Part shown: positions 1 to 64,000 of the stretch, one piece after another | Numbering within the stretch: the first letter of the stretch is position 1 | Layout: every line of letters starts with the position of its first letter | Source: an uncultured Thermoleophilia bacterium | GTDB taxonomy: Bacteria > Actinomycetota > Thermoleophilia > UBA2241 | Assembly: GCA_963715985.1 (NCBI GenBank) | Contig: CAVQSP010000014.1 | Coordinates: 640,001 to 704,000, forward strand | Direction: 5' to 3' | Length of the DNA stretch: 64,000 bases | Position numbers and translations under genes: made by a program | Notes under the pieces: generated by a model | What the model was told of the DNA's origin: nothing | What the model saw: only the letters and a program-made list of their open reading frames with translations | The model's database searches: none

Positions 1-1
1 G

Positions 2-100
2 TCACGCTCGTTCAACTCACCTTGGCTGGGCCGCGAACTCACGGCCAAGGTCAGGCTCACCGTCGCAGCCGGGCGCGTCGCCTGGGACGACCTTGCCTAG
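2..100 (+). CDS. pyrC: 3' end of dihydroorotase (partial at window edge)
   Basis: Frame 2 reads [32 protein letters not shown], a typical PyrC C-terminus, directly upstream of carA; ends in TAG. Confidence 0.7.
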   Translation, partial: SRSFNSPWLGRELTAKVRLTVAAGRVAWDDLA

Positions 101-1198
101 CCCGGCCGTCATCGTGCTCGAGGACGGCGCCGTGTTCCACGGCGAGGCCCTCGCCGGCCACGGCGCGGTCGGCGGCGAGATCGTCTTCAACACGAGCATG
201 GCGGGGTACCAGGAGATCGCCACCGACCCGTCCTACTGCGGCCAGCTCGTCACCTACACGTTCCCGATGAACGGCAACTACGGCGCCGACCCGGACCGCG
301 ACGAGTCCGGCAAGGCGCACGCGCGCGTCATCATCACGCGGGAGCTCACCAACTACGGTTTCAACCGCGCCTCGCGGACCACGTGGCTGGACTGGCTCGC
401 CGAGCACGGCGTGCTCGCCGTGACAGGCGTGGACACGCGCGCCCTCACGCGGCACATCCGTGAGGCGGGCGCCCTGCGCGCCGTGGTCAGCACGGAGACG
501 GAAGACGTCAAGCACCTGCGCAAGGCCGCGCAGGGGCTGCCGCAGATGAGCGGCCTCGACCTCGTCAAGGTCGTCAGCTGCAAGGAGGCGTACGAGGCGC
601 CGGCGCCCGAAGGGGCTCCGGCGCCGGACCTGCACGTGGTGGCCTGCGACTACGGCATCAAGCGCTCGATGCTCGGGTATCTGGGCGCACGCGGGTTCCG
701 CGTGACGGTGGTGCCCGCCTCCACGAGCGCCAAGGAGATCCTCAAGTACGAGCCCGACGGGGTCTTTCTCAGCAACGGTCCCGGCGACCCCGCCGCCGTG
801 GGGTACGCGGTGAAGGCCGTGGAACGGCTGCTGGGCAAGGTGCCCATCTTCGGCATCTGCCTCGGGCACCAGCTGCTGGCACAGGCCCTGGGCCTCTCCA
901 CCTACAAGCTCAAGTTCGGGCACCGCGGCGCCAACCACCCGGTCAAGGACCTGCGCACCGGCGTCATCGAGATCACCACGCAGAACCACGGCTTCGCCGT
1001 GAGGAACGACGCCGCGGACGGCGCCGAGATCACGCACCTCAACCTCAACGACGGCACGGTGGAAGGGGTGGCGGCGCCCGGCAGGTACGCGTTCTCGGTG
1101 CAGTACCACCCGGAGTCCACACCCGGGCCGCACGACTCCCTCTACCTGTTCGACCGCTTCCGCGAGGAGATCGCGCGCTTCAAGAAGGACGGTGCCTG

Positions 1199-1199
<1 letters not shown>
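93..1199 (+). CDS. carA: carbamoyl-phosphate synthase small subunit
   Basis: [29 protein letters not shown] and QYHPE motifs. Confidence 0.97.
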
Positions 1200-4393
<3,194 letters not shown>

Positions 4394-4397
<4 letters not shown>

Positions 4398-5185
4398 CCG
4401 AGACGGCGCCGGCGCCGCACGAGCACCCCACGCAGTGGGCGGAGACGTCCCACTGCCGCGTGGCCGGCGTGCGGCACTTCGGCGCCTTCGCGGCCCTCGA
4501 GGTGGTCGCGCCGCGGGTGACCGCCAAGGCCTCCCCGGGCCAGTTCGTCATGGTCACGGTGCCGGGCGGCGGCTTTCTGCTGCGGCGCCCGCTCTCGCTG
4601 TTCACGGTGCACCAGGACCGCGTGGGCCTGCTCGTCGAGGCGCGCGGCGCCGGCAGCGAGCGGCTCACCGAGCTCGAGGTGGGGCAGACCGTCGACCTCG
4701 CGGGGCCGCTGGGCAGCGCGTTTCCGACTGAGGGCGTCACCAGCGCGCTGCTCGTGGGCGGCGGCATCGGCTGCGCGCCGCTGCAGTATCTGGGCGACGA
4801 GCTGGCGGCGGCGGGCGCCCACGTCACCGCCGCCTTCGGCTTTCGCGACTTCCGCGCCGCCCGCGCGGCGGGGGCCTTCACCATCGAGCACCTCTGGGTG
4901 GCCACCGAAGACGGCAGCCTGGGGCGGCGCGGCATGGTCGTGGACGTCCTCGCCGAACTGGACGTGCCCCCTCACACCGTGGTCTACGCCTGTGGTCCGG
5001 CGCCGATGATAGGCGCGGTGCAGCGGTGGACGCTCGCCGAGGGCCTGCGCGGCTTCGCGTCCCTCGAGGCGCACATGGCGTGTGGCACCGGCTCCTGCCA
5101 CGGCTGCGTGGTGGAGACCACCCGGGGCGCCCTGCGCGTCTGCAGCGAAGGTCCTGTGTTCGCTCTCGACGAGGTGCTGGCGTGA
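4394..5185 (+). CDS. pyrK: dihydroorotate dehydrogenase electron transfer subunit
   Basis: PGQFVM, LRRPLS, GGGIG and MACGTGSCHGC...C Fe-S motif. Confidence 0.93.
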
Positions 5186-6155
5186 GCCCCGCGATCCCTC
5201 CCGAGAGCGTCCGCCTCACCGTCGACCTCGGGCCACTGCACCTCCAGCACCCGCTGGTGGACGCGTCGGGCACCTTCGACCTGCTCGAGTACGCGCGTCG
5301 CTTCGAGGGCGACTACTTCCGCTGCTTCCCGTATGCGGCCTACGTGCCCAAGACGGTGACGGCAGACGCGCGGCGGGGCAATCCGGCGCCGCGCGTCGCC
5401 GAGACGCCGTCCGGGATGATCAACGCCATCGGTCTCGAGAACCCCGGTATCGACGCCTGGATCGGGGGGCTGCCGGACTGGGCGCGGCTGGCGCAGCCGG
5501 TCATCGTCAGCGTGGGCGGCAACACGCCTGAGCAGTACGCCGCCGTGATCGCGCGGCTGGAGGAGCACCTCGCCACGGCGGCGCCCGACGCCGTGCCGCG
5601 CATCGAGGGCTACGAGCTCAACGTCTCGTGCCCCAATGTTTCCAGCGGTCTGCAGATCGGCGCCGACCCGGCCGCTACCGCGGCGGTCGTCGGCGCCGCC
5701 CGTGTCCGCACCGGCCGCCTTCTCCTGGCCAAGCTCACGCCCAACGTGGCCGACGTGGTCGTCATCGCCAGAGCGGCCGTGGAGGCGGGCGCCGACGGCC
5801 TCTCCCTGATCAACACGGTCAAGGCCATGGTGCTGGACCGTGAGACGCTGCGCCCGTTCCTCGGCAACCGCACCGGCGGGCTCTGCGGGCCGGCGATCAA
5901 GCCCGTCGCCCTGCGCATGGTCGCCGAGGTCGCCGCCGCCCTGCCCGACGTACCGATCGTCGGCATGGGCGGGGTCATGTCGGGGCTCGACGCCCTCGAG
6001 TTCATCGCGTGCGGCGCCAGCGCCGTCGCCGTCGGCGCCGCCAACTTCACCGGCATGGAGGCGCCGTCGCGCATCCTCACGGAGCTCCGCCTGGAGCTCG
6101 CGAAGCGCGGCTTGGCCTCCCCGCGGAGGCACGCGGCCTGGCGTTGCAGCCCTGA
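5182..6155 (+). CDS. pyrD: dihydroorotate dehydrogenase (family 1B); probable single-base deletion in the C-run near 6119-6122
   Basis: GNPAPRVAET, NAIGLENPG, ELNVSCPN, KLTPN and GGLCGPAIKP motifs; the shifted frame gives the natural ending PAEARGLALQP* at 6155 (unshifted ORF runs to 6258). Confidence 0.9.
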
Positions 6156-6292
6156 GCCGGGCCTTCTCCGGACGGCGTCCCGACCCGTCCGGAGAGGCTG
6201 CGGAGACCCGCCAGAAGTCCCCGCAAGAGGCCGCGTTTGCGCGCCTCGTGTGTGTTGAACTGCCGGAGAGGCATCACATATACTCTCGCGCG

Positions 6293-6625
6293 ATGTCCTC
6301 CTCGTCCAGGCAATCGAACACGGCTCCCGAGCGCTCGCTCGGCCAGCGTATGGACGCGCTCGGCAAGGCCAACGACGTGCGCAGCAGGCGTGCGGCTCTC
6401 AAGGCCGACCTCAAGCGCGGCGCGGTCAGCATCCGCGACGTGCTCGCCGCGCCCCCGGAGTTCCTGCTCACCGCCAAAGTCGTGGACCTCCTCATGGCCG
6501 CGCCCAAGTGCGGCCGTGTGAAGTCCGCCAAGATCATGGAGCAGTGCCGCGTCAGCCCGAGCAAGACCATCGGCGGTCTCTCGGAGCGTCAGCGCACCGA
6601 GCTGCTCGCCTACTTCGGAGGCTGA
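6293..6625 (+). CDS. mihF: actinobacterial integration host factor
   Basis: RAALKADLKRG...KVVDLL...GRVKSAKIM...IGGLSERQR; lies upstream of gmk. Confidence 0.88.
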   Translation: MSSSSRQSNTAPERSLGQRMDALGKANDVRSRRAALKADLKRGAVSIRDVLAAPPEFLLTAKVVDLLMAAPKCGRVKSAKIMEQCRVSPSKTIGGLSERQRTELLAYFGG

Positions 6626-6626
6626 C

Positions 6627-7187
6627 ATCCCCGCGGTCTTCGTTATCTCGGGGCCTTCCGGCGCCGGGAAGGGGACCGTCATCGCCCTGGTCAGTCAGCA
6701 GCTCGACCACGTGGTGAGGTCGGTCTCGGCCACCACGAGGGCCGCGCGGCCGGGCGAAGTGCACGGCCGCGAGTACTTCTTCCTCGAGCGCGCGGCCTTC
6801 GAGCGCGGCGTGGCCGCAGGCGAGTTCCTCGAGTGGGTAGAATACAGTGGCAACCTGTACGGCACGCTGCGCGCCGACGTGGAGGCCAAGCTGGCCGCCG
6901 GAGACGACGTGATCCTGGAGATCGAGCTCATCGGGGCGCGCGCCGTGCGCACGAGCATGCCGGCCGTGGTGAGCGTGTTCATCGCCCCGCCGAGCATGGC
7001 CGAGCTCGGCGAGCGGTTACGCGGTCGCGGCACCGAGCCGGACGAGGTCATCGCCCGCCGCCTCCACATCGCGGAGACGGAGGTCGCGGCGGCCGGGGAG
7101 TTCGACCACGTGGTCGTGAACGACGACGCAGAACGAGCGGCCGCCGAGGTGGCCGCGATCATCGCAGAACGACGAAAGGGAATCTAA
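6627..7187 (+). CDS. gmk: guanylate kinase; start apparently non-canonical
   Basis: VISGPSGAGKGT P-loop lies upstream of the ORF-track start; SVSATTR and YGT motifs; GGAGG at 6617-6621 precedes an in-frame ATC at 6627. Confidence 0.92.
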   Translation: MPAVFVISGPSGAGKGTVIALVSQQLDHVVRSVSATTRAARPGEVHGREYFFLERAAFERGVAAGEFLEWVEYSGNLYGTLRADVEAKLAAGDDVILEIELIGARAVRTSMPAVVSVFIAPPSMAELGERLRGRGTEPDEVIARRLHIAETEVAAAGEFDHVVVNDDAERAAAEVAAIIAERRKGI

Positions 7188-7427
7188 GTGGACAAGCCTC
7201 GCATCGACGAGCTTCTGCCGCACGCCGACGGGTCGCGGTACGAGCTGGTCATGATCGCCGCCAAGCGCGCGCGCCAGATCAACAGCTACTACCACAGCCT
7301 CGGCGAGAACACGATGGGCATCGAGGAGCTCACGCCGCCGCTCATCAACACGCGCAGCACCAACCTCCTCACTATCGCTTTCGAGGAGATCGTGGACAAC
7401 AAGATCGAGCATCAGTCTCCCGAGTGA
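7188..7427 (+). CDS. rpoZ: RNA polymerase omega subunit
   Basis: SRYELVMIAAKRARQIN motif; gmk-rpoZ-coaBC synteny. Confidence 0.93.
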   Translation: MDKPRIDELLPHADGSRYELVMIAAKRARQINSYYHSLGENTMGIEELTPPLINTRSTNLLTIAFEEIVDNKIEHQSPE

Positions 7428-7434
7428 TCCCGTC

Positions 7435-8652
7435 GTGACCGCCGTCGACCACGACGCACCCGGCGCCGGCCGCACCGTGCTGGTCGGCGTCACCGGCGGC
7501 ATCGCCATCTACAAGGCGGTGGAACTGGTGCGCGGCCTGGTCAAGGACGGCTTCAGACCGCTCGTCGTGACCACGGAATCGGCGAAGCGGTTCGTGATGC
7601 CGCTCACCTTCGCCGCGGTCTCCCAGGCGCCCGTCCTCGACGACGGCAGCGCGTGGCAGGCCTCCGGCGGCTGGTTCCAGCACATCGAGGCGGCGCGCAC
7701 GGCGCGCGTCATGGTGGTCGCGCCGGCCACAGCCAACACCCTGGCCAAGATGGCCGCCGGCATGGCCGACAACCTGCTCACCGCCATCTATCTGGCCTTC
7801 CGCGGGCCCACCATCGTGGCGCCCACGATGAACTGGGCGATGAACGAGCACCCGGCCACGGTGGAGAACCTCAGGGTGCTCGCGGCCCGTGGCGTGGAGG
7901 TCCTGCCCACGGAGGCGGGCGAGCTGGCCTGCGGCGAAGAGGGCTCGGGACGCATGGCGTCACCCGACGCCATCCGCCTGGCCGTGCGCCGTGCCTTCGC
8001 GAGCACCGCAGCCGGGCCACTGGCCGGCAGGAAGGTCGTGGTGACGTCCGGCGGCACCCGCGAGCGCATCGACGCGGTGCGCTTCATCGGCAACCGCTCC
8101 AGCGGCAAGATGGGGCGCGCAGTGGCCGACGAGGCGTACCTGCGCGGCGCCAACGTGACGCTCGTCACCACGCAGCCGGCCGGCGGCACGGCCTACGACG
8201 TCGTGGCCGTGGAGAGCGCGGCCGACATGGCGGCCGCGGTGACCGCCCAGCTCTCCGACGCAGACGTGCTGGTCATGGCCGCTGCCGTGGCCGACTTCAA
8301 GCCGCGTGAGGTGGAGGACGGCAAGATCCCCCGCGGCGAGCGCGAGACGCTCACGCTGGACCTGGTGCGCACGGTGGACGTGCTCGCCCAGACCGCCCGC
8401 CCCGGCCTCTTCCGCGTCGGCTTCGCCGCCGAGGCCGGCCCGCAGCTCCAGCGGGCGCGGGACAAGAAGGCGGCCAAGGCCGTCGACCTGCTCGTGTTCA
8501 ACGACATCCTCGCCGAGGGCGTGGGCATCGGCGCCGACGAGAACGAGATCACCATCATCGGTGCCCGCGGCGAGGTGCACGTGCCGCGTACGAGCAAGGC
8601 GGCTTGCGCGGCCGCCATCGCCGACGCCATAGAGGCGGGTCTGCAGCGATGA
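7435..8652 (+). CDS. coaBC: phosphopantothenoylcysteine decarboxylase / phosphopantothenate-cysteine ligase
   Basis: GVTGGIAIYK, APATANTLAK, ACGEEGSGRM, IDAVRFIGNRSSGKMG and VGFAAE motifs. Confidence 0.95.
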   Translation: MTAVDHDAPGAGRTVLVGVTGGIAIYKAVELVRGLVKDGFRPLVVTTESAKRFVMPLTFAAVSQAPVLDDGSAWQASGGWFQHIEAARTARVMVVAPATANTLAKMAAGMADNLLTAIYLAFRGPTIVAPTMNWAMNEHPATVENLRVLAARGVEVLPTEAGELACGEEGSGRMASPDAIRLAVRRAFASTAAGPLAGRKVVVTSGGTRERIDAVRFIGNRSSGKMGRAVADEAYLRGANVTLVTTQPAGGTAYDVVAVESAADMAAAVTAQLSDADVLVMAAAVADFKPREVEDGKIPRGERETLTLDLVRTVDVLAQTARPGLFRVGFAAEAGPQLQRARDKKAAKAVDLLVFNDILAEGVGIGADENEITIIGARGEVHVPRTSKAACAAAIADAIEAGLQR

Positions 8653-9215
8653 CCGCCACCGTGCGCGACGACGTGCTGGCGCTGGTCGCGGCCCGTGTGG
8701 CCAACGAACACCTGCGCCGCCACATGCTGGCCACGGAGGCCATCATGCGCGCCCTCGCCGTGCGCCTCGGCGAAGACCCGGACCTCTGGGGCCTCGCCGG
8801 CCTCGCGCACGACCTCGACTCGGAGGAGACGGAGGGCGACTTCACACGCCACGGCGCGGAGGCCGCCGAGACGTTGCGCGGCCTGGGCATGCCGGAGGAG
8901 GCCGCGCACGCCGTCGCCGCCCACAACCCGGATACCGGGGTCACGGCGTCGTCGCCCTTCGACGTCGCTCTGATCGCCGCCGACCAGCTCAGCGGGCTGG
9001 TCACCGCCGCCGCGCTCGTCCGCCCGGACAAGGACCTGGCCAACGTCCAGGCCAAGTCGGTGCGCAAGCGCTTCCGTGAAGGCGCCTTCGCGCGCGGGGT
9101 CGACCGCGACTCCATCGCCCGCTGCACGGAGCTGGGGCTCGAGTTGGACGAGTTCATCGCCTTGGGCCTGGAGGCGATGCAGGGCATCGCCGCGGAACTC
9201 GGCCTCTCGTCCTGA
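8649..9215 (+). CDS. HD-domain (HDIG-type) phosphohydrolase
   Basis: LRRHMLATEAIM...GLAHDLD...AADQLSGLV...FARGVDR pattern. Confidence 0.85.
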   Translation: MTATVRDDVLALVAARVANEHLRRHMLATEAIMRALAVRLGEDPDLWGLAGLAHDLDSEETEGDFTRHGAEAAETLRGLGMPEEAAHAVAAHNPDTGVTASSPFDVALIAADQLSGLVTAAALVRPDKDLANVQAKSVRKRFREGAFARGVDRDSIARCTELGLELDEFIALGLEAMQGIAAELGLSS

Positions 9216-9220
9216 GGCCG

Positions 9221-9610
9221 ATGGACGGCTTCACCCGGCGCGAACCCGCCTTCGAGGCCGAGAGCGAGGCGTACACCCTGTTCACCCGCGGCATGGCCCT
9301 TCTCCGCGATCGTCACGCGGCGCAGGCGGCGATGCTGCTCACGCGGGCGCTGCGCCTGGAGCCGGACAGGAACTCCATCCGCGAGGGGCTCGGGCGGGCG
9401 GAGTTCGCGCTGGGGCACCACGAGCGCGCGGCGGAGCTGTTCGAGAGCGTCGTCGGCGAGGTGCCGGACAACGACTACGCACACTACGCGCTGAGTCGCT
9501 GCCTGCTCGCGCTCGGGCGCGAGGACGAGGCGCGGGGCCACCTGCGGCTGGCCCGCGCCCTCAAGCCGCACAGCGCGCTCTACTGCGACGCCGTCGGCGA
9601 CCCCGGCTGA
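9221..9610 (+). CDS. tetratricopeptide repeat protein
   Basis: ALRLEPD..SIREGLGRA and PDNDYAHYAL, TPR-like helical repeats. Confidence 0.8.
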   Translation: MDGFTRREPAFEAESEAYTLFTRGMALLRDRHAAQAAMLLTRALRLEPDRNSIREGLGRAEFALGHHERAAELFESVVGEVPDNDYAHYALSRCLLALGREDEARGHLRLARALKPHSALYCDAVGDPG

Positions 9611-9718
9611 CCTTCTCGTGCTGGGCGGACGCCGGCCGTCCGGCTCGCACACGGCGTGCGCCTGCCGCACAGTCCACGTGCTGCGGAGGCCGGCACCCCC
9701 GCTGCGCCCCGCGCCGCC

Positions 9719-10801
9719 TCAGCTGTGCGGCACGATGGGGGGCGGGGGAGGCGGAGCAGACGCCCCGCCCAGGCTGAAGGGATTCGCTGCGGGATCCGGC
9801 GGAGCCGGAGGCGCCGGAGCCTGCGTGGCCGCCGTGGCATCGGCCACGGCCTGGCGGCTCGGGCGCAGGGCGTCCGGCCCCGCGTGGGCCATCTCGAGCA
9901 GCACGGCGATGCGCTTCTGGATGGGCGGGTGCGTGTCGAAGAGCCCGGACGACTCCTTCACCTTCTTGCCTTTGAGCGGGTTGGCGATGAAGAGGTGCGC
10001 CGTGGCGCGGTTGGCGCTCTTGAGCGGCTGAGGGTCGCCGGCGATGTCGCTGAGCGCGCGTGCCAGGCCGAGCGGGTTGCGCGTGAGCTCCACGGCGCTG
10101 GCGTCGGCGAGGTACTCGCGGCGCCGCGAGATGGCGAACTGCACCGAGTAGGCGGCCAGCGGCGCGAGGATGGCGAGCACGACGGCGACGATGAGGAAGA
10201 CGATCTGCGCGTCGCCGCCGTCGCTGCTACCGCCCCGGCGTCGGCCCATGCCGCCCCAGAAGGTCCAGCGAAGGAAGAAGTCGGCGACCAGGGCGATCAT
10301 GCCCACCATGATGCCGACCAGCGTGGCGAAGCGGATGTCGTAGTTGCGCACGTGAGAGAGCTCGTGGGCGAGCACGCCCTGCAGCTCCTCGCGGTCGAGG
10401 CGGCGCATGAGCCCTCGCGTGACGGCCACCGACGCGTGCAGAGGGTCGCGGCCGGTGGCGAACGCGTTGAGCGCCGGGTCTTCGATGACGTAGACCGCCG
10501 GCACCTTGGGAAGGCCGGCGGCGATGGTGAGCTCCTCGACGACGTTGAAGAGCTGCGGCTCGTCGTCGTGGCTCACCTGGCGGGCGCCGCTTACGGCCAG
10601 CACCATCTTGTCGCCGGAGTAGTAGCCGATCACGCTCCAGACGATGGCGACAACGCCGAACACGCCCAGCAGGCCGATGCCCCCACTGGTGCCGCCCAGG
10701 GTGGCGGCCCCGATGATGAAGCCGAGCATGGCGAGGATGGCTACGACGAGCCCCATGAGAAGCCACGAGGCCCGGCGGTTGCGGGCGATCTGTTCGTACA
10801 T
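9719..10801 (-). CDS. htpX: M48 family zinc metalloprotease (HtpX-like)
   Basis: NAFATG, LAHELSH (HEXXH), REYLADA and THPP motifs; downstream of lemA. Confidence 0.92.
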   Translation of the reverse strand: MYEQIARNRRASWLLMGLVVAILAMLGFIIGAATLGGTSGGIGLLGVFGVVAIVWSVIGYYSGDKMVLAVSGARQVSHDDEPQLFNVVEELTIAAGLPKVPAVYVIEDPALNAFATGRDPLHASVAVTRGLMRRLDREELQGVLAHELSHVRNYDIRFATLVGIMVGMIALVADFFLRWTFWGGMGRRRGGSSDGGDAQIVFLIVAVVLAILAPLAAYSVQFAISRRREYLADASAVELTRNPLGLARALSDIAGDPQPLKSANRATAHLFIANPLKGKKVKESSGLFDTHPPIQKRIAVLLEMAHAGPDALRPSRQAVADATAATQAPAPPAPPDPAANPFSLGGASAPPPPPPIVPHS

Positions 10802-10821
10802 GGCTGTGAGTTACGCCACGC

Positions 10822-11382
10822 TCAGCGCAGGTCGACCTTGGGCACCTCGCGGTCGCCCTCCGGCGCCTCGAAGAACTGCCTCGCCGTGAAGTTGAACATG
10901 CCGGCGATGATGTTGGACGGGAACATCTGGATCTTGTTGTTGTAGGTGAGGACGCTGTCGTTGTAGAACTGCCGCGCGAAGGAGATCTTGTTCTCCGTCG
11001 CCGTGAGCTCCTCTTGCAGGCTGAGCACGTTCTGGTTGGCCTTGAGGTCCGGGTAGTTCTCCACCACCGCGAACAGCGACTTGAGGCTGTCCGTCAGCAT
11101 GTTCTCCGCCTGCGCCTGGGCCTGAGGGCCCTGTGTGCCCGCGTTCATGGCGGCGGCCCGCGCATTGGTGACGTTCGTGAGCGTCTCCTGCTCGTAGGAC
11201 ATGTAGTCCTTGACGGCCTCGACGAGGTTGGGGATGAGGTCGTGCCGGCGCTTGAGCTGCACGTCGATCTGGCTCCAGGCGTTGTCCACCTGGTTGCGCC
11301 TGCGCACGAGGCTGTTGTACATGCTCGCGAGGATGATGCCGAGGACCACCAGCACCACGATGATGACGATGATCGCGATCAC
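10822..11382 (-). CDS. lemA: LemA family protein
   Basis: [20 protein letters not shown] and ENYPDLKAN motifs. Confidence 0.95.
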
Positions 11383-11491
11383 GCAGGACTCCTTTCACGA
11401 ATGACGTCGTATGGTGCCTAGTGTATGCCACGCGGGGGTAGAGCTTAGACGCGCATTTGTGAGGGCACGAGGCCTCGACTATCCTTGGACG

Positions 11492-12286
11492 ATGAAGTCC
11501 CGCGGCCGTGACATAGCGCTTCTCGTGCTCGCCGTGGCGGTCGTGGCGGGCGCGGCCCTCGGCGGCTACGCAGTTCTCCGCGCCCGCGCCGACGCGGCTC
11601 CTCCCGTCCGTCAGGTCCTGGCCCCTGTCGAACTGCCCACGGCCACACCGGCGCCGAGCTCGAGCCCCGAGCCGCAGTACGAACGCTGGACCGTGGGGGT
11701 GGCCCGGCGCCCGGTGACGGTCCTCAAGCGGCCCTCCAGCGACGCCGCCGAGGTCGTGAAGATGGGCAAGACCACCAACGACTACCCCACGGTGTTCCTT
11801 GTCGACGACATCCGCGAGATCGACGGCGTCCCCTGGTACAAGGTGTGGGTGGCGGCGTCCCCCAACGGCACGCAGGGGTGGGTCAAGGACGGGCAGCTCG
11901 CCTTCTACACCACGGCCTCCAAGATCGTCGTGGACCTCTCCGAGCGCACGCTCACGGTGTACCGGCGCGGCACGCTGGAGGGGGCGTTTCCGGTGGCCGT
12001 GGGGCGCCCGGGCCTGGCCACGCCAACGGGCACCTACTTCGTGACGATGAAGCTGCGCCCGCCGGACCCCGGCGGCGCCTACGGCGTGCTGGCCCTCGGG
12101 ACCAGCGCCTTTCAGCCCAAGCTCAGCGACTGGCCGGGTGGGGGAGTGGTGGGCATCCACGGCACCAACGAGCCGTGGCTCGTCGGCAAGGCCATCAGCC
12201 ACGGCTGCATCCGCATGAAGAACAGCGCCATCGTGAGAGTGGGCAAGCTGGTGCCCACCGGCAGCCCGGTGTTCATCCAGAAGTAG
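11492..12286 (+). CDS. L,D-transpeptidase (YkuD family) with N-terminal membrane anchor
   Basis: TPTGTYFV and GIHGT...SHGCIRM catalytic motif. Confidence 0.9.
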   Translation: MKSRGRDIALLVLAVAVVAGAALGGYAVLRARADAAPPVRQVLAPVELPTATPAPSSSPEPQYERWTVGVARRPVTVLKRPSSDAAEVVKMGKTTNDYPTVFLVDDIREIDGVPWYKVWVAASPNGTQGWVKDGQLAFYTTASKIVVDLSERTLTVYRRGTLEGAFPVAVGRPGLATPTGTYFVTMKLRPPDPGGAYGVLALGTSAFQPKLSDWPGGGVVGIHGTNEPWLVGKAISHGCIRMKNSAIVRVGKLVPTGSPVFIQK

Positions 12287-12292
12287 CGACCC

Positions 12293-12577
12293 TCACCAGT
12301 AGTCGCCCTGGTGCAGCATCATGTCGTGCGCCTTGCACTTGGGGCAGGTGTAGGAGGCGGACCGCTCGAGGAAGAACAGCTCGCTGCCGCACACCACGCA
12401 GCGGAACTCGTCCACGTGGATGTCGGCCCCGGTGAGGTCCACTTCCACGATCGTCGCGCACTCGACGCAGTACGCCGGCATGAAGCGCTGCCGCGGGTCA
12501 TATACGCTCACGCCCCAGCGGACACTCTCGGCCTTGTAGCCGCACTGGCGGCACTCGAACGTCGTGTACTCTCCCAT
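12293..12577 (-). CDS. small protein with four CxxC motifs (putative zinc-ribbon)
   Basis: CRQC, CVEC, CVVC and CPKC in 94 aa; purine-rich RBS upstream. Confidence 0.7.
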   Translation of the reverse strand: MGEYTTFECRQCGYKAESVRWGVSVYDPRQRFMPAYCVECATIVEVDLTGADIHVDEFRCVVCGSELFFLERSASYTCPKCKAHDMMLHQGDYW

Positions 12578-12652
12578 GGCGCTGTCCCCTCACTTCGGCG
12601 GTGTGGTCAGTATCGGCAGATTCGCGCCGCGGATGAGGCCGCTCGCGCTTCC

Positions 12653-12682
12653 TTGAACGGTGAACAAACACGGTGCTATACT
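12653..12682 (+). promoter_or_regulatory. sigma70-type promoter of the rimP-nusA-infB operon
   Basis: TTGAAC (12653-58), 18-nt spacer, extended -10 TGcTATACT (12674-82). Confidence 0.6.
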
Positions 12683-12722
12683 TCTTCGGCTGGAAACACA
12701 CCACGAGGCGGACTCTTGCGCG

Positions 12723-12753
12723 AAAAGTCGGTGGGTCACCGACTTTTGTCTTG
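12723..12753 (+). terminator. terminator/attenuator hairpin in the rimP leader
   Basis: AAAAGTCGGTG-GGT-CACCGACTTTT followed by GTCTTG, between the promoter and the rimP start. Confidence 0.6.
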
Positions 12754-12766
12754 TCAGGGGTCATAC

Positions 12767-13237
12767 ATGAGTGAGAGCAGAGAGGGATTGCAGAGGATGC
12801 TGGAGGCCAGACTGGCTGAGCGCTTTCCCGAGGTCGAGCTCGTCGACCTCGACGTACGCGGCGGGCAGACCGGCACCCTGACGCTGTACATAGACCGGCC
12901 CGGCGGCGTGGATCTTGAGGTCTGCGCCGCCGTCAGCCACGAGCTGGAGGACGTGCGCGAGCGCTACACGCTCGAGGTGTCGTCTCCTGGACTGGACCGG
13001 CGCCTGCGCAAGCCGGCGCACTTCGCCGCCGTCATCGGCCGCGACGTGGCGCTCAAGCTCACGGCGCCGCGCGACGGCCGCACCAACTTCCGCGGCGTGC
13101 TCACGGCGGCCGACGAGGCCACCGTCACGCTCACGCTCGCGGACGGCGGCGACGCCACGGTGCCGTTGGCGGACATCGCCAGGGCGCACGTGATCTACAA
13201 CTTTGACAGTGACAGTGACGGAGGCCGTCGTGAGTAG
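12767..13237 (+). CDS. rimP: ribosome maturation factor RimP
   Basis: YIDRPGGVDL..C and YTLEVSSPGLDRRL motifs. Confidence 0.93.
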   Translation: MSESREGLQRMLEARLAERFPEVELVDLDVRGGQTGTLTLYIDRPGGVDLEVCAAVSHELEDVRERYTLEVSSPGLDRRLRKPAHFAAVIGRDVALKLTAPRDGRTNFRGVLTAADEATVTLTLADGGDATVPLADIARAHVIYNFDSDSDGGRRE

Positions 13238-14531
13238 AGAGATCATCGAGGCGCTGCGCCAGATCGAGAAGGAGAAGGGCATCGCCTTCGACGCCCTTGT
13301 GGCTGCGCTCGAAGACGCGCTGCTCTCGGCCTACAAGAAGACTCCCAATGCCGTCGAGCACGCCAAGGTCGAGGTGGACACCGAGACCGGCGACATGCGC
13401 GTCTACGAGCTCATCTTCCCCGACCACATCGACGTGGAGGCCCTCAAGGTCCACGACGATGAGACCGGCGAGGAGATCGGCCTCGACCTCTCGAGCGTGG
13501 ACATGAGCGAGGTCGAGCGCGTCGAGGTCACGCCCGACGACTTCGGGCGCATCGCCGCGCAGACCGCCAAGCAGGTCATCCTGCAGCGCATCCGCGAGGC
13601 GGAGCGGGACCTCATGTACGAGGAGTACATCGACCGCCTCGGCGAGCTGGTCACCGGCATCGTCCAACAGAGCGACCCGCGTCACAACACGCTCGTCGAG
13701 TTGGGCCGCGTCGAGGCCGAGTTGCCGCGCGGCGAGCAGATCGAGACCGAACACTACGACCACGGCGCCCGCATCAAGGCCGTCATCATGCGCGTGGAGG
13801 ATTCTGCCAAGGGCCCGCAGGTCAAGCTCTCCCGGCGCAGCGAGGAGCTCGTGCGCAAGCTGTTCGAGCTCGAGGTGCCGGAGATCGCCGACGGTCTCGT
13901 GGAGATCAAGCACGTGGCCCGTGAGACCGGCTACCGCGGCAAGGACGGCAAGCCGGTCCCCGGGCGCTGCAAGATCGCCGTCATCTCGCACGCCGACGGC
14001 GTGGACCCCGTGGGCGCGTGCGTCGGCCCTCGCGGCTCGCGCGTGCGCATGGTGGTCAGCGAGCTGCGCGGCGAACGCATCGACATCATCCCGTACAACG
14101 AAGACGCTGCGCGCTTCGTGGCCAAGGCGCTCTCGCCGGCCCGCGTGCGCGAGGTCATCGTCGACGACGAGGAGAAGACCGCCACCATCATCGTGCCCGA
14201 CGACCAGCTTTCGCTGGCCATCGGCAAGGAAGGCCAGAACGCGCGTCTCGCGAGCAAGCTCACCGGCTGGCGCATCGACATCAAGAGCCAGGCACAGATG
14301 GCCGAGGCCGAGAACAACATGGAGTTCGGCGACGACGAGGGCGTGGACGGCCAGTGCATGGCCGTGATGCGCACCGGCAAGCGCTGCCCCAATCAGGCTG
14401 AGCCCGGGTCGCGGTACTGCAGCATCCACGCCGATTACGTGGAGCCCGAGCGCCCGGCCGCCGCCCCGGTGGCCCAGGCCTCCGCCGACGAACCGGCCGA
14501 GAGTCCCGAGCCGGAGGCGAGCGAGGAGTGA
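13230..14531 (+). CDS. nusA: transcription termination factor NusA with C-terminal Cys/His extension
   Basis: FGRIAAQTAKQVI, DPVGACVGPRGSRV and LSLAIGKEGQNARLA motifs. Confidence 0.96.
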   Translation: MSREIIEALRQIEKEKGIAFDALVAALEDALLSAYKKTPNAVEHAKVEVDTETGDMRVYELIFPDHIDVEALKVHDDETGEEIGLDLSSVDMSEVERVEVTPDDFGRIAAQTAKQVILQRIREAERDLMYEEYIDRLGELVTGIVQQSDPRHNTLVELGRVEAELPRGEQIETEHYDHGARIKAVIMRVEDSAKGPQVKLSRRSEELVRKLFELEVPEIADGLVEIKHVARETGYRGKDGKPVPGRCKIAVISHADGVDPVGACVGPRGSRVRMVVSELRGERIDIIPYNEDAARFVAKALSPARVREVIVDDEEKTATIIVPDDQLSLAIGKEGQNARLASKLTGWRIDIKSQAQMAEAENNMEFGDDEGVDGQCMAVMRTGKRCPNQAEPGSRYCSIHADYVEPERPAAAPVAQASADEPAESPEPEASEE

Positions 14532-14800
14532 CGCTCGTGGCCGTGCCCGAACGCACGTGCGTCGGCTGCCGCCGGCGGCGCGAGCAGTCCCAGCTGGTGC
14601 GTCTGGTCCTCACTGAGGGCCGGGTCGTCCCGGCGAACGCGGGCGCGCCCGGACGCGGCGCTTACCTGTGCCCAGACACAACCTGTCTTGCGGCCGCGGA
14701 GAAGAAGCGCGCCTTCGCGCGCGCCTTCCGCGGCCCGGCCACGCTCGACGCTTCGGTGCGCGAGACAGTGGCCAGGACCACGGATCACGAAAGGCGGTGA
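14528..14800 (+). CDS. ylxR: YlxR/DUF448 RNA-binding protein
   Basis: PERTCVGCR and GRGAYLC motifs; between nusA and infB. Confidence 0.88.
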   Translation: MTLVAVPERTCVGCRRRREQSQLVRLVLTEGRVVPANAGAPGRGAYLCPDTTCLAAAEKKRAFARAFRGPATLDASVRETVARTTDHERR

Positions 14801-14805
14801 GGTGA

Positions 14806-16876
<2,071 letters not shown>

Positions 16877-16887
<11 letters not shown>

Positions 16888-17200
16888 CGCCTGCCTCGGC
16901 GTCCTGCTCGCGGAGCTTCACTTCCCAGAGAGCAGGTCGCTGAAGGAGAAGCGCGCGCCTCTCGCGTCGCTGCGCGACGCGGTCCACGCGCGCTTCCGCG
17001 CTTCGTTCAGCGAGGTCGGCCTGCAGGACGTCTGGCAGCGGGCCCGTGTGCTCATCGTGCTCGCGGCGTCGTCCCTGACGCAGGCCGCCGAGCGCCTCGA
17101 CGACGTCGACCGCTTCATCCACGCGCAGGACTTCGAAGTCTCGCGCGTCGTCCTCAAGACCGCGGACACGGTGGGTACCCTGTGGGACATCGACTACTGA
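16877..17200 (+). CDS. DUF503 family protein
   Basis: ELHFPESRSLKEKR...SEVGLQDVWQRA; between infB and rbfA. Confidence 0.85.
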
Positions 17201-17646
17201 GGGTCAACGAGAGCATCAAGGAGATCCTCTCGTCCATCATCACGGCTGAGGGCCTCAAGGACCCGCGCGTCGGGTTCGTCACGGTGACCGGCGTCGAGAC
17301 GTCGCCGGACCTGAGGTACGCGAAGGTCTACGTGAGCGTCCTCGGCAAACAGGCCGAGCGCGACGCCTGTATGGAGGCCCTCGAGCACTCGCGTGGCTAC
17401 CTGCAGGCGCGCCTCAACGCGGCATCGCACATGAAGCGCACCCCGCAACTCGAGTTCCACTACGACAGCACGCTGGACAACGCCCTTCACATCGAGCAGC
17501 TGATGAAGAAGGAGGAGGAAGTCCTCGGCGTGGAGCAGCCGGACATCTTCGTCGCCGGAGAGGACGACGACGCTGATGCGGAGGCTGAAGCGGCAGCAGA
17601 CGGCGCTGAGGAGCCGGCCGGGGACGGGGGAGAGGCCGGCGCGTGA
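17182..17646 (+). CDS. rbfA: ribosome-binding factor A
   Basis: DPRVGFVTVTGV..SPDL and TPQLEFHYD motifs. Confidence 0.93.
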   Translation: MGHRLLRVNESIKEILSSIITAEGLKDPRVGFVTVTGVETSPDLRYAKVYVSVLGKQAERDACMEALEHSRGYLQARLNAASHMKRTPQLEFHYDSTLDNALHIEQLMKKEEEVLGVEQPDIFVAGEDDDADAEAEAAADGAEEPAGDGGEAGA

Positions 17647-18620
17647 AGGCGCTCGCCGCCGACGTCGCCGCACTGTGCCGGCGCATGGCCGCCGAGACGC
17701 GGGTCGCGCTGGCCGTTCACGAGAAGCCCGACCCGGACGCTCTGGGCGCGGCCGGGGGGATGCTCGACCTCTTCGCCCAGCTCGGCGCCGAGGCTCACCT
17801 GTACGTTGTCGAGGGCGAGCTGCTCCCGCTTGAGGCGCTGCTGCTGCCGGCCGGCGACGTGGTGCGCGGGCTGCCGCCTGCCGGGCTGCCTCTGTACGCG
17901 CTCGACTGCGGCACGCTGCCACGCCTGGCCCTGCCGATCGAGAGCTGGGACGGCCCGGTCGTCGACATCGACCACCACCACGACAACACCGCGTTCGGCG
18001 ACGTGAACCTGCTGCGCCCGGACGCCAGCAGCACCAGCGAGATCGTCTGCACGGTGGCCCATGGTCTGCGGCTCACGCCGGGGCTGGCAGCGGCGACGGC
18101 GCTGTACGCCGGCATCTCCTTCGACTCCGGCCACTTCCATCACGGCAGCACCAGCGCCGCCACCTTCGCCTGTGCGGCTTGGCTGCGGGGCTTGGGTGTC
18201 GACGTGACGGCGGTGTACGGCGAGCTGTACGAGCGCGGTTCGCTCGGCGCGCTGCGCCTGCGGGCGCGCGCCGTCGACAGCGTCACGCCGGTGGCGGGCG
18301 GCCGGGGCCTCATCGCGACTGTGCGTCGCGACGACTACGCGGCCGCCGGAGCCGGCGAGGAAGAGACCGAGGGCATCGTGGAGAGCCTTCGCGCCGTGGA
18401 CGGCGTGGAGGCTTCCGCCCTCGTCAAGGAGCAGACCAGCGGCGCTCGCGTGCGCGTGAGCCTGCGCTCCAGCGCCGTGGACGTCAGCGCCATCGCCGCT
18501 CTTCGCGGCGGCGGCGGCCATCGCCTGGCCGCAGGATTCTCCAGCGACGACTCTCCCGAGGAGGTGATCGCGTGGCTCAGTTCAGAACTCGCAAGGTGCC
18601 TCTCGACGGCATCCTCCTGA
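17643..18620 (+). CDS. DHH/DHHA1 phosphoesterase (NrnA-like oligoribonuclease)
   Basis: HEKPDPDA, IDHH, SLRS and GGGH..AAG motifs. Confidence 0.9.
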   Translation: MKALAADVAALCRRMAAETRVALAVHEKPDPDALGAAGGMLDLFAQLGAEAHLYVVEGELLPLEALLLPAGDVVRGLPPAGLPLYALDCGTLPRLALPIESWDGPVVDIDHHHDNTAFGDVNLLRPDASSTSEIVCTVAHGLRLTPGLAAATALYAGISFDSGHFHHGSTSAATFACAAWLRGLGVDVTAVYGELYERGSLGALRLRARAVDSVTPVAGGRGLIATVRRDDYAAAGAGEEETEGIVESLRAVDGVEASALVKEQTSGARVRVSLRSSAVDVSAIAALRGGGGHRLAAGFSSDDSPEEVIAWLSSELARCLSTASS

Positions 18621-19483
18621 TCGACAAGCCCGCCGGCGCCACATCGCACGACGTGGTCGCCCGCGTGCGACGGCTGTTGCGCCCCACGGTCAAGAAGGTC
18701 GGTCACGCCGGCACGCTCGACCCGTTCGCCACGGGGCTGCTCGTGGTGCTCATCGGCAGGGCCACCAAGCTGGCTCGCTTCTTCGTGGATCTGCCCAAGG
18801 AGTACGAGTGCACGCTCAAGTTCGGGGTACGCTCGGACACCGGCGATCTCACAGGCACGCTCACGGAGACCGGTCTGACCACCACGCGTGAGGCTGTGGA
18901 AGCCGTGCTGCCGGACTTCACCGGCAGCATCATGCAGTCGGTCCCCATGACCTCGGCGGTCAAGGTGGACGGGGAGCGTCTCTACAAGAAGGCGCACCGT
19001 GGCGAGGTGATCGAGACCCCTATCAAAGAGGTCGAGATCGAGGCCATCGAGGTGCTCGGCTTCGACGCAGAGGCGCAGACCATGCGCTGCCTCATCGGCT
19101 GCTCGAAGGGCACGTACGTGCGCCAGCTCGCCATCGACATCGGCGAGGCGGTCGGCGCGGGGGCCCACCTCGAACAGCTCTCCCGCACCGCCACCGGTGA
19201 GCTCGACCTGGGCGAGTCCCAGACGCTGGCGGCGTTCGAGGAGGCGGTGACGGCGCGCGATCCCGGCGACGAGCACATCCCCGGCCTCGTCCCGCCGTCC
19301 GCGGCGCTGCAGTTCATGCCGGCGCTGGAGCTCTCGGCGGCCCAGGTGACGGCGGTGCGCAACGGCGCCCGCCTGCCGGGCGGCCCTCCGGAGCCCGTCC
19401 GGCTCACCTTCCGCGGCGAGCTCATCGCCATCTACGGTCCCGCCGAGGAGGGCCACGCCCTCAAGCTGCTCGTCAAGCTCTGA
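18572..19483 (+). CDS. truB: tRNA pseudouridine(55) synthase
   Basis: DKPAGATSHD, KVGHAGTLDPFATG and CSKGTYVR motifs. Confidence 0.95.
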   Translation: MAQFRTRKVPLDGILLIDKPAGATSHDVVARVRRLLRPTVKKVGHAGTLDPFATGLLVVLIGRATKLARFFVDLPKEYECTLKFGVRSDTGDLTGTLTETGLTTTREAVEAVLPDFTGSIMQSVPMTSAVKVDGERLYKKAHRGEVIETPIKEVEIEAIEVLGFDAEAQTMRCLIGCSKGTYVRQLAIDIGEAVGAGAHLEQLSRTATGELDLGESQTLAAFEEAVTARDPGDEHIPGLVPPSAALQFMPALELSAAQVTAVRNGARLPGGPPEPVRLTFRGELIAIYGPAEEGHALKLLVKL

Positions 19484-20475
19484 TGCGCGTCGTCACCGAC
19501 CTGGCGGACCTTGGGCCGCGCCCCAGGGCGGTGGCCATCGGCACGTTCGACGGCGTGCACGCGGGGCACCGCGAGGTCATCGGCCGCGCCGTGGAGCTGG
19601 GCAGGGAGCGCGGCCTCCTCACCACCGTCGTCACCTTCGACCGCCACCCGCTGGCGGTCGTCGACCCGGCGCACGTGCCGGCGCTGCTCACGCCGCTGGC
19701 CGAGAAGGTCCGGCTGATCGCCGAGCTCGGACCCGAGGAGCTCGTCCTGCTGCCGTTCGACGAGCGGCTTGCGGCGCTCACGGCGCCCGAGTTCTGCCGC
19801 ACGATCCTCGCCGACGCCCTGCACGCACGCCTGGTGGTCGTCGGCGAGAACTTCAACTTCGGCGCCGGCGGCACCGGTGACGCGGTGCAACTGCGCGCCT
19901 GCGGCGAGACTCACGGCTTCGAGACCATCGCCCTCGGTCTCGTCACCGAGCACGGCAAGACCATAAGCTCCACGCGCATCCGGCGCCTGCTGCATGCGGG
20001 CGAGCTCGAGGAGGTGCGCGAGATCCTCGGCCGCCCGCCCTCGGCCTCCGGCCGCGTGGTGCAGGGCGACCAGCGCGGCCGCACGCTCGGCGTGCCGACC
20101 GCCAACATCGACGTGGAGGCCGGCCACATCTTCCCGGGCCGCGGGGTCTACGCGGCGCGCGTGCACGTCGGCGGCGACTGGTATCGCGGCGCCGTCAACA
20201 TCGGCCACAACCCCACGTTCCGCAGCAAGGACGCCGAGACGACGCACGTCACGGTCGAGGCCTTCCTGCTCGACTTCAGCGGGGACATCTACGCCTGCGA
20301 CATCCGTGTGGACTTCCTGCACCGCATCCGCGAGGAGCGCCGCTTCGCCGCGGTCGAGGAGCTCGTCGCGCAGATGCAGGACGACATCGCCGCCACGGCG
20401 GCCCTCGCAGACCCCGCCTTCGCCGAGGTCGGCCTGGCTCCCAGCGGCGGGCGCCCGGGCGGCACCACGGCCTGA
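19483..20475 (+). CDS. ribF: riboflavin kinase / FAD synthetase
   Basis: [18 protein letters not shown] and [10 protein letters not shown] motifs. Confidence 0.95.
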
Positions 20476-20629
20476 CGGCCCGCGCCGCCCGCGCCTGAAC
20501 GGCCGCCTCATCGGCGCCACGGTCGCGCCCCGCACCCCCCTGTGCTACCCTACCTCGACCGTCTTCTCGGTTGCGGGCCGCCTACCCGCTACTGGGTTCC
20601 CGGACACTCCTGTGAAGGAGGTGAACCAC

Positions 20630-20899
20630 ATGGCAGTCACCAAGGAAGCAAAAGAGACCATCATCGCCAAGCACGCCAAGCACGATGGCGACACCGGCTC
20701 CCCCGAGGTCCAGATCGCCCTTCTCACGGCGCGCATCGAGACCCTCACCGAGCACCTCAAGACGCACAAGAAGGACCACCACAGCAGGCGCGGCCTGCTC
20801 AAGATGGTGGGCCAGCGCCGCCGCCTTCTCAATTACCTGCAGGCGCGCGACCTGGAGCGCTACCGCGCTCTGGTCAAGGAGCTCGAACTCCGCAAGTAG
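20630..20899 (+). CDS. rpsO: 30S ribosomal protein S15
   Basis: [13 protein letters not shown] and [12 protein letters not shown]; 89 aa; ends in TAG. Confidence 0.97.
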
Positions 20900-21008
20900 C
20901 ACCGATGCGGCGCCCGACGCGCCGTCACCGTCGTCCCCTGCTCCCTGCGGTGGGACGTACCAGAACCCGCGCGCAATGGGGCGCCGGGTCAGGAAGTCGA
21001 AGGAAGAG

Positions 21009-23105
21009 ATGAACACAGTAGAAGTCGAAGTCGGCGGAAAGACCATCACCATCGAGACGGGCCGCATGGCCAAGCAGGCCAACGGCGCCGTGCTGGTGCG
21101 CTGCGGCGACACCACGGTGCTGGTCACGGCAGTAGGTCGCACCGAAGGCCGCGAGGGGCAGGACTTCTTCCCCCTCACGGTCGACGTGGAAGAGCGGCAC
21201 TACGCCGCGGGCAAGATCCCCGGCGGCTTCATCAAGCGCGAGTCGCGGCCCAGCGAGAAGGCTACCCTGGCCGCCCGCCAGATCGACCGGCCCATCAGGC
21301 CGCTGTTCCCCAAGGGCTACATGAACGAAGTCCACGTGGTGGCCACCGTGCTGTCCGTGGACCTCGAGACCAGCTACGACACGCTCGCCACGCTGGGCGC
21401 GTCCGCCGCTCTCGGCCTCAGCGAGATCCCGTTCAACGGCCCGATCGGCTCCGTGCGTGTGGGCCGCATCGAGGACGAGTTCGTGATCAACCCCACGCTC
21501 GTCGAGCTCCAGGACGAGTCTGAGCTCGACCTCGTGGTCACCGGCACCAGAGACGCCATCGTCATGGTCGAGGCCGGCGCCAACCAGGTGTCCGAGGACG
21601 TCATCGTCGAGGCCCTGCGCCTGGCCCACGAGGAGATCCAGAAGCTCATCGACGTGCAGCTCGAGCTGGTGCGCCTGTGCGGCAAGGCCAAGTGGGAGGT
21701 CCCCGCGTGGACCGTCGACGAGGGCATCCTCGCCGAGGTGCGCGGCCAGTACGGTGCGGCCCTCGACGCCGCCACGCAGGTGGCGGACAAGAAGGCCCGC
21801 CAGGACGCCACGTCCGAGGTCAAGAAGGCCGCCGTCGAGGCGCTGCTCAACGAGGACTCGCCGGTCGAGCGCGTCACGCACGTCAAGCGCGCCCTCGCTC
21901 AGGTCGAGAAGGAGCTCGTGCGCAAGCGCATCGCCGTGGAGAAGCGCCGCCCCGACGGCCGCAAGACCGACGAGGTCCGGCCCATCACCTGCGAGGTCGG
22001 CGTGATCCCGCGCGTGCACGGCAGTGCCCTCTTCACGCGCGGCGAGACGCAGGCCCTCAGCCTGCTCACGCTCGGCGGGACCGGTGAGTTCCAGCGCATC
22101 GACGGCCTCGGCATCGAGGACAAGAAGCGCTACATCCACCACTACAACTTCCCGCCGTTCTCGGTGGGGGAGACGGGCTTCATGCGCGGCCCCAAGCGCC
22201 GCGACATCGGCCACGGCGCCCTCGCCGAGCGTGCCCTTCTTCCCGTCCTCCCGGACGAGGTCGCGTTCCCGTACACCACGCGCATCGTCTCCGAGATCCT
22301 CGAGAGCAACGGGTCCTCGTCGATGGCCAGCGTGTGCGGCTCCACCTTGTCTCTGATGGACGCCGGCGTGCAGATCACCGCTCCGGTGGCGGGCACCGCC
22401 ATGGGTCTCATCAAGGAGGGCGACGCCTACACCGTGCTCACCGACATCGCCGGCGTAGAGGACCACCTCGGCGACATGGACTTCAAGGTGGCCGGCACCG
22501 CTGAGGGCATCACCGCCCTGCAGATGGACATCAAGATCAGCGGCGTGACGTTCGAGATCCTCACCGAGGCGCTCGAGCAGGCCCGCAAGGCGCGCCTGCA
22601 CATCCTCGGCAAGATGCTGGAGACCATCCCCGAGCCGCGCAGCGAGCTCTCGGAGTGGGCGCCGCGCATCTTCAGCATCCAGATCAACCCCGACCAGATC
22701 GGCCTCATCATCGGCAAGGGCGGCGAGACCATCCGCGGCATGACCGACGAGTTCGGGGCCGACATCGACATCCAGGAGGACGGCACGATCTTCATCTGCG
22801 CCCCCGACCAGGAGGCCGCGGAGGGCGTCATCAACCGCATCCAGTCGATGACCAAGGAGATCGAGGTCGGCGACGTGTTCACAGGCCGCGTGGTCAAGAC
22901 CACCGACTTCGGCGCCTTCGTGGAGCTCAAGAAGGGTACCGACGGCCTGCTGCACATCTCGCGTCTCGGCCAGAAGGGCGAGCGCGTCAAGTCGGTCGAG
23001 GACGTCGTCAAGCGCGGCGACACGGTGACCGTCGAGGTCGTCGAGATCGACAAGGCACGCAACCGCATCGGGCTCTCGCTGCTCAAGCGGCCCGACGCCG
23101 AGTAA
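21009..23105 (+). CDS. pnp: polyribonucleotide nucleotidyltransferase
   Basis: [25 protein letters not shown] and DMDFKVAG motifs; KH and S1 domains. Confidence 0.97.
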
Positions 23106-23129
23106 GAAGACCGGGAGCGGGAGACGGCC

Positions 23130-24398
23130 ACGGCGGCCTACCGCCTCTCAACGCTGGACAACGGCCTGCGAGTGGTCACCGAGCGCACGCACAACGTGCG
23201 CTCGGTGGCGCTCGGGCTGTGGATCGCCGTCGGCTCGCGCCAGGAGCCGCTCGAGCTCGGCGGCGTCTCGCACTTCATCGAGCACCTCATCTTCAAGGGC
23301 TCGGAGCAGTACTCCGCTCTGGACATCGCCCGCATCTTCGACGACATGGGCGGCGAGCCCAACGCGTCCACGTCCAAGGAGCACACGCTGGTCAACGCGC
23401 GGTTCCTCGACGAGGACCTCGACAAAGCGTTCGAGGTCATCGCCGAGATGGTCGCCAGGCCCAGCTTCGTCGACCTGGATCAGGAGCGCGAGGTCGTCCT
23501 CGAAGAAGTGGCCATGTACGAGGACTCCCCGCCGGAGCTCATCCACGACGACCTCAGCGAGGTCGTGTTCGTGGACCATCCGCTGGGGCGCCCCATCATC
23601 GGGCACGTCGACACGCTCGAGCGCATCGACGTGCCCACCGTGCGCTCGTACCACGACGCCCATTACGTGAACCCGGGCATCGTGGTCTCGGCCGCCGGCA
23701 ACATCGACCACGACCAGCTCTGCGGGCTGGCCGCCAGGCACTTCCGCCCGGAGCCCGGCGCGGTGGTGCTTCAGGCGGAGCTCAGCGCGCCCGGCTTCCG
23801 CCACGTGGCGCGCTTCCGCGAGAAGGACACCGAGCAGTACCACGTCTGCCTGGGCGGACCGGGGCCGCGCCGCACCGACCCGGACCGCTACGCCGTGTTC
23901 GTGGTCGACACCATCCTCGGCAGCTCCTGGAGCTCGCGCCTCTTCCAGGAGGTGCGTGAGCAGCGCGGCCTCGCCTACTCCGTGTACTCCTACGTCTCGC
24001 TGTACGCCGACGCCGGCCTCACGGCCATCTACTGTGGCTCGCGCGAGGAGGCCATAGGGGAGGCCATGGAGGTCATCCTCGAGGTCCTCGACGATCTCGG
24101 CAAGGACGTCGCCGAGGAGACCATCCAGCGTGCCAAGAACCACCTCAAGGGCCAGCACGTGCTCAGCATGGAGAGCCCCGGGGCGCGCATGCAGTCACAG
24201 GGCAGGGCCGTGCTCACAGGGCAGCCTGTGCTCACCGTCGACGAGGTGCTGGCCCGCATCGACGCCGTCACACACGACGACGTCATGACGGCGGTGCGCC
24301 GCTACTACGACCCGCAGAAGTGGTCCACGGTCTGCATCGGGCCGCGGCCGGAGCCGTTCCGGGCCGTCACCGAGGGCTTTCTCTGGGAGGAACGATAA
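23130..24398 (+). CDS. M16 family (pitrilysin-like) zinc peptidase; start uncertain, possibly non-canonical
   Basis: YRLSTLDNGLRVVTE begins upstream of the first GTG (23172); HFIEH inverted zincin motif; SRLFQEVREQRGLAYSV. Confidence 0.9.
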   Translation, partial: TAAYRLSTLDNGLRVVTERTHNVRSVALGLWIAVGSRQEPLELGGVSHFIEHLIFKGSEQYSALDIARIFDDMGGEPNASTSKEHTLVNARFLDEDLDKAFEVIAEMVARPSFVDLDQEREVVLEEVAMYEDSPPELIHDDLSEVVFVDHPLGRPIIGHVDTLERIDVPTVRSYHDAHYVNPGIVVSAAGNIDHDQLCGLAARHFRPEPGAVVLQAELSAPGFRHVARFREKDTEQYHVCLGGPGPRRTDPDRYAVFVVDTILGSSWSSRLFQEVREQRGLAYSVYSYVSLYADAGLTAIYCGSREEAIGEAMEVILEVLDDLGKDVAEETIQRAKNHLKGQHVLSMESPGARMQSQGRAVLTGQPVLTVDEVLARIDAVTHDDVMTAVRRYYDPQKWSTVCIGPRPEPFRAVTEGFLWEER

Positions 24399-24450
24399 GC
24401 GATATGTACCTCCGGTGTCCCGCTTGTGTACGCCGGAAGAGAGGGGCGTC

Positions 24451-25206
24451 ATGACAGGCATCCTCATCACCGGCGCCGCCGGCAAGATGGGCGGCCTCAG
24501 CGCCGAGACCGTGGCCGCCCAGGACGACCTCGAGGTCGTCGCCCTCGTCGACCCCAAGGGCGGGGCCAAGGCGGGCGACGCCCCGTGCTTCGCCGCAGTG
24601 GAGCAGGCACTGGCGCGCACGTCGCCGCAGGCCGCCCTCGAGTTCAGCGTGCCGGGCGCCGTGTTCGACAACACGAAGCTGCTCCTCGACGCCGGGGTGC
24701 CCACGGTGGTGGGCGCGACCGGTCTCACGGATCCCCAGGTGGAGGAGCTGTCCGGTGCCGCGGAGGCGTCCGGCGCCGGCCTCGTCATCGTGCCCAACTT
24801 CGCGCTCGGCGCGGTGCTGCTCATGCGCTTCGCCGCGGAGGCGGCGCGGCACTACGGGCACGCCGAGATCATCGAGCTGCACGAGGCCGGCAAGCTCGAC
24901 GCGCCGTCCGGCACGAGCCTTCGCACCGCGCGCCTCATGGCCGAGGCGCCGGGGTCGGCTCTGCGGGACGCGCCCGGAGAGCAGCCCTCACGCGGGCTCG
25001 CCGCAGACCACGTGCGCATCCACAGCGTCAGGCTGCCGGGCGTCGTCGCCCACCAGGAGGTGCTCTTCGGCGGAGAGGACGAGCTGCTCACCATCCGCCA
25101 CGACTCGCTCTCGCGCCGCTCCTTCATGAGCGGTGTGCTCCTGGCCTTGCGCCGCGTCGGCGAGATCAAGGGGACTGTCGTGGGGCTCGAGAACCTCTTA
25201 GACTAG
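24451..25206 (+). CDS. dapB: 4-hydroxy-tetrahydrodipicolinate reductase
   Basis: GAAGKMG, ELHEAGKLDAPSGT and IHSVRLPG motifs. Confidence 0.93.
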   Translation: MTGILITGAAGKMGGLSAETVAAQDDLEVVALVDPKGGAKAGDAPCFAAVEQALARTSPQAALEFSVPGAVFDNTKLLLDAGVPTVVGATGLTDPQVEELSGAAEASGAGLVIVPNFALGAVLLMRFAAEAARHYGHAEIIELHEAGKLDAPSGTSLRTARLMAEAPGSALRDAPGEQPSRGLAADHVRIHSVRLPGVVAHQEVLFGGEDELLTIRHDSLSRRSFMSGVLLALRRVGEIKGTVVGLENLLD

Positions 25207-25239
25207 CTTCAGGTACGTCACGCGCCGAGGAGACACACC

Positions 25240-26121
25240 GTGAGAGACAGCCTGGGGACGATCCTGACCGCGATGGTCACACCGTTCGACGAGCAGCTTG
25301 GCGTCGACTACGAGCGCCTCGCGGCGCTCGCCGCCTACCTGCTCGATCACGGCTCCGATGGGCTTGTCGTCGCCGGCACCACCGGCGAGTCCCCCACCCT
25401 CACCGACGCCGAGAAGACGGCCATGTTCCGCGCCGTCGTGGAGGCCGTCGGAGACCGCGCTCCGGTCGTGGCCGGCACCGGGTCCAACGACACGGCCCAC
25501 AGTGTGGAGCTCACGCGTAAGGCGGAGGCGTGCGGCGTGGACGCCGTGCTCGTCGTCACGCCCTACTACAACAAGCCGCCGGACCGGGGCATCCTCGCGC
25601 ACTTCCGTGCGGTCGCAGCCGCCACCAGCCTCCCCGTCATCGTGTACAACATCCCCGGGCGCTGCGTCGTGAACATCTCGCCTGAGCTGTTCGCCGAGCT
25701 GGCGACCGTGGAGAACATCGTCGCCGTCAAGCAGGCCAACCCGGACCTCGACGAGACCCGGCGCCTGCGCGAGCGGTGCGACCTCGCGGTCTACGCCGGC
25801 AACGACGACATGCTGCTCGACGTGCTCACCATGGGAGGAGCCGGGGGCATCTGCGTGGCCAGCCACGTCGTGGGTCCGCAGTTGGCCGAGATGGCGCGCC
25901 TGGTGCGGGCCGGGGACCTCGCCGCCGCGACCGCCCTCGACGAGTCGCTCCGCGACCTCTACAAGACGCTCTTCATCACCAGCAACCCCATCCCGGTGAA
26001 GGCGGCGCTCAACCTCTTGGGGCAGGAGGTCGGCGGGCTCCGCCTGCCGCTTCTGCCTGCCACCCCCGAGGAGACGGCCGCAGTAGCCGCCGAGCTCCGC
26101 CGCCTGGAGCTGCTCCAATGA
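25240..26121 (+). CDS. dapA: 4-hydroxy-tetrahydrodipicolinate synthase
   Basis: TAMVTPF, GTTGES, TPYYNKP and YNIPGR motifs. Confidence 0.95.
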   Translation: MRDSLGTILTAMVTPFDEQLGVDYERLAALAAYLLDHGSDGLVVAGTTGESPTLTDAEKTAMFRAVVEAVGDRAPVVAGTGSNDTAHSVELTRKAEACGVDAVLVVTPYYNKPPDRGILAHFRAVAAATSLPVIVYNIPGRCVVNISPELFAELATVENIVAVKQANPDLDETRRLRERCDLAVYAGNDDMLLDVLTMGGAGGICVASHVVGPQLAEMARLVRAGDLAAATALDESLRDLYKTLFITSNPIPVKAALNLLGQEVGGLRLPLLPATPEETAAVAAELRRLELLQ

Positions 26122-27779
26122 GTGACACGGTACGCATCATCCCGCTCGGCGGGCTCGGTGAGATCGGCAAGAACATGACGGCCGTCGAACATCGCGGCCG
26201 CATCGTGGTCGTCGACTGCGGCGTGGAGTTCCCGCGCGACGAGATGCTCGGCATCGACCTCGTGCTTCCCGACATCACCTGGCTGCTCGAGCGCCGCCGC
26301 GACGTGCTCGGCTTCGTCATCACGCACGGCCACGAGGATCACATCGGGGCACTCCCCTTCGTCCTCCGGCAGCTCAACCTGCCGGTGTACGCGAGCCGCT
26401 TCACGCTCGCGCTCATCAAGTCCAAGCTGGACGAGCACGGTCTCCTGCGCGTGGCCGACGTCAACGAGGTGAGCGAGACGTCGCGCTTCGACCTGGGCCC
26501 GTTCCAGGTCTCCTTCGTGGCCGCCAGCCACAGCGTGCCGGACGCGCTCTCCGTGGTGCTGGGCACGAGCCTGGGGCCCGTCGTGGTCACCGGCGACTAC
26601 AAGTTCGACCACACGCCCATCGACGGGCGCATCACCGACGTCAACACGTTCGCCAAGCTGGGGCAGGAGGGAGTGCTCGCGCTGCTCGCGGACTCCACCA
26701 ACGCCGAGACCGTCGGGTCCACGCCGTCCGAGGCCATCGTCGGCCAGGCCTTCCATCAGATCTTCGCCGAGGCGGAGGGCCGTGTCATCGTCGCCTGCTT
26801 CGCCTCGCACATCCACCGCGTGCAGCAGGCCATCCAGATCGCGCACCTTCACGGCCGCAAGTTCGCGGTGTCGGGCCGTTCGATGCAGAAGAACGTCAAC
26901 ATCGCGCGCAACCTCGGGCTCCTCAACGTCCCCGAGGGCGCCATGATCAAGCTCACGGAGATCGACGACTACCGGCCCGAGGAGGTCCTCGTGCTGGCCA
27001 CGGGCAGCCAGGGGGAGCCCCTCTCGGCGCTCACGCGCATGGCCTTCGACGACCACCCGCAGGTGGGCCTCCACGAGGGTGACACGGTCGTCATCTCGGC
27101 CACCCCCATCCCGGGCAACGAGGTCAGCGTGATGACCACGGTGAATCGCCTGCTCAAGGTCGGGGCCACGGTCATCTACGGGCGCGAGAGCGGCGTGCAC
27201 GTGTCGGGGCACGCCGCCCAGGAAGACATGCGCATGATGCTCAACCTCCTGCGCCCGCAGTACTTCGTGCCGGTGCACGGCGAGTACCGGCACCAGCACA
27301 TCCACGCCGAGCTGGCGCGGCAGTCCGGCATCGGCGACGAGTGCATCTTCATCCTCGAGAACGGCGACGTCCTCGAGATCGACGAGGACAATGCGGACAT
27401 CGTGGACAAAGTGCCCACCGGCATGGTCTTCGTGGACGGCTACGAGATCGGGGACGCCGGCGGCCTCGTGCTGCGCGACCGCCAGCAGCTCGCCGGCGAC
27501 GGCATCCTCATCGCCGTGGTCACCATCGACGGCCAGACGGGGGACACGGTGGCGCCGCCCGAGCTCGTCGCCCGCGGCTTCCTCCACGACGACGAGCGCC
27601 TCAAGGACGTGCTCGAGGAGTGCAGCACAGCGCTCGACGAGCTCATGGACGGGCTCGGCAAGGTCCACGTGACCGGCCAGCGTCTCATCAAGGAAGACAT
27701 CAAGGAGAAGCTGGCCGAGCTCGTCTACTCGAGCACGCGCCGGCGCCCTCTCATCCTGCCCGTCGTGGTCGAGGTCTGA
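26118..27779 (+). CDS. rnj: ribonuclease J
   Basis: PLGGLGEIGKN, THGHEDHIG, HVSGHA and PVHGEYRH motifs. Confidence 0.96.
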   Translation: MSDTVRIIPLGGLGEIGKNMTAVEHRGRIVVVDCGVEFPRDEMLGIDLVLPDITWLLERRRDVLGFVITHGHEDHIGALPFVLRQLNLPVYASRFTLALIKSKLDEHGLLRVADVNEVSETSRFDLGPFQVSFVAASHSVPDALSVVLGTSLGPVVVTGDYKFDHTPIDGRITDVNTFAKLGQEGVLALLADSTNAETVGSTPSEAIVGQAFHQIFAEAEGRVIVACFASHIHRVQQAIQIAHLHGRKFAVSGRSMQKNVNIARNLGLLNVPEGAMIKLTEIDDYRPEEVLVLATGSQGEPLSALTRMAFDDHPQVGLHEGDTVVISATPIPGNEVSVMTTVNRLLKVGATVIYGRESGVHVSGHAAQEDMRMMLNLLRPQYFVPVHGEYRHQHIHAELARQSGIGDECIFILENGDVLEIDEDNADIVDKVPTGMVFVDGYEIGDAGGLVLRDRQQLAGDGILIAVVTIDGQTGDTVAPPELVARGFLHDDERLKDVLEECSTALDELMDGLGKVHVTGQRLIKEDIKEKLAELVYSSTRRRPLILPVVVEV

Positions 27780-27824
27780 CCGGACCCACCTAGGGATTCT
27801 CGCGCGCGCGTGGAATAAGCCTCC

Positions 27825-30305
27825 ATGGCGACTGCACGCCCTAAGCCGGCCAGGAGGCGCGCGGGCGCCGCGACCCGCTCGCGGGCGCGCGCCGCCCGTC
27901 CGGCACCACGTCCCAAACCCACGTCGTCAGGTCACGGCCGCGAGCTCGCGGCCATCGCCTGCGTGGCGGTCGCCGTCTTCCTCGCCCTCGTGATCTACCT
28001 CGGCTTCGACGGCGGGGCGCTCGGCCGCTGGGTGGGCGGGTTTGCGCGCTGGCTGGTCGGCCTGCTCGTGTTCGCGCTGCCTCTGCTGCTCTGTTTCGCC
28101 GCCTACGTCCTCCTGGCGCGCGGGGAGCAGCGCCCGCGGCGCGGCCTCACCTGGGGCCTCGGACTGGTGGTGGCCGCGTTCCTGCTCGCCGCCGCGGCCG
28201 ACGCCTTCGGCATCTTCTCCGGCGAACGCCCGGAGAAGCTGTTCCGCGACACCTACATGACCGCGCACGGCGGCCTCTCCGGCGAAGCGCTGTGGGCGCT
28301 CACACACCGCGTCATCGGCCGCGTCGGCGTCGACGTCCTCGTGCTGGCCCTGCTCGTCGCCGGCGTACTCCTCATCACCGGGTCCTCGCTGCGCCAGTGG
28401 GCGGGCGGGTCGCGCCGCGGCGTCGCCGCGGCCGGTCGGGCCGCGCGCAGCCAGGCGGAGTCGCTCGGGGCGCGGCGCCGCGACGCCGCCGCCACGCGCA
28501 TCGTCGAGCCGGGTGAGGACCTCACCATGAACGGCTCCGAGCAGGTCCGCACGGCGGTCACGCCCATGACGGGGTATGGCCCGTCCGTAAGCACGCACAC
28601 GCCCCATCTCATCGACGGCGTGCTCACGGCGCCGGAGATCTTCGGCGAGCCGGGCTCGGCGTTTCCGGCCGCCTCCCGCTCCGCCGAACCGGTCGCCGAG
28701 CCCGACCTCGGCCCTCACGACACGGCCGACCCGGGCGAGCAGCTCACGCTCGGCGACGCCGGTGCTGCCGAGCCGGAGGCGCGCGACGCCGCCATCGCCT
28801 TCCACGAGGCCGAGAAGCGCCGCTGGGTGCTGCCCGACCCGTCCCTGCTGCAGCGCCTCGGCCAGACCACCGGCGAGTCACCCGAGGCCATCGGGCAGGT
28901 CTCCCAGCGCCTCGTCGAGACGCTCGGTCACTTCGGCGTCACCGCGCACGTGATCGGCACGGTCTCCGGGCCGCGCGTGACCCGCTACGAGCTGCAGCTC
29001 GCGCCCGGCATCAAGGTCAGCCGCGTCTCGTCGCTCAAGGACGATCTGGCCTACGCGCTCGCGGCCACGGACATCCGCGTACAGGCGCCGATCCCCGGCA
29101 AGCAGGCCGTGGGCGTGGAGGTGCCCAACCTCGAGGCCAACTACGTGTCCCTCGGCGACATCCACGGCCTCTTCCCGCCGCACGCCTCGCCGATGGCGTT
29201 CTGGCTGGGCAAGGACGTCTCCGGCAAGGCCGTGCTCGCCGACCTCGTGCCCATGGTGCACCTGCTGGTCGCGGGCACCACCGGCTCGGGCAAGAGCGGA
29301 TGTCTGAACGCGCTCATCAGCTCCATCCTGCTGCGCGCCACGCCGGAACAGGTCCGCATGATCATGATCGACCCCAAGAAGGTGGAGCTGAGCGCCTTCG
29401 AGGGGGTTCCGCACCTGCTCGCCCCGGTGATCACCAATCCCAAGCAGGCCACGTATGCGCTGGACAACCTCTGTCGCGAGATGGACCGGCGCTACGAGGT
29501 GCTGTCGCGCAACGGCTGCCAGCACATCCGCGCCCTCAACAAGAAGCTGGAGCGTGCCGGCGAGGACATCATGCCGTACGTCATGGTCATCGTGGACGAG
29601 CTGGCCGACCTCATGATGGCCGCGCCCTCCGAGGTGGAGGACTCCATCATCCGCCTCGGCCAGCTCGGCCGCAGCTGCGGCATCCACCTCGTGGTCGCCA
29701 CGCAGCGGCCCTCCGTGGACGTCGTCACCGGCATGATCAAGACCAACATCCCGTCGCGCATCGCGTTCGCGGTCGCCTCACAGACCGATTCGCGCATCAT
29801 CCTCGACCAGGGCGGAGCCGAAAGCCTCCTCGGCATGGGCGACATGCTCTTCAGCCCGCTCGGCCACAACCGCGTGCTGCGCGTGCAGGGCGCCCTCATC
29901 ACCGCCCACGAGATGAAGCTGCTCACCGAGCACTGGCGGCGGCAGGCCAAGCCCGAGTTCCGCGAGGACCTGCTCGAGAACCCGGCCGGGCCGGACGCCG
30001 AGCAGCAGGCGCAGGCCTCCGGCGGCGACGAGCTCCTCGGCGAGGCTATCAAGACCGTCGTCATGACCGGCGCCGCCTCGGTGGCCCTGCTGCAGCGGCG
30101 CCTGCGCGTCGGGTATGCGCGCGCCGGCCGTCTCATCGACATCATGGAGGAGATGGGCATCATCTCCGGCTACGACGGGAGCAAGGCGCGCGCGGTCCTC
30201 ATCGACGAGGGCGGGCTGCAGGCGGCACTTGCGCGCGTGCGCGGCGACGATGAGGTGCTCGTCGCCGCGACCGAACCCACCGAGGAGCCGCCCGCGGAGG
30301 CCTGA
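27825..30305 (+). CDS. ftsK: DNA translocase FtsK
   Basis: N-terminal TM segments; AGTTGSGKS, DELADLM and ATQRPS motifs; gamma domain LQRRLRVGYARA. Confidence 0.95.
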   Translation: MATARPKPARRRAGAATRSRARAARPAPRPKPTSSGHGRELAAIACVAVAVFLALVIYLGFDGGALGRWVGGFARWLVGLLVFALPLLLCFAAYVLLARGEQRPRRGLTWGLGLVVAAFLLAAAADAFGIFSGERPEKLFRDTYMTAHGGLSGEALWALTHRVIGRVGVDVLVLALLVAGVLLITGSSLRQWAGGSRRGVAAAGRAARSQAESLGARRRDAAATRIVEPGEDLTMNGSEQVRTAVTPMTGYGPSVSTHTPHLIDGVLTAPEIFGEPGSAFPAASRSAEPVAEPDLGPHDTADPGEQLTLGDAGAAEPEARDAAIAFHEAEKRRWVLPDPSLLQRLGQTTGESPEAIGQVSQRLVETLGHFGVTAHVIGTVSGPRVTRYELQLAPGIKVSRVSSLKDDLAYALAATDIRVQAPIPGKQAVGVEVPNLEANYVSLGDIHGLFPPHASPMAFWLGKDVSGKAVLADLVPMVHLLVAGTTGSGKSGCLNALISSILLRATPEQVRMIMIDPKKVELSAFEGVPHLLAPVITNPKQATYALDNLCREMDRRYEVLSRNGCQHIRALNKKLERAGEDIMPYVMVIVDELADLMMAAPSEVEDSIIRLGQLGRSCGIHLVVATQRPSVDVVTGMIKTNIPSRIAFAVASQTDSRIILDQGGAESLLGMGDMLFSPLGHNRVLRVQGALITAHEMKLLTEHWRRQAKPEFREDLLENPAGPDAEQQAQASGGDELLGEAIKTVVMTGAASVALLQRRLRVGYARAGRLIDIMEEMGIISGYDGSKARAVLIDEGGLQAALARVRGDDEVLVAATEPTEEPPAEA

Positions 30306-30418
30306 GCCGGGCCGCCCTGCGGGCGCCGGGCGGGTTTGTCTATCCCCGATGCCCTGACTAGACTGTACGTTCGGGCGTCGCCCCGCTCGCCCGCACCACC
30401 GAGGAGAAGGCCACCCAC

Positions 30419-31186
30419 GTGTTCGAGATCGGCAGCACCCTGCGCGAAGCCCGTGTCCGCCGCAGCCTCACCCTGCAGCAGGTCGAGGAGGACACGAAGA
30501 TCCGCGTCAAGTACGTGCAGGCGATGGAGAACGAGGACTTCGACATCATGCCTGGGCCCACGTACGTCAAGGGCTTCCTGCGCACGTACTCGGAGTATCT
30601 GGGCCTCGACCCGGAGGTCATCATCGGAGAGTACCGCTCCCGCGAAGGGCGCACGAGCAGCCGCGTCCACGAGGAGCCGTTCGGCGGCGTGTCCACGCTG
30701 GGCCGGCCGCGCAGCCACCGGGGCCGCAACACCATCGTCTTCATCGCCGTCATCTGCCTGCTGGTACTGGGCGTGATCTGGATCCTCGGCAGGAACGGGC
30801 CGGACGAGACGCCGTCCACCGAGCCGGGCGCGCTGGGCCTCACGAGTCCGTCTCCTTCGGCGACACCTACTCCCACACCGACGCCGAGTGCCACGGCGGC
30901 GGACGTGCGCGACATCGTCAAGATCACCGCCAAGGACGGTGACTGCTGGATGGACGTCCGCCGGGACGGCCCCAGCGGGCTGGCGCTCTTCACGGGCACC
31001 GTCAAGCAGGGCGACCGCAAGAAGTTCAAGGGCAAGCACCTGTGGATGAGCCTCGGCAACCCCGTGGCTGTCCAGCTCATCGCCGGCGGCAAGAAGGTCA
31101 AGCTCAAGAGCGACGTCGGGCCGTGGCCGGTGGAGGTCATCAAGGGACGCGTGCTTCAGGGCACACAGACGCAGGGGGCACCATGA
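30419..31186 (+). CDS. rodZ: RodZ-like HTH membrane protein (DUF4115-type C-terminus)
   Basis: IGSTLREAR and YVKGFLRTY..YLGLD; single TM; follows ftsK. Confidence 0.8.
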   Translation: MFEIGSTLREARVRRSLTLQQVEEDTKIRVKYVQAMENEDFDIMPGPTYVKGFLRTYSEYLGLDPEVIIGEYRSREGRTSSRVHEEPFGGVSTLGRPRSHRGRNTIVFIAVICLLVLGVIWILGRNGPDETPSTEPGALGLTSPSPSATPTPTPTPSATAADVRDIVKITAKDGDCWMDVRRDGPSGLALFTGTVKQGDRKKFKGKHLWMSLGNPVAVQLIAGGKKVKLKSDVGPWPVEVIKGRVLQGTQTQGAP

Positions 31187-31674
31187 GCAAGGAATCGTCG
31201 TTCGACGTCGTCTCCCGGGCCGACATCAACGAGGTGCGCAACGCCGTGAACATGGCGCAGAAGGAGATCGCCACGCGCTACGACTTCAAGAAGAGCGTCA
31301 GCGCGATCACGATAGAGGGCGGGGAGCTGGTGCTCGTCTCGGACAACGAGGGCAAGCTTCGCCAGGTCGTGGAAGTCCTGGAGGAGAAGCTCGTGCGCCG
31401 CAAGGTGCCGCTGAAGGCCATCCAGTACGGCAAGATAGAGGAGGCGCTGGGAGGCACCGTGCGCCAGCACGCACCCATCGCCCAGGGCATCCCCGACGAC
31501 AAGATCAAGGCCATGAACAAGCTCCTGCGCCAGCGTTTCAAGAAGGTGAAAGTGCAGATCCAGGGCGACACGCTGCGCGTCTTCTCGGCCAGCAAGGACG
31601 AGCTCCAGTCCGCCATGGGCGCGCTGCGCGACGAAGACTGGGGCATCCCGCTCCAGTTCGTCAACTACCGCTGA
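31183..31674 (+). CDS. yajQ: YajQ family nucleotide-binding protein
   Basis: SFDVVS, RYDFK, QIQGDTLRV and LQFVNYR motifs. Confidence 0.93.
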   Translation: MSKESSFDVVSRADINEVRNAVNMAQKEIATRYDFKKSVSAITIEGGELVLVSDNEGKLRQVVEVLEEKLVRRKVPLKAIQYGKIEEALGGTVRQHAPIAQGIPDDKIKAMNKLLRQRFKKVKVQIQGDTLRVFSASKDELQSAMGALRDEDWGIPLQFVNYR

Positions 31675-32987
31675 GGTCGGGAACGGGCGCCGGGTTCTTC
31701 ATCCAGACGCTCGGCTGCCCCAAGAACGAGGCCGACTCCGACGCGCTCGCCCGGCGCCTGCGGGCGGCCGGGCACCACGAGACCCAGCCCGGCCGTGCCG
31801 ACTTCGTCGTCGTCAACACCTGCGGGTTCATCGACGCCGCCAAGGAGGAGTCCATCGAGGCGCTCCTCGACGCCGCCGAGGTGGCGCACGCTCACGGCGC
31901 GCGCGTGGCCGCGGTCGGCTGCCTGGTCGAGCGGCATCGGGAGGAGCTCGCGCGCGAACTGCCGGAGGTCGATCTCTGGTGCGGCCTGGACATGGCGCCG
32001 CTCCTCGCGGCACTGAGGAGATCGGCAGGAGTCGAGATAGAGGGCGGGGGAGAGGCGGCCTTCGTGCCCGTACCGCGGCGACCTCGCCCCGTGAGCAGCT
32101 ACGTCAAGATCTCCGACGGCTGCGACCGACGGTGCGCGTTCTGCGCGATCCCGCTGATCAAGGGCGACTACGAGATCGTGCCGTCCACCGAAGTGCTGCG
32201 CACGGCCCGTGCGGCGCTGGCGGCGGGGGCGCGGGAGCTCGTGCTCGTTGGACAGGACACGTCGCGCTGGTCGGAGCCCGGGTGGGGCGGACTTCAGCGA
32301 CTGCTCGCAGCCCTCGCGGCTCTGGAGCCGCCCCCGGCCTGGCTGCGCCTCCTGTACCTCCAGCCTGAAGGCGTGGACGCCGGGCTTCTGGAGGCGCTGG
32401 CGCGGTTCGCCGTGCCCTACGTGGACGTGCCGCTGCAGCACGCGTCGCGGGCCGTGCTTCGGCGCATGGATCGAAGCGGCGACGGGCAGTCGCATCTGGC
32501 GTTGCTCGAGCGAGTGCGCGCTGCCCTCCCCGGCGTGGCGGTGCGCAGCACGTTCATCTCGGGCTTTCCCGGTGAGACGGACGCCGATCACGAGGAGCTC
32601 CTGGCCTTCGTGCGTGAGGCCGGGCTCGCGGCCGCCGGAGTGTTCGCCTTCGACGCCCAGGAGGGCACGCCGGCGGCCACCCTCCCAGACCAGGTCCCGG
32701 CGGCGCTCGCCTTCGAGCGCGCCGCCGAGCTGGGGAGCGCCATCGACGGTGAGGCGGCCCGCTTCTGGGCCGCGCTGGCCGGGCGACCGCTCGACGTGCT
32801 GGTGGAGCGCGGCGCCTCGCGCGCCGATGGCGTGAGCGTCGGCAGGTGCGCCCTGCAGGCGCCGGACATCGACGGCCGCACCTTCCTCAGCGGCGTGAAG
32901 GCTCGACGCGGGGAGCTGATCCACGCCGTCGCCGTCGAGGGCGTCGGATATGATGTGGAGGCCGTCGTACGGAGCCCTCACGCATGA
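31671..32987 (+). CDS. rimO: ribosomal protein S12 methylthiotransferase; probable CTG start overlapping the yajQ stop
   Basis: TLGCPKNE.DS and VNTCGFI lie upstream of the ORF-track start; CDRRCAFC radical-SAM motif; APDIDG. Confidence 0.9.
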   Translation: MRSGTGAGFFIQTLGCPKNEADSDALARRLRAAGHHETQPGRADFVVVNTCGFIDAAKEESIEALLDAAEVAHAHGARVAAVGCLVERHREELARELPEVDLWCGLDMAPLLAALRRSAGVEIEGGGEAAFVPVPRRPRPVSSYVKISDGCDRRCAFCAIPLIKGDYEIVPSTEVLRTARAALAAGARELVLVGQDTSRWSEPGWGGLQRLLAALAALEPPPAWLRLLYLQPEGVDAGLLEALARFAVPYVDVPLQHASRAVLRRMDRSGDGQSHLALLERVRAALPGVAVRSTFISGFPGETDADHEELLAFVREAGLAAAGVFAFDAQEGTPAATLPDQVPAALAFERAAELGSAIDGEAARFWAALAGRPLDVLVERGASRADGVSVGRCALQAPDIDGRTFLSGVKARRGELIHAVAVEGVGYDVEAVVRSPHA

Positions 32988-33622
32988 CCAGCCAGCTGAA
33001 CCTCGCCAACAGCATCACCATCGCCAGGATGCTCCTCATCCCGGTGTTCCTCGTGCTGCTTCTCGGTGGTCTTCCTGAGCCCTACGGAGACATCGCGGCG
33101 GCGGCCGTCTTCATCCTCGCCGCCGCCACGGACAAGCTCGACGGCTACGTGGCCCGCCGCAGCAAGCAGATCACCACCCTGGGGCAGTTCCTCGACCCGC
33201 TGGCGGACAAGCTGCTCATCGCCGCGGCGCTCATCGCCCTCGTCAGCCAGGACCGCATCTCCGCGTGGGTCGCCATGCTCATCATCGGCCGCGAGGTCGC
33301 CGTGAGCGTGCTGCGCATCGTCGGCGTCTCGCAGGGCGTCTCCATCCCGGCCGACAAGTACGGCAAGCTCAAGACGGTGCTGCAGATCATCTACGTCGTG
33401 TACGTGCTCATCCCCACGGACAGCATCGCCGACTTCATCAACGTCTCCACCGACGTCGCCACCGTCATCCAGTGGGTGCTCGCGGGGGTGGTTGTCATCG
33501 TCACGCTCGCCTCCGGCGTGCGGTACTTCATGAACGCCAGGGGCGTCATTCGCATGCCCGGCAGCTCCCCCAAGGTGGAGTCACCCCCCGAGGAGCCCGA
33601 GCAGCCCGACGATGAGTGGTGA
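32984..33622 (+). CDS. pgsA: CDP-diacylglycerol--glycerol-3-phosphate 3-phosphatidyltransferase
   Basis: TDKLDGYVAR...GQFLDPLADK CDP-alcohol phosphotransferase motif. Confidence 0.92.
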   Translation: MTSQLNLANSITIARMLLIPVFLVLLLGGLPEPYGDIAAAAVFILAAATDKLDGYVARRSKQITTLGQFLDPLADKLLIAAALIALVSQDRISAWVAMLIIGREVAVSVLRIVGVSQGVSIPADKYGKLKTVLQIIYVVYVLIPTDSIADFINVSTDVATVIQWVLAGVVVIVTLASGVRYFMNARGVIRMPGSSPKVESPPEEPEQPDDEW

Positions 33623-34862
33623 CCTGCCCCGCGCGGCCGTCGTCCTCAGCGGCAACGAGCTGCTCGACGGCCGCACGCGCGACACCAACGGAGTCCTCCT
33701 CAGCGCGGACCTGAGCGCGCGCGGCGTCAAGGTCACGAGCGTGCTCACGGTGGCCGACGACGCCGAGCGGCTCACGGCCGCCCTCCGCTACAGCCTGCAG
33801 GCCGCGCCCGATCTGCTTGTCGTCGGCGGCGGCCTCGGCACCACGCACGACGACCTCACGGCCGCGTGCCTCGCCGAGGCTCTGGGCGTGGAGCTTCGCG
33901 AAGACGGGCGGGCGCTCGCCATGCTGGAGGAGCGCGTCCGCCTGGTGGCCAAGCGCCGGCACCAGGACTTCGACGCCGTCTTCCCTCTCGCCCGACGCCA
34001 GGCACGGCTTCCCGTGGGCGCTCGGCCCGTGCCTCCGGCCGGCGTGGCCCCCGGCATCGCCGCCCGCAGCGGCGTCACCCGCATCTTCGCCTTCCCGGGA
34101 GTGCCCTTCGAGTTCGAGCGCATGTGGAGCGAGGTAGCCGCGGACCTCGAGGGCGAGGGGTTCTTTCCGGACGCGGTCGTCCGTGTCGTGCGCGTCTTCG
34201 GGGTCGGGGAGTTGCAGGTCGGTCCCGTGCTCGACGCCTGCGAGCACGGTCTGCTGGAGACCGGCATCAACGTCGGCGGGGGAGAGGTCACCGTGCGGCT
34301 GCGCTACCGTCGGGACCCCGCCGCGGAGGCGCAGGCGGCGGCCGTGTTGACGGCGCTACAGGCCGCGGTCCCGGTGTTCAGCATCGACGGCCGCACCGTG
34401 GACGACCTCGTCGCCGACGGCCTCCGCGCCGGCGGCCGTACCGTGGCCGTGGCCGAGTCCTGCACGGGCGGCCTCCTGGGCGAGCGCCTCACGCGCCGTG
34501 CCGGAGCGTCGGACTACTTCCTCGGCGGCGTCATCAGCTACTCCAACCAGGTGAAGATGGACCTGCTGGACGTGCCGCCGGGCATGCTGGCGCAGTACGG
34601 CGCCGTGTCGGAAGAGGTGGCCGGCGCCATGGCCGAAGGCGCGCGGGCGGCCACTCGCGCCGACTACGCCCTGGCCGTCACGGGCGTCGCCGGCCCCGAC
34701 GGCGGTACAGACGAGAAGCCGGTCGGCCTGGTCTACGTGGGCTGTGCCGGGCCGGAGGGCACGCGCGTGGTCCGCGGGCAGTACCCCGGCGACCGCGCCA
34801 CGGTGCGCGAGTTCAGCTGCGCAGCCGCGCTCCACCTGCTGCGCGACGCGCTCGGGCCGTGA
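33612..34862 (+). CDS. cinA: competence/damage-inducible CinA (NMN deamidase)
   Basis: GNELLDG..DTN, AESCTGG and TGVAGP motifs. Confidence 0.92.
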   Translation: MSGDLPRAAVVLSGNELLDGRTRDTNGVLLSADLSARGVKVTSVLTVADDAERLTAALRYSLQAAPDLLVVGGGLGTTHDDLTAACLAEALGVELREDGRALAMLEERVRLVAKRRHQDFDAVFPLARRQARLPVGARPVPPAGVAPGIAARSGVTRIFAFPGVPFEFERMWSEVAADLEGEGFFPDAVVRVVRVFGVGELQVGPVLDACEHGLLETGINVGGGEVTVRLRYRRDPAAEAQAAAVLTALQAAVPVFSIDGRTVDDLVADGLRAGGRTVAVAESCTGGLLGERLTRRAGASDYFLGGVISYSNQVKMDLLDVPPGMLAQYGAVSEEVAGAMAEGARAATRADYALAVTGVAGPDGGTDEKPVGLVYVGCAGPEGTRVVRGQYPGDRATVREFSCAAALHLLRDALGP

Positions 34863-35413
34863 GCGGCCCCCCCGCTGGACCGTCTCTGCGGCTGTTCGTC
34901 GCCGCCGAGCTCCCTTGGGAGACCCTGCGGCGCGTCGAAGACTGGCAACAGAAGGTCCTCGCGCCTGTCGAGGCCCTCCGCCTCAACCACGCGCTTCATC
35001 TCACGCTGGCGTTTCTCGGCGACGTGCCGCGCAAACGCGTGGACGATCTCGTGGAGGCACTGGCAGGCGTGCCTGTGGAGCCCAGTCCAATAGCGGGTGT
35101 CGACGTCCTCTTCCTGCCCGGGAAGGGTCCCAAGCGGGTCGTGGCCCTCGCGCTCGCCGACCGCGACGGACGGTTGGCGCGGCTCCAGGCGGACGTGAGC
35201 CGCGCCCTGGCGGGCACGGGGGTGTACGAGCCGCCCCGAAGGCCTTGGCTGCCCCACGTCACCGTGGCCAGATTCCGCCGTCCCGGTCACCCGTTTTCCC
35301 TGCAAAATGTGAACATCCCGGAGTTTTGTGTCGTCCGGACCGTCTTGTATAGTAGCCTCCTGGAGAGGGCCGGTGCCGTGCACACTCCCTTGGCAGTCTT
35401 TCCCGCATCCTGA
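34859..35413 (+). CDS. thpR: RNA 2',3'-cyclic phosphodiesterase
   Basis: RLFVA and two HxT motifs ([15 protein letters not shown]). Confidence 0.88.
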
Positions 35414-35432
35414 GCACGAGAGGAGCGCCACC

Positions 35433-36515
35433 TTGGACAAGGACAAAGCCCTCGAGGCGGCCGTCACACAGATCGAACGACAGTTCGGCAAGGGCAGCGT
35501 CATGCGCCTGGGCGACCACCCCGTGAGCGACGACATGCTGTTCGTGCCCACAGGCTCGCTGGCCCTCGACATCGCCCTCGGCGTGGGGGGCATCCCCCGC
35601 GGCCGCATCATCGAGATCTTCGGCCCCGAGTCGTCGGGCAAGACCACCATGGTCTACCACCTCATCGCTCAGGCGCAGCGCCTGGGCGGCACCGCCGCGT
35701 TCATCGATGCCGAGCACGCCATGGATCCCATCTACGCCAAGGCCATCGGCGTCGACGTCGACAACCTGCTGGTCTCGCAGCCCGACTACGGTGAGCAGGC
35801 CCTGGAGATCGCCGAGATGCTGGTGCGCAGCGGCGCCCTCGACATCGTCGCCATCGACTCCGTCGCCGCCCTCACCCCCAAAGCCGAGATCGAGGGGGAG
35901 ATGGGCGACAGCTTCGTCGGCCTGCAGGCCCGTCTCATGAGCCAGGCGCTGCGCAAGCTGGCCGGCACGCTCAACCGCTCCGGCACCATCTGCTGCTTCA
36001 CCAACCAGCTGCGCGAGAAGATCGGCGTCATGTTCGGCAATCCGGAGGTCACCACCGGCGGCAAGGCGCTCAAGTTCTACGCCACCGTCCGCCTCGACAT
36101 CCGCCGCATCGAGACGCTCAAGGACGGCACCGAGGCCGTCGGCAACCGTGTCCGCGTCAAGGTGGTCAAGAACAAGGTCGCTCCGCCCTTCAAGCAAGCC
36201 GAGTTCGACATCATGTACGGGCAGGGCATCTCGCGTGAGGGCACGCTCCTCGACCTCGGCGTGCAGTACGACGTCGTCGCCAAGAGCGGCGCCTTCTTCA
36301 GCTACAACGACGAGCGCCTCGGGCAGGGCCGCGCCAACGCCAAGGTCTTCCTCAAGGAGAACCCGGACATGGCCGACGCCATCGAGGCGCTGATCCGCGA
36401 GAAGGCCGGGCTGCCCGTCGCAGCCGCCGTACCGGGCGCAGCGGCCGTCGCCGCGGCGGCCGCTCCCGCCGCCGAGCCGGCGGCCGTGGACCCGGTGACC
36501 GGCGAGGTCCTCTAG
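35433..36515 (+). CDS. recA: recombinase A
   Basis: [26 protein letters not shown] and [11 protein letters not shown] motifs; ends CTC-TAG. Confidence 0.98.
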
Positions 36516-36526
36516 CTTCTCGTCCA

Positions 36527-37168
36527 ATGCCGGTCGTCACGGCGCTGCGCGCCACGCGGCGCGGCCGCGTCGCCGTCCACGTGGACGGCGAGTTCGTCTG
36601 CGCCGTGAGCGACGCGCTCGTCGCCCGCTGGCGCCTCCACACGGGCCGCGAGCTGGACGCCGAGGCCGTCGAGCAGCTGCGCGTGCACGCGTCTTTCGAG
36701 CTCGCGCTGGCCGACGCGTACCGGCTGCTCGGCCACCGCTCCCGCAGCCGCGAGGAGCTTCGCCGGCGGCTGCTGCAGAAGGAGCATGCTGCGGAGGCCG
36801 TGTCGGCCGCGCTCGAAGTCCTCGCCGCCGACGGCTTCGTCGACGACGCGCAGTTCGCGCGCAGCTACGTGGCCGACAAGCGCCGCCTCGCCGGCTGGGG
36901 CGGCGAGCGCATCCGCCTGGGGCTGGTCGCACTCGGCGTGGATCGGGCGACCGTCGACGCCGCGCTGGGCGGCGCCGCCGAAGGAGCCCCGGACGACGAG
37001 CTCGAGCGCGCCGTCGCCGTCCTCAGCCGCAAAGGCGCGCCTCATCCGCCGCTCGACGCGGCCCGGCGGCGCGCCTACCAGGCCCTGCTGCGCCGCGGGT
37101 TCGCCTCCGCCGTGGCCTACGCCGCGGTGCGTCGCTGGAGTGGGGGAGAGGGCGGCGACGCCGACTGA
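36527..37168 (+). CDS. recX: regulatory protein RecX
   Basis: RSREELRRRL, DDAQFA and LLRRGF motifs; follows recA. Confidence 0.9.
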   Translation: MPVVTALRATRRGRVAVHVDGEFVCAVSDALVARWRLHTGRELDAEAVEQLRVHASFELALADAYRLLGHRSRSREELRRRLLQKEHAAEAVSAALEVLAADGFVDDAQFARSYVADKRRLAGWGGERIRLGLVALGVDRATVDAALGGAAEGAPDDELERAVAVLSRKGAPHPPLDAARRRAYQALLRRGFASAVAYAAVRRWSGGEGGDAD

Positions 37169-37244
37169 CAGGCCCGGAGGCGACGCCGGCTGACCCGGAG
37201 GCGACGGCGCCGGGCGCTCCCAGCGCGGCGCGAGCGGGCCCGGG

Positions 37245-38864
37245 TCAGCTGTCCAGCGGAGACTCCGTGAACCACACTTCGAGCTCCGTGCCCGCACGCG
37301 CCCGCCTGTAGAAGCCGGACACGAGGTAGACCCCGAACGACGCCGCGTAGAGCACCAGCGTCGTGACGATGGGCACGGCGAGCCCGAGTCCAAGGCTCAG
37401 CCCGAAGTCCACCGTGTAGCGCGCCACGATCCACACGGTGAAGACGACGAACGTCACACCCGCGAGCGTGATCACCGGCACACCCAGGAACTCGTAGCGG
37501 GACGCGGCCGACTCGCGGTACAACTCGCGGCGCACGAAGGGGAAGACGGCTCCGGTGGCGCACGTCACGGCGAAGGCGAGAATGTTCACCAATGCGACCG
37601 TGTTGAGCGTCAGTCGCCAGTAGGGGGTGAACGCGTAGACCATGCACGGCGCGACGCACATCACGCTGAACAGGGTGATGGCCTTCACCGGAGCCTTGGT
37701 CGTCGCATGCAGGTGCCCCACCCAGCGGGGCAGGATGCGGTCTGAGGACATCGCCATGAGGACACGTGACGCTGCCAGCGCGGGGTTCGGGGCGTTCATC
37801 CAGAGGAGCGCGTTGAGGAACAGCGCGACGATCACCGCGAGCAGGCGCGCCCACGACGAACCATCGGCCCACCAGAGAAACGGGACGACGGGCACCGGCA
37901 TCTGGTCCGGGTGCTCGAAGAAGAGAAAGGCGCTGGCGCCGAGCGAGGAGGCGCCGAACCTGTACGCCACCAAGGTGCCGAGGAGAGCGGAGAAGATCGC
38001 CGATGTGATCATGGCCCCGAGGATGATGAAGACCTGCGCCCGCAGCTGAGAGGCGTCCCTCGTCTCTCCCGCCTGTTGGGTGCTCCAGCCCGCGTACACG
38101 AGCATGTAGCTCGCGAGCGGGATGATCGCCAGCGTCTGGGCGAGGAACGTGCCGGTGCCGGGCGAGTAGCCGAGGGCCAGTGCCCGGGACATCCCCTCCT
38201 GATACACCGGCAGGCTCCCGAGATCGTCCACCTTGAGGAGGGCGATGAGGATCGGGATCAACAGGACGCCGGCCGCCACCGAGAACCAGCGCTGCCATCT
38301 GGCGTACGTCCTCATCCCGAGGATGACGACGGCCGCCGACCAGACGATGACGACGATCGACAGCACGAGGACGCCCCAGGGGCTCTGTGCCCACCTGGAT
38401 GCCTGGATGAGCGCCCCGGAGTCAAACGCCACACCCAGCGAGAAGAACAACGGACCCACCGCCAGATGAGCGGCGCACCAGCCGGTGACCGCTACCCACA
38501 GCGTCCCGCCGAGGACGATCGCCGAGAAGCAGAAGACAGAACCGGTGGCGGTGGAGAGGATGCGGGCCTGGAAGTAGTACTCTCCGCCGCTGCGCGGCAT
38601 GCACGCCGCGAGATAGGCGTAGACGAGCGCCTCAGCCGCACAGAAGCCTACCGCAATCGCGGTCGCCAGCAGCCAGTTCCCGCCCGGGTAGATCATGAGG
38701 GCGGTCAGGAATGCCAAGGCGAAGCCCATGATCGGGTTCATGACCTGGAAGTTGTAGAGGAAGGCGTCCAGCGGGTACCACACCCGATCCACCCGCCTAC
38801 TTAGGCACAACGTCAGGACGATGCCCTGGTCGTCGGCACTCGCGGGCGCGGGGTCCACGCTCAC
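37245..38864 (-). CDS. APC family amino acid/amine permease
   Basis: About 12 hydrophobic segments; MPRSGGEYY and SRVLMAMSSDRILP motifs. Confidence 0.85.
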   Translation of the reverse strand: MSVDPAPASADDQGIVLTLCLSRRVDRVWYPLDAFLYNFQVMNPIMGFALAFLTALMIYPGGNWLLATAIAVGFCAAEALVYAYLAACMPRSGGEYYFQARILSTATGSVFCFSAIVLGGTLWVAVTGWCAAHLAVGPLFFSLGVAFDSGALIQASRWAQSPWGVLVLSIVVIVWSAAVVILGMRTYARWQRWFSVAAGVLLIPILIALLKVDDLGSLPVYQEGMSRALALGYSPGTGTFLAQTLAIIPLASYMLVYAGWSTQQAGETRDASQLRAQVFIILGAMITSAIFSALLGTLVAYRFGASSLGASAFLFFEHPDQMPVPVVPFLWWADGSSWARLLAVIVALFLNALLWMNAPNPALAASRVLMAMSSDRILPRWVGHLHATTKAPVKAITLFSVMCVAPCMVYAFTPYWRLTLNTVALVNILAFAVTCATGAVFPFVRRELYRESAASRYEFLGVPVITLAGVTFVVFTVWIVARYTVDFGLSLGLGLAVPIVTTLVLYAASFGVYLVSGFYRRARAGTELEVWFTESPLDS

Positions 38865-39496
38865 TCCAGCAGGCCCTTCCTCATCGCGACCGCCACAGCA
38901 TGCGCGCGGTCCGAGACCTCGAGCGTGCGGTAGATAGACTCCAGGTGACTCTTGACGGTATCCACGCTGACGAAGAGGTGGAGCGCCACCTCGCGGTTGG
39001 TCGCGCCCGCCGCCACCATGCGGAGGATCTCCAGCTCGTGAGGCGTGAGCAACTCCTTGTCCTTCGCACGTTGTTCATCCCTCAGGAACGCCTTCACGAC
39101 GACCTCGTCGAAGTGGCGCCCTCCAGCGGCGACGTGACGGACGGCGCGGATCAACTCGTCTGCGGAGGCGTTCTTCATGACGTAGCCGCTCGCCCCCGAC
39201 TTGACGGCACGCAGCACGATCTCGTCGTCGTCGTGGACCGTCAGCACGATGATCTTCGGCAGACCCTCCGCGTCCCTGACCAGCTGCGGGATCACTTCGA
39301 GCCCGTGCATGCCGTGCATCTGCAGGTCGAGCAGCACGATGTCGCACTTGACGGTCTTGGCGAGGGTCACAGCCTCCTCGCCGCTGGACGCCTGGCCGAC
39401 GACCTGCAGGTCGTCGCAGGCGCTCAGCATGCCCTCCAGCCCGCGCCTGACGACCTCGTGATCGTCGACGATCAGTATGCGGATAGGTCTCACCAT
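38861..39496 (-). CDS. NarL/LuxR-family response regulator
   Basis: IVDDHEVVR, LLDLQM, GASGYVMK; HTH LTPHELEIL...TVKSH. Confidence 0.93.
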   Translation of the reverse strand: MVRPIRILIVDDHEVVRRGLEGMLSACDDLQVVGQASSGEEAVTLAKTVKCDIVLLDLQMHGMHGLEVIPQLVRDAEGLPKIIVLTVHDDDEIVLRAVKSGASGYVMKNASADELIRAVRHVAAGGRHFDEVVVKAFLRDEQRAKDKELLTPHELEILRMVAAGATNREVALHLFVSVDTVKSHLESIYRTLEVSDRAHAVAVAMRKGLLE

Positions 39497-39522
39497 CACG
39501 CTGGTGCCGAGGAGCGGCCTTT

Positions 39523-41724
39523 CTAGTCGTTCAGAGGGACGTCGAGCCTCACGATGGTGCCGACACCGGGCGTGGACTCGATCGAGAGCCGGGCGCCGAT
39601 GACCGTCGCCTGCTCCTCCATCATCGCGCACCCGAAGTGGGCGGCCTTCTTAAGCGCCGCGACACTGAAGCCCACCCCGTCGTCGCGAACGCTGAGCCGT
39701 GCCGAGCGCTTCTCTCCCGCGTCGGTCTGCTCGAGCCGTATCCAGATGTGTCCCGCCTCAGCGTGGCGGTTGGCGTTGAGCGTGGCCTCCCGGGCCACCT
39801 TGTACACGGCGGTCGCCGTCTCGCGGCTCAGGTCGGGAATGTGCTCGATGTTCGTGTGGACGAGCGTAGACCCGCGCGCACTGTCCAGATGCTGGCCCAG
39901 GGCCGCCAGGGAGGCCTCCAGCCCCAATTCGTCGAGGACTGGCGGGCGCAACTCCCACACGATGCGGCGAGCGTCGTCCACGGTCTGCTGGAGGACGCCG
40001 ACCGCCTCGTCGAGGATCTCGGCGGAGGCGTCCGGGTGGCGGCGCAGGAAGGATTCGAGCAGGTACCGTGCCCCTACCACCGACTGGATGATGTCGTCGT
40101 GGACGACGCTCGCGAACGTCTGGCGCTCGTCCTGACGTATCTCACAGATGCGCTGGGCGAGCGATTGGATGGACTCGCGGCTGTGCATGAGGTCCCGATA
40201 CAGCCGCGCGTTGTGGATGGCGATAGCGGCTTGCTCCGCCACTTCGGCGGCGCGCGCCATGTCCTGCTCGGAGTACCGTGTCCTCCGCCCGACTGAGTAC
40301 AGGACCAGCGAGCCGATGAGCTCGCTGTGCGCGAGGACCGGCACGATGAGGGCCGAGCGCAGGTCGAGAAGGCGCCGGGCCTCGGAGTCGACGCCGGCGC
40401 CTGCGATGAGGTCGTCCACCACGATGCTGCGCCTGCTCTCCAGGAGCGTGGCCAGGCTCTGGCCGCTGCGGATCCGCACGCGAAGCCCGATCAGGCTGGC
40501 GGCATCAGGTTCGGAGGCTGCGACGGTGACGAGGTCACCGGTCTCCGGGCTCAGCTCGAGGAGCAGACAGCTGGACCCGCTCACGGTGCTGACCGCGCTC
40601 ATCGCGATCTCCTGGTAGGTCTCGTGCAGGTCGAGGCTCTGCGAGATCGTGTGGAGGAAGGCCTGAGACGAGTGCAGGATCACGGCGTCGCGCCGGCTCT
40701 TCTCGGAGACGACGTGGCTGTGCACCAGAGGCCCAACGGCCTCGCACGCCGTGGTCAGGGCGCGAGTGCGGTCAAGCGTCAACTCCTGATCGCGCGCGCT
40801 GCTGACCACGATGTAGGCGGTGACCGAGTGGCCGGCAAGGGCCGGCGCGAGCACTCCGCTTCGGAACCCTCGGCTCATGACCGCTTTGAGGCCCCTCTGC
40901 AGGGCGTCGCCGGTACCCAGCTCCCTGAGCCGCGGCTGCTGCGCGAGACGGACCAGTTCCGGGTCGGTCAGATCGAGATCTTCGTATGGGTAGCCGCGCT
41001 GGCGCGTCGAGCCGTGGATCGCCAGGAGCTCGGCAGCTCGCGGGCTCCGGCACACGAACACCGCCCCTGCGTCCATGTCGAGCGCCCGGAGAAGGTGGGG
41101 CAGCATCGAGGACAGCGCCTCGTTCAAGTCGCGGTCCTGGTTGAGCTCCGAGAGTATGGTCTGGCTGACTCCGGCCTGCTGCTGGACTCGCAGAGCCGTC
41201 TCGAACACGCGACTGGTGGCGGCGGACGCCTCCGCGGCGAGCTCCAGCTGAAGGACTCCACGGCCGTTCCGAGCGTTCGGCGTGTAGGCTACCGTCCACA
41301 GGCTCACGCGTGCGCCGAGGCGGGCGAAGAACTCGCCCGCGAGGGGACGACGTTCGGCGCACGCCACCTCCACCGCCGCGGCCGTGCTCGGGTCCCAGTC
41401 GCTCAGGCACGTATTCACGCGCTCGCCCGCCCTCGCCTGCCACAGGCGCCGCAGGTGCCGGTCCGCGCCGTCCACGCGCACGATGACGGCGCGTTCGTCG
41501 AGTTCGAGGAGCAGAGCGTGCGAAGGCAGAGCGAGCGACGCCGGCGTGCCCGTGTCAGCAGACGTCTCAAGGCCATCCGCGGCTCCGACCAGCGGGGCGG
41601 CGTCCGCGTGGCTGCGTCTCAGACTTCGTAGACGTGGCATGTCGAGCATCAGATGCGAGCCTTCCACGCGCGTGCAGAAGAGTCCACGTCGGTGCGTCTT
41701 CCACCGCGGCATGGCCTGGGCCAC
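39523..41724 (-). CDS. cytoplasmic GAF-domain sensor histidine kinase (NarX/HisKA_3 type); start uncertain
   Basis: GAF-like segments (ALIVPVLAHSELIGSL, AAIAIHNARLY); VHDDIIQ His-box; EATLNANRH, DDGVGF and SIESTPGVGT; no TM helices seen. Confidence 0.88.
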   Translation of the reverse strand: MAQAMPRWKTHRRGLFCTRVEGSHLMLDMPRLRSLRRSHADAAPLVGAADGLETSADTGTPASLALPSHALLLELDERAVIVRVDGADRHLRRLWQARAGERVNTCLSDWDPSTAAAVEVACAERRPLAGEFFARLGARVSLWTVAYTPNARNGRGVLQLELAAEASAATSRVFETALRVQQQAGVSQTILSELNQDRDLNEALSSMLPHLLRALDMDAGAVFVCRSPRAAELLAIHGSTRQRGYPYEDLDLTDPELVRLAQQPRLRELGTGDALQRGLKAVMSRGFRSGVLAPALAGHSVTAYIVVSSARDQELTLDRTRALTTACEAVGPLVHSHVVSEKSRRDAVILHSSQAFLHTISQSLDLHETYQEIAMSAVSTVSGSSCLLLELSPETGDLVTVAASEPDAASLIGLRVRIRSGQSLATLLESRRSIVVDDLIAGAGVDSEARRLLDLRSALIVPVLAHSELIGSLVLYSVGRRTRYSEQDMARAAEVAEQAAIAIHNARLYRDLMHSRESIQSLAQRICEIRQDERQTFASVVHDDIIQSVVGARYLLESFLRRHPDASAEILDEAVGVLQQTVDDARRIVWELRPPVLDELGLEASLAALGQHLDSARGSTLVHTNIEHIPDLSRETATAVYKVAREATLNANRHAEAGHIWIRLEQTDAGEKRSARLSVRDDGVGFSVAALKKAAHFGCAMMEEQATVIGARLSIESTPGVGTIVRLDVPLND

Positions 41725-41804
41725 GGGGCGGTCTCGGGAACGGATGCATATTCTCGGTCAGAGAGGCCACAGATGCAACGCTCCCGGCCTGTCGCCCCCT
41801 CGTG

Positions 41805-41840
41805 ACCCCACCGGGTATTCGCCTTCACCCTTCCGGGTAT
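41805..41840. promoter_or_regulatory. two ACCC-N4-GGGTAT boxes 22 bp apart
   Basis: ACCCCACCGGGTAT (41805-18) and ACCCTTCCGGGTAT (41827-40) in the divergent kinase/mtmB intergenic region. Confidence 0.55.
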
Positions 41841-42109
41841 CCGACGCTGCACACACGGGGGGTGCACGTGTTCCGCCGGCTGCAGTACTGTCGTGTCCGC
41901 GGCGGTGGGATTCCGACACTGCCGTCTCCGGCCCCTATGTGCGCATCGTGCCAACGTCCTCGCACCGACGATGCCCTCCTGCACAGGACCCACTCGTCGA
42001 TGCCACGTACCGCGTCACCGGCGTGAGGTGAGGAGGTGGTGTCTCACCCGAGGTAGTTCCGCAGAGTCCGATCAGGCTTCCACAACGGTAGACCGGAAGG
42101 AGGAGCCAC

Positions 42110-43516
42110 ATGGCTGGACCTGGGACGAAAGCCCAGCGCGAGCGCATGACGGTCTTCGAGGCGTATGAGAGGGCCCGCAAGGGTCCCAAGGTGGACGAGG
42201 CGGTCTGGAACTTCGAGATCATCCCGCAGACCGCCAAGCGCCTCAAGGAGAAGTACGAGATCGAGATGGACAAGGCCGTCATGGTCCCCACCGATCCCGC
42301 GCTCATCAACAAGCTCTACAAGGCCGGTCTCGAGATGCTCGTCGAGTGCGGCGTCTACGTGATCAACACCGGCCGCGTCATCAAGTACACCGAGGAGGAG
42401 GTCCTCCTCGGCGTCGCCACCGCCCCCAAGGAGTGCATGCTCGGTGAGGGGCTCCACAGCCGGCGCATGTCCTACCGCTCCCACAAGGACACGCGCCCAC
42501 CGCTCGTCCAGGGTGGCCCCACCGGCGCCCCCTGCAGCGAGCAGTACTTCTTCCCGATCCACGAGTCCTACGTCAAGGAGGGCATCGTCGACTGCATCGT
42601 CGACGGCGTGCTCTCCACCGTGAACGGCTACAACCCCGCCCCCGACACCCCCTGGGAGGTCCTCGCCGGCCGCCAGGAGATCATGATGGTGCGCATGGCG
42701 CAGGCCAAGTGCGGCCGCGCGGGCATGGGCTTGTAGGGCCCCGAGACCACGCTGAACGCAGCCGCCACGATCTCGCAGGACTTCCCCGGCGGCATGCGGA
42801 CCACGGACAACCACGAGGTCTCGCAGCTGAATGAGTTGAAGACCGACCTAGGCGCGTTGCTCTTCACCTCTCATTACAATCTCTCTGCAGACACCGTGAT
42901 GGTCGAGCAGATGCCGATCTTCGGCGGCTTCGCCGGTGGTCTCGAGGAGACGACCATCGTCAACGTCGCGACGCATCTCAACTCGTTCGTCACGTTCGGC
43001 GGCACCTGGCATCTCGACGGTCCTGTGCACATGCGGTGGGGCATCACGACGACCAGGGAGGCCCTGGCCATCGCGGGTCACGCCATCATGGCGGTCAACT
43101 CCGTCTGGCCGCTCCTCAGCGGCAACCAGTACTACACGATGGCCGGCCCCTGCACGGTCATGTGCCTCCTGGAGACCGCCGCGCAGGCGATCACCGACAC
43201 CGCCAGCGGCCGCGAGATCATGAGCGGCGTGGCCGCCGCCAAGGGCGTCATCACCGACAAGACCACGGGCATGGAGGCGCGCTTCATGGGCGAGTGCGCG
43301 CACGCCGTCGCCGGCCTGCCCACGGAGCAGACCAACGAGATCCTCGACGCGCTGGTGAAGATGTACGAGGGCGACTACAAGACCGCCGACCAAGGCAAGT
43401 TCTTCCCCGAGTGCTACGACGTCGAGAAGGTCGTCCCGACCGACGAGTACCTCGAGGTCTACGACAAGGCCTGTGCGGCGATGAAGAGCCTGGGCGTCAA
43501 CTACAAGCTCTGGTGA
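42110..43516 (+). CDS. mtmB: monomethylamine:corrinoid methyltransferase, pyrrolysine at codon 209 (TAG 42734-42736), 468 aa
   Basis: ORFs 42110-42736 and 42794-43516 are in frame; read-through gives GRAGMGL-O-GPETTL, matching MtmB GRPGMGV-O-GPETSL. Confidence 0.95.
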
Positions 43517-43564
43517 GCGGCACCCGGTCAGCGAACACGCCGAGTTTGAGGAGGCTCTAGGCAA

Positions 43565-44212
43565 ATGGGAGAAGCTGAGTTCATCAAAGAAGCGATCGAC
43601 GCGCTGTTGACCAGCGACAAAGAGAAGGCCGTGGACGTCGCCAACCGCGCCATCGCCGCCGGCGTGGCGCCGGACAAGCTGATGGCGGACGGCTTCGTGG
43701 TCGGCATCCGCCAGCTCGGCGACAAGTTCGACGAGGGCGAGGTCTACCTGCCCGAGCTGATGCTCGCGGCGGCGGCCATGGAAGCCGCCATGGCCATCTG
43801 CAACGCGGCCCTGCCGGAGGGCAAGAGCGAGACCCGCGGCGTCGTCGTCATCGGCACCGTCGAGGGCGACGTGCACGACATCGGCAAGGCCATCGTCTGC
43901 GCCTACCTGCGCGCCAACGGCTACGAGGTCCACGACCTCGGCCGCGACGTGCCCGTGGAGGAGTTCGTCGACAAGGCCGAGGCGGTCGACGCCGACGTCA
44001 TCGGCGCCAGCGCCCTGCTCACCGCCACGATGCGCAAGCAGTCGGAGATCGTCGCCGAGCTCAAGGACCGCGGTCTCCGCGACAAGTACAAGTTCGTCGT
44101 CGGCGGCGCCCCCTGCACGCAGGAGTACGCCGACTCCATCGAGGCCGACGCCTACGCGGCCGACGCCAGCGACGGCGTCAAGAAGATCGAGGAGCTGCTG
44201 GGCGCGAAGTAA
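43565..44212 (+). CDS. mtmC: monomethylamine corrinoid protein
   Basis: YLPELM, GTVEGDVHDIGK (DxHxxG), SALLT and GGAP motifs; directly follows mtmB. Confidence 0.9.
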   Translation: MGEAEFIKEAIDALLTSDKEKAVDVANRAIAAGVAPDKLMADGFVVGIRQLGDKFDEGEVYLPELMLAAAAMEAAMAICNAALPEGKSETRGVVVIGTVEGDVHDIGKAIVCAYLRANGYEVHDLGRDVPVEEFVDKAEAVDADVIGASALLTATMRKQSEIVAELKDRGLRDKYKFVVGGAPCTQEYADSIEADAYAADASDGVKKIEELLGAK

Positions 44213-44250
44213 GTCGCCGCGCGCCCGGCAGGCCTGCCACACCTGCCGAC

Positions 44251-44287
44251 GGAGGGCGGCGCCCGCGGGAGCGGGCGCCGCCCTTCC
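44251..44287 (+). terminator. GC-rich hairpin after mtmC copy 1, without a T-tract
   Basis: AGGGCGGCGCCCGC-GGGA-GCGGGCGCCGCCCT, followed by TCCCGATTC. Confidence 0.5.
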
Positions 44288-44415
44288 CGATTCAGGAGAC
44301 ATTGTGCTGAGAGTCACGTTCACAGAGGCACCTGGGGCGGCGAGCCCGTCGCCCAAACTCGGGGAGGTAGCCGAATGACGAGAGTTTCGGTCAAGCGCAA
44401 TGGAAGGAGGTCGTT

Positions 44416-44775
44416 TTGAGCACTCCTGATGTCGACTCGATAGTCGAACAAGCACTCGAGGCTGAAGTACACGGCGGCAAGCACGACCCGCGCATCGACA
44501 GGCTCTACCGGCAGGACGTCATCACCATCTACATCTTCGTCGTGGCGTTGTGGCTCGTGCTGTGGACGGTCTTCTTCTTGGTCGCCAACCCGGTCATCAC
44601 CGACGACAAACTGCGGTGGCTCCTGATCGGCCTCGGCGTCTTCGCCTCGATCTTCAACAGCGTCGGCATGATCTCCAACACGCGGAGGCTCAAGCACGAG
44701 GCTGTGCGCTTCTACTCCCAGGATCTGTTCTGGCAGGACGAGAAGAAGCGTCGTAAGGCGGAGGGGCTCCTGTGA
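44416..44775 (+). CDS. small membrane protein (2 TM)
   Basis: AAGGAGG RBS, TTG start, two hydrophobic helices, host-like codon usage. Confidence 0.8.
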   Translation: MSTPDVDSIVEQALEAEVHGGKHDPRIDRLYRQDVITIYIFVVALWLVLWTVFFLVANPVITDDKLRWLLIGLGVFASIFNSVGMISNTRRLKHEAVRFYSQDLFWQDEKKRRKAEGLL

Positions 44776-44805
44776 GCGCGTTGCGATCCCGAAAGGAGGC
44801 TCCCG

Positions 44806-45006
44806 TTGGCTGACCAAGAGAACGAGCAGCACATCATCGGCCGGCACGTGGCCGCGAGTGAAGAGGAGTGGGTCGCCTACAAGGACTACAAGGCGCCCAC
44901 GCAGAGCAGGCTCTGGCAGATCATCGACGTGCTCTTCGTGATCATCCTCTGCTACGTCTGCCTGCTGATCCCGATCCTGCTCACCGGCAAGATGATCGTG
45001 GGGTGA
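44806..45006 (+). CDS. small membrane protein (C-terminal TM)
   Basis: AAGGAGG RBS; IIDVLFVIILCYVCLLIPILL. Confidence 0.75.
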   Translation: MADQENEQHIIGRHVAASEEEWVAYKDYKAPTQSRLWQIIDVLFVIILCYVCLLIPILLTGKMIVG

Positions 45007-45009
45007 CAG

Positions 45010-45351
45010 ATGAGACGACTGACTCTCACCCGGCTCGGTCCGGGACACAAGGCTCGTCGCGCCCTCGCACTCTTCACCCTCGTGGCTCTCTGCGTCACGC
45101 TGGTGCTGACGTGCGCAGGCGCATCTCTTGCCGCCGACGAAGGCCGGACGATCAACACGCCCGGAGGGGCGACGATCACGACGTCCGAGGGCATGGAGGC
45201 GCCGCAGCTCGACTACAAGTTCGTCTGGTGGAGCTTCATCCTCACGTTCGGGCTGCTCATCGTGTACTACGTGTGGATACTCCGCATCTCGGACAAGGAG
45301 TTCAAGAAGATCATCGACGCCCACTTCGGGCCCAAGCAGGACGGGAGGTGA
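45010..45351 (+). CDS. small membrane protein (signal-like N-terminus plus TM)
   Basis: Hydrophobic N-terminal helix; FVWWSFILTFGLLIVYYVWIL. Confidence 0.75.
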   Translation: MRRLTLTRLGPGHKARRALALFTLVALCVTLVLTCAGASLAADEGRTINTPGGATITTSEGMEAPQLDYKFVWWSFILTFGLLIVYYVWILRISDKEFKKIIDAHFGPKQDGR

Positions 45352-45356
45352 CGGGC

Positions 45357-45551
45357 ATGGCATGGGTGAACTACGTCACGTGGGCTATCGCCATCCTGCT
45401 GCTAGTGTGGCTCGTCATCGACGCCTTCCGCATCGAGACCACCTACGACGCCGAGCTTCTCGTCAGCTCCGTGGAGGGTGAGATCGAGAAGGAGATCCTC
45501 GACCACGACGAGCTCGCCCACCTCAAGGACCAGTCGAGAGGGGGCATGTGA
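45357..45551 (+). CDS. small membrane protein, 64 aa
   Basis: GGAGG RBS; MAWVNYVTWAIAILLLVWLVID; stop overlaps the permease ATG (TGATG). Confidence 0.75.
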   Translation: MAWVNYVTWAIAILLLVWLVIDAFRIETTYDAELLVSSVEGEIEKEILDHDELAHLKDQSRGGM

Positions 45552-46972
45552 TGGCGACAGACGCCGCAGCCGTGAGCGCTCAAGCCACGGCGGACGCCCC
45601 CAAACGCCTGAGCCTCCTGCGCGTCCTCGGCCCCATGCACGTGTGGGCTCTGGGCGTGGGGATCGTGCTCGTGGGCGAGTTCATGGGCTGGAACTTCACC
45701 GTGGCCAAGGGAGGCGTGTTCGGTGGCCTCGTGGCATGCTGGTTCTCCGGCATCCTCTACTCGTGCGTCGCCATGATCGACTCCGAAGTGAGCTCCACCG
45801 TGGCGTCGGCAGGCGGGCAGTACGCGCAGGCCAAGCACATCCTCGGCCCCCTTGCGGCCTTCAACATCGCCCTGTTCATCATCTTCGAGTACTGCATGCT
45901 CTCGGCCGGCGACGCGCTTGTCATCGGAGCGCTGGTCAACAGCCTCAACCCGGTGCTCAGTCCGACGCCCTTCGTGGTGCTCACCATCGCCTTCCTGGCG
46001 TGGCTGAACTACCGGGGAGTGCACACCACGCTGACGTTCAACTTCATCATCACGGCCATCGCGTTCATCACGATCCTCGTGCTGATCGTCGGCGCCCGGT
46101 TCTGGGATCCCGGCTACATCACGCAGACCAAGGAGCTGTTCGCGCAGCCTCCGGGGAGCGCTGATCCCAAGATGCCCTACGGCTGGCTCGGCATCCTCGC
46201 CGCGCTCCAGTTCGGCATCTGGTACTACCTCGGCATCGAGGGCACGTGCCAGACGGCGGAAGAATGCCGCTCGGCACCGCGGGCGCTGCCGGTGGGCACG
46301 ATGTCCGGCCTCATCACCCTGCTGATCGCCGCCACGCTCACGTGGTACATCTGCACCGCCCTCGTCAACTGGATCACCCTGGGCTCGTCTGTGTACCCGC
46401 TCTACGACGCGGCGGTCAACACCGGCAAGGACTGGTTGATGGTCACCCTGTGGATCGGCTCGCTGCTGAGCTGTCTGGCGTCGTCCAACGGGTGCATCAA
46501 CGACGCCTCGCGAGCGTGGTTCGCGATGGGGCGCGACCAGTTCATCCCGAGGTGGTTCGGCGGCGTCCACCCCCGCTACAAGACGCCGTACCGCGCCATC
46601 CTGTTCCTCGTGCCGATCATGATCGCCTTCGGCTACACCGGGCTGCTCGACCAGGTCATCACCTTCTCGATCATCTCCGGCTGCCTCATCTACTTCATCA
46701 TGCCGCTCAACATGATCCGCTTCCGTCGGCTCTACCCGATGGACTCGATCAAGCGAGGGTACGTGTCACCGTTCCATCCGCTGCCGTCGTACGTGCTGTT
46801 CCTGTTCGTGCTCCTCACGTTCCTCGCCATGTACTTCGGCTACTGGCGCAACCTCGTGGCGGCGCTGGTCTTCTACGGCATCTGTTCGATCTGGTTCGTG
46901 CTGCACCGGTACAAGTTCGTCGACCGCACCAAGCTGTACACGATGCCGTGGCCACGGCCTAAGGGCTACTGA
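45551..46972 (+). CDS. APC family permease (ethanolamine-permease-like), candidate methylamine transporter
   Basis: VWALGVGIVLVGEFMGWN, GIEG..AEE, SRAWFAMGRD and HPRYKTPY motifs; about 12 TM. Confidence 0.88.
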   Translation: MATDAAAVSAQATADAPKRLSLLRVLGPMHVWALGVGIVLVGEFMGWNFTVAKGGVFGGLVACWFSGILYSCVAMIDSEVSSTVASAGGQYAQAKHILGPLAAFNIALFIIFEYCMLSAGDALVIGALVNSLNPVLSPTPFVVLTIAFLAWLNYRGVHTTLTFNFIITAIAFITILVLIVGARFWDPGYITQTKELFAQPPGSADPKMPYGWLGILAALQFGIWYYLGIEGTCQTAEECRSAPRALPVGTMSGLITLLIAATLTWYICTALVNWITLGSSVYPLYDAAVNTGKDWLMVTLWIGSLLSCLASSNGCINDASRAWFAMGRDQFIPRWFGGVHPRYKTPYRAILFLVPIMIAFGYTGLLDQVITFSIISGCLIYFIMPLNMIRFRRLYPMDSIKRGYVSPFHPLPSYVLFLFVLLTFLAMYFGYWRNLVAALVFYGICSIWFVLHRYKFVDRTKLYTMPWPRPKGY

Positions 46973-46989
46973 CAGGAGAGGAGGACGTC

Positions 46990-47433
46990 GTGTTCGAGAC
47001 TCTGCTGGTAGCCACCGACGGCTCCAAGGCGGCTCAGAAGGCCGTCGTCTGGGCGGTCGAGTTCGCCAAGCGACACGACTCCCGGCTCATCATCTGCAAC
47101 GTGACGCCGGAAGCGCGGACGAAGCTCAGGCGCACCGAGCCCAACCCGCCGCCGGAGGGCGATGTCTCGCCCGAGGACGCCGGCGACATCGTCTCCGCCG
47201 AGGCCTTGCATAGGGCGGAGAGGCTGGCGAAGAAGGCAGGGGTGAAGTACGAGCTCGATGAGGTGTACGGCAGGAACATCGCGGCTACCATCGCCAAGGA
47301 GGCGATGGCGGTCGGCGCCGACCACATCATCATCGGGTCGACCGGGATCACCGCGCTCACCACGTGCGTGCTCGGCTCGGTCGCACAGAACGTGGTCCAC
47401 TACGCCCACTGTCCCGTGACGGTGGTCCGGTAG
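46990..47433 (+). CDS. universal stress protein
   Basis: LLVATDGS, IIIGSTG and LGSVAQNVVHYAHCPVTVVR motifs. Confidence 0.92.
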   Translation: MFETLLVATDGSKAAQKAVVWAVEFAKRHDSRLIICNVTPEARTKLRRTEPNPPPEGDVSPEDAGDIVSAEALHRAERLAKKAGVKYELDEVYGRNIAATIAKEAMAVGADHIIIGSTGITALTTCVLGSVAQNVVHYAHCPVTVVR

Positions 47434-47479
47434 ATGAACATCCGGGGCCGCAGCCGCGGCGGAGGGAGGTGACGGCGTC

Positions 47480-48148
47480 ATGGACACTGGACTCGCCGTC
47501 AGACTGGCCATCGTCGTGGCTGCGGCCCTGCTGCTGACCTACGTCTTCCTCGCCTACGTGCGGCGAGACCGCAAGAAGACCCAGCACATGCTCGACCCGT
47601 TCCTCAACGCTATCGACCACCCGCAGGTCGGACGCAGCCCTTGGGGCTACGAGTTCCTCGAGGGGTCGTTCGGCGGGCGCCCGGTGCGGGTGAGCCTGAT
47701 CCCGGACTCGCTGATCACCCGCACGTTGCCGACGCTCTGGCTGGAGGTGCGCTGGGCGCGGCCCAGCGATGCCTTCCTGTGCGTCATCACGCTGTGCAAC
47801 GGCATGGAGTACTTCGCCGACGAGGTCGACGAGGGCAGCCTGCTCGTCACGCCCAGCACGTGGCCCCAGTCTGTGCGGGTGCGCGGCAAGGGCCCGGCAA
47901 GCTCGGCCCTGGCGCGTCGTCTGAACGGCTTCGATGTCGACGCGTACAAAGACCTCAAGATGGTCTCGCTCAGCGAGACCGAGACCAAGGTGATCATGCG
48001 CTGTGCCCGTGGGGACTTGCAGCTCTACAGGGTGTTGCGCTCCGCGAGTTTCCCTGAGGATTCGGTGAAGCCGGAGCTGGTGGAAGAGACCGTCCGGGTA
48101 CTCCGTGACATCGACCGCATGCTCGAGAGCGAAGAGGAGGTCGCGTGA
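47480..48148 (+). CDS. hypothetical membrane-anchored protein
   Basis: GGAGG RBS, N-terminal TM, in operon arrangement with its neighbours. Confidence 0.75.
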   Translation: MDTGLAVRLAIVVAAALLLTYVFLAYVRRDRKKTQHMLDPFLNAIDHPQVGRSPWGYEFLEGSFGGRPVRVSLIPDSLITRTLPTLWLEVRWARPSDAFLCVITLCNGMEYFADEVDEGSLLVTPSTWPQSVRVRGKGPASSALARRLNGFDVDAYKDLKMVSLSETETKVIMRCARGDLQLYRVLRSASFPEDSVKPELVEETVRVLRDIDRMLESEEEVA

Positions 48149-48693
48149 TGGGCAGGACCCGCAGCGCCAAGCCGCAGAAGGAGGCGCCGAAGGGCGAGCT
48201 CAAGAAGCCGCGCCCGGTATGGTTCGTCACCCTCATGGCGTTCGTGCTGCCCGGCAGCGGGCAGATGTTCAACGGTGCGCCGGCGCGCGGCATCATCATG
48301 CAGTTCGGCATGGTCTTCGGCGGCTACGTCTCCTACCAGCTGACCACGCCCGAGATCTCGCCCATCGGCCGGCTCGCCGGCGGCCTGCTGGTCTGGGTCT
48401 TCTCCATCGTCGACGCCAACGGCATCGCCAACCGGCGCGTCAGGGCGTGGGCCCGCATCGAGGCGGCACAAGCCGGGAAGCCGTCGCAGAACACCGGGAG
48501 TCCGGCTCCGAGCCGGCGTGCCAAGAACGGAACGTCGGGCAAAGCCCCCAAGGGCGCCGCCCGCAAGAGGCGCGTCGACAGCGCCGCTCCACGCGGGGCC
48601 GTGGTCGCCGGCGCGGACATGGGACCCGCCTCGATCACACCCATGCCCGGGGGCGGGACCTCCGCGGCGGTAGCGGCTTCAGAGCCTCACTGA
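48145..48693 (+). CDS. hypothetical membrane protein
   Basis: AFVLPGSGQMFNG...LLVWVFSIVDA; overlaps the previous stop codon. Confidence 0.7.
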   Translation: MMGRTRSAKPQKEAPKGELKKPRPVWFVTLMAFVLPGSGQMFNGAPARGIIMQFGMVFGGYVSYQLTTPEISPIGRLAGGLLVWVFSIVDANGIANRRVRAWARIEAAQAGKPSQNTGSPAPSRRAKNGTSGKAPKGAARKRRVDSAAPRGAVVAGADMGPASITPMPGGGTSAAVAASEPH

Positions 48694-48762
48694 GGCCGCT
48701 CGCGGCCAACGTGAAGCGCGAGGCGCCCGATCGTCGACCGTGACCGGTAGGGTCCCCGCCGC

Positions 48763-49098
48763 TCACGCGAAGATGCGGCGCCCGAAGATCACCACCACGA
48801 CGCCGACCATGGTGATGGCCGCACCGATGAAGTCGTAGCGGTCGGGGGTGTTTCCGTCGATCGCCCAGCCCCACACCATCGCCCCGACGAGGAAGACACC
48901 TGCGTAGGCCGCGTACACGCGCCCGTACGCCCCCTCCGGCTGATACGTCTGGATGATGGCGTAGAAGAGCAGGGCGGCCAGGCCGACCAGAGCGAGAAAC
49001 GCCGTCCCGCCGCCCTTGAGCCAGCGCCAAAAAGCGTAGGTCCCTCCCAACTCACCGAGGGCGGCAAGGATGTAGATCGCGAAGGTCTTGACGATCAC
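48763..49098 (-). CDS. YnfA/UPF0060 family small membrane protein
   Basis: AALGELGGTY, YGRVYAAYAGVF and PDRYDFIG motifs. Confidence 0.88.
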   Translation of the reverse strand: MIVKTFAIYILAALGELGGTYAFWRWLKGGGTAFLALVGLAALLFYAIIQTYQPEGAYGRVYAAYAGVFLVGAMVWGWAIDGNTPDRYDFIGAAITMVGVVVVIFGRRIFA

Positions 49099-50054
49099 GG
49101 CGTCACCTCTCAGATGCGTGCGGGGTGGTCACATCCCCGGTGGGACGTGGTGGGACGGCTGCTTCTGGGCCGCGACCGTTCGACTGGTCGCACGATGCGT
49201 GGAGCGCGGCGCCTCTCCGTTGTCGCGGCACTCCTCAGAGACGGTCCTCCTCACGGCACCTGCGTCCCGCCGATGACCCGGCTGGGCCGGCGTCGTCAGC
49301 GTAGTGGCTGGAGAGGCGAACCTCAATCGCCGCCCGGACTGCGCGCCGAGCGGCGCCGGCTGTGCCGCCCTCAGGCGACCGACCCAGGCACTCACCGGTC
49401 CTTCGCCCGAGGTGGAGTTCAGCCCTCAGCCCTCTGCACACCCTCCTGTCTTCTGCCGGGATGGTCCCGGAGGCATCGCCGTGGCCTGGTGCCGAAGGGA
49501 GGATGACTGCTGACGGAGGCGCGATGCACATCCGCGAGAGGCGATCAGGCCAACTGCGGACGAGCGCGTATGCGAGTTGACCGCCCGGAAACCGGTCGAG
49601 ACGGTGCGGGAGCGGCGCGCCTCTCTGCGGGAACGCGACGTCGACGCCATCGTGCGGCCGGCGGGGAGCCGTTGTTGGGGCACACACGTAGCGGGGCGGG
49701 GCTCGATGCACCGAGACGGACTGGGCGCGCCAGGGCGTCCGCGGTGACGAGACCGTGTTGACGATGGAGACCGAAGAAGATGCCACGACGAAGCCGGCTG
49801 AGCTGGAGTCCGCCGGTAAGCATCACGTGCGGATCGGGAGGACCGGTGGAGCCGCGGCGAACTGGCCGATGTGACGCACGGCCACACGATCGCCGCCTGA
49901 CCGGACGGCGCCCCGTGGGGGCGCCATCCGCCTGAGAACCGCGCCATCTCGGCGGGCCGGGGCGTCGTTGGGCATGCGCTCCGGGCCAGGATGTGGCGCC
50001 TTTTCCGAGGGCGGCCGCAGAGAGCATCCGCGCCCCTGTACAAGCGGGAAGCAC

Positions 50055-50085
50055 TTGACCGGCGGCGTGGGACAACGCGTATACT
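50055..50085 (+). promoter_or_regulatory. possible sigma70-type promoter for mtmB copy 2
   Basis: TTGACC-N19-TATACT; spacing is longer than ideal. Confidence 0.4.
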
Positions 50086-50409
50086 CGTGCTCCACCGGCA
50101 CAGCGTCTTCCCGCCGGCGCGCGATGTCCTCGCCGAGCGGCGCACAAGGAGGCGCGACCCTGGTTCGTAGGCGCAGCACTGGTCCTGGGGCTTCGGACCG
50201 ATCCAGTCGGCCGGGGAGATGTGTCCCGGGCCGCCCGATGCGCGCCCGCACCGGCAGTAGCCCGACGGTGGCCCGCGTCACCGTCGCCGTCCATTCCGCA
50301 CACCATGGTCCCTTCGCGGACCAGGCTGGCCAGGAGGTGATGCCTTCCGTCCGATAGTCGGGATGCACGTCGCCAACCTAGACAAGCTAGGCACGAGAGG
50401 AGGAGCCAC

Positions 50410-51816
50410 ATGGCTGGACCTGGGACGAAAGCCCAGCGCGAGCGCATGACGGTCTTCGAGGCGTATGAGAGGGCCCGCAAGGGTCCCAAGGTGGACGAGG
50501 CGGTCTGGAACTTCGAGATCATCCCGCAGACCGCCAAGCGCCTCAAGGAGAAGTACGAGATCGAGATGGACAAGGCCGTCATGGTCCCCACCGATCCCGC
50601 GCTCATGAACAAGCTCTACAAGGCCGGTCTCGAGATGCTCGTCGAGTGCGGCGTCTACGTGATCAACACCGGCCGCGTCATCAAGTACACGGAGGAGGAG
50701 GTCCTCCTCGGCGTCGCCACCGCCCCCAAGGAGTGCATGATCGGTGAGGGGCTGCACGGCCGGCGCATGTCCTACCGCTCCCACAAGGACACGCGTCCAC
50801 CGCTCGTCCAGGGCGGCCCCACCGGGGCTCCCTGCAGCGAGCAGTACTTCTTCCCGATCCACGAGTCCTACGCCAAGGAGGGCATCGTCGACTGCATCGT
50901 CGACGGCGTGCTCTCCACCGTGAACGGCTACAACCCCGCCCCCGACACCCCCTGGGAGGTCCTCGCCGGCCGCCAGGAGATCATGATGGTGCGCATGGCG
51001 CAGGCCAAGTGCGGCCGCGCGGGCATGGGCTTGTAGGGCCCCGAGACCACGCTGAACGCAGCCGCCACGATCTCGCAGGACTTCCCCGGCGGCATGCGGA
51101 CCACGGACAACCACGAGGTCTCGCAGCTGAATGAGTTGAAGACCGACCTAGGCGCGTTGCTCTTCACCTCTCATTACAATCTCTCTGCAGACACCGTGAT
51201 GGTCGAGCAGATGCCGATCTTCGGCGGCTTCGCCGGTGGTCTCGAGGAGACGACCATCGTCAACGTCGCGACGCATCTCAACTCGTTCGTCACGTTCGGC
51301 GGCACCTGGCATCTCGACGGTCCTGTGCACATGCGGTGGGGCATCACGACGACCAGGGAGGCCCTGGCCATCGCGGGTCACGCCATCATGGCGGTCAACT
51401 CCGTCTGGCCGCTCCTCAGCGGCAACCAGTACTACACGATGGCCGGCCCCTGCACGGTCATGTGCCTCCTGGAGACCGCCGCGCAGGCGATCACCGACAC
51501 CGCCAGCGGCCGCGAGATCATGAGCGGCGTGGCCGCCGCCAAGGGCGTCATCACCGACAAGACCACGGGCATGGAGGCGCGCTTCATGGGCGAGTGCGCG
51601 CACGCCGTCGCCGGCATGCCCACGGAGCAGACCAACGAGATCCTCGACGCGCTGGTGAAGATGTACGAGGGCGACTACAAGACCGCCGACCAAGGCAAGT
51701 TCTTCCCCGAGTGCTACGACGTCGAGAAGGTCGTCCCGACCGACGAGTACCTCGAGGTCTACGACAAGGCCTGTGCGGCGATGAAGAGCCTGGGCGTCAA
51801 CTACAAGCTCTGGTGA
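50410..51816 (+). CDS. mtmB: monomethylamine:corrinoid methyltransferase copy 2, pyrrolysine at TAG 51034-51036
   Basis: Same in-frame amber and GMGL-O-GPET motif as copy 1; five amino-acid differences seen. Confidence 0.95.
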
Positions 51817-51864
51817 GCGGCACCCGGTCAGCGAACACGCCGAGTTTGAGGAGGCTCTAGGCAA

Positions 51865-52512
51865 ATGGGAGAAGCTGAGTTCATCAAAGAAGCGATCGAC
51901 GCGCTGTTGACCAGCGACAAAGAGAAGGCCGTGGACGTCGCCAACCGCGCCATCGCCGCCGGCGTGGCGCCGGACAAGCTGATGGCGGACGGCTTCGTGG
52001 TCGGCATCCGCCAGCTCGGCGACAAGTTCGACGAGGGCGAGGTCTACCTGCCCGAGCTGATGCTCGCGGCGGCGGCCATGGAAGCCGCCATGGCCATCTG
52101 CAACGCGGCCCTGCCGGAGGGCAAGAGCGAGACCCGCGGCGTCGTCGTCATCGGCACCGTCGAGGGCGACGTGCACGACATCGGCAAGGCCATCGTCTGC
52201 GCCTACCTGCGCGCCAACGGCTACGAGGTCCACGACCTCGGCCGCGACGTGCCCGTGGAGGAGTTCGTCGACAAGGCCGAGGCGGTCGACGCCGACATCA
52301 TCGGCGCCAGCGCCCTGCTCACCGCCACGATGCGCAAGCAGTCGGAGATCGTCGCCGAGCTCAAGGACCGCGGTCTCCGCGACAAGTACAAGTTCGTCGT
52401 CGGCGGCGCCCCCTGCACGCAGGAGTACGCCGACTCCATCGAGGCCGACGCCTACGCGGCCGACGCCAGCGACGGCGTCAAGAAGATCGAGGAGCTGCTG
52501 GGCGCGAAGTAA
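51865..52512 (+). CDS. mtmC: monomethylamine corrinoid protein copy 2
   Basis: DVHDIGK B12-binding motif; one V>I difference from copy 1. Confidence 0.9.
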   Translation: MGEAEFIKEAIDALLTSDKEKAVDVANRAIAAGVAPDKLMADGFVVGIRQLGDKFDEGEVYLPELMLAAAAMEAAMAICNAALPEGKSETRGVVVIGTVEGDVHDIGKAIVCAYLRANGYEVHDLGRDVPVEEFVDKAEAVDADIIGASALLTATMRKQSEIVAELKDRGLRDKYKFVVGGAPCTQEYADSIEADAYAADASDGVKKIEELLGAK

Positions 52513-52550
52513 GTCGCCGCGCGCCCGGCAGGCCTGCCACACCTGCCGAC

Positions 52551-52593
52551 GGAGGGCGGCGCCCGCGGGAGCGGGCGCCGCCCTCCTCTTTCT
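52551..52593 (+). terminator. intrinsic terminator after mtmC copy 2
   Basis: GGAGGGCGGCGCCCGC-GGGA-GCGGGCGCCGCCCTCC followed by TCTTTCT. Confidence 0.7.
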
Positions 52594-52697
52594 GGACACA
52601 TTCCTGCGGGCCCGAGGTGCGGGACGGTCGTGCGGTGGGTACCGTAACCTGTACGCGGCCTCAGCGAGCCCGATCGACCCCGAGTGGAAGGACACGA

Positions 52698-52907
52698 ATG
52701 GCGGTGATCCTGTATTCGCGGCCCGACTGCCCCTACTGCGATGCCGCGCGTCGCTACCTGGACGACCGTGGTGATCCCTACGAGGAGCGCGACATCACCG
52801 TGGACCCAGAGGCAGAGCAGGCCGTGGCGGCCATCACCGGCGGCCCGCTGACCGTACCGATCACCGTGGAGGACGGCGACGTGAGGGTCGGCTTTCCGTA
52901 CACCTGA
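52698..52907 (+). CDS. glutaredoxin-like protein
   Basis: LYSRPDCPYC, TVP and VGF motifs; GGAAGGA RBS. Confidence 0.88.
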   Translation: MAVILYSRPDCPYCDAARRYLDDRGDPYEERDITVDPEAEQAVAAITGGPLTVPITVEDGDVRVGFPYT

Positions 52908-53101
52908 GGCGGGGCGCGAGGGCGCACGCGCTGGATCTTCCAGCACGACCCCGAGCGCAGGCGCGCGTGACGCGCCACCATCCTCCGGCAATCGGCGCCG
53001 CCCATGTTCCGGAATGGCAAAAGAGATGTCGGTATGTGCGCCAGATTGGCGCATATGGAGCCTGCACCGTGACGATTCGTGAACTTCTGCACGTGCAAAC
53101 C

Positions 53102-53130
53102 TTGACTGGGCCAGCGTGCATCCATACATT
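53102..53130 (+). promoter_or_regulatory. sigma70-type promoter upstream of mtbB
   Basis: TTGACT-N17-TACATT. Confidence 0.65.
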
Positions 53131-53398
53131 GTGTCGCACACGTGAAGCCCGCAATGCCCGTACGGAGTACTTGCGGGCTTCGTGAGCGAACTAGGCCAAT
53201 GACTCCGAACGCCGGCAGCCGTATCCCGCCGTCGGCAGAGGGAGGCCCGTCCTGTGACGGCGCAGCACGCGATGCGATCCATCGAGCTGGTCTGGTCTGT
53301 GGGGGCGCTCACGCCCCAGCTGAGCCGCGCCGCCGCGCGCCCCCCGCCCGCCACTACCCTGTCTCCGCGCTTTCTCACCACAATGGAGGTGTGACGCA

Positions 53399-54800
53399 GT
53401 GAGCAAGATCTGGACCCGAATGGGTGACGGCAACGCCGTCGAGCTGACCCCAGACGAACTCCGCCAAGACATCATCGCGGCGACTGAAGACGCCGCGGAC
53501 AAGGGACACATCCCGGCCCTTGAAGAGAACGAGATCGACCACCTGTACGACCTGTTCGCGGCACCGTACCGCATCATCGGCGTCGAGCCCGGCCACGAAG
53601 TGCCGCTGACCAAGGACGAAACGGCGTGCACCCTCGTCTCCTCGCAGCTGTCGAGTGGTTCACACCTGGCGATAAGCCGCGAAGACGCGGTCGAAGTCTT
53701 CGAGCGCGTCTTCGCGTTCGACACTATGGAACTGGGCTGGATCGATTACTCGTTCAAGCCGGCGAAGCCCATGGTCTCGTTGGACCAGGTCTCCATCGAA
53801 CGCATCATGGCGACCACCGTGTTCCCGGTGCTCTACGGCGCCATGCCGAATATGGGCCTGTACTACACGCCCGACGGCCCGTACATCAACCCTGCAGACC
53901 TGCTCGGCATGATGAAGGTCGAGGAGGCGCGCGAGGAGGAGATGAAGGCCTCCGAGCTGTGCATGGAGGACATGATCTTCGTCTGCGAGCGCATGAACGA
54001 GATCGGCGCCGACGGCATCGACTTCGACACCACGGCCTCGGCCGGGTGACGCCGACTTCCTCGCGACCCTCAAGACGGTCGAGCACCTGAAGAAGACCAC
54101 CGACCTCGGCATCGAGATGGGCATGTCGGGCGAGTTCATCCTCGGCATGCACGGCGAGGTCGAGTACAACGGCACGCGACTTGCGGGCCTCTTCCCGCAC
54201 CAGCAGCTCAAGTGCGCGGAACAGGCAGGCGTCGACATCTTCGGCCCCGTGGTCAACACGAAGACCAACAAGTCCTGCGCTTGGAACGTGGCCCGCGCTG
54301 TGACCTTCGTCAAGGAGGTCTGCAAGCAGGCCACCATCCCGATCCACGCGAACGTGGGTATGGGTGTGGGCGGCACGCCGATGTTCGAGACGCCGCCGAT
54401 CGACGCTCTCAGTCGCGCGAGCGTGGCCATGGTCGAGATCGCCAAGGTCGACGGCTTGTAGGTCGGCGTGGGCGATCCCTACGGCATGTCCGTAATGCAT
54501 TCGATCGCATCCGGAATGGGTGGCATCCGCACCGCTGGAGACCTGGTGGCAAGGATGGAGCTCAATTACCGGATGAGGCTCCCCGAGGCGAAGAAGTACG
54601 TGGCCGACAAGCTCGGCATCAGCGCGTTCGACCTGTCGGACTCCACGGTCATGCGCAACCTGCGCGAGGAGCTCGACATCGGCGTCATCGAGGCGATCCC
54701 CGGCCTCTCCAAGGGGTACACCGCCAAGGCGCGTATCGCCGACCTTCTCGACATCAAGATCAACGGTGTCGAGCGGCAGAAGGCGAAGATGCCGGCCTGA
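53399..54800 (+). CDS. mtbB: dimethylamine:corrinoid methyltransferase, pyrrolysine at TAG 54459-54461; +1 frameshift at GGG 54044-54046 (probable sequencing error)
   Basis: RMGDG and [16 protein letters not shown] motifs; [12 protein letters not shown] restored by deleting one G; VDGL-O-VGVGDP matches MtbB VDGI-O-IGVGDP; repaired length about 466 aa. Confidence 0.93.
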
Positions 54801-54857
54801 TGACGCGCTCTGTCGTCCAGCAGGTTTGGCCAAATCTGACCCACGGAGGTCACAGGC

Positions 54858-55502
54858 ATGGCAAATGAAGACTTCTATGCGGACGCGGCTGCCGCTATCC
54901 GCGCGTGCGACGCCGACAAGGCGGCTCAGGTAGCGACGGACGCCCTTGCGGCCGGCGTGGCGCCTGACGACATGCTGAAGCTGGGGTTCATCCCGGGCAT
55001 CAGCAAGATGGGCGATCTCTTCGAGCGCGGCGAGGTGTTCCTCCCCGAGCTCGTCCTCGCAGCCAACGCCATGACGGCGGCCGCCGCGGTGTGCAACGCG
55101 GCTCTCCCCGAGGGCGAAGCGGAGGCGAAGGCCACCGTCGTTATCGGCACCGTCCAGGGTGACGTGCACGATATCGGCAAGACCATCGTCGTCGCCTTCC
55201 TGAGGGCGAACGGCTACGACGTGTACGACCTCGGCCGTGACATCTCGAGCGACAAGTTCATCGCTGCCGCCGAGGAGCGCAAGGCCACGGTCATCGGCAT
55301 GAGCGCTCTGCTCACCACCACCATGCGCGAGCAGACGCGCATCATCGAGGCCCTCAAGGCCGCGGGTCTGCGCGACAAGTACAAGGTCATCGTCGGCGGC
55401 GGCGCCTGCACGCAGCAGTGGGCCGACAAGATCGGCGCGGACGCCTACGCCGAAGACGCCAACGACGGCGTGCGCAAGGTCAACGAGCTGACGGGCAACT
55501 GA
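54858..55502 (+). CDS. mtbC: dimethylamine corrinoid protein
   Basis: FLPELV, GTVQGDVHDIGK and SALLTTT motifs; follows mtbB. Confidence 0.88.
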   Translation: MANEDFYADAAAAIRACDADKAAQVATDALAAGVAPDDMLKLGFIPGISKMGDLFERGEVFLPELVLAANAMTAAAAVCNAALPEGEAEAKATVVIGTVQGDVHDIGKTIVVAFLRANGYDVYDLGRDISSDKFIAAAEERKATVIGMSALLTTTMREQTRIIEALKAAGLRDKYKVIVGGGACTQQWADKIGADAYAEDANDGVRKVNELTGN

Positions 55503-55527
55503 TCCCGCGCTCGTAGAAGAGCACACC

Positions 55528-55583
55528 GGCGGCGCGGCCGGGCCTGCGAGAGCAGCCCCGGCCGCGCCGCCTCCCTCGTTCTG
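55528..55583 (+). terminator. hairpin downstream of mtbC
   Basis: GGCGGCGCGGCCGGG...CCCGGCCGCGCCGCC followed by a pyrimidine-rich run. Confidence 0.5.
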
Positions 55584-55644
55584 GGGCATTCCGTTCTGCG
55601 CGACCACTCCGATCGCCAACAGAGCCGCCAGTCCGCCTCGTCGA

Positions 55645-55872
55645 CCGGCCGAAACGGGGCAGCGGGCTGCCAACCCGGGGAGCGGACGGGGAGGCCGGCT
55701 CACACGGCGTTCACAGCCCTCTGAGGGGCCTGGAGAGGGCCGGAGGTGGGGAGAGGGCCGGCCGAAACGGGGCAGCGGGCTGCCAACCCGGGGAGCGGAC
55801 GGGGAGGCCGGCTCACACGGCGTTCACAGCCCTCTGAGGGGCCTGGAGAGGGCCGGGAGGTGGGGGAGAGGC
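55645..55872. repeat. 113-bp tandem duplication in the mtbC/mttC convergent gap
   Basis: CCGGCCGAAACGGGGCAGCGGGCTGCC... starts at 55645 and again at 55758; near-identical apart from G-run lengths. Confidence 0.92.
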
Positions 55873-55924
55873 CCCCTTTGGGCCTCGAGACCCCATAACG
55901 GCTCGGTGACGCTCGCAACCAAGA

Positions 55925-55959
55925 GGGCGCCCCGGCCGCGTGGAGCGGCCGGGGCGCCC
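55925..55959 (-). terminator. hairpin downstream of mttC
   Basis: GGGCGCCCCGGCCGC-GTGGA-GCGGCCGGGGCGCCC, followed on the minus strand by TCTTGGTT. Confidence 0.55.
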
Positions 55960-56010
55960 ATCTGCTTCAGGCGCTCATTGCCCGGGCGAGAGTCGCCCGA
56001 TGGAACGGGC

Positions 56011-56637
56011 TCAGCCCATGAGCTCCTTGCACTTCTCGACGCCGAGCGAGGCGTTGGCGCCGTAGGCGTCCGCGCCCACTTCGGCGGCCCACTCGGCCGA
56101 GACCGGGGCGCCGCCGATGATGACCTTGATCTTGTCGCGCAGGCCGGCGTCCTTGAGCGCCTGGATCGTCTCCGGCATCTTGGGGATCGTCGTCGTGAGC
56201 AGGCCGCTCATCCCGAGGATGTCGGCGTCGTGCTCCTTGCAGGCGGCGACGAGGTCGGCAGGGGTGATGCCCTTGCCGAGGTTGATGACCTCGAAGCCGG
56301 CGCCGGACAGCAGCATCGCGACGAGGTTCTTGCCGATGTCGTGCATGTCGCCCTCGACGGTGCCGATGACGACCGTGCCGAGGCTGCCGCCGCCCTCACC
56401 GAGGAGCGGCTTGATGATGTCGAGGCAGGCCTGCATGGTGCGGGCGCTGAGCAGCACCTCGGGGATGAACTTGTCGCCGCTCTTCATCTGCTCGCCGACC
56501 ACGTCCATGCCGGGGAGCAGGGCGTTGTCGAGGATCTCGCGGGCCGCGGCACCGCCGTCGACCAGCGACTGGGTCGCGGCCGTGGCGGCGTCGTTGCCGT
56601 CGATGATCATCTGCTTGAGGGACTCAAAGTCTGCCAT
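56011..56637 (-). CDS. mttC: trimethylamine corrinoid protein
   Basis: FIPEVL, GTVEGDMHDIGKN, SGLLTTT and GGAP motifs; directly downstream of mttB. Confidence 0.85.
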   Translation of the reverse strand: MADFESLKQMIIDGNDAATAATQSLVDGGAAAREILDNALLPGMDVVGEQMKSGDKFIPEVLLSARTMQACLDIIKPLLGEGGGSLGTVVIGTVEGDMHDIGKNLVAMLLSGAGFEVINLGKGITPADLVAACKEHDADILGMSGLLTTTIPKMPETIQALKDAGLRDKIKVIIGGAPVSAEWAAEVGADAYGANASLGVEKCKELMG

Positions 56638-56685
56638 AGGATCCTATGTCCTCCATGTCGTGGCTTCGTTCCGGAGCCCTGGGAT

Positions 56686-58161
56686 TCAGGCGACTCCCGC
56701 GTCCTTCTCGGATTTTACGACGATGGCCCTGATTTCGGCCACGACGTCACTCGGCAGCTCGGCCACCTTGTGGCCGGCCACCAGCTCCTTGGCCTTCTCG
56801 TTGCAGCGGGAGTACATGTCGGTGCTGCCGTCCATCTCCCACTCTTCGCGGACGCGACGGTCGATGTTGCCCGCCTTGGACTGGTGCTCACGCATCAGCT
56901 TCAGGGTGCTCATCCTCGAGAGGAAGTCCTCCTCGGACCCCACTTCGATGATCTCATCCACCATCAGCGTCGCGTCGTTCGTGGGGATGCCACGAAGGAT
57001 GAACTTACAGATTCGCGCGATATCGTTGTCCATGACGAGCGTGGCGTAGTCGATGGTGACGCCCGACTCGATCATCCCGGCTCCGTAGATCAGGTTGAGC
57101 CCTCCCAACGCTGGCAGGAGGCCGGTGATGGTCTTCTCGTGGGCGCACTGCGCGTCGCCGCCGAGCTTGGAATCGCTCTACAACCCGGCGCCGTAGGTCG
57201 GCAGGCCGTAGAAGCGGCCCATCTCTGCGACGGCGGCGCTGATCATGCCGAGCTCGGGGGTGCCGACGGTCGCCGCGGCGCGCTGCAGGTCGAAGGCGGT
57301 GGTGGAGGTGCCGTAGACGCACTTGGCGCCCTTCTCGGCGAGCTGCGCGAGGACGATGCCGCCGAGCACCTCGGCGTTGTGCGTGACCATGGTGCCGGCC
57401 AGGGTGACCGGGGCCGAGCCGCCGGACATGGCCATGGAGAGCGGCATGGCGATCTGATGGGCGCGAGCCGCCTCGATGATGCAGCCGCTGAACTCGCCCA
57501 TGAGCTTGAGCGGGCTGACCGGGCAGCTGAGGAAGAGGAGCATCGGGCGGTCGGCCAGCTTGTCGTGACCGCCGGCCACGGCGGCCGTGGCGTCGATGTG
57601 CAGGCGGGCGCCGTGGTGACCGAGCGCGAGGCTGCAGATCGGCTTCGTGGTGTTGAGCAGCGACTGCTCGATGAGGTGCGCCTCGGCGACCTCCGGCGGC
57701 ACGTCGGTGGCCGTCACGGCGATGGTGTAGACCTCGATATCGTCGAGCGCGTCGACGAGGCGGGCGAGGTCGGCGACGTCCTTCTTCGTGGTCGGGCGCA
57801 GCTTGCCGTCCCACGGATCCACGGCCTTGACGCCCTCGGCGAAGTTGGTGAAGGCGACGCGCCGGCCCTCCATGACGAGGTCCTTGTCCGGCGTACGGCC
57901 GCAGAGCGTGACCGTGGAAGGCGCCCAGCTGATGCACTCCTCGAGGACGTGCGACGGGATCCTCACCTTGCGCGTCGAGCGGTCGACCTTGCAGCCGCCG
58001 TCGGCGAACAGGTCGATCGCCTCGTCGTCCTCCACCCAGAGGCCGGCCGTCTCGAGCACCTCGACGGTGCCCCAGTGGATGGCCTGCCTCTCGTCTTCGG
58101 AGAAGACATCGATGCCGATGCCTCCCTGGTGGTTGATGCCTGACCGTTGACTTCGAATCAT
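56686..58161 (-). CDS. mttB: trimethylamine:corrinoid methyltransferase, pyrrolysine at codon 328 (TAG 57180-57178), 491 aa
   Basis: ORFs 57178-58161 and 56686-57108 are in frame; read-through gives YGAGL-O-SDSK..DAQCAHEKT..LLPAL.G.NLIYGAGM, the MttB Pyl motif; also SAPVTLAGT..HNAEVL. Confidence 0.94.
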
Positions 58162-58247
58162 TCCGCCTCCTTCTTACAGCGTTTGCAGATCGCGGTCGTG
58201 GGCGAGCCTGTGCCGCTGTGGCGCTACGCTCGCCCGCCTCTCGTCAT
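58158..58247 (-). CDS. putative amber-containing leader peptide of mttB (MTRGGRA-amber-RHSGTGSPTTAICKRCKKEAE)
   Basis: GGGAGGAGG RBS, ATG at 58247, TAG at 58226-58224, final TGA overlapping the mttB ATG (ATGA). Confidence 0.4.
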
Positions 58248-58741
58248 GCCGCCTCCTCCCTGTGCTGCGTCAATCGCTCCACGACCCTGAGGTGAGCGAG
58301 GACGTGGCCGACAAGGCTCATTCCGGGCCCGAGCCCGGGGTGTAACGGTGCGCAACGAGGAGGGTGCGCCCTGCGAACACTACACACACCCTTCTCAGAC
58401 TGCGCTGTTCAGGACGGTCGTGTGCGCGACTATAGGTGACGGTGGCCGCATGCTTCAACGTTGATTCTTGTTCAGATATGGCGTACCAGCATCAACTCGA
58501 CTGGCCATCATGGCCAGTATCTCGGCCCGGCAGCCTCGGTTCTTGCGGCTTGGCGCGCCAGCCAAGGGCGATTTTCCGAGCAAACTATCCACAACGGCAC
58601 AGGTTTCTCGTATCATACATCCAGATTGGCGGGTGGGTGTATGTGGCACGGGCGTCTCCGCAGACGCAGAATGGCTGCGGCCCCTGGGGAGACACCGGCG
58701 CCGCCAGCTCCTCGGAGCGACGACATGCGGAAGGAGAAGCG

Positions 58742-59083
58742 ATGAGCGAGTGGCACGTGCTGAAGGGGAGGGCTGAGACCGACCCGGTGGCGCTGGCGCG
58801 CGAGCGTGAGGTGGTGGAGTGCGAGCTCGACGGGCGCGCGTTCGTCTTCGCCTGCGAGGTCGTCCCGAACCAGTGGTCGGGCAAGGGGGTCGCGGTCATG
58901 ATGAACCTGGCGGAACACGCCGGGAGCGCCGGGGACCCCATCTGCGTCCGCGACCTGGCCGCGGCATTCGAGGACGACGAACTGCCTCAGGAACTGGATC
59001 TCGCCACGATCGTCACATGCAGGACCCGCGCCGAGGGGCTCTTCGCGAGCGCCGCCGACATGGTCCAGCGCTCAGACTCCTGA
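58742..59083 (+). CDS. hypothetical protein
   Basis: AAGGAG RBS, 113 aa, plausible codon usage; no family recognised. Confidence 0.6.
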   Translation: MSEWHVLKGRAETDPVALAREREVVECELDGRAFVFACEVVPNQWSGKGVAVMMNLAEHAGSAGDPICVRDLAAAFEDDELPQELDLATIVTCRTRAEGLFASAADMVQRSDS

Positions 59084-59953
59084 GTCCGCGAGGGCGGTCA
59101 CGTCGCTGACGACATGGATGCCGCCGTTCACACACCCGTCGAGCACGGGGACCGGCTTGTACGAGATGCGGAGCAGGCGAGCGCCCTGCCTGATGTAGCT
59201 GGTCTCCGCCCGGCCGGAGCGGAGGGCGCGCTCGCGCGGGCAGTCCGGGTGCGCCGAACCGAGGCCGTGGAACACCTCGCAGCAGCGCGCCCCGAGGATG
59301 GTCTTCATCGTCCTGCCGGTGAAGGTCGCCGTCGCCGCGTTGGCACGCACGACCATGCCGTCGCCATCCAGCACTACGACCGATTCGTCCATGGCGTCGA
59401 ACACCTGCTGCCACTCGGCGAGGGCCAGCTCCAGGGCCTCTTCAGTCTCCCGCTCCGGAGTCATGTCGACGATCAGACCCTCAAGCGCTCGCACTCGTCC
59501 GTCATCGTCGAGCACCGCGACACCGCGCTCCCAGACCCACTTGCGCTGACCGGAGGCAGTCACGATGGGATACGAAGTGGTCCACGCGTTGTGCTTGTCG
59601 ATCGCGGCCTGGATGTCCCTGCAGACCCCCTCGCAGTGCCAGGGCACGACGAGGTCGGCGTAGGCCAGGCGCGCGTTGCCGACGAGCTCCTCAGGCTTGT
59701 AGCCGGTGAGGGCCTCCGCGCCCGCGCTCACGAACTCCATCGTCCACTGGGAATCGTCGGCGCAGCGATAGATCATCGCGGGAAGGCGTCCCATCAGGGC
59801 ACGGAGGACGCGTTCACGGTCCTCGACCGGGATGTCGTCGTCCAGAGACCTCCCGACGGCACCTCGCGTGAGCAGCAGTGCGAACTCCTCCCGGGTCAAG
59901 CGCACCTCCTCGACAGCAGCTGGACGGGCAGTCCGGGTGGCCCGACAGACCAA
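59072..59953 (-). CDS. tandem PAS-domain protein without an output domain (start may be about 59899-59905)
   Basis: MIYRC..WTMEFVS.G...LTGY.PEEL and KWVWERG PAS/PAC; second PAS VFDAMDE..RAN..CCEVFHG. Confidence 0.8.
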   Translation of the reverse strand: MVCRATRTARPAAVEEVRLTREEFALLLTRGAVGRSLDDDIPVEDRERVLRALMGRLPAMIYRCADDSQWTMEFVSAGAEALTGYKPEELVGNARLAYADLVVPWHCEGVCRDIQAAIDKHNAWTTSYPIVTASGQRKWVWERGVAVLDDDGRVRALEGLIVDMTPERETEEALELALAEWQQVFDAMDESVVVLDGDGMVVRANAATATFTGRTMKTILGARCCEVFHGLGSAHPDCPRERALRSGRAETSYIRQGARLLRISYKPVPVLDGCVNGGIHVVSDVTALADSGV

Positions 59954-60551
59954 AGCGACCGGACTCGCCGCGCCGTGTGGTACTCCATTCGCCCGGTATT
60001 ATTCGCGGCCCGGACGGGGTGCGGTCAATCACCCGACCACTCCTGGGGGCCCGCCGGCGGCGCCGGATCTCGGCTGCAGAGACACCACTGAACGGCGCGA
60101 CTCACTGCCTCGTTCTGTGCCGGACGGCGACCGGGAGTGGGGCCGGACGCATGCGTGGATCGTCCGACCTGAGCACGCCCCGCCGGCAAAGCCGGCGGGG
60201 AGGAGTGGGCGGAGAGGTGGTCGACGAGGGGGCGCCGGGCGCACCAGCGATGTGGGCCAGCAGGCAAGACGGCGGCTTCAGGTTATTGCGCTCCATGCGG
60301 GCCATCCTGTACAGTTCCGGCCAACTTTTCCACCATCAGGGAGAGGGTCATGGTACCCGTGCCGAGTACTTCCCCGCCGTCGCTCCCGGCGGCCGGCCAA
60401 GGAAAGCTGACTCCCGCTGCGGAGAAAGGGGGTCGCTGAGACCGAAGTCCGCCCTTCACTGCCCGTCCAGGCGTGAGGCCGGCTAGTCGCCGCGCACGCC
60501 TGGGCCCGCTTTTCAGCCGCGAAAGCACACGTTCTCCAGAGAGGGGAATTC

Positions 60552-62190
60552 ATGGCAGAGGGACTTTCACCGGTGGGAGGCTCCACCAAGTCATACGCCG
60601 AAGTGCGTATGGAGACGAACATGGTGCGCACCGTCACCTGGTGGCACGTGTTCTTCATCGCCGCGGGCGTGCCGGCTCTGGTCCTGTTCAACCTGGGCTC
60701 GATCTCGGCACTCACCGGCCCCGTCGCGCCGCTCGCCTGGACCATCTCGATGATCATCGGCTTCATCGACTGCTTCATCTACGCCGAGATCGCCGGCCTG
60801 CACCCGAGGAAGTCGGGCGGCACGGCCGTGCATGGCGCCACCGCCTGGATCCGCTACAGCCAGTACACGGCGCCGCTGTCACTGTGGTGCAACTGGGTGG
60901 CGTGGAGCCCGGTGCTGGCCATCGGCTCCGGCCTCGCCGCCGGCTACCTGCTCTCGATCTTCTTCGCGCCCGACGCCAGCATCAACACGTGGCAGATCAC
61001 GCTCGTTCCACTTCGACAACCTCGGCGCCAACGGCCTCGACATCCGCATCAACGCCACCTTCATCATCGGCGCCCTCATCCTGCTGGCGGTTTGGAACAT
61101 CCAGCACTACGGCATTCTGCGCACCGCCCGCATCCAGGTCATTCTCACGCTGGGCTCCCTCATCCCACTGCTCGTCGTGACCATCGTCCCGGTCTTCCAG
61201 GGCAGCGTCGTGATGAGCAACTTCTCGCCGTTCGCGCCGATCGTGAACTACGAGCCCCTGCAGTACGCCTGGAACCACCTCGGCTGGCAGTACTTCTTCG
61301 GCGCGCTGTTCATCGCCGCCTGGTGCACCTACGGGTTCGAGACGGCCGTCTGCTACATGAGCGAGTTCAAGAACCCCGGCAAGGACATGTCCAAGGCCAT
61401 CATCTGGTCGGGCGTGTTCTGCCTGTTCGTGTACATCCTCGTGCCGTTCGTCTTCCAGGGCGTGCTCGGCACCGAGGCCATGCTCGCTCCGGACATCTAC
61501 TCGGGGGCCGGCATCGGCCTTGCACTGGCCAGCATGATGGGCGCCGGCGCGGCGGTCACCAAGATCCTCGTGGTGCTGCTGGTCTTCACCCTGCTGCTCG
61601 CCATCATGACCGCCATGTCCGGCTCCTCGCGGACCATCTTCCAGGGCGGTCAGGACGGCTGGCTGCCCAAGTACCTGGCTCACCTCAACGACCACCACGT
61701 GCCCACGTACGCCATGTGGACCGACCTCACGTTCAACCTCATCCTCCTGCTGATGTCGGACTACATCTTCATCCTCGCCGCCTCCAACGTGAACTACCTG
61801 ATCTTCAACTTCCTCAACCTCAACGCCGGCTGGATCCACCGCATCGACAACGCCAAGGTGCCGCGACCCTACAAGGTGCCAATGCCGCTCTTCATCGCCG
61901 GCGTCGCCATGGCGTACGTCAACGTCTGGCTCATGGGATCCGGCGCCAACGTGTGGGGCAAGAACACCCTGCTCATCGGATGGATCGCGGCGCTCATCGC
62001 CATCCCGGTGTTCCTCTTCCGGCACTACGTCACCGACAAGGGCAAGTTCCCCGACCACATGCTCGGCGACCTGGTCCTCGAGGGACAGACTGAGCTTGGC
62101 CCCAAGAAGGCCGGCGCTTGGCCGTACGTGGCCATCGCCGTAGGTTTCGCGATCATGTTCACCGGCTACTGGTTCTTCGGCCGCTATTGA
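60552..62190 (+). CDS. APC family permease, candidate (di)methylamine transporter; +1 frameshift near 61006-61008
   Basis: GVPALVLF, YAEIAGLHPRKSGG, AAWCTYGFETAVCY and GSSRTIFQ motifs; the two ORF halves join when one base is removed. Confidence 0.85.
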
Positions 62191-62238
62191 TCTGAGAGGC
62201 GCGTGAGAGCGGTCCAGTCGCTCTCAGCGCACAAGAAG

Positions 62239-62277
62239 ACGGCCGCGGCGGGAGCTTCAAGCTCCCGCCGCGGCCGT
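62239..62277. terminator. hairpin between the convergent permease and USP genes
   Basis: ACGGCCGCGGCGGGAGC-TTCAA-GCTCCCGCCGCGGCCGT, a perfect 17-bp stem. Confidence 0.7.
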
Positions 62278-62313
62278 TGTCGTGCAGAGGTTCGAACGGC
62301 GCTCAGCGCGCGC

Positions 62314-62757
62314 TCACACCACCAGGATCGGTACGGTGCCGCCGGCCTCATTCAGCAACTTGCTGGCGGTGGATCCGAGATGGGTGCGCTGGCCTTCTTT
62401 CGCGCCGACGCCCTTCACGCCGACGACGATCATGCTGGCGCCGGAGTCCTTGGCCACCTTCACCATGGCCTCTTCGGGCGCGTCGGCCGTGCAGACGCTC
62501 GCCGACCTCACGCCGGCCTTCTCACAGACCGCTGAAGCCTCCGCTAGCTCTGCCTCGATACGTTTGACCAGCTTCTCGTACATCTCCTCGACGCCCATGT
62601 CGAGGCCGCGAAAGCCGATGCCCGGAGCGGGCCGGTCCTGCGAGCACGTGATGATGACCTCACCGTCGGGCGATTTCTTCGCCCAGTCGATGGCCGTGGC
62701 AAGAGCCCTCTTGGCGTGCTCTGATCCGTCGTAGCCGACGACGATCTTGTCCGCCAC
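62314..62757 (-). CDS. universal stress protein
   Basis: IVVGYDGS, MIVVG and LGSTASKLL..VPILVV motifs. Confidence 0.9.
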   Translation of the reverse strand: MADKIVVGYDGSEHAKRALATAIDWAKKSPDGEVIITCSQDRPAPGIGFRGLDMGVEEMYEKLVKRIEAELAEASAVCEKAGVRSASVCTADAPEEAMVKVAKDSGASMIVVGVKGVGAKEGQRTHLGSTASKLLNEAGGTVPILVV

Positions 62758-62855
62758 AGCTCCCCCTTCCGTCAGATTGCGATTTGCGCTGCACTTTACC
62801 CGGGCGGGAGGCTGTGCAATCCAGCCAGGGCGGGTCTCACCTGTCCTCCTCCCCC

Positions 62856-63407
62856 TCAGCGTCCTCGTCGTCGTACTTCGTCTTCCTCGTCGTCATCGTC
62901 CCACTCATCCCACTCCTCCTCGTCTTCTTCGTCGTCGGGGAGGTCTTTGAGCGCCTGTCTCGCAAGCTTGCGGACGTCGGGGTCCTTCTCCTTGCTGAGC
63001 GCCTCCAGGTCCTGGCGCGCGATACCTCCCATGCGCGTGAGCGTGTCGAACACCACGCTGAAGTAGAGCAGCTTGGTCTTGATGTCGGGGTCGCCGTACT
63101 CAGGGTAGGCGCGCACCGAGTCTGCGAGGGGCACGAGCATCGGCTCGCCCAGGGTCACCGCCATGCCCGTGATCTGTCTCAGAAGGTTGATGCCGCGACG
63201 GGGGAGACGGCGGCCGCTGTGGCCCGAGTTCTTCCTCGTCCACTGGACCGTCTCGTAGAGGTACTCCGCGAGATCGTACGGATCCTCGGCGATCAACGCC
63301 TTGGCCTGGCGGCTGGTGACCGGGTCCTTTGTGTAGTTGGCCCAGTCGATGAGCCGGGCGTAGTTGCGCTGGTCCTTGAGTTTCCTTAGTTTGTCGAGGT
63401 CGGGCAT
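62856..63407 (-). CDS. hypothetical helical protein with acidic C-terminal tail
   Basis: 183 aa; KDPDVRKLARQAL HEAT-like segment; D/E-rich tail. Confidence 0.7.
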   Translation of the reverse strand: MPDLDKLRKLKDQRNYARLIDWANYTKDPVTSRQAKALIAEDPYDLAEYLYETVQWTRKNSGHSGRRLPRRGINLLRQITGMAVTLGEPMLVPLADSVRAYPEYGDPDIKTKLLYFSVVFDTLTRMGGIARQDLEALSKEKDPDVRKLARQALKDLPDDEEDEEEWDEWDDDDEEDEVRRRGR

Positions 63408-63464
63408 GCGAAGCCTCGCTTGTATCCATGAGCCGGGCTGGACGAAGAGTGTATCCGGCGACGT

Positions 63465-63493
63465 TTGACTGCATATACCCCTATGGGTATCTT
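63465..63493 (+). promoter_or_regulatory. sigma70 promoter with a palindromic operator in the spacer
   Basis: TTGACT-N17-TATCTT overlapping the perfect palindrome ATACCC-CTAT-GGGTAT (63475-63490). Confidence 0.7.
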
Positions 63494-63538
63494 TGGGCGA
63501 GTGTGTCTTCGACAGCAGACCAGGAGAGAGGAGACGGC

Positions 63539-63883
63539 ATGCAACAAGGCCGTGTGGACATCGATGCCGGCATCTGCCTGCACAAGACCTCGGCTGTGGC
63601 CTCCACGGACGACATGCGCATGGTCACCTTCGAGATGGAGACCACGTGCGCGAACGTTGAACGGCTCATGGAGATCGTCGCCAACGGCGAGGCCATCGAC
63701 GCGTACCACGAGATCGACACGCGGGTGGAGAGCGACATCGTGGCGGCGGGCAAGACCGCGCGCGTGTGCACCGACTGCGTAGTCCCGGTGTCGGTGATCA
63801 AGGCGCTGCGCATCGCCGCCGGCCTTGCGATGGTGAGGGACGTGAACATCGCCATCGCGGAGGGCGACGCCCCCAAGGCCTGA
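63539..63883 (+). CDS. small Cys-containing protein resembling the DUF6951 family
   Basis: IDAGIC...ETTCANV...CTDCVVP..IKA...AAGLA..DV.I pattern; AGGAG RBS. Confidence 0.65.
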   Translation: MQQGRVDIDAGICLHKTSAVASTDDMRMVTFEMETTCANVERLMEIVANGEAIDAYHEIDTRVESDIVAAGKTARVCTDCVVPVSVIKALRIAAGLAMVRDVNIAIAEGDAPKA

Positions 63884-63895
63884 CAGTACGACCTG

Positions 63896-63932
63896 GGCCG
63901 GCCCGCGCGAGCGGGCCGGCCTTTCTTCGTTT
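63896..63932 (+). terminator. intrinsic terminator
   Basis: GGCCGGCCCGC-GCGA-GCGGGCCGGCC followed by TTTCTTCGTTT. Confidence 0.8.
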
Positions 63933-64000
63933 CGACCTTGTCACGAGGCTGCACACACCCCACAATAGCCTGCAGTCGCGGGCTCAACGGGGTTGCCGAC

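Follow-up and report, generated by a model that had tools for sequence, protein, structure and literature searches.

The closest described counterparts of the genes analysed here are the methyltransferase and corrinoid protein pairs MtmB/MtmC, MtbB/MtbC and MttB/MttC of Methanosarcina barkeri (1NTH/1TV2, 7XCL-7XCN), whose methyltransferases belong to the same three non-homologous families. The likeness extends to a single UAG at the same catalytic position, as judged from alignment with pyrrolysine (Pyl) residues Pyl202 in MtmB and Pyl334 in MttB, to a DxHxxG corrinoid partner for each methyltransferase, and to a PYLIS-type conserved sequence 3' of the UAG of mtbB and mttB. In Desulfitobacterium hafniense, Acetohalobium arabaticum, Bilophila and other bacteria, as in the genome described here, pylBCD and pylT are accompanied by separate pylSn and pylSc genes; Pyl decoding in A. 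arabaticum reportedly depends on the carbon source. The separation into PylSn and PylSc is stated for all bacterial PylRS in the available text of one paper, which also counts "two Actinobacteria" among 81 bacterial PylRS genomes (PMC9630628).

The methylamine methyltransferase genes of the window

The window, i.e. the whole stretch of 64,000 nucleotides that was analysed, originates from an uncultured, high-GC wetland actinobacterium and carries chromosomal genes for tri-, di- and monomethylamine methyltransferases. Translation of the gene models with TAG read through yielded the following methyltransferase and corrinoid protein genes and associated RNA motifs.

42110..43516, plus strand: mtmB1, monomethylamine:corrinoid methyltransferase; Pfam MtmB (PF05369)
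43565..44212, plus strand: mtmC1, corrinoid protein; DVHDIG at residue 102; TIGR02370 229 bits, cut-off 215
50410..51816, plus strand: mtmB2, monomethylamine:corrinoid methyltransferase; Pfam MtmB (PF05369)
51865..52512, plus strand: mtmC2, corrinoid protein; DVHDIG; B12-binding domains
53399..54800, plus strand: mtbB, dimethylamine:corrinoid methyltransferase; Pfam Dimeth_Pyl (PF09505), TIGR02368
54459..54558, plus strand: PYLIS_2 match (Rfam), 79.4 bits, gathering score 36; position 1 on the mtbB TAG
54858..55502, plus strand: mtbC, corrinoid protein; DVHDIG; above the TIGR02370 cut-off
56011..56637, minus strand: mttC, corrinoid protein; DMHDIG at residue 97
56686..58161, minus strand: mttB, trimethylamine:corrinoid methyltransferase; TIGR02369 (trimeth_pyl) 611.4 bits, cut-off 525
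57078..57180, minus strand: PYLIS_3 match (Rfam), 49.8 bits, gathering score 38; starts on the mttB TAG

One UAG per gene is found at the catalytic Pyl position, a placement that is not due to chance. The two mtmB copies match the Pfam MtmB profile with 664 and 667 bits over positions 1-449 of 450; each contains a sole in-frame TAG at codon 209 (42734-42736 in mtmB1, where the preceding codon is TTG, and 51034-51036 in mtmB2) and ends in TGA. The second copy is part of a 2206-nt duplicate, in which 50398-52602 repeats 42098-44303 with 99.2% identity. In the alignment with M. barkeri MtmB (1tv2), codon 209 falls on residue 202, and of the 80 MtmB loci aligned, 78 have TAG in the Pyl column. The mttB gene, which also matches Pfam MTTB with 291 bits, has its sole in-frame TAG at 57178-57180 (codon 328, which falls on the X of position 334 in 7xcl, M. 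barkeri MttB), preceded by TTG, and ends in TGA. The hairpin GCG UUG GCA ... GCC AAC within its PYLIS_3 match shows one compensatory change among 10 paralogues, as calculated with RNAalifold. The single Pyl TAG of mtbB at 54459-54461 likewise follows a TTG codon. All four methyltransferase genes adjoin a corrinoid protein gene encoding the D-x-H-x-x-G motif and both B12-binding domains; mttC reaches 171 bits with TIGR02370 and stays under the cut-off of 215, whereas mtmC1 and mtbC, which were also scored, exceed it.

Between and beside these genes, the following further features were recognized.

37245..38864, minus strand: APC-family (amino acid/polyamine/organocation) permease-like gene, left flank; Pfam AA_permease_2, E 1.8e-14
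38861..39631, minus strand: NarL/LuxR-type response regulator; NCBIfam response-regulator models, E about 1e-49
39523..41724, minus strand: GAF-domain sensor histidine kinase; Pfam GAF, HisKA_3, HATPase_c
44416..45351, plus strand: three small predicted membrane-protein ORFs in the same frame, TGA-separated, with their own starts
45548..46972, plus strand: APC-family permease nearest ethanolamine permease; Pfam AA_permease; TIGR00908 209 bits, below the cut-off of 382
46990..47433, plus strand: universal stress protein; Pfam Usp, E 6.6e-30
52617..52907, plus strand: glutaredoxin-like ORF; Pfam Glutaredoxin, E 1.2e-14
55645..55868, no strand: tandem pair of 111-nt repeats, 95% alike, in the space separating the convergent genes mtbC and mttC
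59072..59953, minus strand: PAS-domain protein, right flank
60754..62190, plus strand: APC transporter nearest trimethylamine N-oxide permease; NF053774 571 bits, cut-off 690

The permease at 45548..46972 is a candidate methylamine importer, and the response regulator at 38861..39631 may possibly control the island. No Pfam family was matched by the ORFs at 44416..45351, and the transporter at 60754..62190 covers positions 135-518 of the 520 positions of NF053774, the N-terminal 134 profile positions being absent from the frame.

An earlier note on this DNA had described a complete demethylation island whose four methyltransferase genes each contain one in-frame TAG with conserved sequence beyond it and each lie next to a DxHxxG corrinoid protein gene. 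The continuation of the profile matches across the TAG and the four corrinoid neighbours bear this out, and the number of TAGs is exact for both mtmB copies and mttB; mtbB also has its one TAG, but contains a frameshift in addition. The word "complete" has to be dropped: profile searches of the 37-64 kb part of the window detected neither a methylcorrinoid:THF or methylcorrinoid:CoM methyltransferase nor a corrinoid activase; activase-family genes and candidates for the second methyltransferase lie outside the window. The core proposal of Pyl-dependent demethylation genes for all three methylamines is supported: the ambers align with the Pyl column, the genome possesses pyl machinery, and the recX junction is retained in other species of the genus.

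The disrupted reading frame of mtbB

As assembled, mtbB is broken by a 1-nt insertion near 54042-54047 (GCC GGG TGA). Pfam Dimeth_Pyl is matched over positions 5-215 in one frame, with 215-461 matched in the following frame, and TIGR02368 is matched in two parts with 191.5 and 335.6 bits, so that, the UAG aside, there is no full-length single-frame family match and the gene is split at profile position 215. The runs that hold the mtbB of the window are wetland metagenomes and metatranscriptomes. The covering contigs of run X1 (DNA) and of runs X15 and X16 (RNA libraries) have one letter fewer at 54046/54047, the X1 contig differing in 10 other letters across 1455 nt, and the insertion is missing from 10 of 10 orthologues; the natural mtbB therefore very probably gives a full-length single-frame MtbB match. 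Moreover, frame splits affect 13 of the 96 methyltransferase and corrinoid loci surveyed in the genome, and also pylB and acsB, which are essential to the system and present in a single copy. Such splits fit consensus errors, and the insertion is most likely an error of the assembly consensus rather than biology.

A real frameshift, which would make this copy a pseudogene, appears improbable on these data, although the extra base is present in the assembled sequence and run X2, with a depth of 2.8 at the site, showed no deletion and yielded no contig without that base. Loss of one copy would be tolerable, as TAG is present at the Pyl column in all 11 mtbB loci of the genome and the strain would lean on the ten other paralogues, but neither the near-identical contigs of three runs nor the orthologues contain the base, and the frame splits elsewhere show the pattern of consensus errors. 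If the breaks in pylB and mtbB were both real, the strain would be unable to make Pyl or to use dimethylamine; the comparison with the reads covered the break in mtbB.

Pyrrolysine machinery, host and alternative readings

The genome carries genes for the whole synthesis of Pyl and its charging onto tRNA-Pyl(CUA), with pylB split between two frames as assembled. Contig C13 carries pylB, pylC, pylD, pylT (the gene of tRNA-Pyl(CUA)), pylSn and pylSc, with scores of 316 bits for PylSc (cut-off 178), 124 bits for PylSn (cut-off 51), 318 bits for PylC (cut-off 248) and 199.5 bits for PylD (cut-off 150), while pylB is matched by TIGR03910 in two frames (positions 5-252 and 247-347). The tRNA-Pyl, 1 among 53 tRNAs of the genome, has an acceptor/D spacer of one base and a D loop of 5 nt. 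A radical-SAM gene and a corrinoid gene lie between pylSn and pylSc. The genome contains 23 TAG-bearing methylamine methyltransferase genes in all. Contig C11 harbors an acs (acetyl-CoA synthase) cluster of the Wood-Ljungdahl pathway, comprising CODH (CO dehydrogenase, 586 bits), AcsB in two frames, AcsD, AcsC, AcsV and AcsE; genes of the RACo (corrinoid-activase) family occur on C11 and C7, and second-methyltransferase candidates of the URO-D (uroporphyrinogen decarboxylase) and pterin-binding families elsewhere in the genome.

From these sequences we infer that UAG is read as Pyl in mtmB, mtbB and mttB. MttB would then act on trimethylamine, MtbB on dimethylamine and the two MtmB copies on monomethylamine, each together with its own corrinoid protein, to which, in the Co(I) state, the methyl groups would be transferred from the amines. 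A second methyltransferase encoded elsewhere may pass them on to tetrahydrofolate, from where they would enter the Wood-Ljungdahl pathway via the acs cluster, with the RACo/RamA-type activases on C11 and C7 presumably keeping the corrinoid reduced. We assign a probability of about 0.88 to the reading of the locus as a Pyl-dependent methylamine:corrinoid methyltransferase island of a Thermoleophilia-related actinobacterium in which the mtbB insertion is an assembly error.

It is very unlikely that the TAGs are true stops in truncated or decayed genes, or that an island of a Firmicute or archaeon was misjoined to an actinobacterial contig. TAG is indeed an ordinary stop in this genome, where it is not depleted: of 1755 long ORFs that are confidently coding, 326 (19%) terminate with it. 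However, the profile matches extend over the full length of the genes across the TAG, the TAG column is conserved in MtmB, the genome possesses the full pyl gene set, and the sequence 3' of the TAG is under purifying selection: mtmB1 differs from its orthologue L116 in this part by 54 synonymous and 16 non-synonymous codons, and six of seven orthologue comparisons gave 42-54 synonymous versus 16-32 non-synonymous differences (the seventh, L122, gave 44 versus 62 at a locus with a length anomaly). A misjoined contig might be suspected from an estimated contamination of 7.3% of the host bin and from the nearest MtmB outside the lineage, which is 60-64% identical and comes from Firmicutes, but the GC3 values of the island genes (0.87-0.97) are similar to those of the flanking genes, and no fewer than two further species of the genus (G056 and G006) have recA, recX and the island in this order on one contig. 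The suspicion of a chimera at the recX junction, which the earlier note had itself raised, is thereby removed, and its view of the island's codon usage as host-like fits the GC3 values. The same note had regarded the host as actinobacterial, which agrees with the GC3 values and with the RecA tree, where the host branches inside a clade of 12 rows (support 96) made up of Actinomycetota bins that carry the label Thermoleophilia or Gaiellaceae; the genome bin of the host belongs to the Actinomycetota and is related to Thermoleophilia. Programmed +1 frameshifting of the prfB type at GCC GGG UGA C in mtbB can practically be dismissed. The shift-prone run does end at a UGA that is in frame and has a C after it, and slipping by +1 recovers the conserved frame at precisely position 215 of the Pfam profile, but the extra base is absent from all 10 orthologues, and the contigs from DNA and RNA libraries lack it in the sequence itself, not merely in its decoding.

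The Pyl trait is a property of the lineage and no binning artefact, since 23 of the 24 other genomes in the genus and 73 of the 79 genomes sampled from the host family have PylSc, 52 of 54 genomes in the genus have MtbB, and PylS and MtbB share one contig in each of two genomes (G007 and G013). All 150 of the genus MtbB sequences among the matches listed contain exactly one TAG; in a second family, PylSc was found in 9 of 61 genomes. Two wetland metatranscriptome runs contain contigs 95-99% identical to mtbB, mtbC, mttC and mttB, although RNA libraries can contain DNA and presence in such a library is no proof of transcription.

Stop codon usage and relation to known systems

Because TAG is not depleted, unregulated Pyl decoding would lengthen many proteins, and its retention as a common stop suggests that Pyl decoding is regulated. 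Where leucine immediately precedes a Pyl TAG, its codon is always one of the two rare ones, TTG and TTA, with no case of CTN, in all three non-homologous families of enzymes and in three genera; where leucine precedes an ordinary TAG stop, the codon is CTG or CTC. The pattern looks new, and according to the available text of a 2025 paper no sequence cue for targeted Pyl insertion is known (PMC12626013). Tentatively, and with more doubt than confidence, the codon 5' of the Pyl UAG may be regarded as part of the decoding signal in these high-GC actinobacteria, in that a tRNA-Leu(CAA/UAA) in the P site could favour Pyl-tRNA over release factor 1. If true, this would provide a sequence cue for targeted Pyl insertion with TAG retained as stop for about one-fifth of the genes. 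The lineage would represent a natural case of Pyl decoding with TAG still a frequent stop, and the TTG/TTA codons before UAG offer a simple, testable handle on the choice between Pyl and stop.

Methylamines are the main non-competitive substrates of wetland methylotrophic methanogens. A family that is widespread in soil and wetland and combines some two dozen Pyl methyltransferase genes per genome with a Wood-Ljungdahl cluster would compete for them, and such a bacterial methylamine sink would steer carbon away from methane. For annotation, note that gene callers cut these genes at the TAG, and indel errors of the assembly cut them further.

The occurrence of Pyl in Actinobacteria is already in print and the trait itself is not new. 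Expression of Pyl-type mttB and mtbB is reported for Actinobacteriota bins of a thawing permafrost mire (PMC10805028), and the Actinobacteria of this paper and of PMC9630628 share phylum and Pyl trait with our host. In the available text of both papers, the methyltransferases named are mttB and mtbB (mtmB has 0 occurrences in that of PMC10805028), and these texts hold no account of the lineage in terms of pyl genes, counts per genome, stop usage or codon context. Compared with M. barkeri, MtmB is about 55-60% identical, as estimated by eye from the alignment, and the residue before Pyl is leucine instead of valine (MtmB) or serine (MttB). The gene order is mttB followed by mttC, unlike that of M. 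barkeri, and the host is a bacterium with an acs cluster, in which tetrahydrofolate, in place of coenzyme M, probably accepts the methyl groups. From the other bacterial split systems the present one differs by the location of pylSc and pylSn about 2.8 kb apart on opposite strands, and from the Pyl hosts among Firmicutes and Deltaproteobacteria by its affiliation with the high-GC Actinomycetota and its very large set of TAG-bearing paralogues.

Amber-interrupted methyltransferase genes and their host chromosome

The methylamine genes lie downstream of a long run of chromosomal genes, and translation with TAG read through gave the four methyltransferase genes listed here.

Features of the window
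1-37 kb, chromosomal genes carA, carB, pyrK, pyrD, gmk, coaBC, htpX, nusA, infB, rbfA, ribF, pnp, dapB, dapA, rnj, ftsK, rimO, pgsA, cinA, recA and recX
From 37 kb (-), permease, NarL-type response regulator and GAF histidine kinase, then the methylamine genes
42110-43516 (+), mtmB1, single TAG at codon 209, terminal TGA
44773 and 45004, in-frame TGAs separating three small ORFs of one frame, each with its own start
50410-51816 (+), mtmB2, single TAG at codon 209, terminal TGA
53399-54800 (+), mtbB, single TAG at 54459-54461, one extra base near 54042-54047
56686-58161 (-), mttB, single TAG at codon 328, terminal TGA

Both mtmB products match the Pfam MtmB profile over positions 1-449 of 450 (664 and 667 bits), and the mttB product scores 291 bits against Pfam MTTB and 611 bits against the NCBIfam equivalog for Pyl-type MttB (cut-off 525). 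Each methyltransferase gene adjoins a gene for a corrinoid protein with a DVHDIG or DMHDIG motif and both B12-binding domains. The earlier note had described just this, one TAG per gene and a corrinoid-protein neighbor, and overlooked only a frameshift in mtbB; apart from that frameshift and the word "complete", its finding is real and was correctly read. The mtmB-mtmC cassette is present twice (42098-44303 and 50398-52602, 99.2% identical over 2206 nt), the duplicate beginning 12 nt 5' of the ATG. As judged by coordinates, the closest relative, G056, has an apparently single copy at this locus, and the second cassette may have arisen by recent duplication or be an artefact of assembly.

The ambers occupy the pyrrolysine column, as the earlier note had assumed. 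In alignments, MtmB codon 209 falls on residue 202 of Methanosarcina barkeri MtmB1 (1tv2) and MttB codon 328 on the X at position 334 of 7xcl, both of them known Pyl sites. A search for a solved MtbB structure as alignment reference found none; the Rfam family PYLIS_2 starts with its first position on the mtbB TAG (79 bits, gathering score 36), as does PYLIS_3 on that of mttB (50 bits, gathering score 38). Among 80 aligned MtmB loci from bacteria, archaea and the window, 78 carry TAG in this column; the two exceptions appear to be frame-shifted or gapped at that point. Alignment-based counts of codon differences 3' of the mtmB TAG gave 42-54 synonymous versus 16-32 non-synonymous changes in six of seven orthologue comparisons, indicating that the region past the TAG is under purifying selection; the seventh comparison (44 versus 62) involves L122, a locus with a length anomaly.

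The actinobacterial host and the host-like composition proposed in the earlier note are both borne out. RecA falls into a clade of 12 rows (support 96) made up of Actinomycetota bins that carry the label Thermoleophilia, Thermoleophilaceae or Gaiellaceae, the nearest being 82% identical. GC3 of the island (0.87-0.97) is similar to that of the flanking genes, with overall GC slightly lower (0.64-0.68 versus 0.67-0.74). A chimeric contig at the recX junction is contradicted by the conserved gene order on single contigs of two other species of the genus, namely recA-recX-regulators-mtmB in G056 and recA-recX-mtmBC in G006. At 83-91% identity, the eight nearest MtmB loci all belong to bins with the label Thermoleophilia or actinobacterium; Firmicutes, Coriobacteriales and Candidatus Adiutrix follow (60-64%), and archaea are further off (46-56%). 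PylSc was detected in 23 of the other 24 genus members and in 83 of 401 genomes of a class-wide sample, distributed over the family of the window (73/79) and a second family (9/61), with none in ten other families (0/260). Within the genus, MtbB occurs in 52 of 54 genomes, and all 150 of its matches listed there, with 309 more existing, contain exactly one TAG.

Some further features of the region were recorded. Selenocysteine at the TGAs at 44773 and 45004 was ruled out, since these part separate ORFs with their own starts; a GAAAGGAGG ribosome-binding site lies ahead of the second small ORF. The interval between the convergent mtbC and mttC contains a tandem pair of 111-nt repeats (95% alike, 55645-55868), and a TMAO-permease-like transporter gene (60754-62190; 571 bits, cut-off 690) is located 2.6 kb from mttB.

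The mtbB frameshift and the quality of the assembly

The mtbB match to the Dimeth_Pyl profile is split, positions 5-215 lying in one frame and 215-461 in the following one. The best reading of the extra base is a consensus error: it is absent from all ten orthologues of other species and, when contigs of four public sequencing runs were compared over window positions 52600-58200, the letter at 54046/54047 was missing from every covering contig of the DNA run X1 (depth 14.9 of 14.9) and of the RNA libraries X15 (8.42 of 8.42) and X16 (13.3 of 13.3). In X2, where depth at this site is just 2.8, no missing letter was seen, and positions 55592-55965 are uncovered in all four runs. A strain-specific pseudogene is a possible alternative explanation of the frameshift, while a programmed +1 shift at GCC GGG UGA is excluded by the same orthologues and X1, X15 and X16 contigs. 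Contigs 95-99% identical to mtbB, mtbC, mttC and mttB are present in two wetland metatranscriptome runs, each of a different study, although such libraries may contain DNA.

The window spans positions 640001-704000 of contig C14, and the bin to which it belongs consists of 22 contigs (4.35 Mb, 70% GC; estimated completeness 88.8%, contamination 7.3%), and 13 of its 96 methyltransferase and corrinoid loci are frame-split, as are pylB and acsB. Partial-profile or frame-split genes of the window lie at 1199-4397, 6711-7187, 31881-32987 and 60754-62190, and others at positions 3818-5009 of the pyl locus L006 and 5500-10043 of locus L195; they include carB, gmk, rimO, the TMAO-permease-like gene, pylB and acsB. 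The assembly seems rich in single-base indels.

Pyrrolysine machinery, paralogues and the proposed fate of the methyl groups

The expanded genetic code postulated in the earlier note is matched by pyl machinery elsewhere in the genome.

Pyrrolysine genes at locus L006 on contig C13
pylB, in two frames (TIGR03910 positions 5-252 and 247-347)
pylC, 318 bits (cut-off 248)
pylD, 199.5 bits (cut-off 150)
tRNA-Pyl(CUA), directly 3' of pylD
pylSn, 124 bits (cut-off 51)
pylSc, on the strand opposite to pylSn, 316 bits (cut-off 178)

Genes for a corrinoid protein and a radical-SAM protein separate pylSn from pylSc. ARAGORN calls one tRNA-Pyl, at this locus, and one tRNA-Sec among 53 tRNAs; the general Rfam models, run to E 0.01, gave no match there for tRNA-Pyl or anything else. 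With a tRNA-Sec(UCA) gene at C13:139538-139635, the organism probably uses selenocysteine besides pyrrolysine.

Searching the whole genome with the window proteins (tblastn) revealed TAG at the Pyl column in all 11 MtbB loci, in 2 of 7 MtmB-like hits and in 10 of 53 MttB-like hits covering the column, i.e., 23 TAG-bearing methylamine methyltransferase genes, the remaining hits being non-Pyl paralogues. Five MtmB-like paralogues of 26-34% identity on C3, C11 and C14 (e.g., C11:185062-186423, C11:311478-312839, C3:48518-49867 and C14:103360-104757) have Val, Asn or a gap in place of the TAG, and corrinoid-protein genes adjoin most of them; we know of no characterized non-Pyl homologue of MtmB. 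An MttB with Leu instead of Pyl, 45% identical to the copy of the window, is encoded directly 3' of a TAG-bearing mttB (C3:63079-64503). A genome-wide screen for in-frame TAGs flanked on either side by strong coding signal yielded 63. About 44 of them fall outside methylamine methyltransferases and may mark either adjacent genes or further Pyl proteins.

The earlier note had called the island complete. A second methyltransferase and a corrinoid activase are both absent from the 64-kb window, so the term is too strong. Two genes of the RACo (corrinoid-activase) family are located on C11 and C7, and URO-D family and pterin-binding candidates occur elsewhere in the genome. The Wood-Ljungdahl pathway is represented by an acs cluster on C11 coding for CODH (586 bits), AcsB (in two frames), AcsD, AcsC, AcsV and AcsE. 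As judged from this gene content and from known bacterial methylotrophs, the methyl groups would be transferred to tetrahydrofolate and enter the Wood-Ljungdahl pathway.

The codon preceding the pyrrolysine UAG

TAG is not depleted as a stop codon in this genome, ending 326 of the 1755 long ORFs that have a strong coding signal (TGA 1373, TAA 56). The codons before the 23 Pyl TAGs are TTG (17), GCG (2), CAG (2), ATG (1) and TTC (1).

Codon preceding Pyl plus TAG in the window
42731-42736 (+), mtmB1
51031-51036 (+), mtmB2
54456-54461 (+), mtbB
57178-57183 (-), mttB

Leucine before the Pyl TAG is thus encoded by TTG in 17 of 17 cases, whereas TTG accounts for just 2.6% of the 64,287 Leu codons counted in long ORFs. 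Leu codons before the stop of the 326 TAG-ended ORFs are CTG (16), CTC (9) and TTG (13), and the TTG cases all belong to the methyltransferase genes. In the mtbB paralogues the column reads TTG in 10 of 10, against CTC 60, CTG 36, CTT 3 and TTG 1 in other conserved Leu columns pooled over 11 paralogues. Other species of the genus show TTG in 21/21 mtbB and 8/8 mtmB rows, some places being entered twice. A second genus of the family has TTG or TTA in 29/29 Leu rows (MtbB 18 and 8, MttB 2 and 1; the other 16 rows are Tyr TAC 7 and Ala GCG 9), and a genus of the second family has TTA in 11/11 mtbB rows; overlap among some of these loci may have led to a few sites being entered more than once. In other lineages, CTT and CTC are seen before the mtmB TAG, with CTG in none of 78 loci. 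The paralogues are related by descent and the counts overstate their independence, but the pattern recurs in three non-homologous families, with turnover at neighboring synonymous sites.

Avoidance of CTAG does not account for TTG, as it would bar CTC while permitting CTG, and 16 ordinary stops do read CTG-TAG. RNA structure was likewise rejected, the codon being unpaired in RNAalifold predictions for 11 mtbB and 10 mttB paralogues. A second conserved TTG lies 24 codons 3' of the mttB UAG and is accounted for by a hairpin (GCG UUG GCA GG. GCC AAC) about 70 nt past this UAG (57078-57180, -). The hairpin is common to the 10 Pyl-type mttB paralogues and shows one compensatory change, CUG with a matching CAG on the opposite arm. 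On these codon patterns, we hypothesize that a P-site tRNA-Leu(CAA/UAA) may affect how Pyl-tRNA and release factor 1 compete.

A literature search on Thermoleophilia and pyrrolysine returned nothing relevant, and no preceding-codon rule is mentioned in the accessible parts of the papers examined on pyrrolysine UAG context, among them PMC12626013, which states that no mechanism of targeted Pyl insertion is known. The extent of the Pyl trait and the TTG/TTA context before UAG appear worth following up. Pyl systems in Actinobacteria are already on record: as far as the accessible parts of these papers go, 81 bacterial PylRS genomes include two Actinobacteria, all with split PylSn/PylSc (PMC9630628), and Actinobacteriota bins of a permafrost mire express Pyl-encoding mttB and mtbB (PMC10805028).

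Follow-up and report, generated by a model that had tools for sequence, protein, structure and literature searches.

A rare synonymous codon before the pyrrolysine UAG points to an undescribed local reading context in soil and wetland bacteria

Pyrrolysine genes of the window and its host

The window, the 64,000-nucleotide stretch of DNA that we analysed, carries pyrrolysine (Pyl) methyltransferase genes of three families: two mtmB copies, one mtbB and one mttB (Table 1). Their products match the Pfam families MtmB at 664 bits, MTTB at 291 bits and Dimeth_Pyl in two pieces of 376 and 242 bits, and in all three genes the in-frame TAG falls at the conserved active-site position. The mtbB gene is split over two frames because of one extra base at 54042–54047. 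This base is absent from public contigs (4 of 4 runs), which rules out a programmed frameshift or a pseudogene. Each Pyl TAG opens a match to the downstream element that Rfam lists for its gene, namely PYLIS_1 for mtmB (RF01982), PYLIS_2 for mtbB (RF02509) or PYLIS_3 for mttB (RF02510) (Have et al. 2013, PMC3639795).

Table 1. Pyl methyltransferase genes, Pyl sites and associated features in the window.
Feature	Position	Strand	Details
mtmB copy 1 (monomethylamine methyltransferase)	42110..43516	+	PF05369, 664 bits
Pyl TAG of mtmB copy 1	42734-42736	+	codon −1 TTG 42731-42733; −2 GGC; +4 G
PYLIS_1-like element (RF01982), mtmB copy 1	42734..42833	+	53.8 bits, below gathering score 70
Cognate corrinoid protein, mtmB copy 1	43565..44212	+	B12-binding domains
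mtmB copy 2	50410..51816	+	protein 99% identical to copy 1
Pyl TAG of mtmB copy 2	51034-51036	+	codon −1 TTG 51031-51033
PYLIS_1-like element, mtmB copy 2	51034..51133	+	53.8 bits, below gathering score
Corrinoid protein, mtmB copy 2	51865..52512	+	
mtbB (dimethylamine methyltransferase)	53399..54800	+	two frames in window
Pyl TAG of mtbB	54459-54461	+	codon −1 TTG 54456-54458
PYLIS_2 (RF02509), mtbB	54459..54558	+	79.4 bits, gathering 36; first base is U of UAG
Corrinoid protein adjoining mtbB	54858..55502	+	
mttB (trimethylamine methyltransferase family)	56686..58161	−	
Pyl TAG of mttB	57180-57178	−	codon −1 TTG 57183-57181; −2 GGG 57186-57184; +4 A 57177
PYLIS_3 (RF02510), mttB	57078..57180	−	49.8 bits, gathering 38; first base is U of UAG

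As a sequence-only reading had pointed out, all four Pyl codons share the context GGS-TTG-TAG-R: GGC TTG TAG G at 42728–42737 and 51028–51037 (the mtmB copies) and at 54453–54462 (mtbB), and GGG TTG TAG A at 57186–57177 on the minus strand (mttB). That reading had listed seven true TAG stops in the window, five of them followed by C. A crude ORF caller returned six non-Pyl TAG-ended ORFs, preceded by AAG, GAC, CTC, AGC, GAC and CGG, with C next in three and A in three.

The host genome is a Thermoleophilia MAG of 70% GC that carries pylBCD, pylT, pylS and RF1. The tRNA-Pyl gene lies at C13:555126-555198. PylC (318 bits), PylD (200 bits) and the C-terminal domain of PylS (316.5 bits) score above their cut-offs, and pylB matches in two frames at 303.8 and 125.8 bits, each below the whole-protein cut-off. 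The genome thus combines what defines a Pyl-decoding organism: tRNA-Pyl(CUA), pylS, pylB, pylC and pylD, together with Pyl methyltransferases that contain an in-frame TAG. Since RF1 is present beside the full pyl cassette and TAG ends 20% of host ORFs, the competition at UAG is real.

Synonymous choice at codon −1

We counted 23 Pyl methyltransferase genes in the host genome. Codon −1 is TTG in 17, encodes another amino acid in six (CAG, GCG, ATG or TTC) and is never CTN, so that the earlier statement that all Pyl codons follow TTG applies to the window but not to the whole genome. Where the residue is Leu, the codon is TTG in 17 of 17, against 3.0% genome-wide; with 2278 of ~76,100 Leu codons in 2945 GC3-called ORFs, compared with 47% CTC and 45% CTG, TTG is indeed as rare as had been supposed. 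A purine at +4 and Gly (GGN) at −2 are found at all 23 sites. The motif GGS-TTG-TAG-R occurs 38 times in the host genome, and the 17 TTG-type Pyl sites among these belong without exception to the three known families. Of the other 21, none yielded a convincing new split gene when we scanned 115 in-frame TAGs that have coding signal before and after them, and we dropped the idea of using TTG-TAG to detect further Pyl gene families.

The bias extends through 89 genomes of the host's family, in which same-family genomes and paralogues are non-independent samples. At 615 mtbB motif sites codon −1 is TTG or TTA (TTR) in 525 and CTN in 10. At 349 mttB sites CTN is absent and Ala is almost always GCG, with GCH in seven; among 150 mttB sites listed, GCG accounts for 83, TTG for 58 and TTA for three. 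All 14 mtmB sites have TTR (TTG 13, TTA 1). Counts of this size put the pattern well outside chance expectation. The outcome that would have spoken against a context rule, CTC or CTG at −1 in relatives, is therefore largely missing. The 10 CTN-type mtbB genes look intact, and the eight inspected all have long open frames. Other exceptions at Pyl sites are TAC (18 among 150 mtbB sites listed), TTC, CAG, ATG, GGG and GGC. In another family of the class, mtmB and mtbB alike have TTA.

We next considered a metagenome sample of 78 real mtbB genes, unbiased at −1. Among Leu codons at this position, TTR accounts for 20 of 23 on low-GC, 27 of 29 on mid-GC and 19 of 19 on high-GC contigs, whereas its share of the remaining Leu codons in these genes is 32%, 21% and 4%, respectively. 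On contigs of 40–59% GC, TTG is common (16–19% of Leu), yet it still reaches ~90% at −1. Archaeal-type mtbB has ATA at −1 in four of four genes; among other Ile codons it accounts for 14 of 101. Leu at −1 of mtbB is common to Actinomycetota, Bacillota and Desulfobacterota contigs and, being shared across three phyla, looks old; with mttB variable at this position, the suggestion that three families converged on Leu is unsupported.

In a codon alignment of 90 high-GC mtbB genes, column −1 ranks first over the whole gene for atypical synonymous usage, whereas 17 other conserved Leu columns use CTC or CTG, with TTR at no more than ~10%. The second-ranked column is GGA at codon +26 (90/90), inside the PYLIS_2 hairpin loop; the atypical GGA, GAT and AGG codons at +26 to +40 correspond to known PYLIS_2 and do not form a new element. 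Codon −2 is atypical too, with GGG in 66 of 90 mtbB and GGT in 19 of 27 mttB genes, against GGC at ~68% gene-wide. Along the mtbB tree, codon −1 has switched between TTA and TTG at least six times without a switch to CTN, and in the TTA-using genomes random samples of coding sequence put this codon at no more than ~1% of Leu.

Control positions set Pyl sites apart. Before the sense codons TAC and TAT, Leu is TTG in 2.3% (n = 1282) and before TA- Ala is GCG in 29%, ruling out a general junction bias before TA-starting codons. At the aligned position of non-Pyl MttB/MtmB paralogues in the host genome, Leu is CTN in 5 of 5 and Ala is GCC in 6 of 6. Codon −1 is thus under Pyl-specific synonymous selection in three unrelated gene families and several phyla. 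Both tRNA-Leu(CAA) and tRNA-Leu(UAA) genes are present in all 10 genomes surveyed (five TTA users, five TTG users); MAG incompleteness is of no concern here, as none of these genes was missing. Their presence excludes a loss of tRNA-Leu(CAA) in TTA-using lineages, and tRNA gene content leaves the choice between TTA and TTG at −1 unexplained.

True stops and competing explanations

True-stop counts in the host, corrected by hand for nine mtbB Pyl sites, give CTG 30, CTC 18 and TTG 6 for Leu and GCG 35 and GCC 22 for Ala. True TAG stops thus do not shun TTG (6 of 55 Leu codons), although three of the six are in a doubtful frame: they belong to a tandem repeat on contig C15, each unit of which holds several TAGs in that frame, probably a shadow frame. 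TTG-TAG is nonetheless uncommon at true stops, with three credible cases in ~585. At least three ordinary ORFs end in TTG-TAG, two of them with a purine next, so TTG is insufficient as a signal; nor is it universal, because intact Pyl genes have GCG, TAC, CAG, ATG, TTC or rarely CTG/CTC at −1. The earlier proposal that the P-site codon or local context separates Pyl-UAG from stop-UAG therefore stands in part. Synonymous selection tied to Pyl is found in three families and many genomes, but codon −1 is neither universal nor sufficient for discriminating Pyl UAG from stop.

Several other explanations were weighed. An unlikely one is a rare-codon pause or rare-tRNA gating, in which the non-optimal UUR, with GGG or GGU at −2, would slow the ribosome or tie the Pyl enzymes to the supply of tRNA-Leu(UAA). 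In keeping with this explanation are the atypical codon −2, the retention of tRNA-Leu(UAA) in 11 of 11 genomes despite only 45 TTA among 767,626 sampled host codons, and the fact that, within a lineage, several Pyl genes of unrelated families share TTA. However, none of GCG, TAC, CAG and ATG, which also stand at −1, is a rare codon, the bias persists on the 40–59% GC contigs, and a gating codon need not adjoin UAG.

We consider it quite improbable that RNA structure explains the bias, with U at −3 or the whole of codon −1 pairing elsewhere and PYLIS reaching 5′ of UAG. RNAalifold on 81 diverse mtbB sequences did return a small hairpin in which GGGUUGU pairs with GCGAUCC at +13 to +19, and synonymous constraint is also strong 3′ of UAG, within PYLIS_2. 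But TTA sequences retain GGC at codon +4, leaving an A-C mismatch, and no column within 180 nt covaries with A/G at position −1; on these two grounds the hairpin was rejected. In addition, GGC at −2 is frequently combined with GAT or GAC at +5, the Rfam PYLIS_2 model already uses the proposed partner bases in its stem 1, and mtmB and mttB share the TTR rule despite different downstream sequences.

A general sequence bias with no link to Pyl, such as CTAG avoidance or a codon-junction dinucleotide preference, is very improbable and, as a full explanation, largely refuted. CTAG is depleted genome-wide (824 observed, ~3774 expected) and G precedes 61% of true TAG stops against 32% of TGA stops, which could account in part for the use of GCG rather than GCC and for CTC being scarce. 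Such a bias cannot explain TTG over CTG, because both yield GTAG. Tyr at −1 of mtbB is TAC in all 18 cases listed, which shows that TAG tolerates a preceding C; the Leu and Ala codons at true stops are far from the 98% and 96% at Pyl sites; and no excess of TTG or GCG appears before TAC/TAT. The TAC codons and the true-stop counts rule out CTAG avoidance as the full explanation. Historical inertia, with TTG ancestral and passed to all paralogues and orthologues, is hardly credible: Leu at −1 of mtbB is cross-phylum and sequences within one genome family are related, but inertia is already contradicted by the control columns, 17 of 17 of which have turned over to CTC/CTG, as well as by freely varying neighbouring synonymous sites, the third base of codon −1 having changed repeatedly against GC pressure, and CTN in non-Pyl paralogues.

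A proposed role for the P-site codon at pyrrolysine UAG

Our best explanation as a whole, to which we assign a probability of about 0.5, is that a selected P-site codon shifts the competition at UAG towards Pyl; its mechanism and direction are what we infer from comparative data. With the Pyl UAG in the A site, the P-site codon is held by purifying selection on synonymous choice. For Leu, UUG or UUA is required, via tRNA-Leu(CAA) or tRNA-Leu(UAA), rather than CUN; for Ala it is GCG, not GCC, and for Ile in archaeal-type mtbB it is AUA. Codon −1, the purine at +4 and the downstream PYLIS together form the local context of Pyl codons. Its likeliest function would be to favour Pyl-tRNA(CUA) over release factor 1 at UAG, depending on which tRNA occupies the P site or on mRNA bases −3 to −1. 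An effect of the P-site codon or context predicts synonymous selection of this kind at −1 in three methyltransferase families.

A more specific form is possible, and we offer it tentatively: a compact 5′ signal in which the P-site tRNA, either a UUR-reading tRNA-Leu or a certain isoacceptor on NNR, would directly lower RF1 action, or raise acceptance of the unusually shaped tRNA-Pyl, at the UAG that follows, together with the +4 purine and PYLIS, and in which the tRNA-Leu(UAA) of these 70% GC genomes, left with hardly a codon to read, would be retained largely for Pyl sites. In Ala-type mttB, codon −2 is GGU in place of GGC; as both are presumably decoded by one tRNA-Gly under the wobble rule, this would point to an effect at the level of the mRNA, not the tRNA. 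It also counts against our explanation that the favoured codons have no one simple property in common: CUG also ends in G and is C34-read like UUG, yet it is avoided.

The signature resembles PYLIS in being a cis feature at the Pyl codon of the same three mRNAs, visible in conserved synonymous sites. PYLIS is an RNA structure, whereas codon −1 has no detected pairing partner. The PYLIS models cover the U of UAG and 100 nt downstream, with model position 1 at this U in all three; since they begin at UAG, codons −1 and −2 lie outside and we do not class the signature as PYLIS.

Codon-context effects on nonsense suppression and termination in bacteria, including a 3′ purine rule for amber suppressors, are reportedly described in papers by Bossi, Miller and Isaksson. 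Pyl sites likewise combine a +4 purine with a particular P-site codon beside a UAG read by a suppressor-like tRNA that competes with RF1. Their flanks are non-random and specific to the recoded stop, beyond what protein sequence or base composition gives. Upstream bases to −3 and properties of the P-site tRNA influence stop-codon suppression, according to a review (PMC13517186). Those measurements used laboratory suppressors and reporters, whereas ours is a natural signature at native Pyl sites, seen by comparative genomics only.

P-site codon identity beside the stop is also part of the recoding signal where prfB undergoes its programmed +1 frameshift (CUU UGA C) and at viral leaky stops such as CAA UAG CAA UUA. 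Unlike these, Pyl sites insert an in-frame 22nd amino acid by a dedicated tRNA, with neither frameshift nor near-cognate read-through. In Streptomyces, bldA regulates TTA-codon genes, and here too a high-GC actinobacterium retains tRNA-Leu(UAA) for a near-unused codon concentrated in special genes; in contrast to bldA, the codon is mostly TTG rather than TTA, always abuts UAG, and shows no sign of regulated tRNA supply. Nor does the signature behave like an obligatory SECIS-like element with a dedicated elongation factor, as TTR is missing at 6 of 23 host and 90 of 615 family mtbB sites.

Our literature search returned no report of a −1 codon bias at Pyl UAG. A 2025 PNAS paper (PMC12626013) states that codon context 'might be important' and that no organism has a known mechanism of targeted Pyl insertion. 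The codon −1 rule could sharpen Pyl-gene prediction in high-GC metagenomes and may prove of practical use as a context rule in genetic code expansion; if the 5′ signal is real, the rule could be transferred to better amber suppression with PylRS/tRNA-Pyl. Pyl-decoding organisms have to cope with a UAG that means stop as well as sense, and codon −1 offers a contextual cue: no other synonymous site of mtbB is as constrained, and the rule holds again in mttB, in mtmB and in more than one phylum. Were the 5′ signal confirmed, coupling of tRNA with tRNA or with RF on the ribosome would help to settle the ambiguous UAG in cis.

Pyl sites of the window and their host genome

On re-reading, the four pyrrolysine (Pyl) sites of the window proved exactly as the sequence-only reading had described them. 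With the TAG taken as a residue, MtmB (PF05369, 664 bits) and MTTB (PF06253, 291 bits) are full-length and the mtbB product is recognized as Dimeth_Pyl (PF09505). A B12-binding corrinoid protein comes after each of the mtmB, mttB and mtbB ORFs. The mtmB–corrinoid pair is present twice, 8.3 kb apart, and because the duplicates are ~99% identical in protein, the two mtmB Pyl sites amount to one independent observation.

Coordinates of the Pyl sites and other features, in the window or on further contigs (C11, C13, C15) of the same genome
Feature	Position	Strand	Basis or remark
mtmB copy 1 Pyl site, GGC TTG TAG G	42728-42737	+	sequence read
mtmB copy 2 Pyl site, GGC TTG TAG G	51028-51037	+	flanks shown identical to copy 1
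mtbB Pyl site, GGC TTG TAG G	54453-54462	+	sequence read
mttB Pyl site, GGG TTG TAG A	57186-57177	minus	sequence read
mtmB–corrinoid pair, first	42092-44212		
mtmB–corrinoid pair, second	50341-52512		
mtbB frame break	54040-54050		one extra base in ggccgggTGAc
RNA contig over mtbB TTG-TAG	54377-54524		zero differences
mtbB rare codons, +20 to +40	~54520-54580		downstream of UAG
tRNA-Leu(UAA)	C11:413807-413895		
pylB	C13:551949-552972		beyond the window
Tandem repeat	C15:105800-108100		660-bp unit, at least 3 units

As assembled, the window mtbB lies in two frames. At 54042-54047, one base fewer is present in the contigs of every public run compared (two DNA, two RNA). The split therefore stems from an assembly indel in an intact gene, which rules out both a pseudogene and a programmed frameshift. 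Near-identical mtbB sequence (window 53400-54800) occurs in at least 14 wetland metagenome runs, at 78-82% of sampled words, and in metatranscriptome runs at up to 47%, with one RNA contig covering the TTG-TAG site. The gene is apparently widespread and transcribed in wetlands, DNA carry-over in the RNA libraries being possible. Two overlapping frames of the pylB gene match the model (model positions 5-252 and 240-347), which probably reflects another indel error like the one in mtbB. Together, the two breaks call for caution over frameshifts in this assembly.

The host genome (4.35 Mb, 22 contigs, 70% GC) contains tRNA-Pyl(CUA), tRNA-Sec, pylC, pylD and pylS, and encodes RF1; the public contigs closest to the window are titled as uncultured Thermoleophilia or Actinomycetota MAGs. 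A crude, home-made GC3-based caller gave 2945 ORFs ending in TGA (2230), TAG (606) or TAA (109). Because 606 ORFs end in TAG, UAG serves as a common stop as well as the Pyl codon. Methyltransferases are very numerous, with ~45 non-Pyl MttB-superfamily paralogues alongside the Pyl-type genes.

Codon usage directly before the Pyl UAG

When the genome was scanned for motifs with TAG treated as a sense codon, 23 Pyl methyltransferase genes emerged (2 mtmB, 11 mtbB, 10 mttB). The codon directly before UAG (codon −1) is TTG in 17, CAG in 2, GCG in 2, TTC in 1 and ATG in 1; none has CTN, the four CT- leucine codons. Genome-wide, leucine is written CTC (47%), CTG (45%), TTG (3.0%) or TTA (0.06%). All 23 sites have glycine at −2 and a purine at +4, the base right after UAG. 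The claim that all Pyl codons share a preceding TTG thus holds in the window but not across the genome, and a better rule is that leucine before Pyl is written TTR (TTG or TTA). Nor is TTG-TAG a sufficient Pyl signal: TTG precedes the terminal TAG in 20 ORFs, and of these 14 are Pyl sites, 3 lie in a doubtful frame of a tandem repeat and 3 seem to be ordinary gene ends. The repeat has a very high GC3 frame with three TAGs per unit that probably shadows a repeat protein encoded on the opposite strand, and it accounts for the false TTG-TAG stops in the ORF table.

We then searched all 89 genomes of the host's family with codon −1 left open; a backwards-read control pattern gave 0 or 1 matches. 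Of the genomes sampled, 33 of 35 in this family and 5 of 35 in a second family of the class have PF09505. The 615 mtbB motif sites, ~7 copies per genome, carry TTR in 525 cases, CTN in 10 (7 CTG, 3 CTC) and other codons in 80, which among 150 rows listed and counted by eye include 18 TAC and 1 TTC. The 349 mttB sites have no CTN and only 7 alanine GCC, GCA or GCT codons in all; a count by eye of 150 rows listed gave GCG 83, TTR 61, ATG 2, CAG 2, GGG 1 and GGC 1. All 14 mtmB sites (13 genomes) have TTR (13 TTG, 1 TTA). CTN at −1 in close relatives, which by the sequence-only reading would refute its proposal, is confined to ten mtbB genes; long open frames in all eight inspected indicate that CTN is tolerated but rare.

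The preference extends to other lineages. The 80 loci from a species-representative genome collection, which include Bacillota and Desulfobacterales contigs of ~50% GC, have TTG (70) or TTA (10). A metagenome contig scan found at least 80 loci; of 83 matches listed, 5 were judged spurious by peptide, and the 78 real mtbB among them have TTG 61, TTA 5, CTG 4, ATA 4, CTT 1, GTA 1, TAC 1 and TTC 1. Among these listed matches, archaeal-type mtbB (DGIOIG) has ATA in 4 of 4 contigs, where 14 of 101 other isoleucine codons are ATA, and a single DGVOVG gene has GTA; these few and related sequences give a hint of a similar preference. TTG has shifted to TTA lineage-wide in unrelated Pyl genes, both in five genomes of one genus (g18: G217, G219, G220, G223, G174) and in the second family (62-66% GC), where TTA precedes Pyl in mtbB (5 loci) and in mtmB. 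This pattern suggests co-evolution with a trans-acting component. As a separate observation, tRNA-Leu(UAA) is kept in 11 of 11 genomes examined, where TTA makes up only ~0.06 per 1000 codons, and Pyl −1 sites are conspicuous TTA users in some lineages.

Synonymous selection on the codons before Pyl

In an alignment of 90 unique high-GC mtbB sequences (of 95), we scored each column for unusual synonymous usage. Column −1 ranked first (78 TTG, 11 TTA, 1 TTC). The 17 other leucine-dominated columns use CTC or CTG, with TTR at ≤ ~10% in each, and the synonymous sites flanking codon −1 vary freely. A FastTree phylogeny of 95 mtbB sequences, from which codons −2 to +1 had been removed, shows a minimum of 6 switches between TTA and TTG and no change to CTN. 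The G-to-A change opposes the GC pressure of these genomes; in random coding samples, TTA-using genomes have 0-6 TTA per ~400-550 leucine codons. Among the metagenome mtbB matches listed, TTR makes up 20 of 23 leucine codons at −1 below 50% GC, 27 of 29 at 50-59% and 19 of 19 at ≥60%, compared with 32%, 21% and 4% of the other leucine codons in these genes.

The preference is specific to Pyl. Leucine before TAC or TAT is TTG in 2.3% of cases (n = 1282) and alanine before TA- codons is GCG in 29%, so a junction effect before TA- codons was not seen. In aligned non-Pyl paralogues of the host genome (~45 MttB-superfamily and MtmB-like proteins, at 25-35% identity, where the register may slip in places), position −1 is CTC or CTG in 5 of 5 leucines and GCC in 6 of 6 alanines. 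The glycine codon at −2, which lies at 42728-42730, 54453-54455 and 57186-57184 in the window, is likewise atypical in relatives: 66 of 90 mtbB sequences have GGG and 19 of 27 mttB sequences have GGT, where GGC makes up ~68% of glycine codons in the mttB set; GGT at −2 of mttB is nearly always coupled to GCG at −1. Thus, across MAGs whose related genomes and paralogues are not independent samples, the P-site codon at the Pyl UAG is under Pyl-specific purifying selection for its synonymous form, and the E-site codon (−2) is also selected, more weakly. The genome-wide and family-wide counts greatly strengthen the original GGS-TTG-TAG-R observation; its interpretation is supported in part, with synonymous selection on codon −1 evident but TTG neither a universal nor a sufficient signal.

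Possible basis of the preference

CTAG is strongly depleted in this genome (824 observed, ~3774 expected, ratio 0.22), and the base before the stop is G for 61% of TAG and 32% of TGA stops. These biases may help GCG over GCC. CTAG avoidance alone fails as an explanation, since TTG and CTG both yield GTAG and some Pyl sites have TAC at −1. The known downstream PYLIS elements match in the window (PYLIS_2 79.4 bits, PYLIS_3 49.8, PYLIS_1 53.8, the last below gathering), and the second-ranked atypical mtbB columns, GGA at +26 (90/90) and GAT at +27 (74/90), are the already known PYLIS_2 hairpin loop; all three Rfam models begin at the U of UAG, which excludes them as the −1 signal. Downstream of the mtbB UAG, conserved rare codons include AGG (Arg) at +31 and +40, with a mttB counterpart, GCG TTG GCA at +23 to +25, inside the PYLIS_3 match span. 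A search for an RNA pairing partner of codon −1 found none, and tRNA gene content was rejected as an explanation of codon choice.

The most economical reading, and that of the sequence-only reading, is that the codon in the P site, or the tRNA bound to it, would influence how Pyl-tRNA and RF1 compete for the UAG that follows. We rate it at about 0.5, because the favoured codons have no single obvious property in common. Under standard wobble rules, GGU and GGC are read by one tRNA-Gly; preference for GGU over GGC at −2 would therefore speak for a constraint on the mRNA sequence and not on which tRNA is used. Modulation from the P site would fit the +4 purine and the context effects known from nonsense suppression; PMC13517186 reviews upstream and P-site effects on stop-codon suppression.

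We found no description of the codon before Pyl in the literature, although supplements were beyond reach and its absence from print is unproven. PMC12626013 states that targeted Pyl insertion has no known mechanism and that the context of the codon might matter, PMC13663744 names local codon context only as a possibility, PMC3639795 covers only the 100 nt downstream, and PMC11467909 touches on sequence context where amber suppression is engineered in mammalian cells. Codon −1 is a putative stop-codon context signal, here as the natural 5′ context of Pyl codons.
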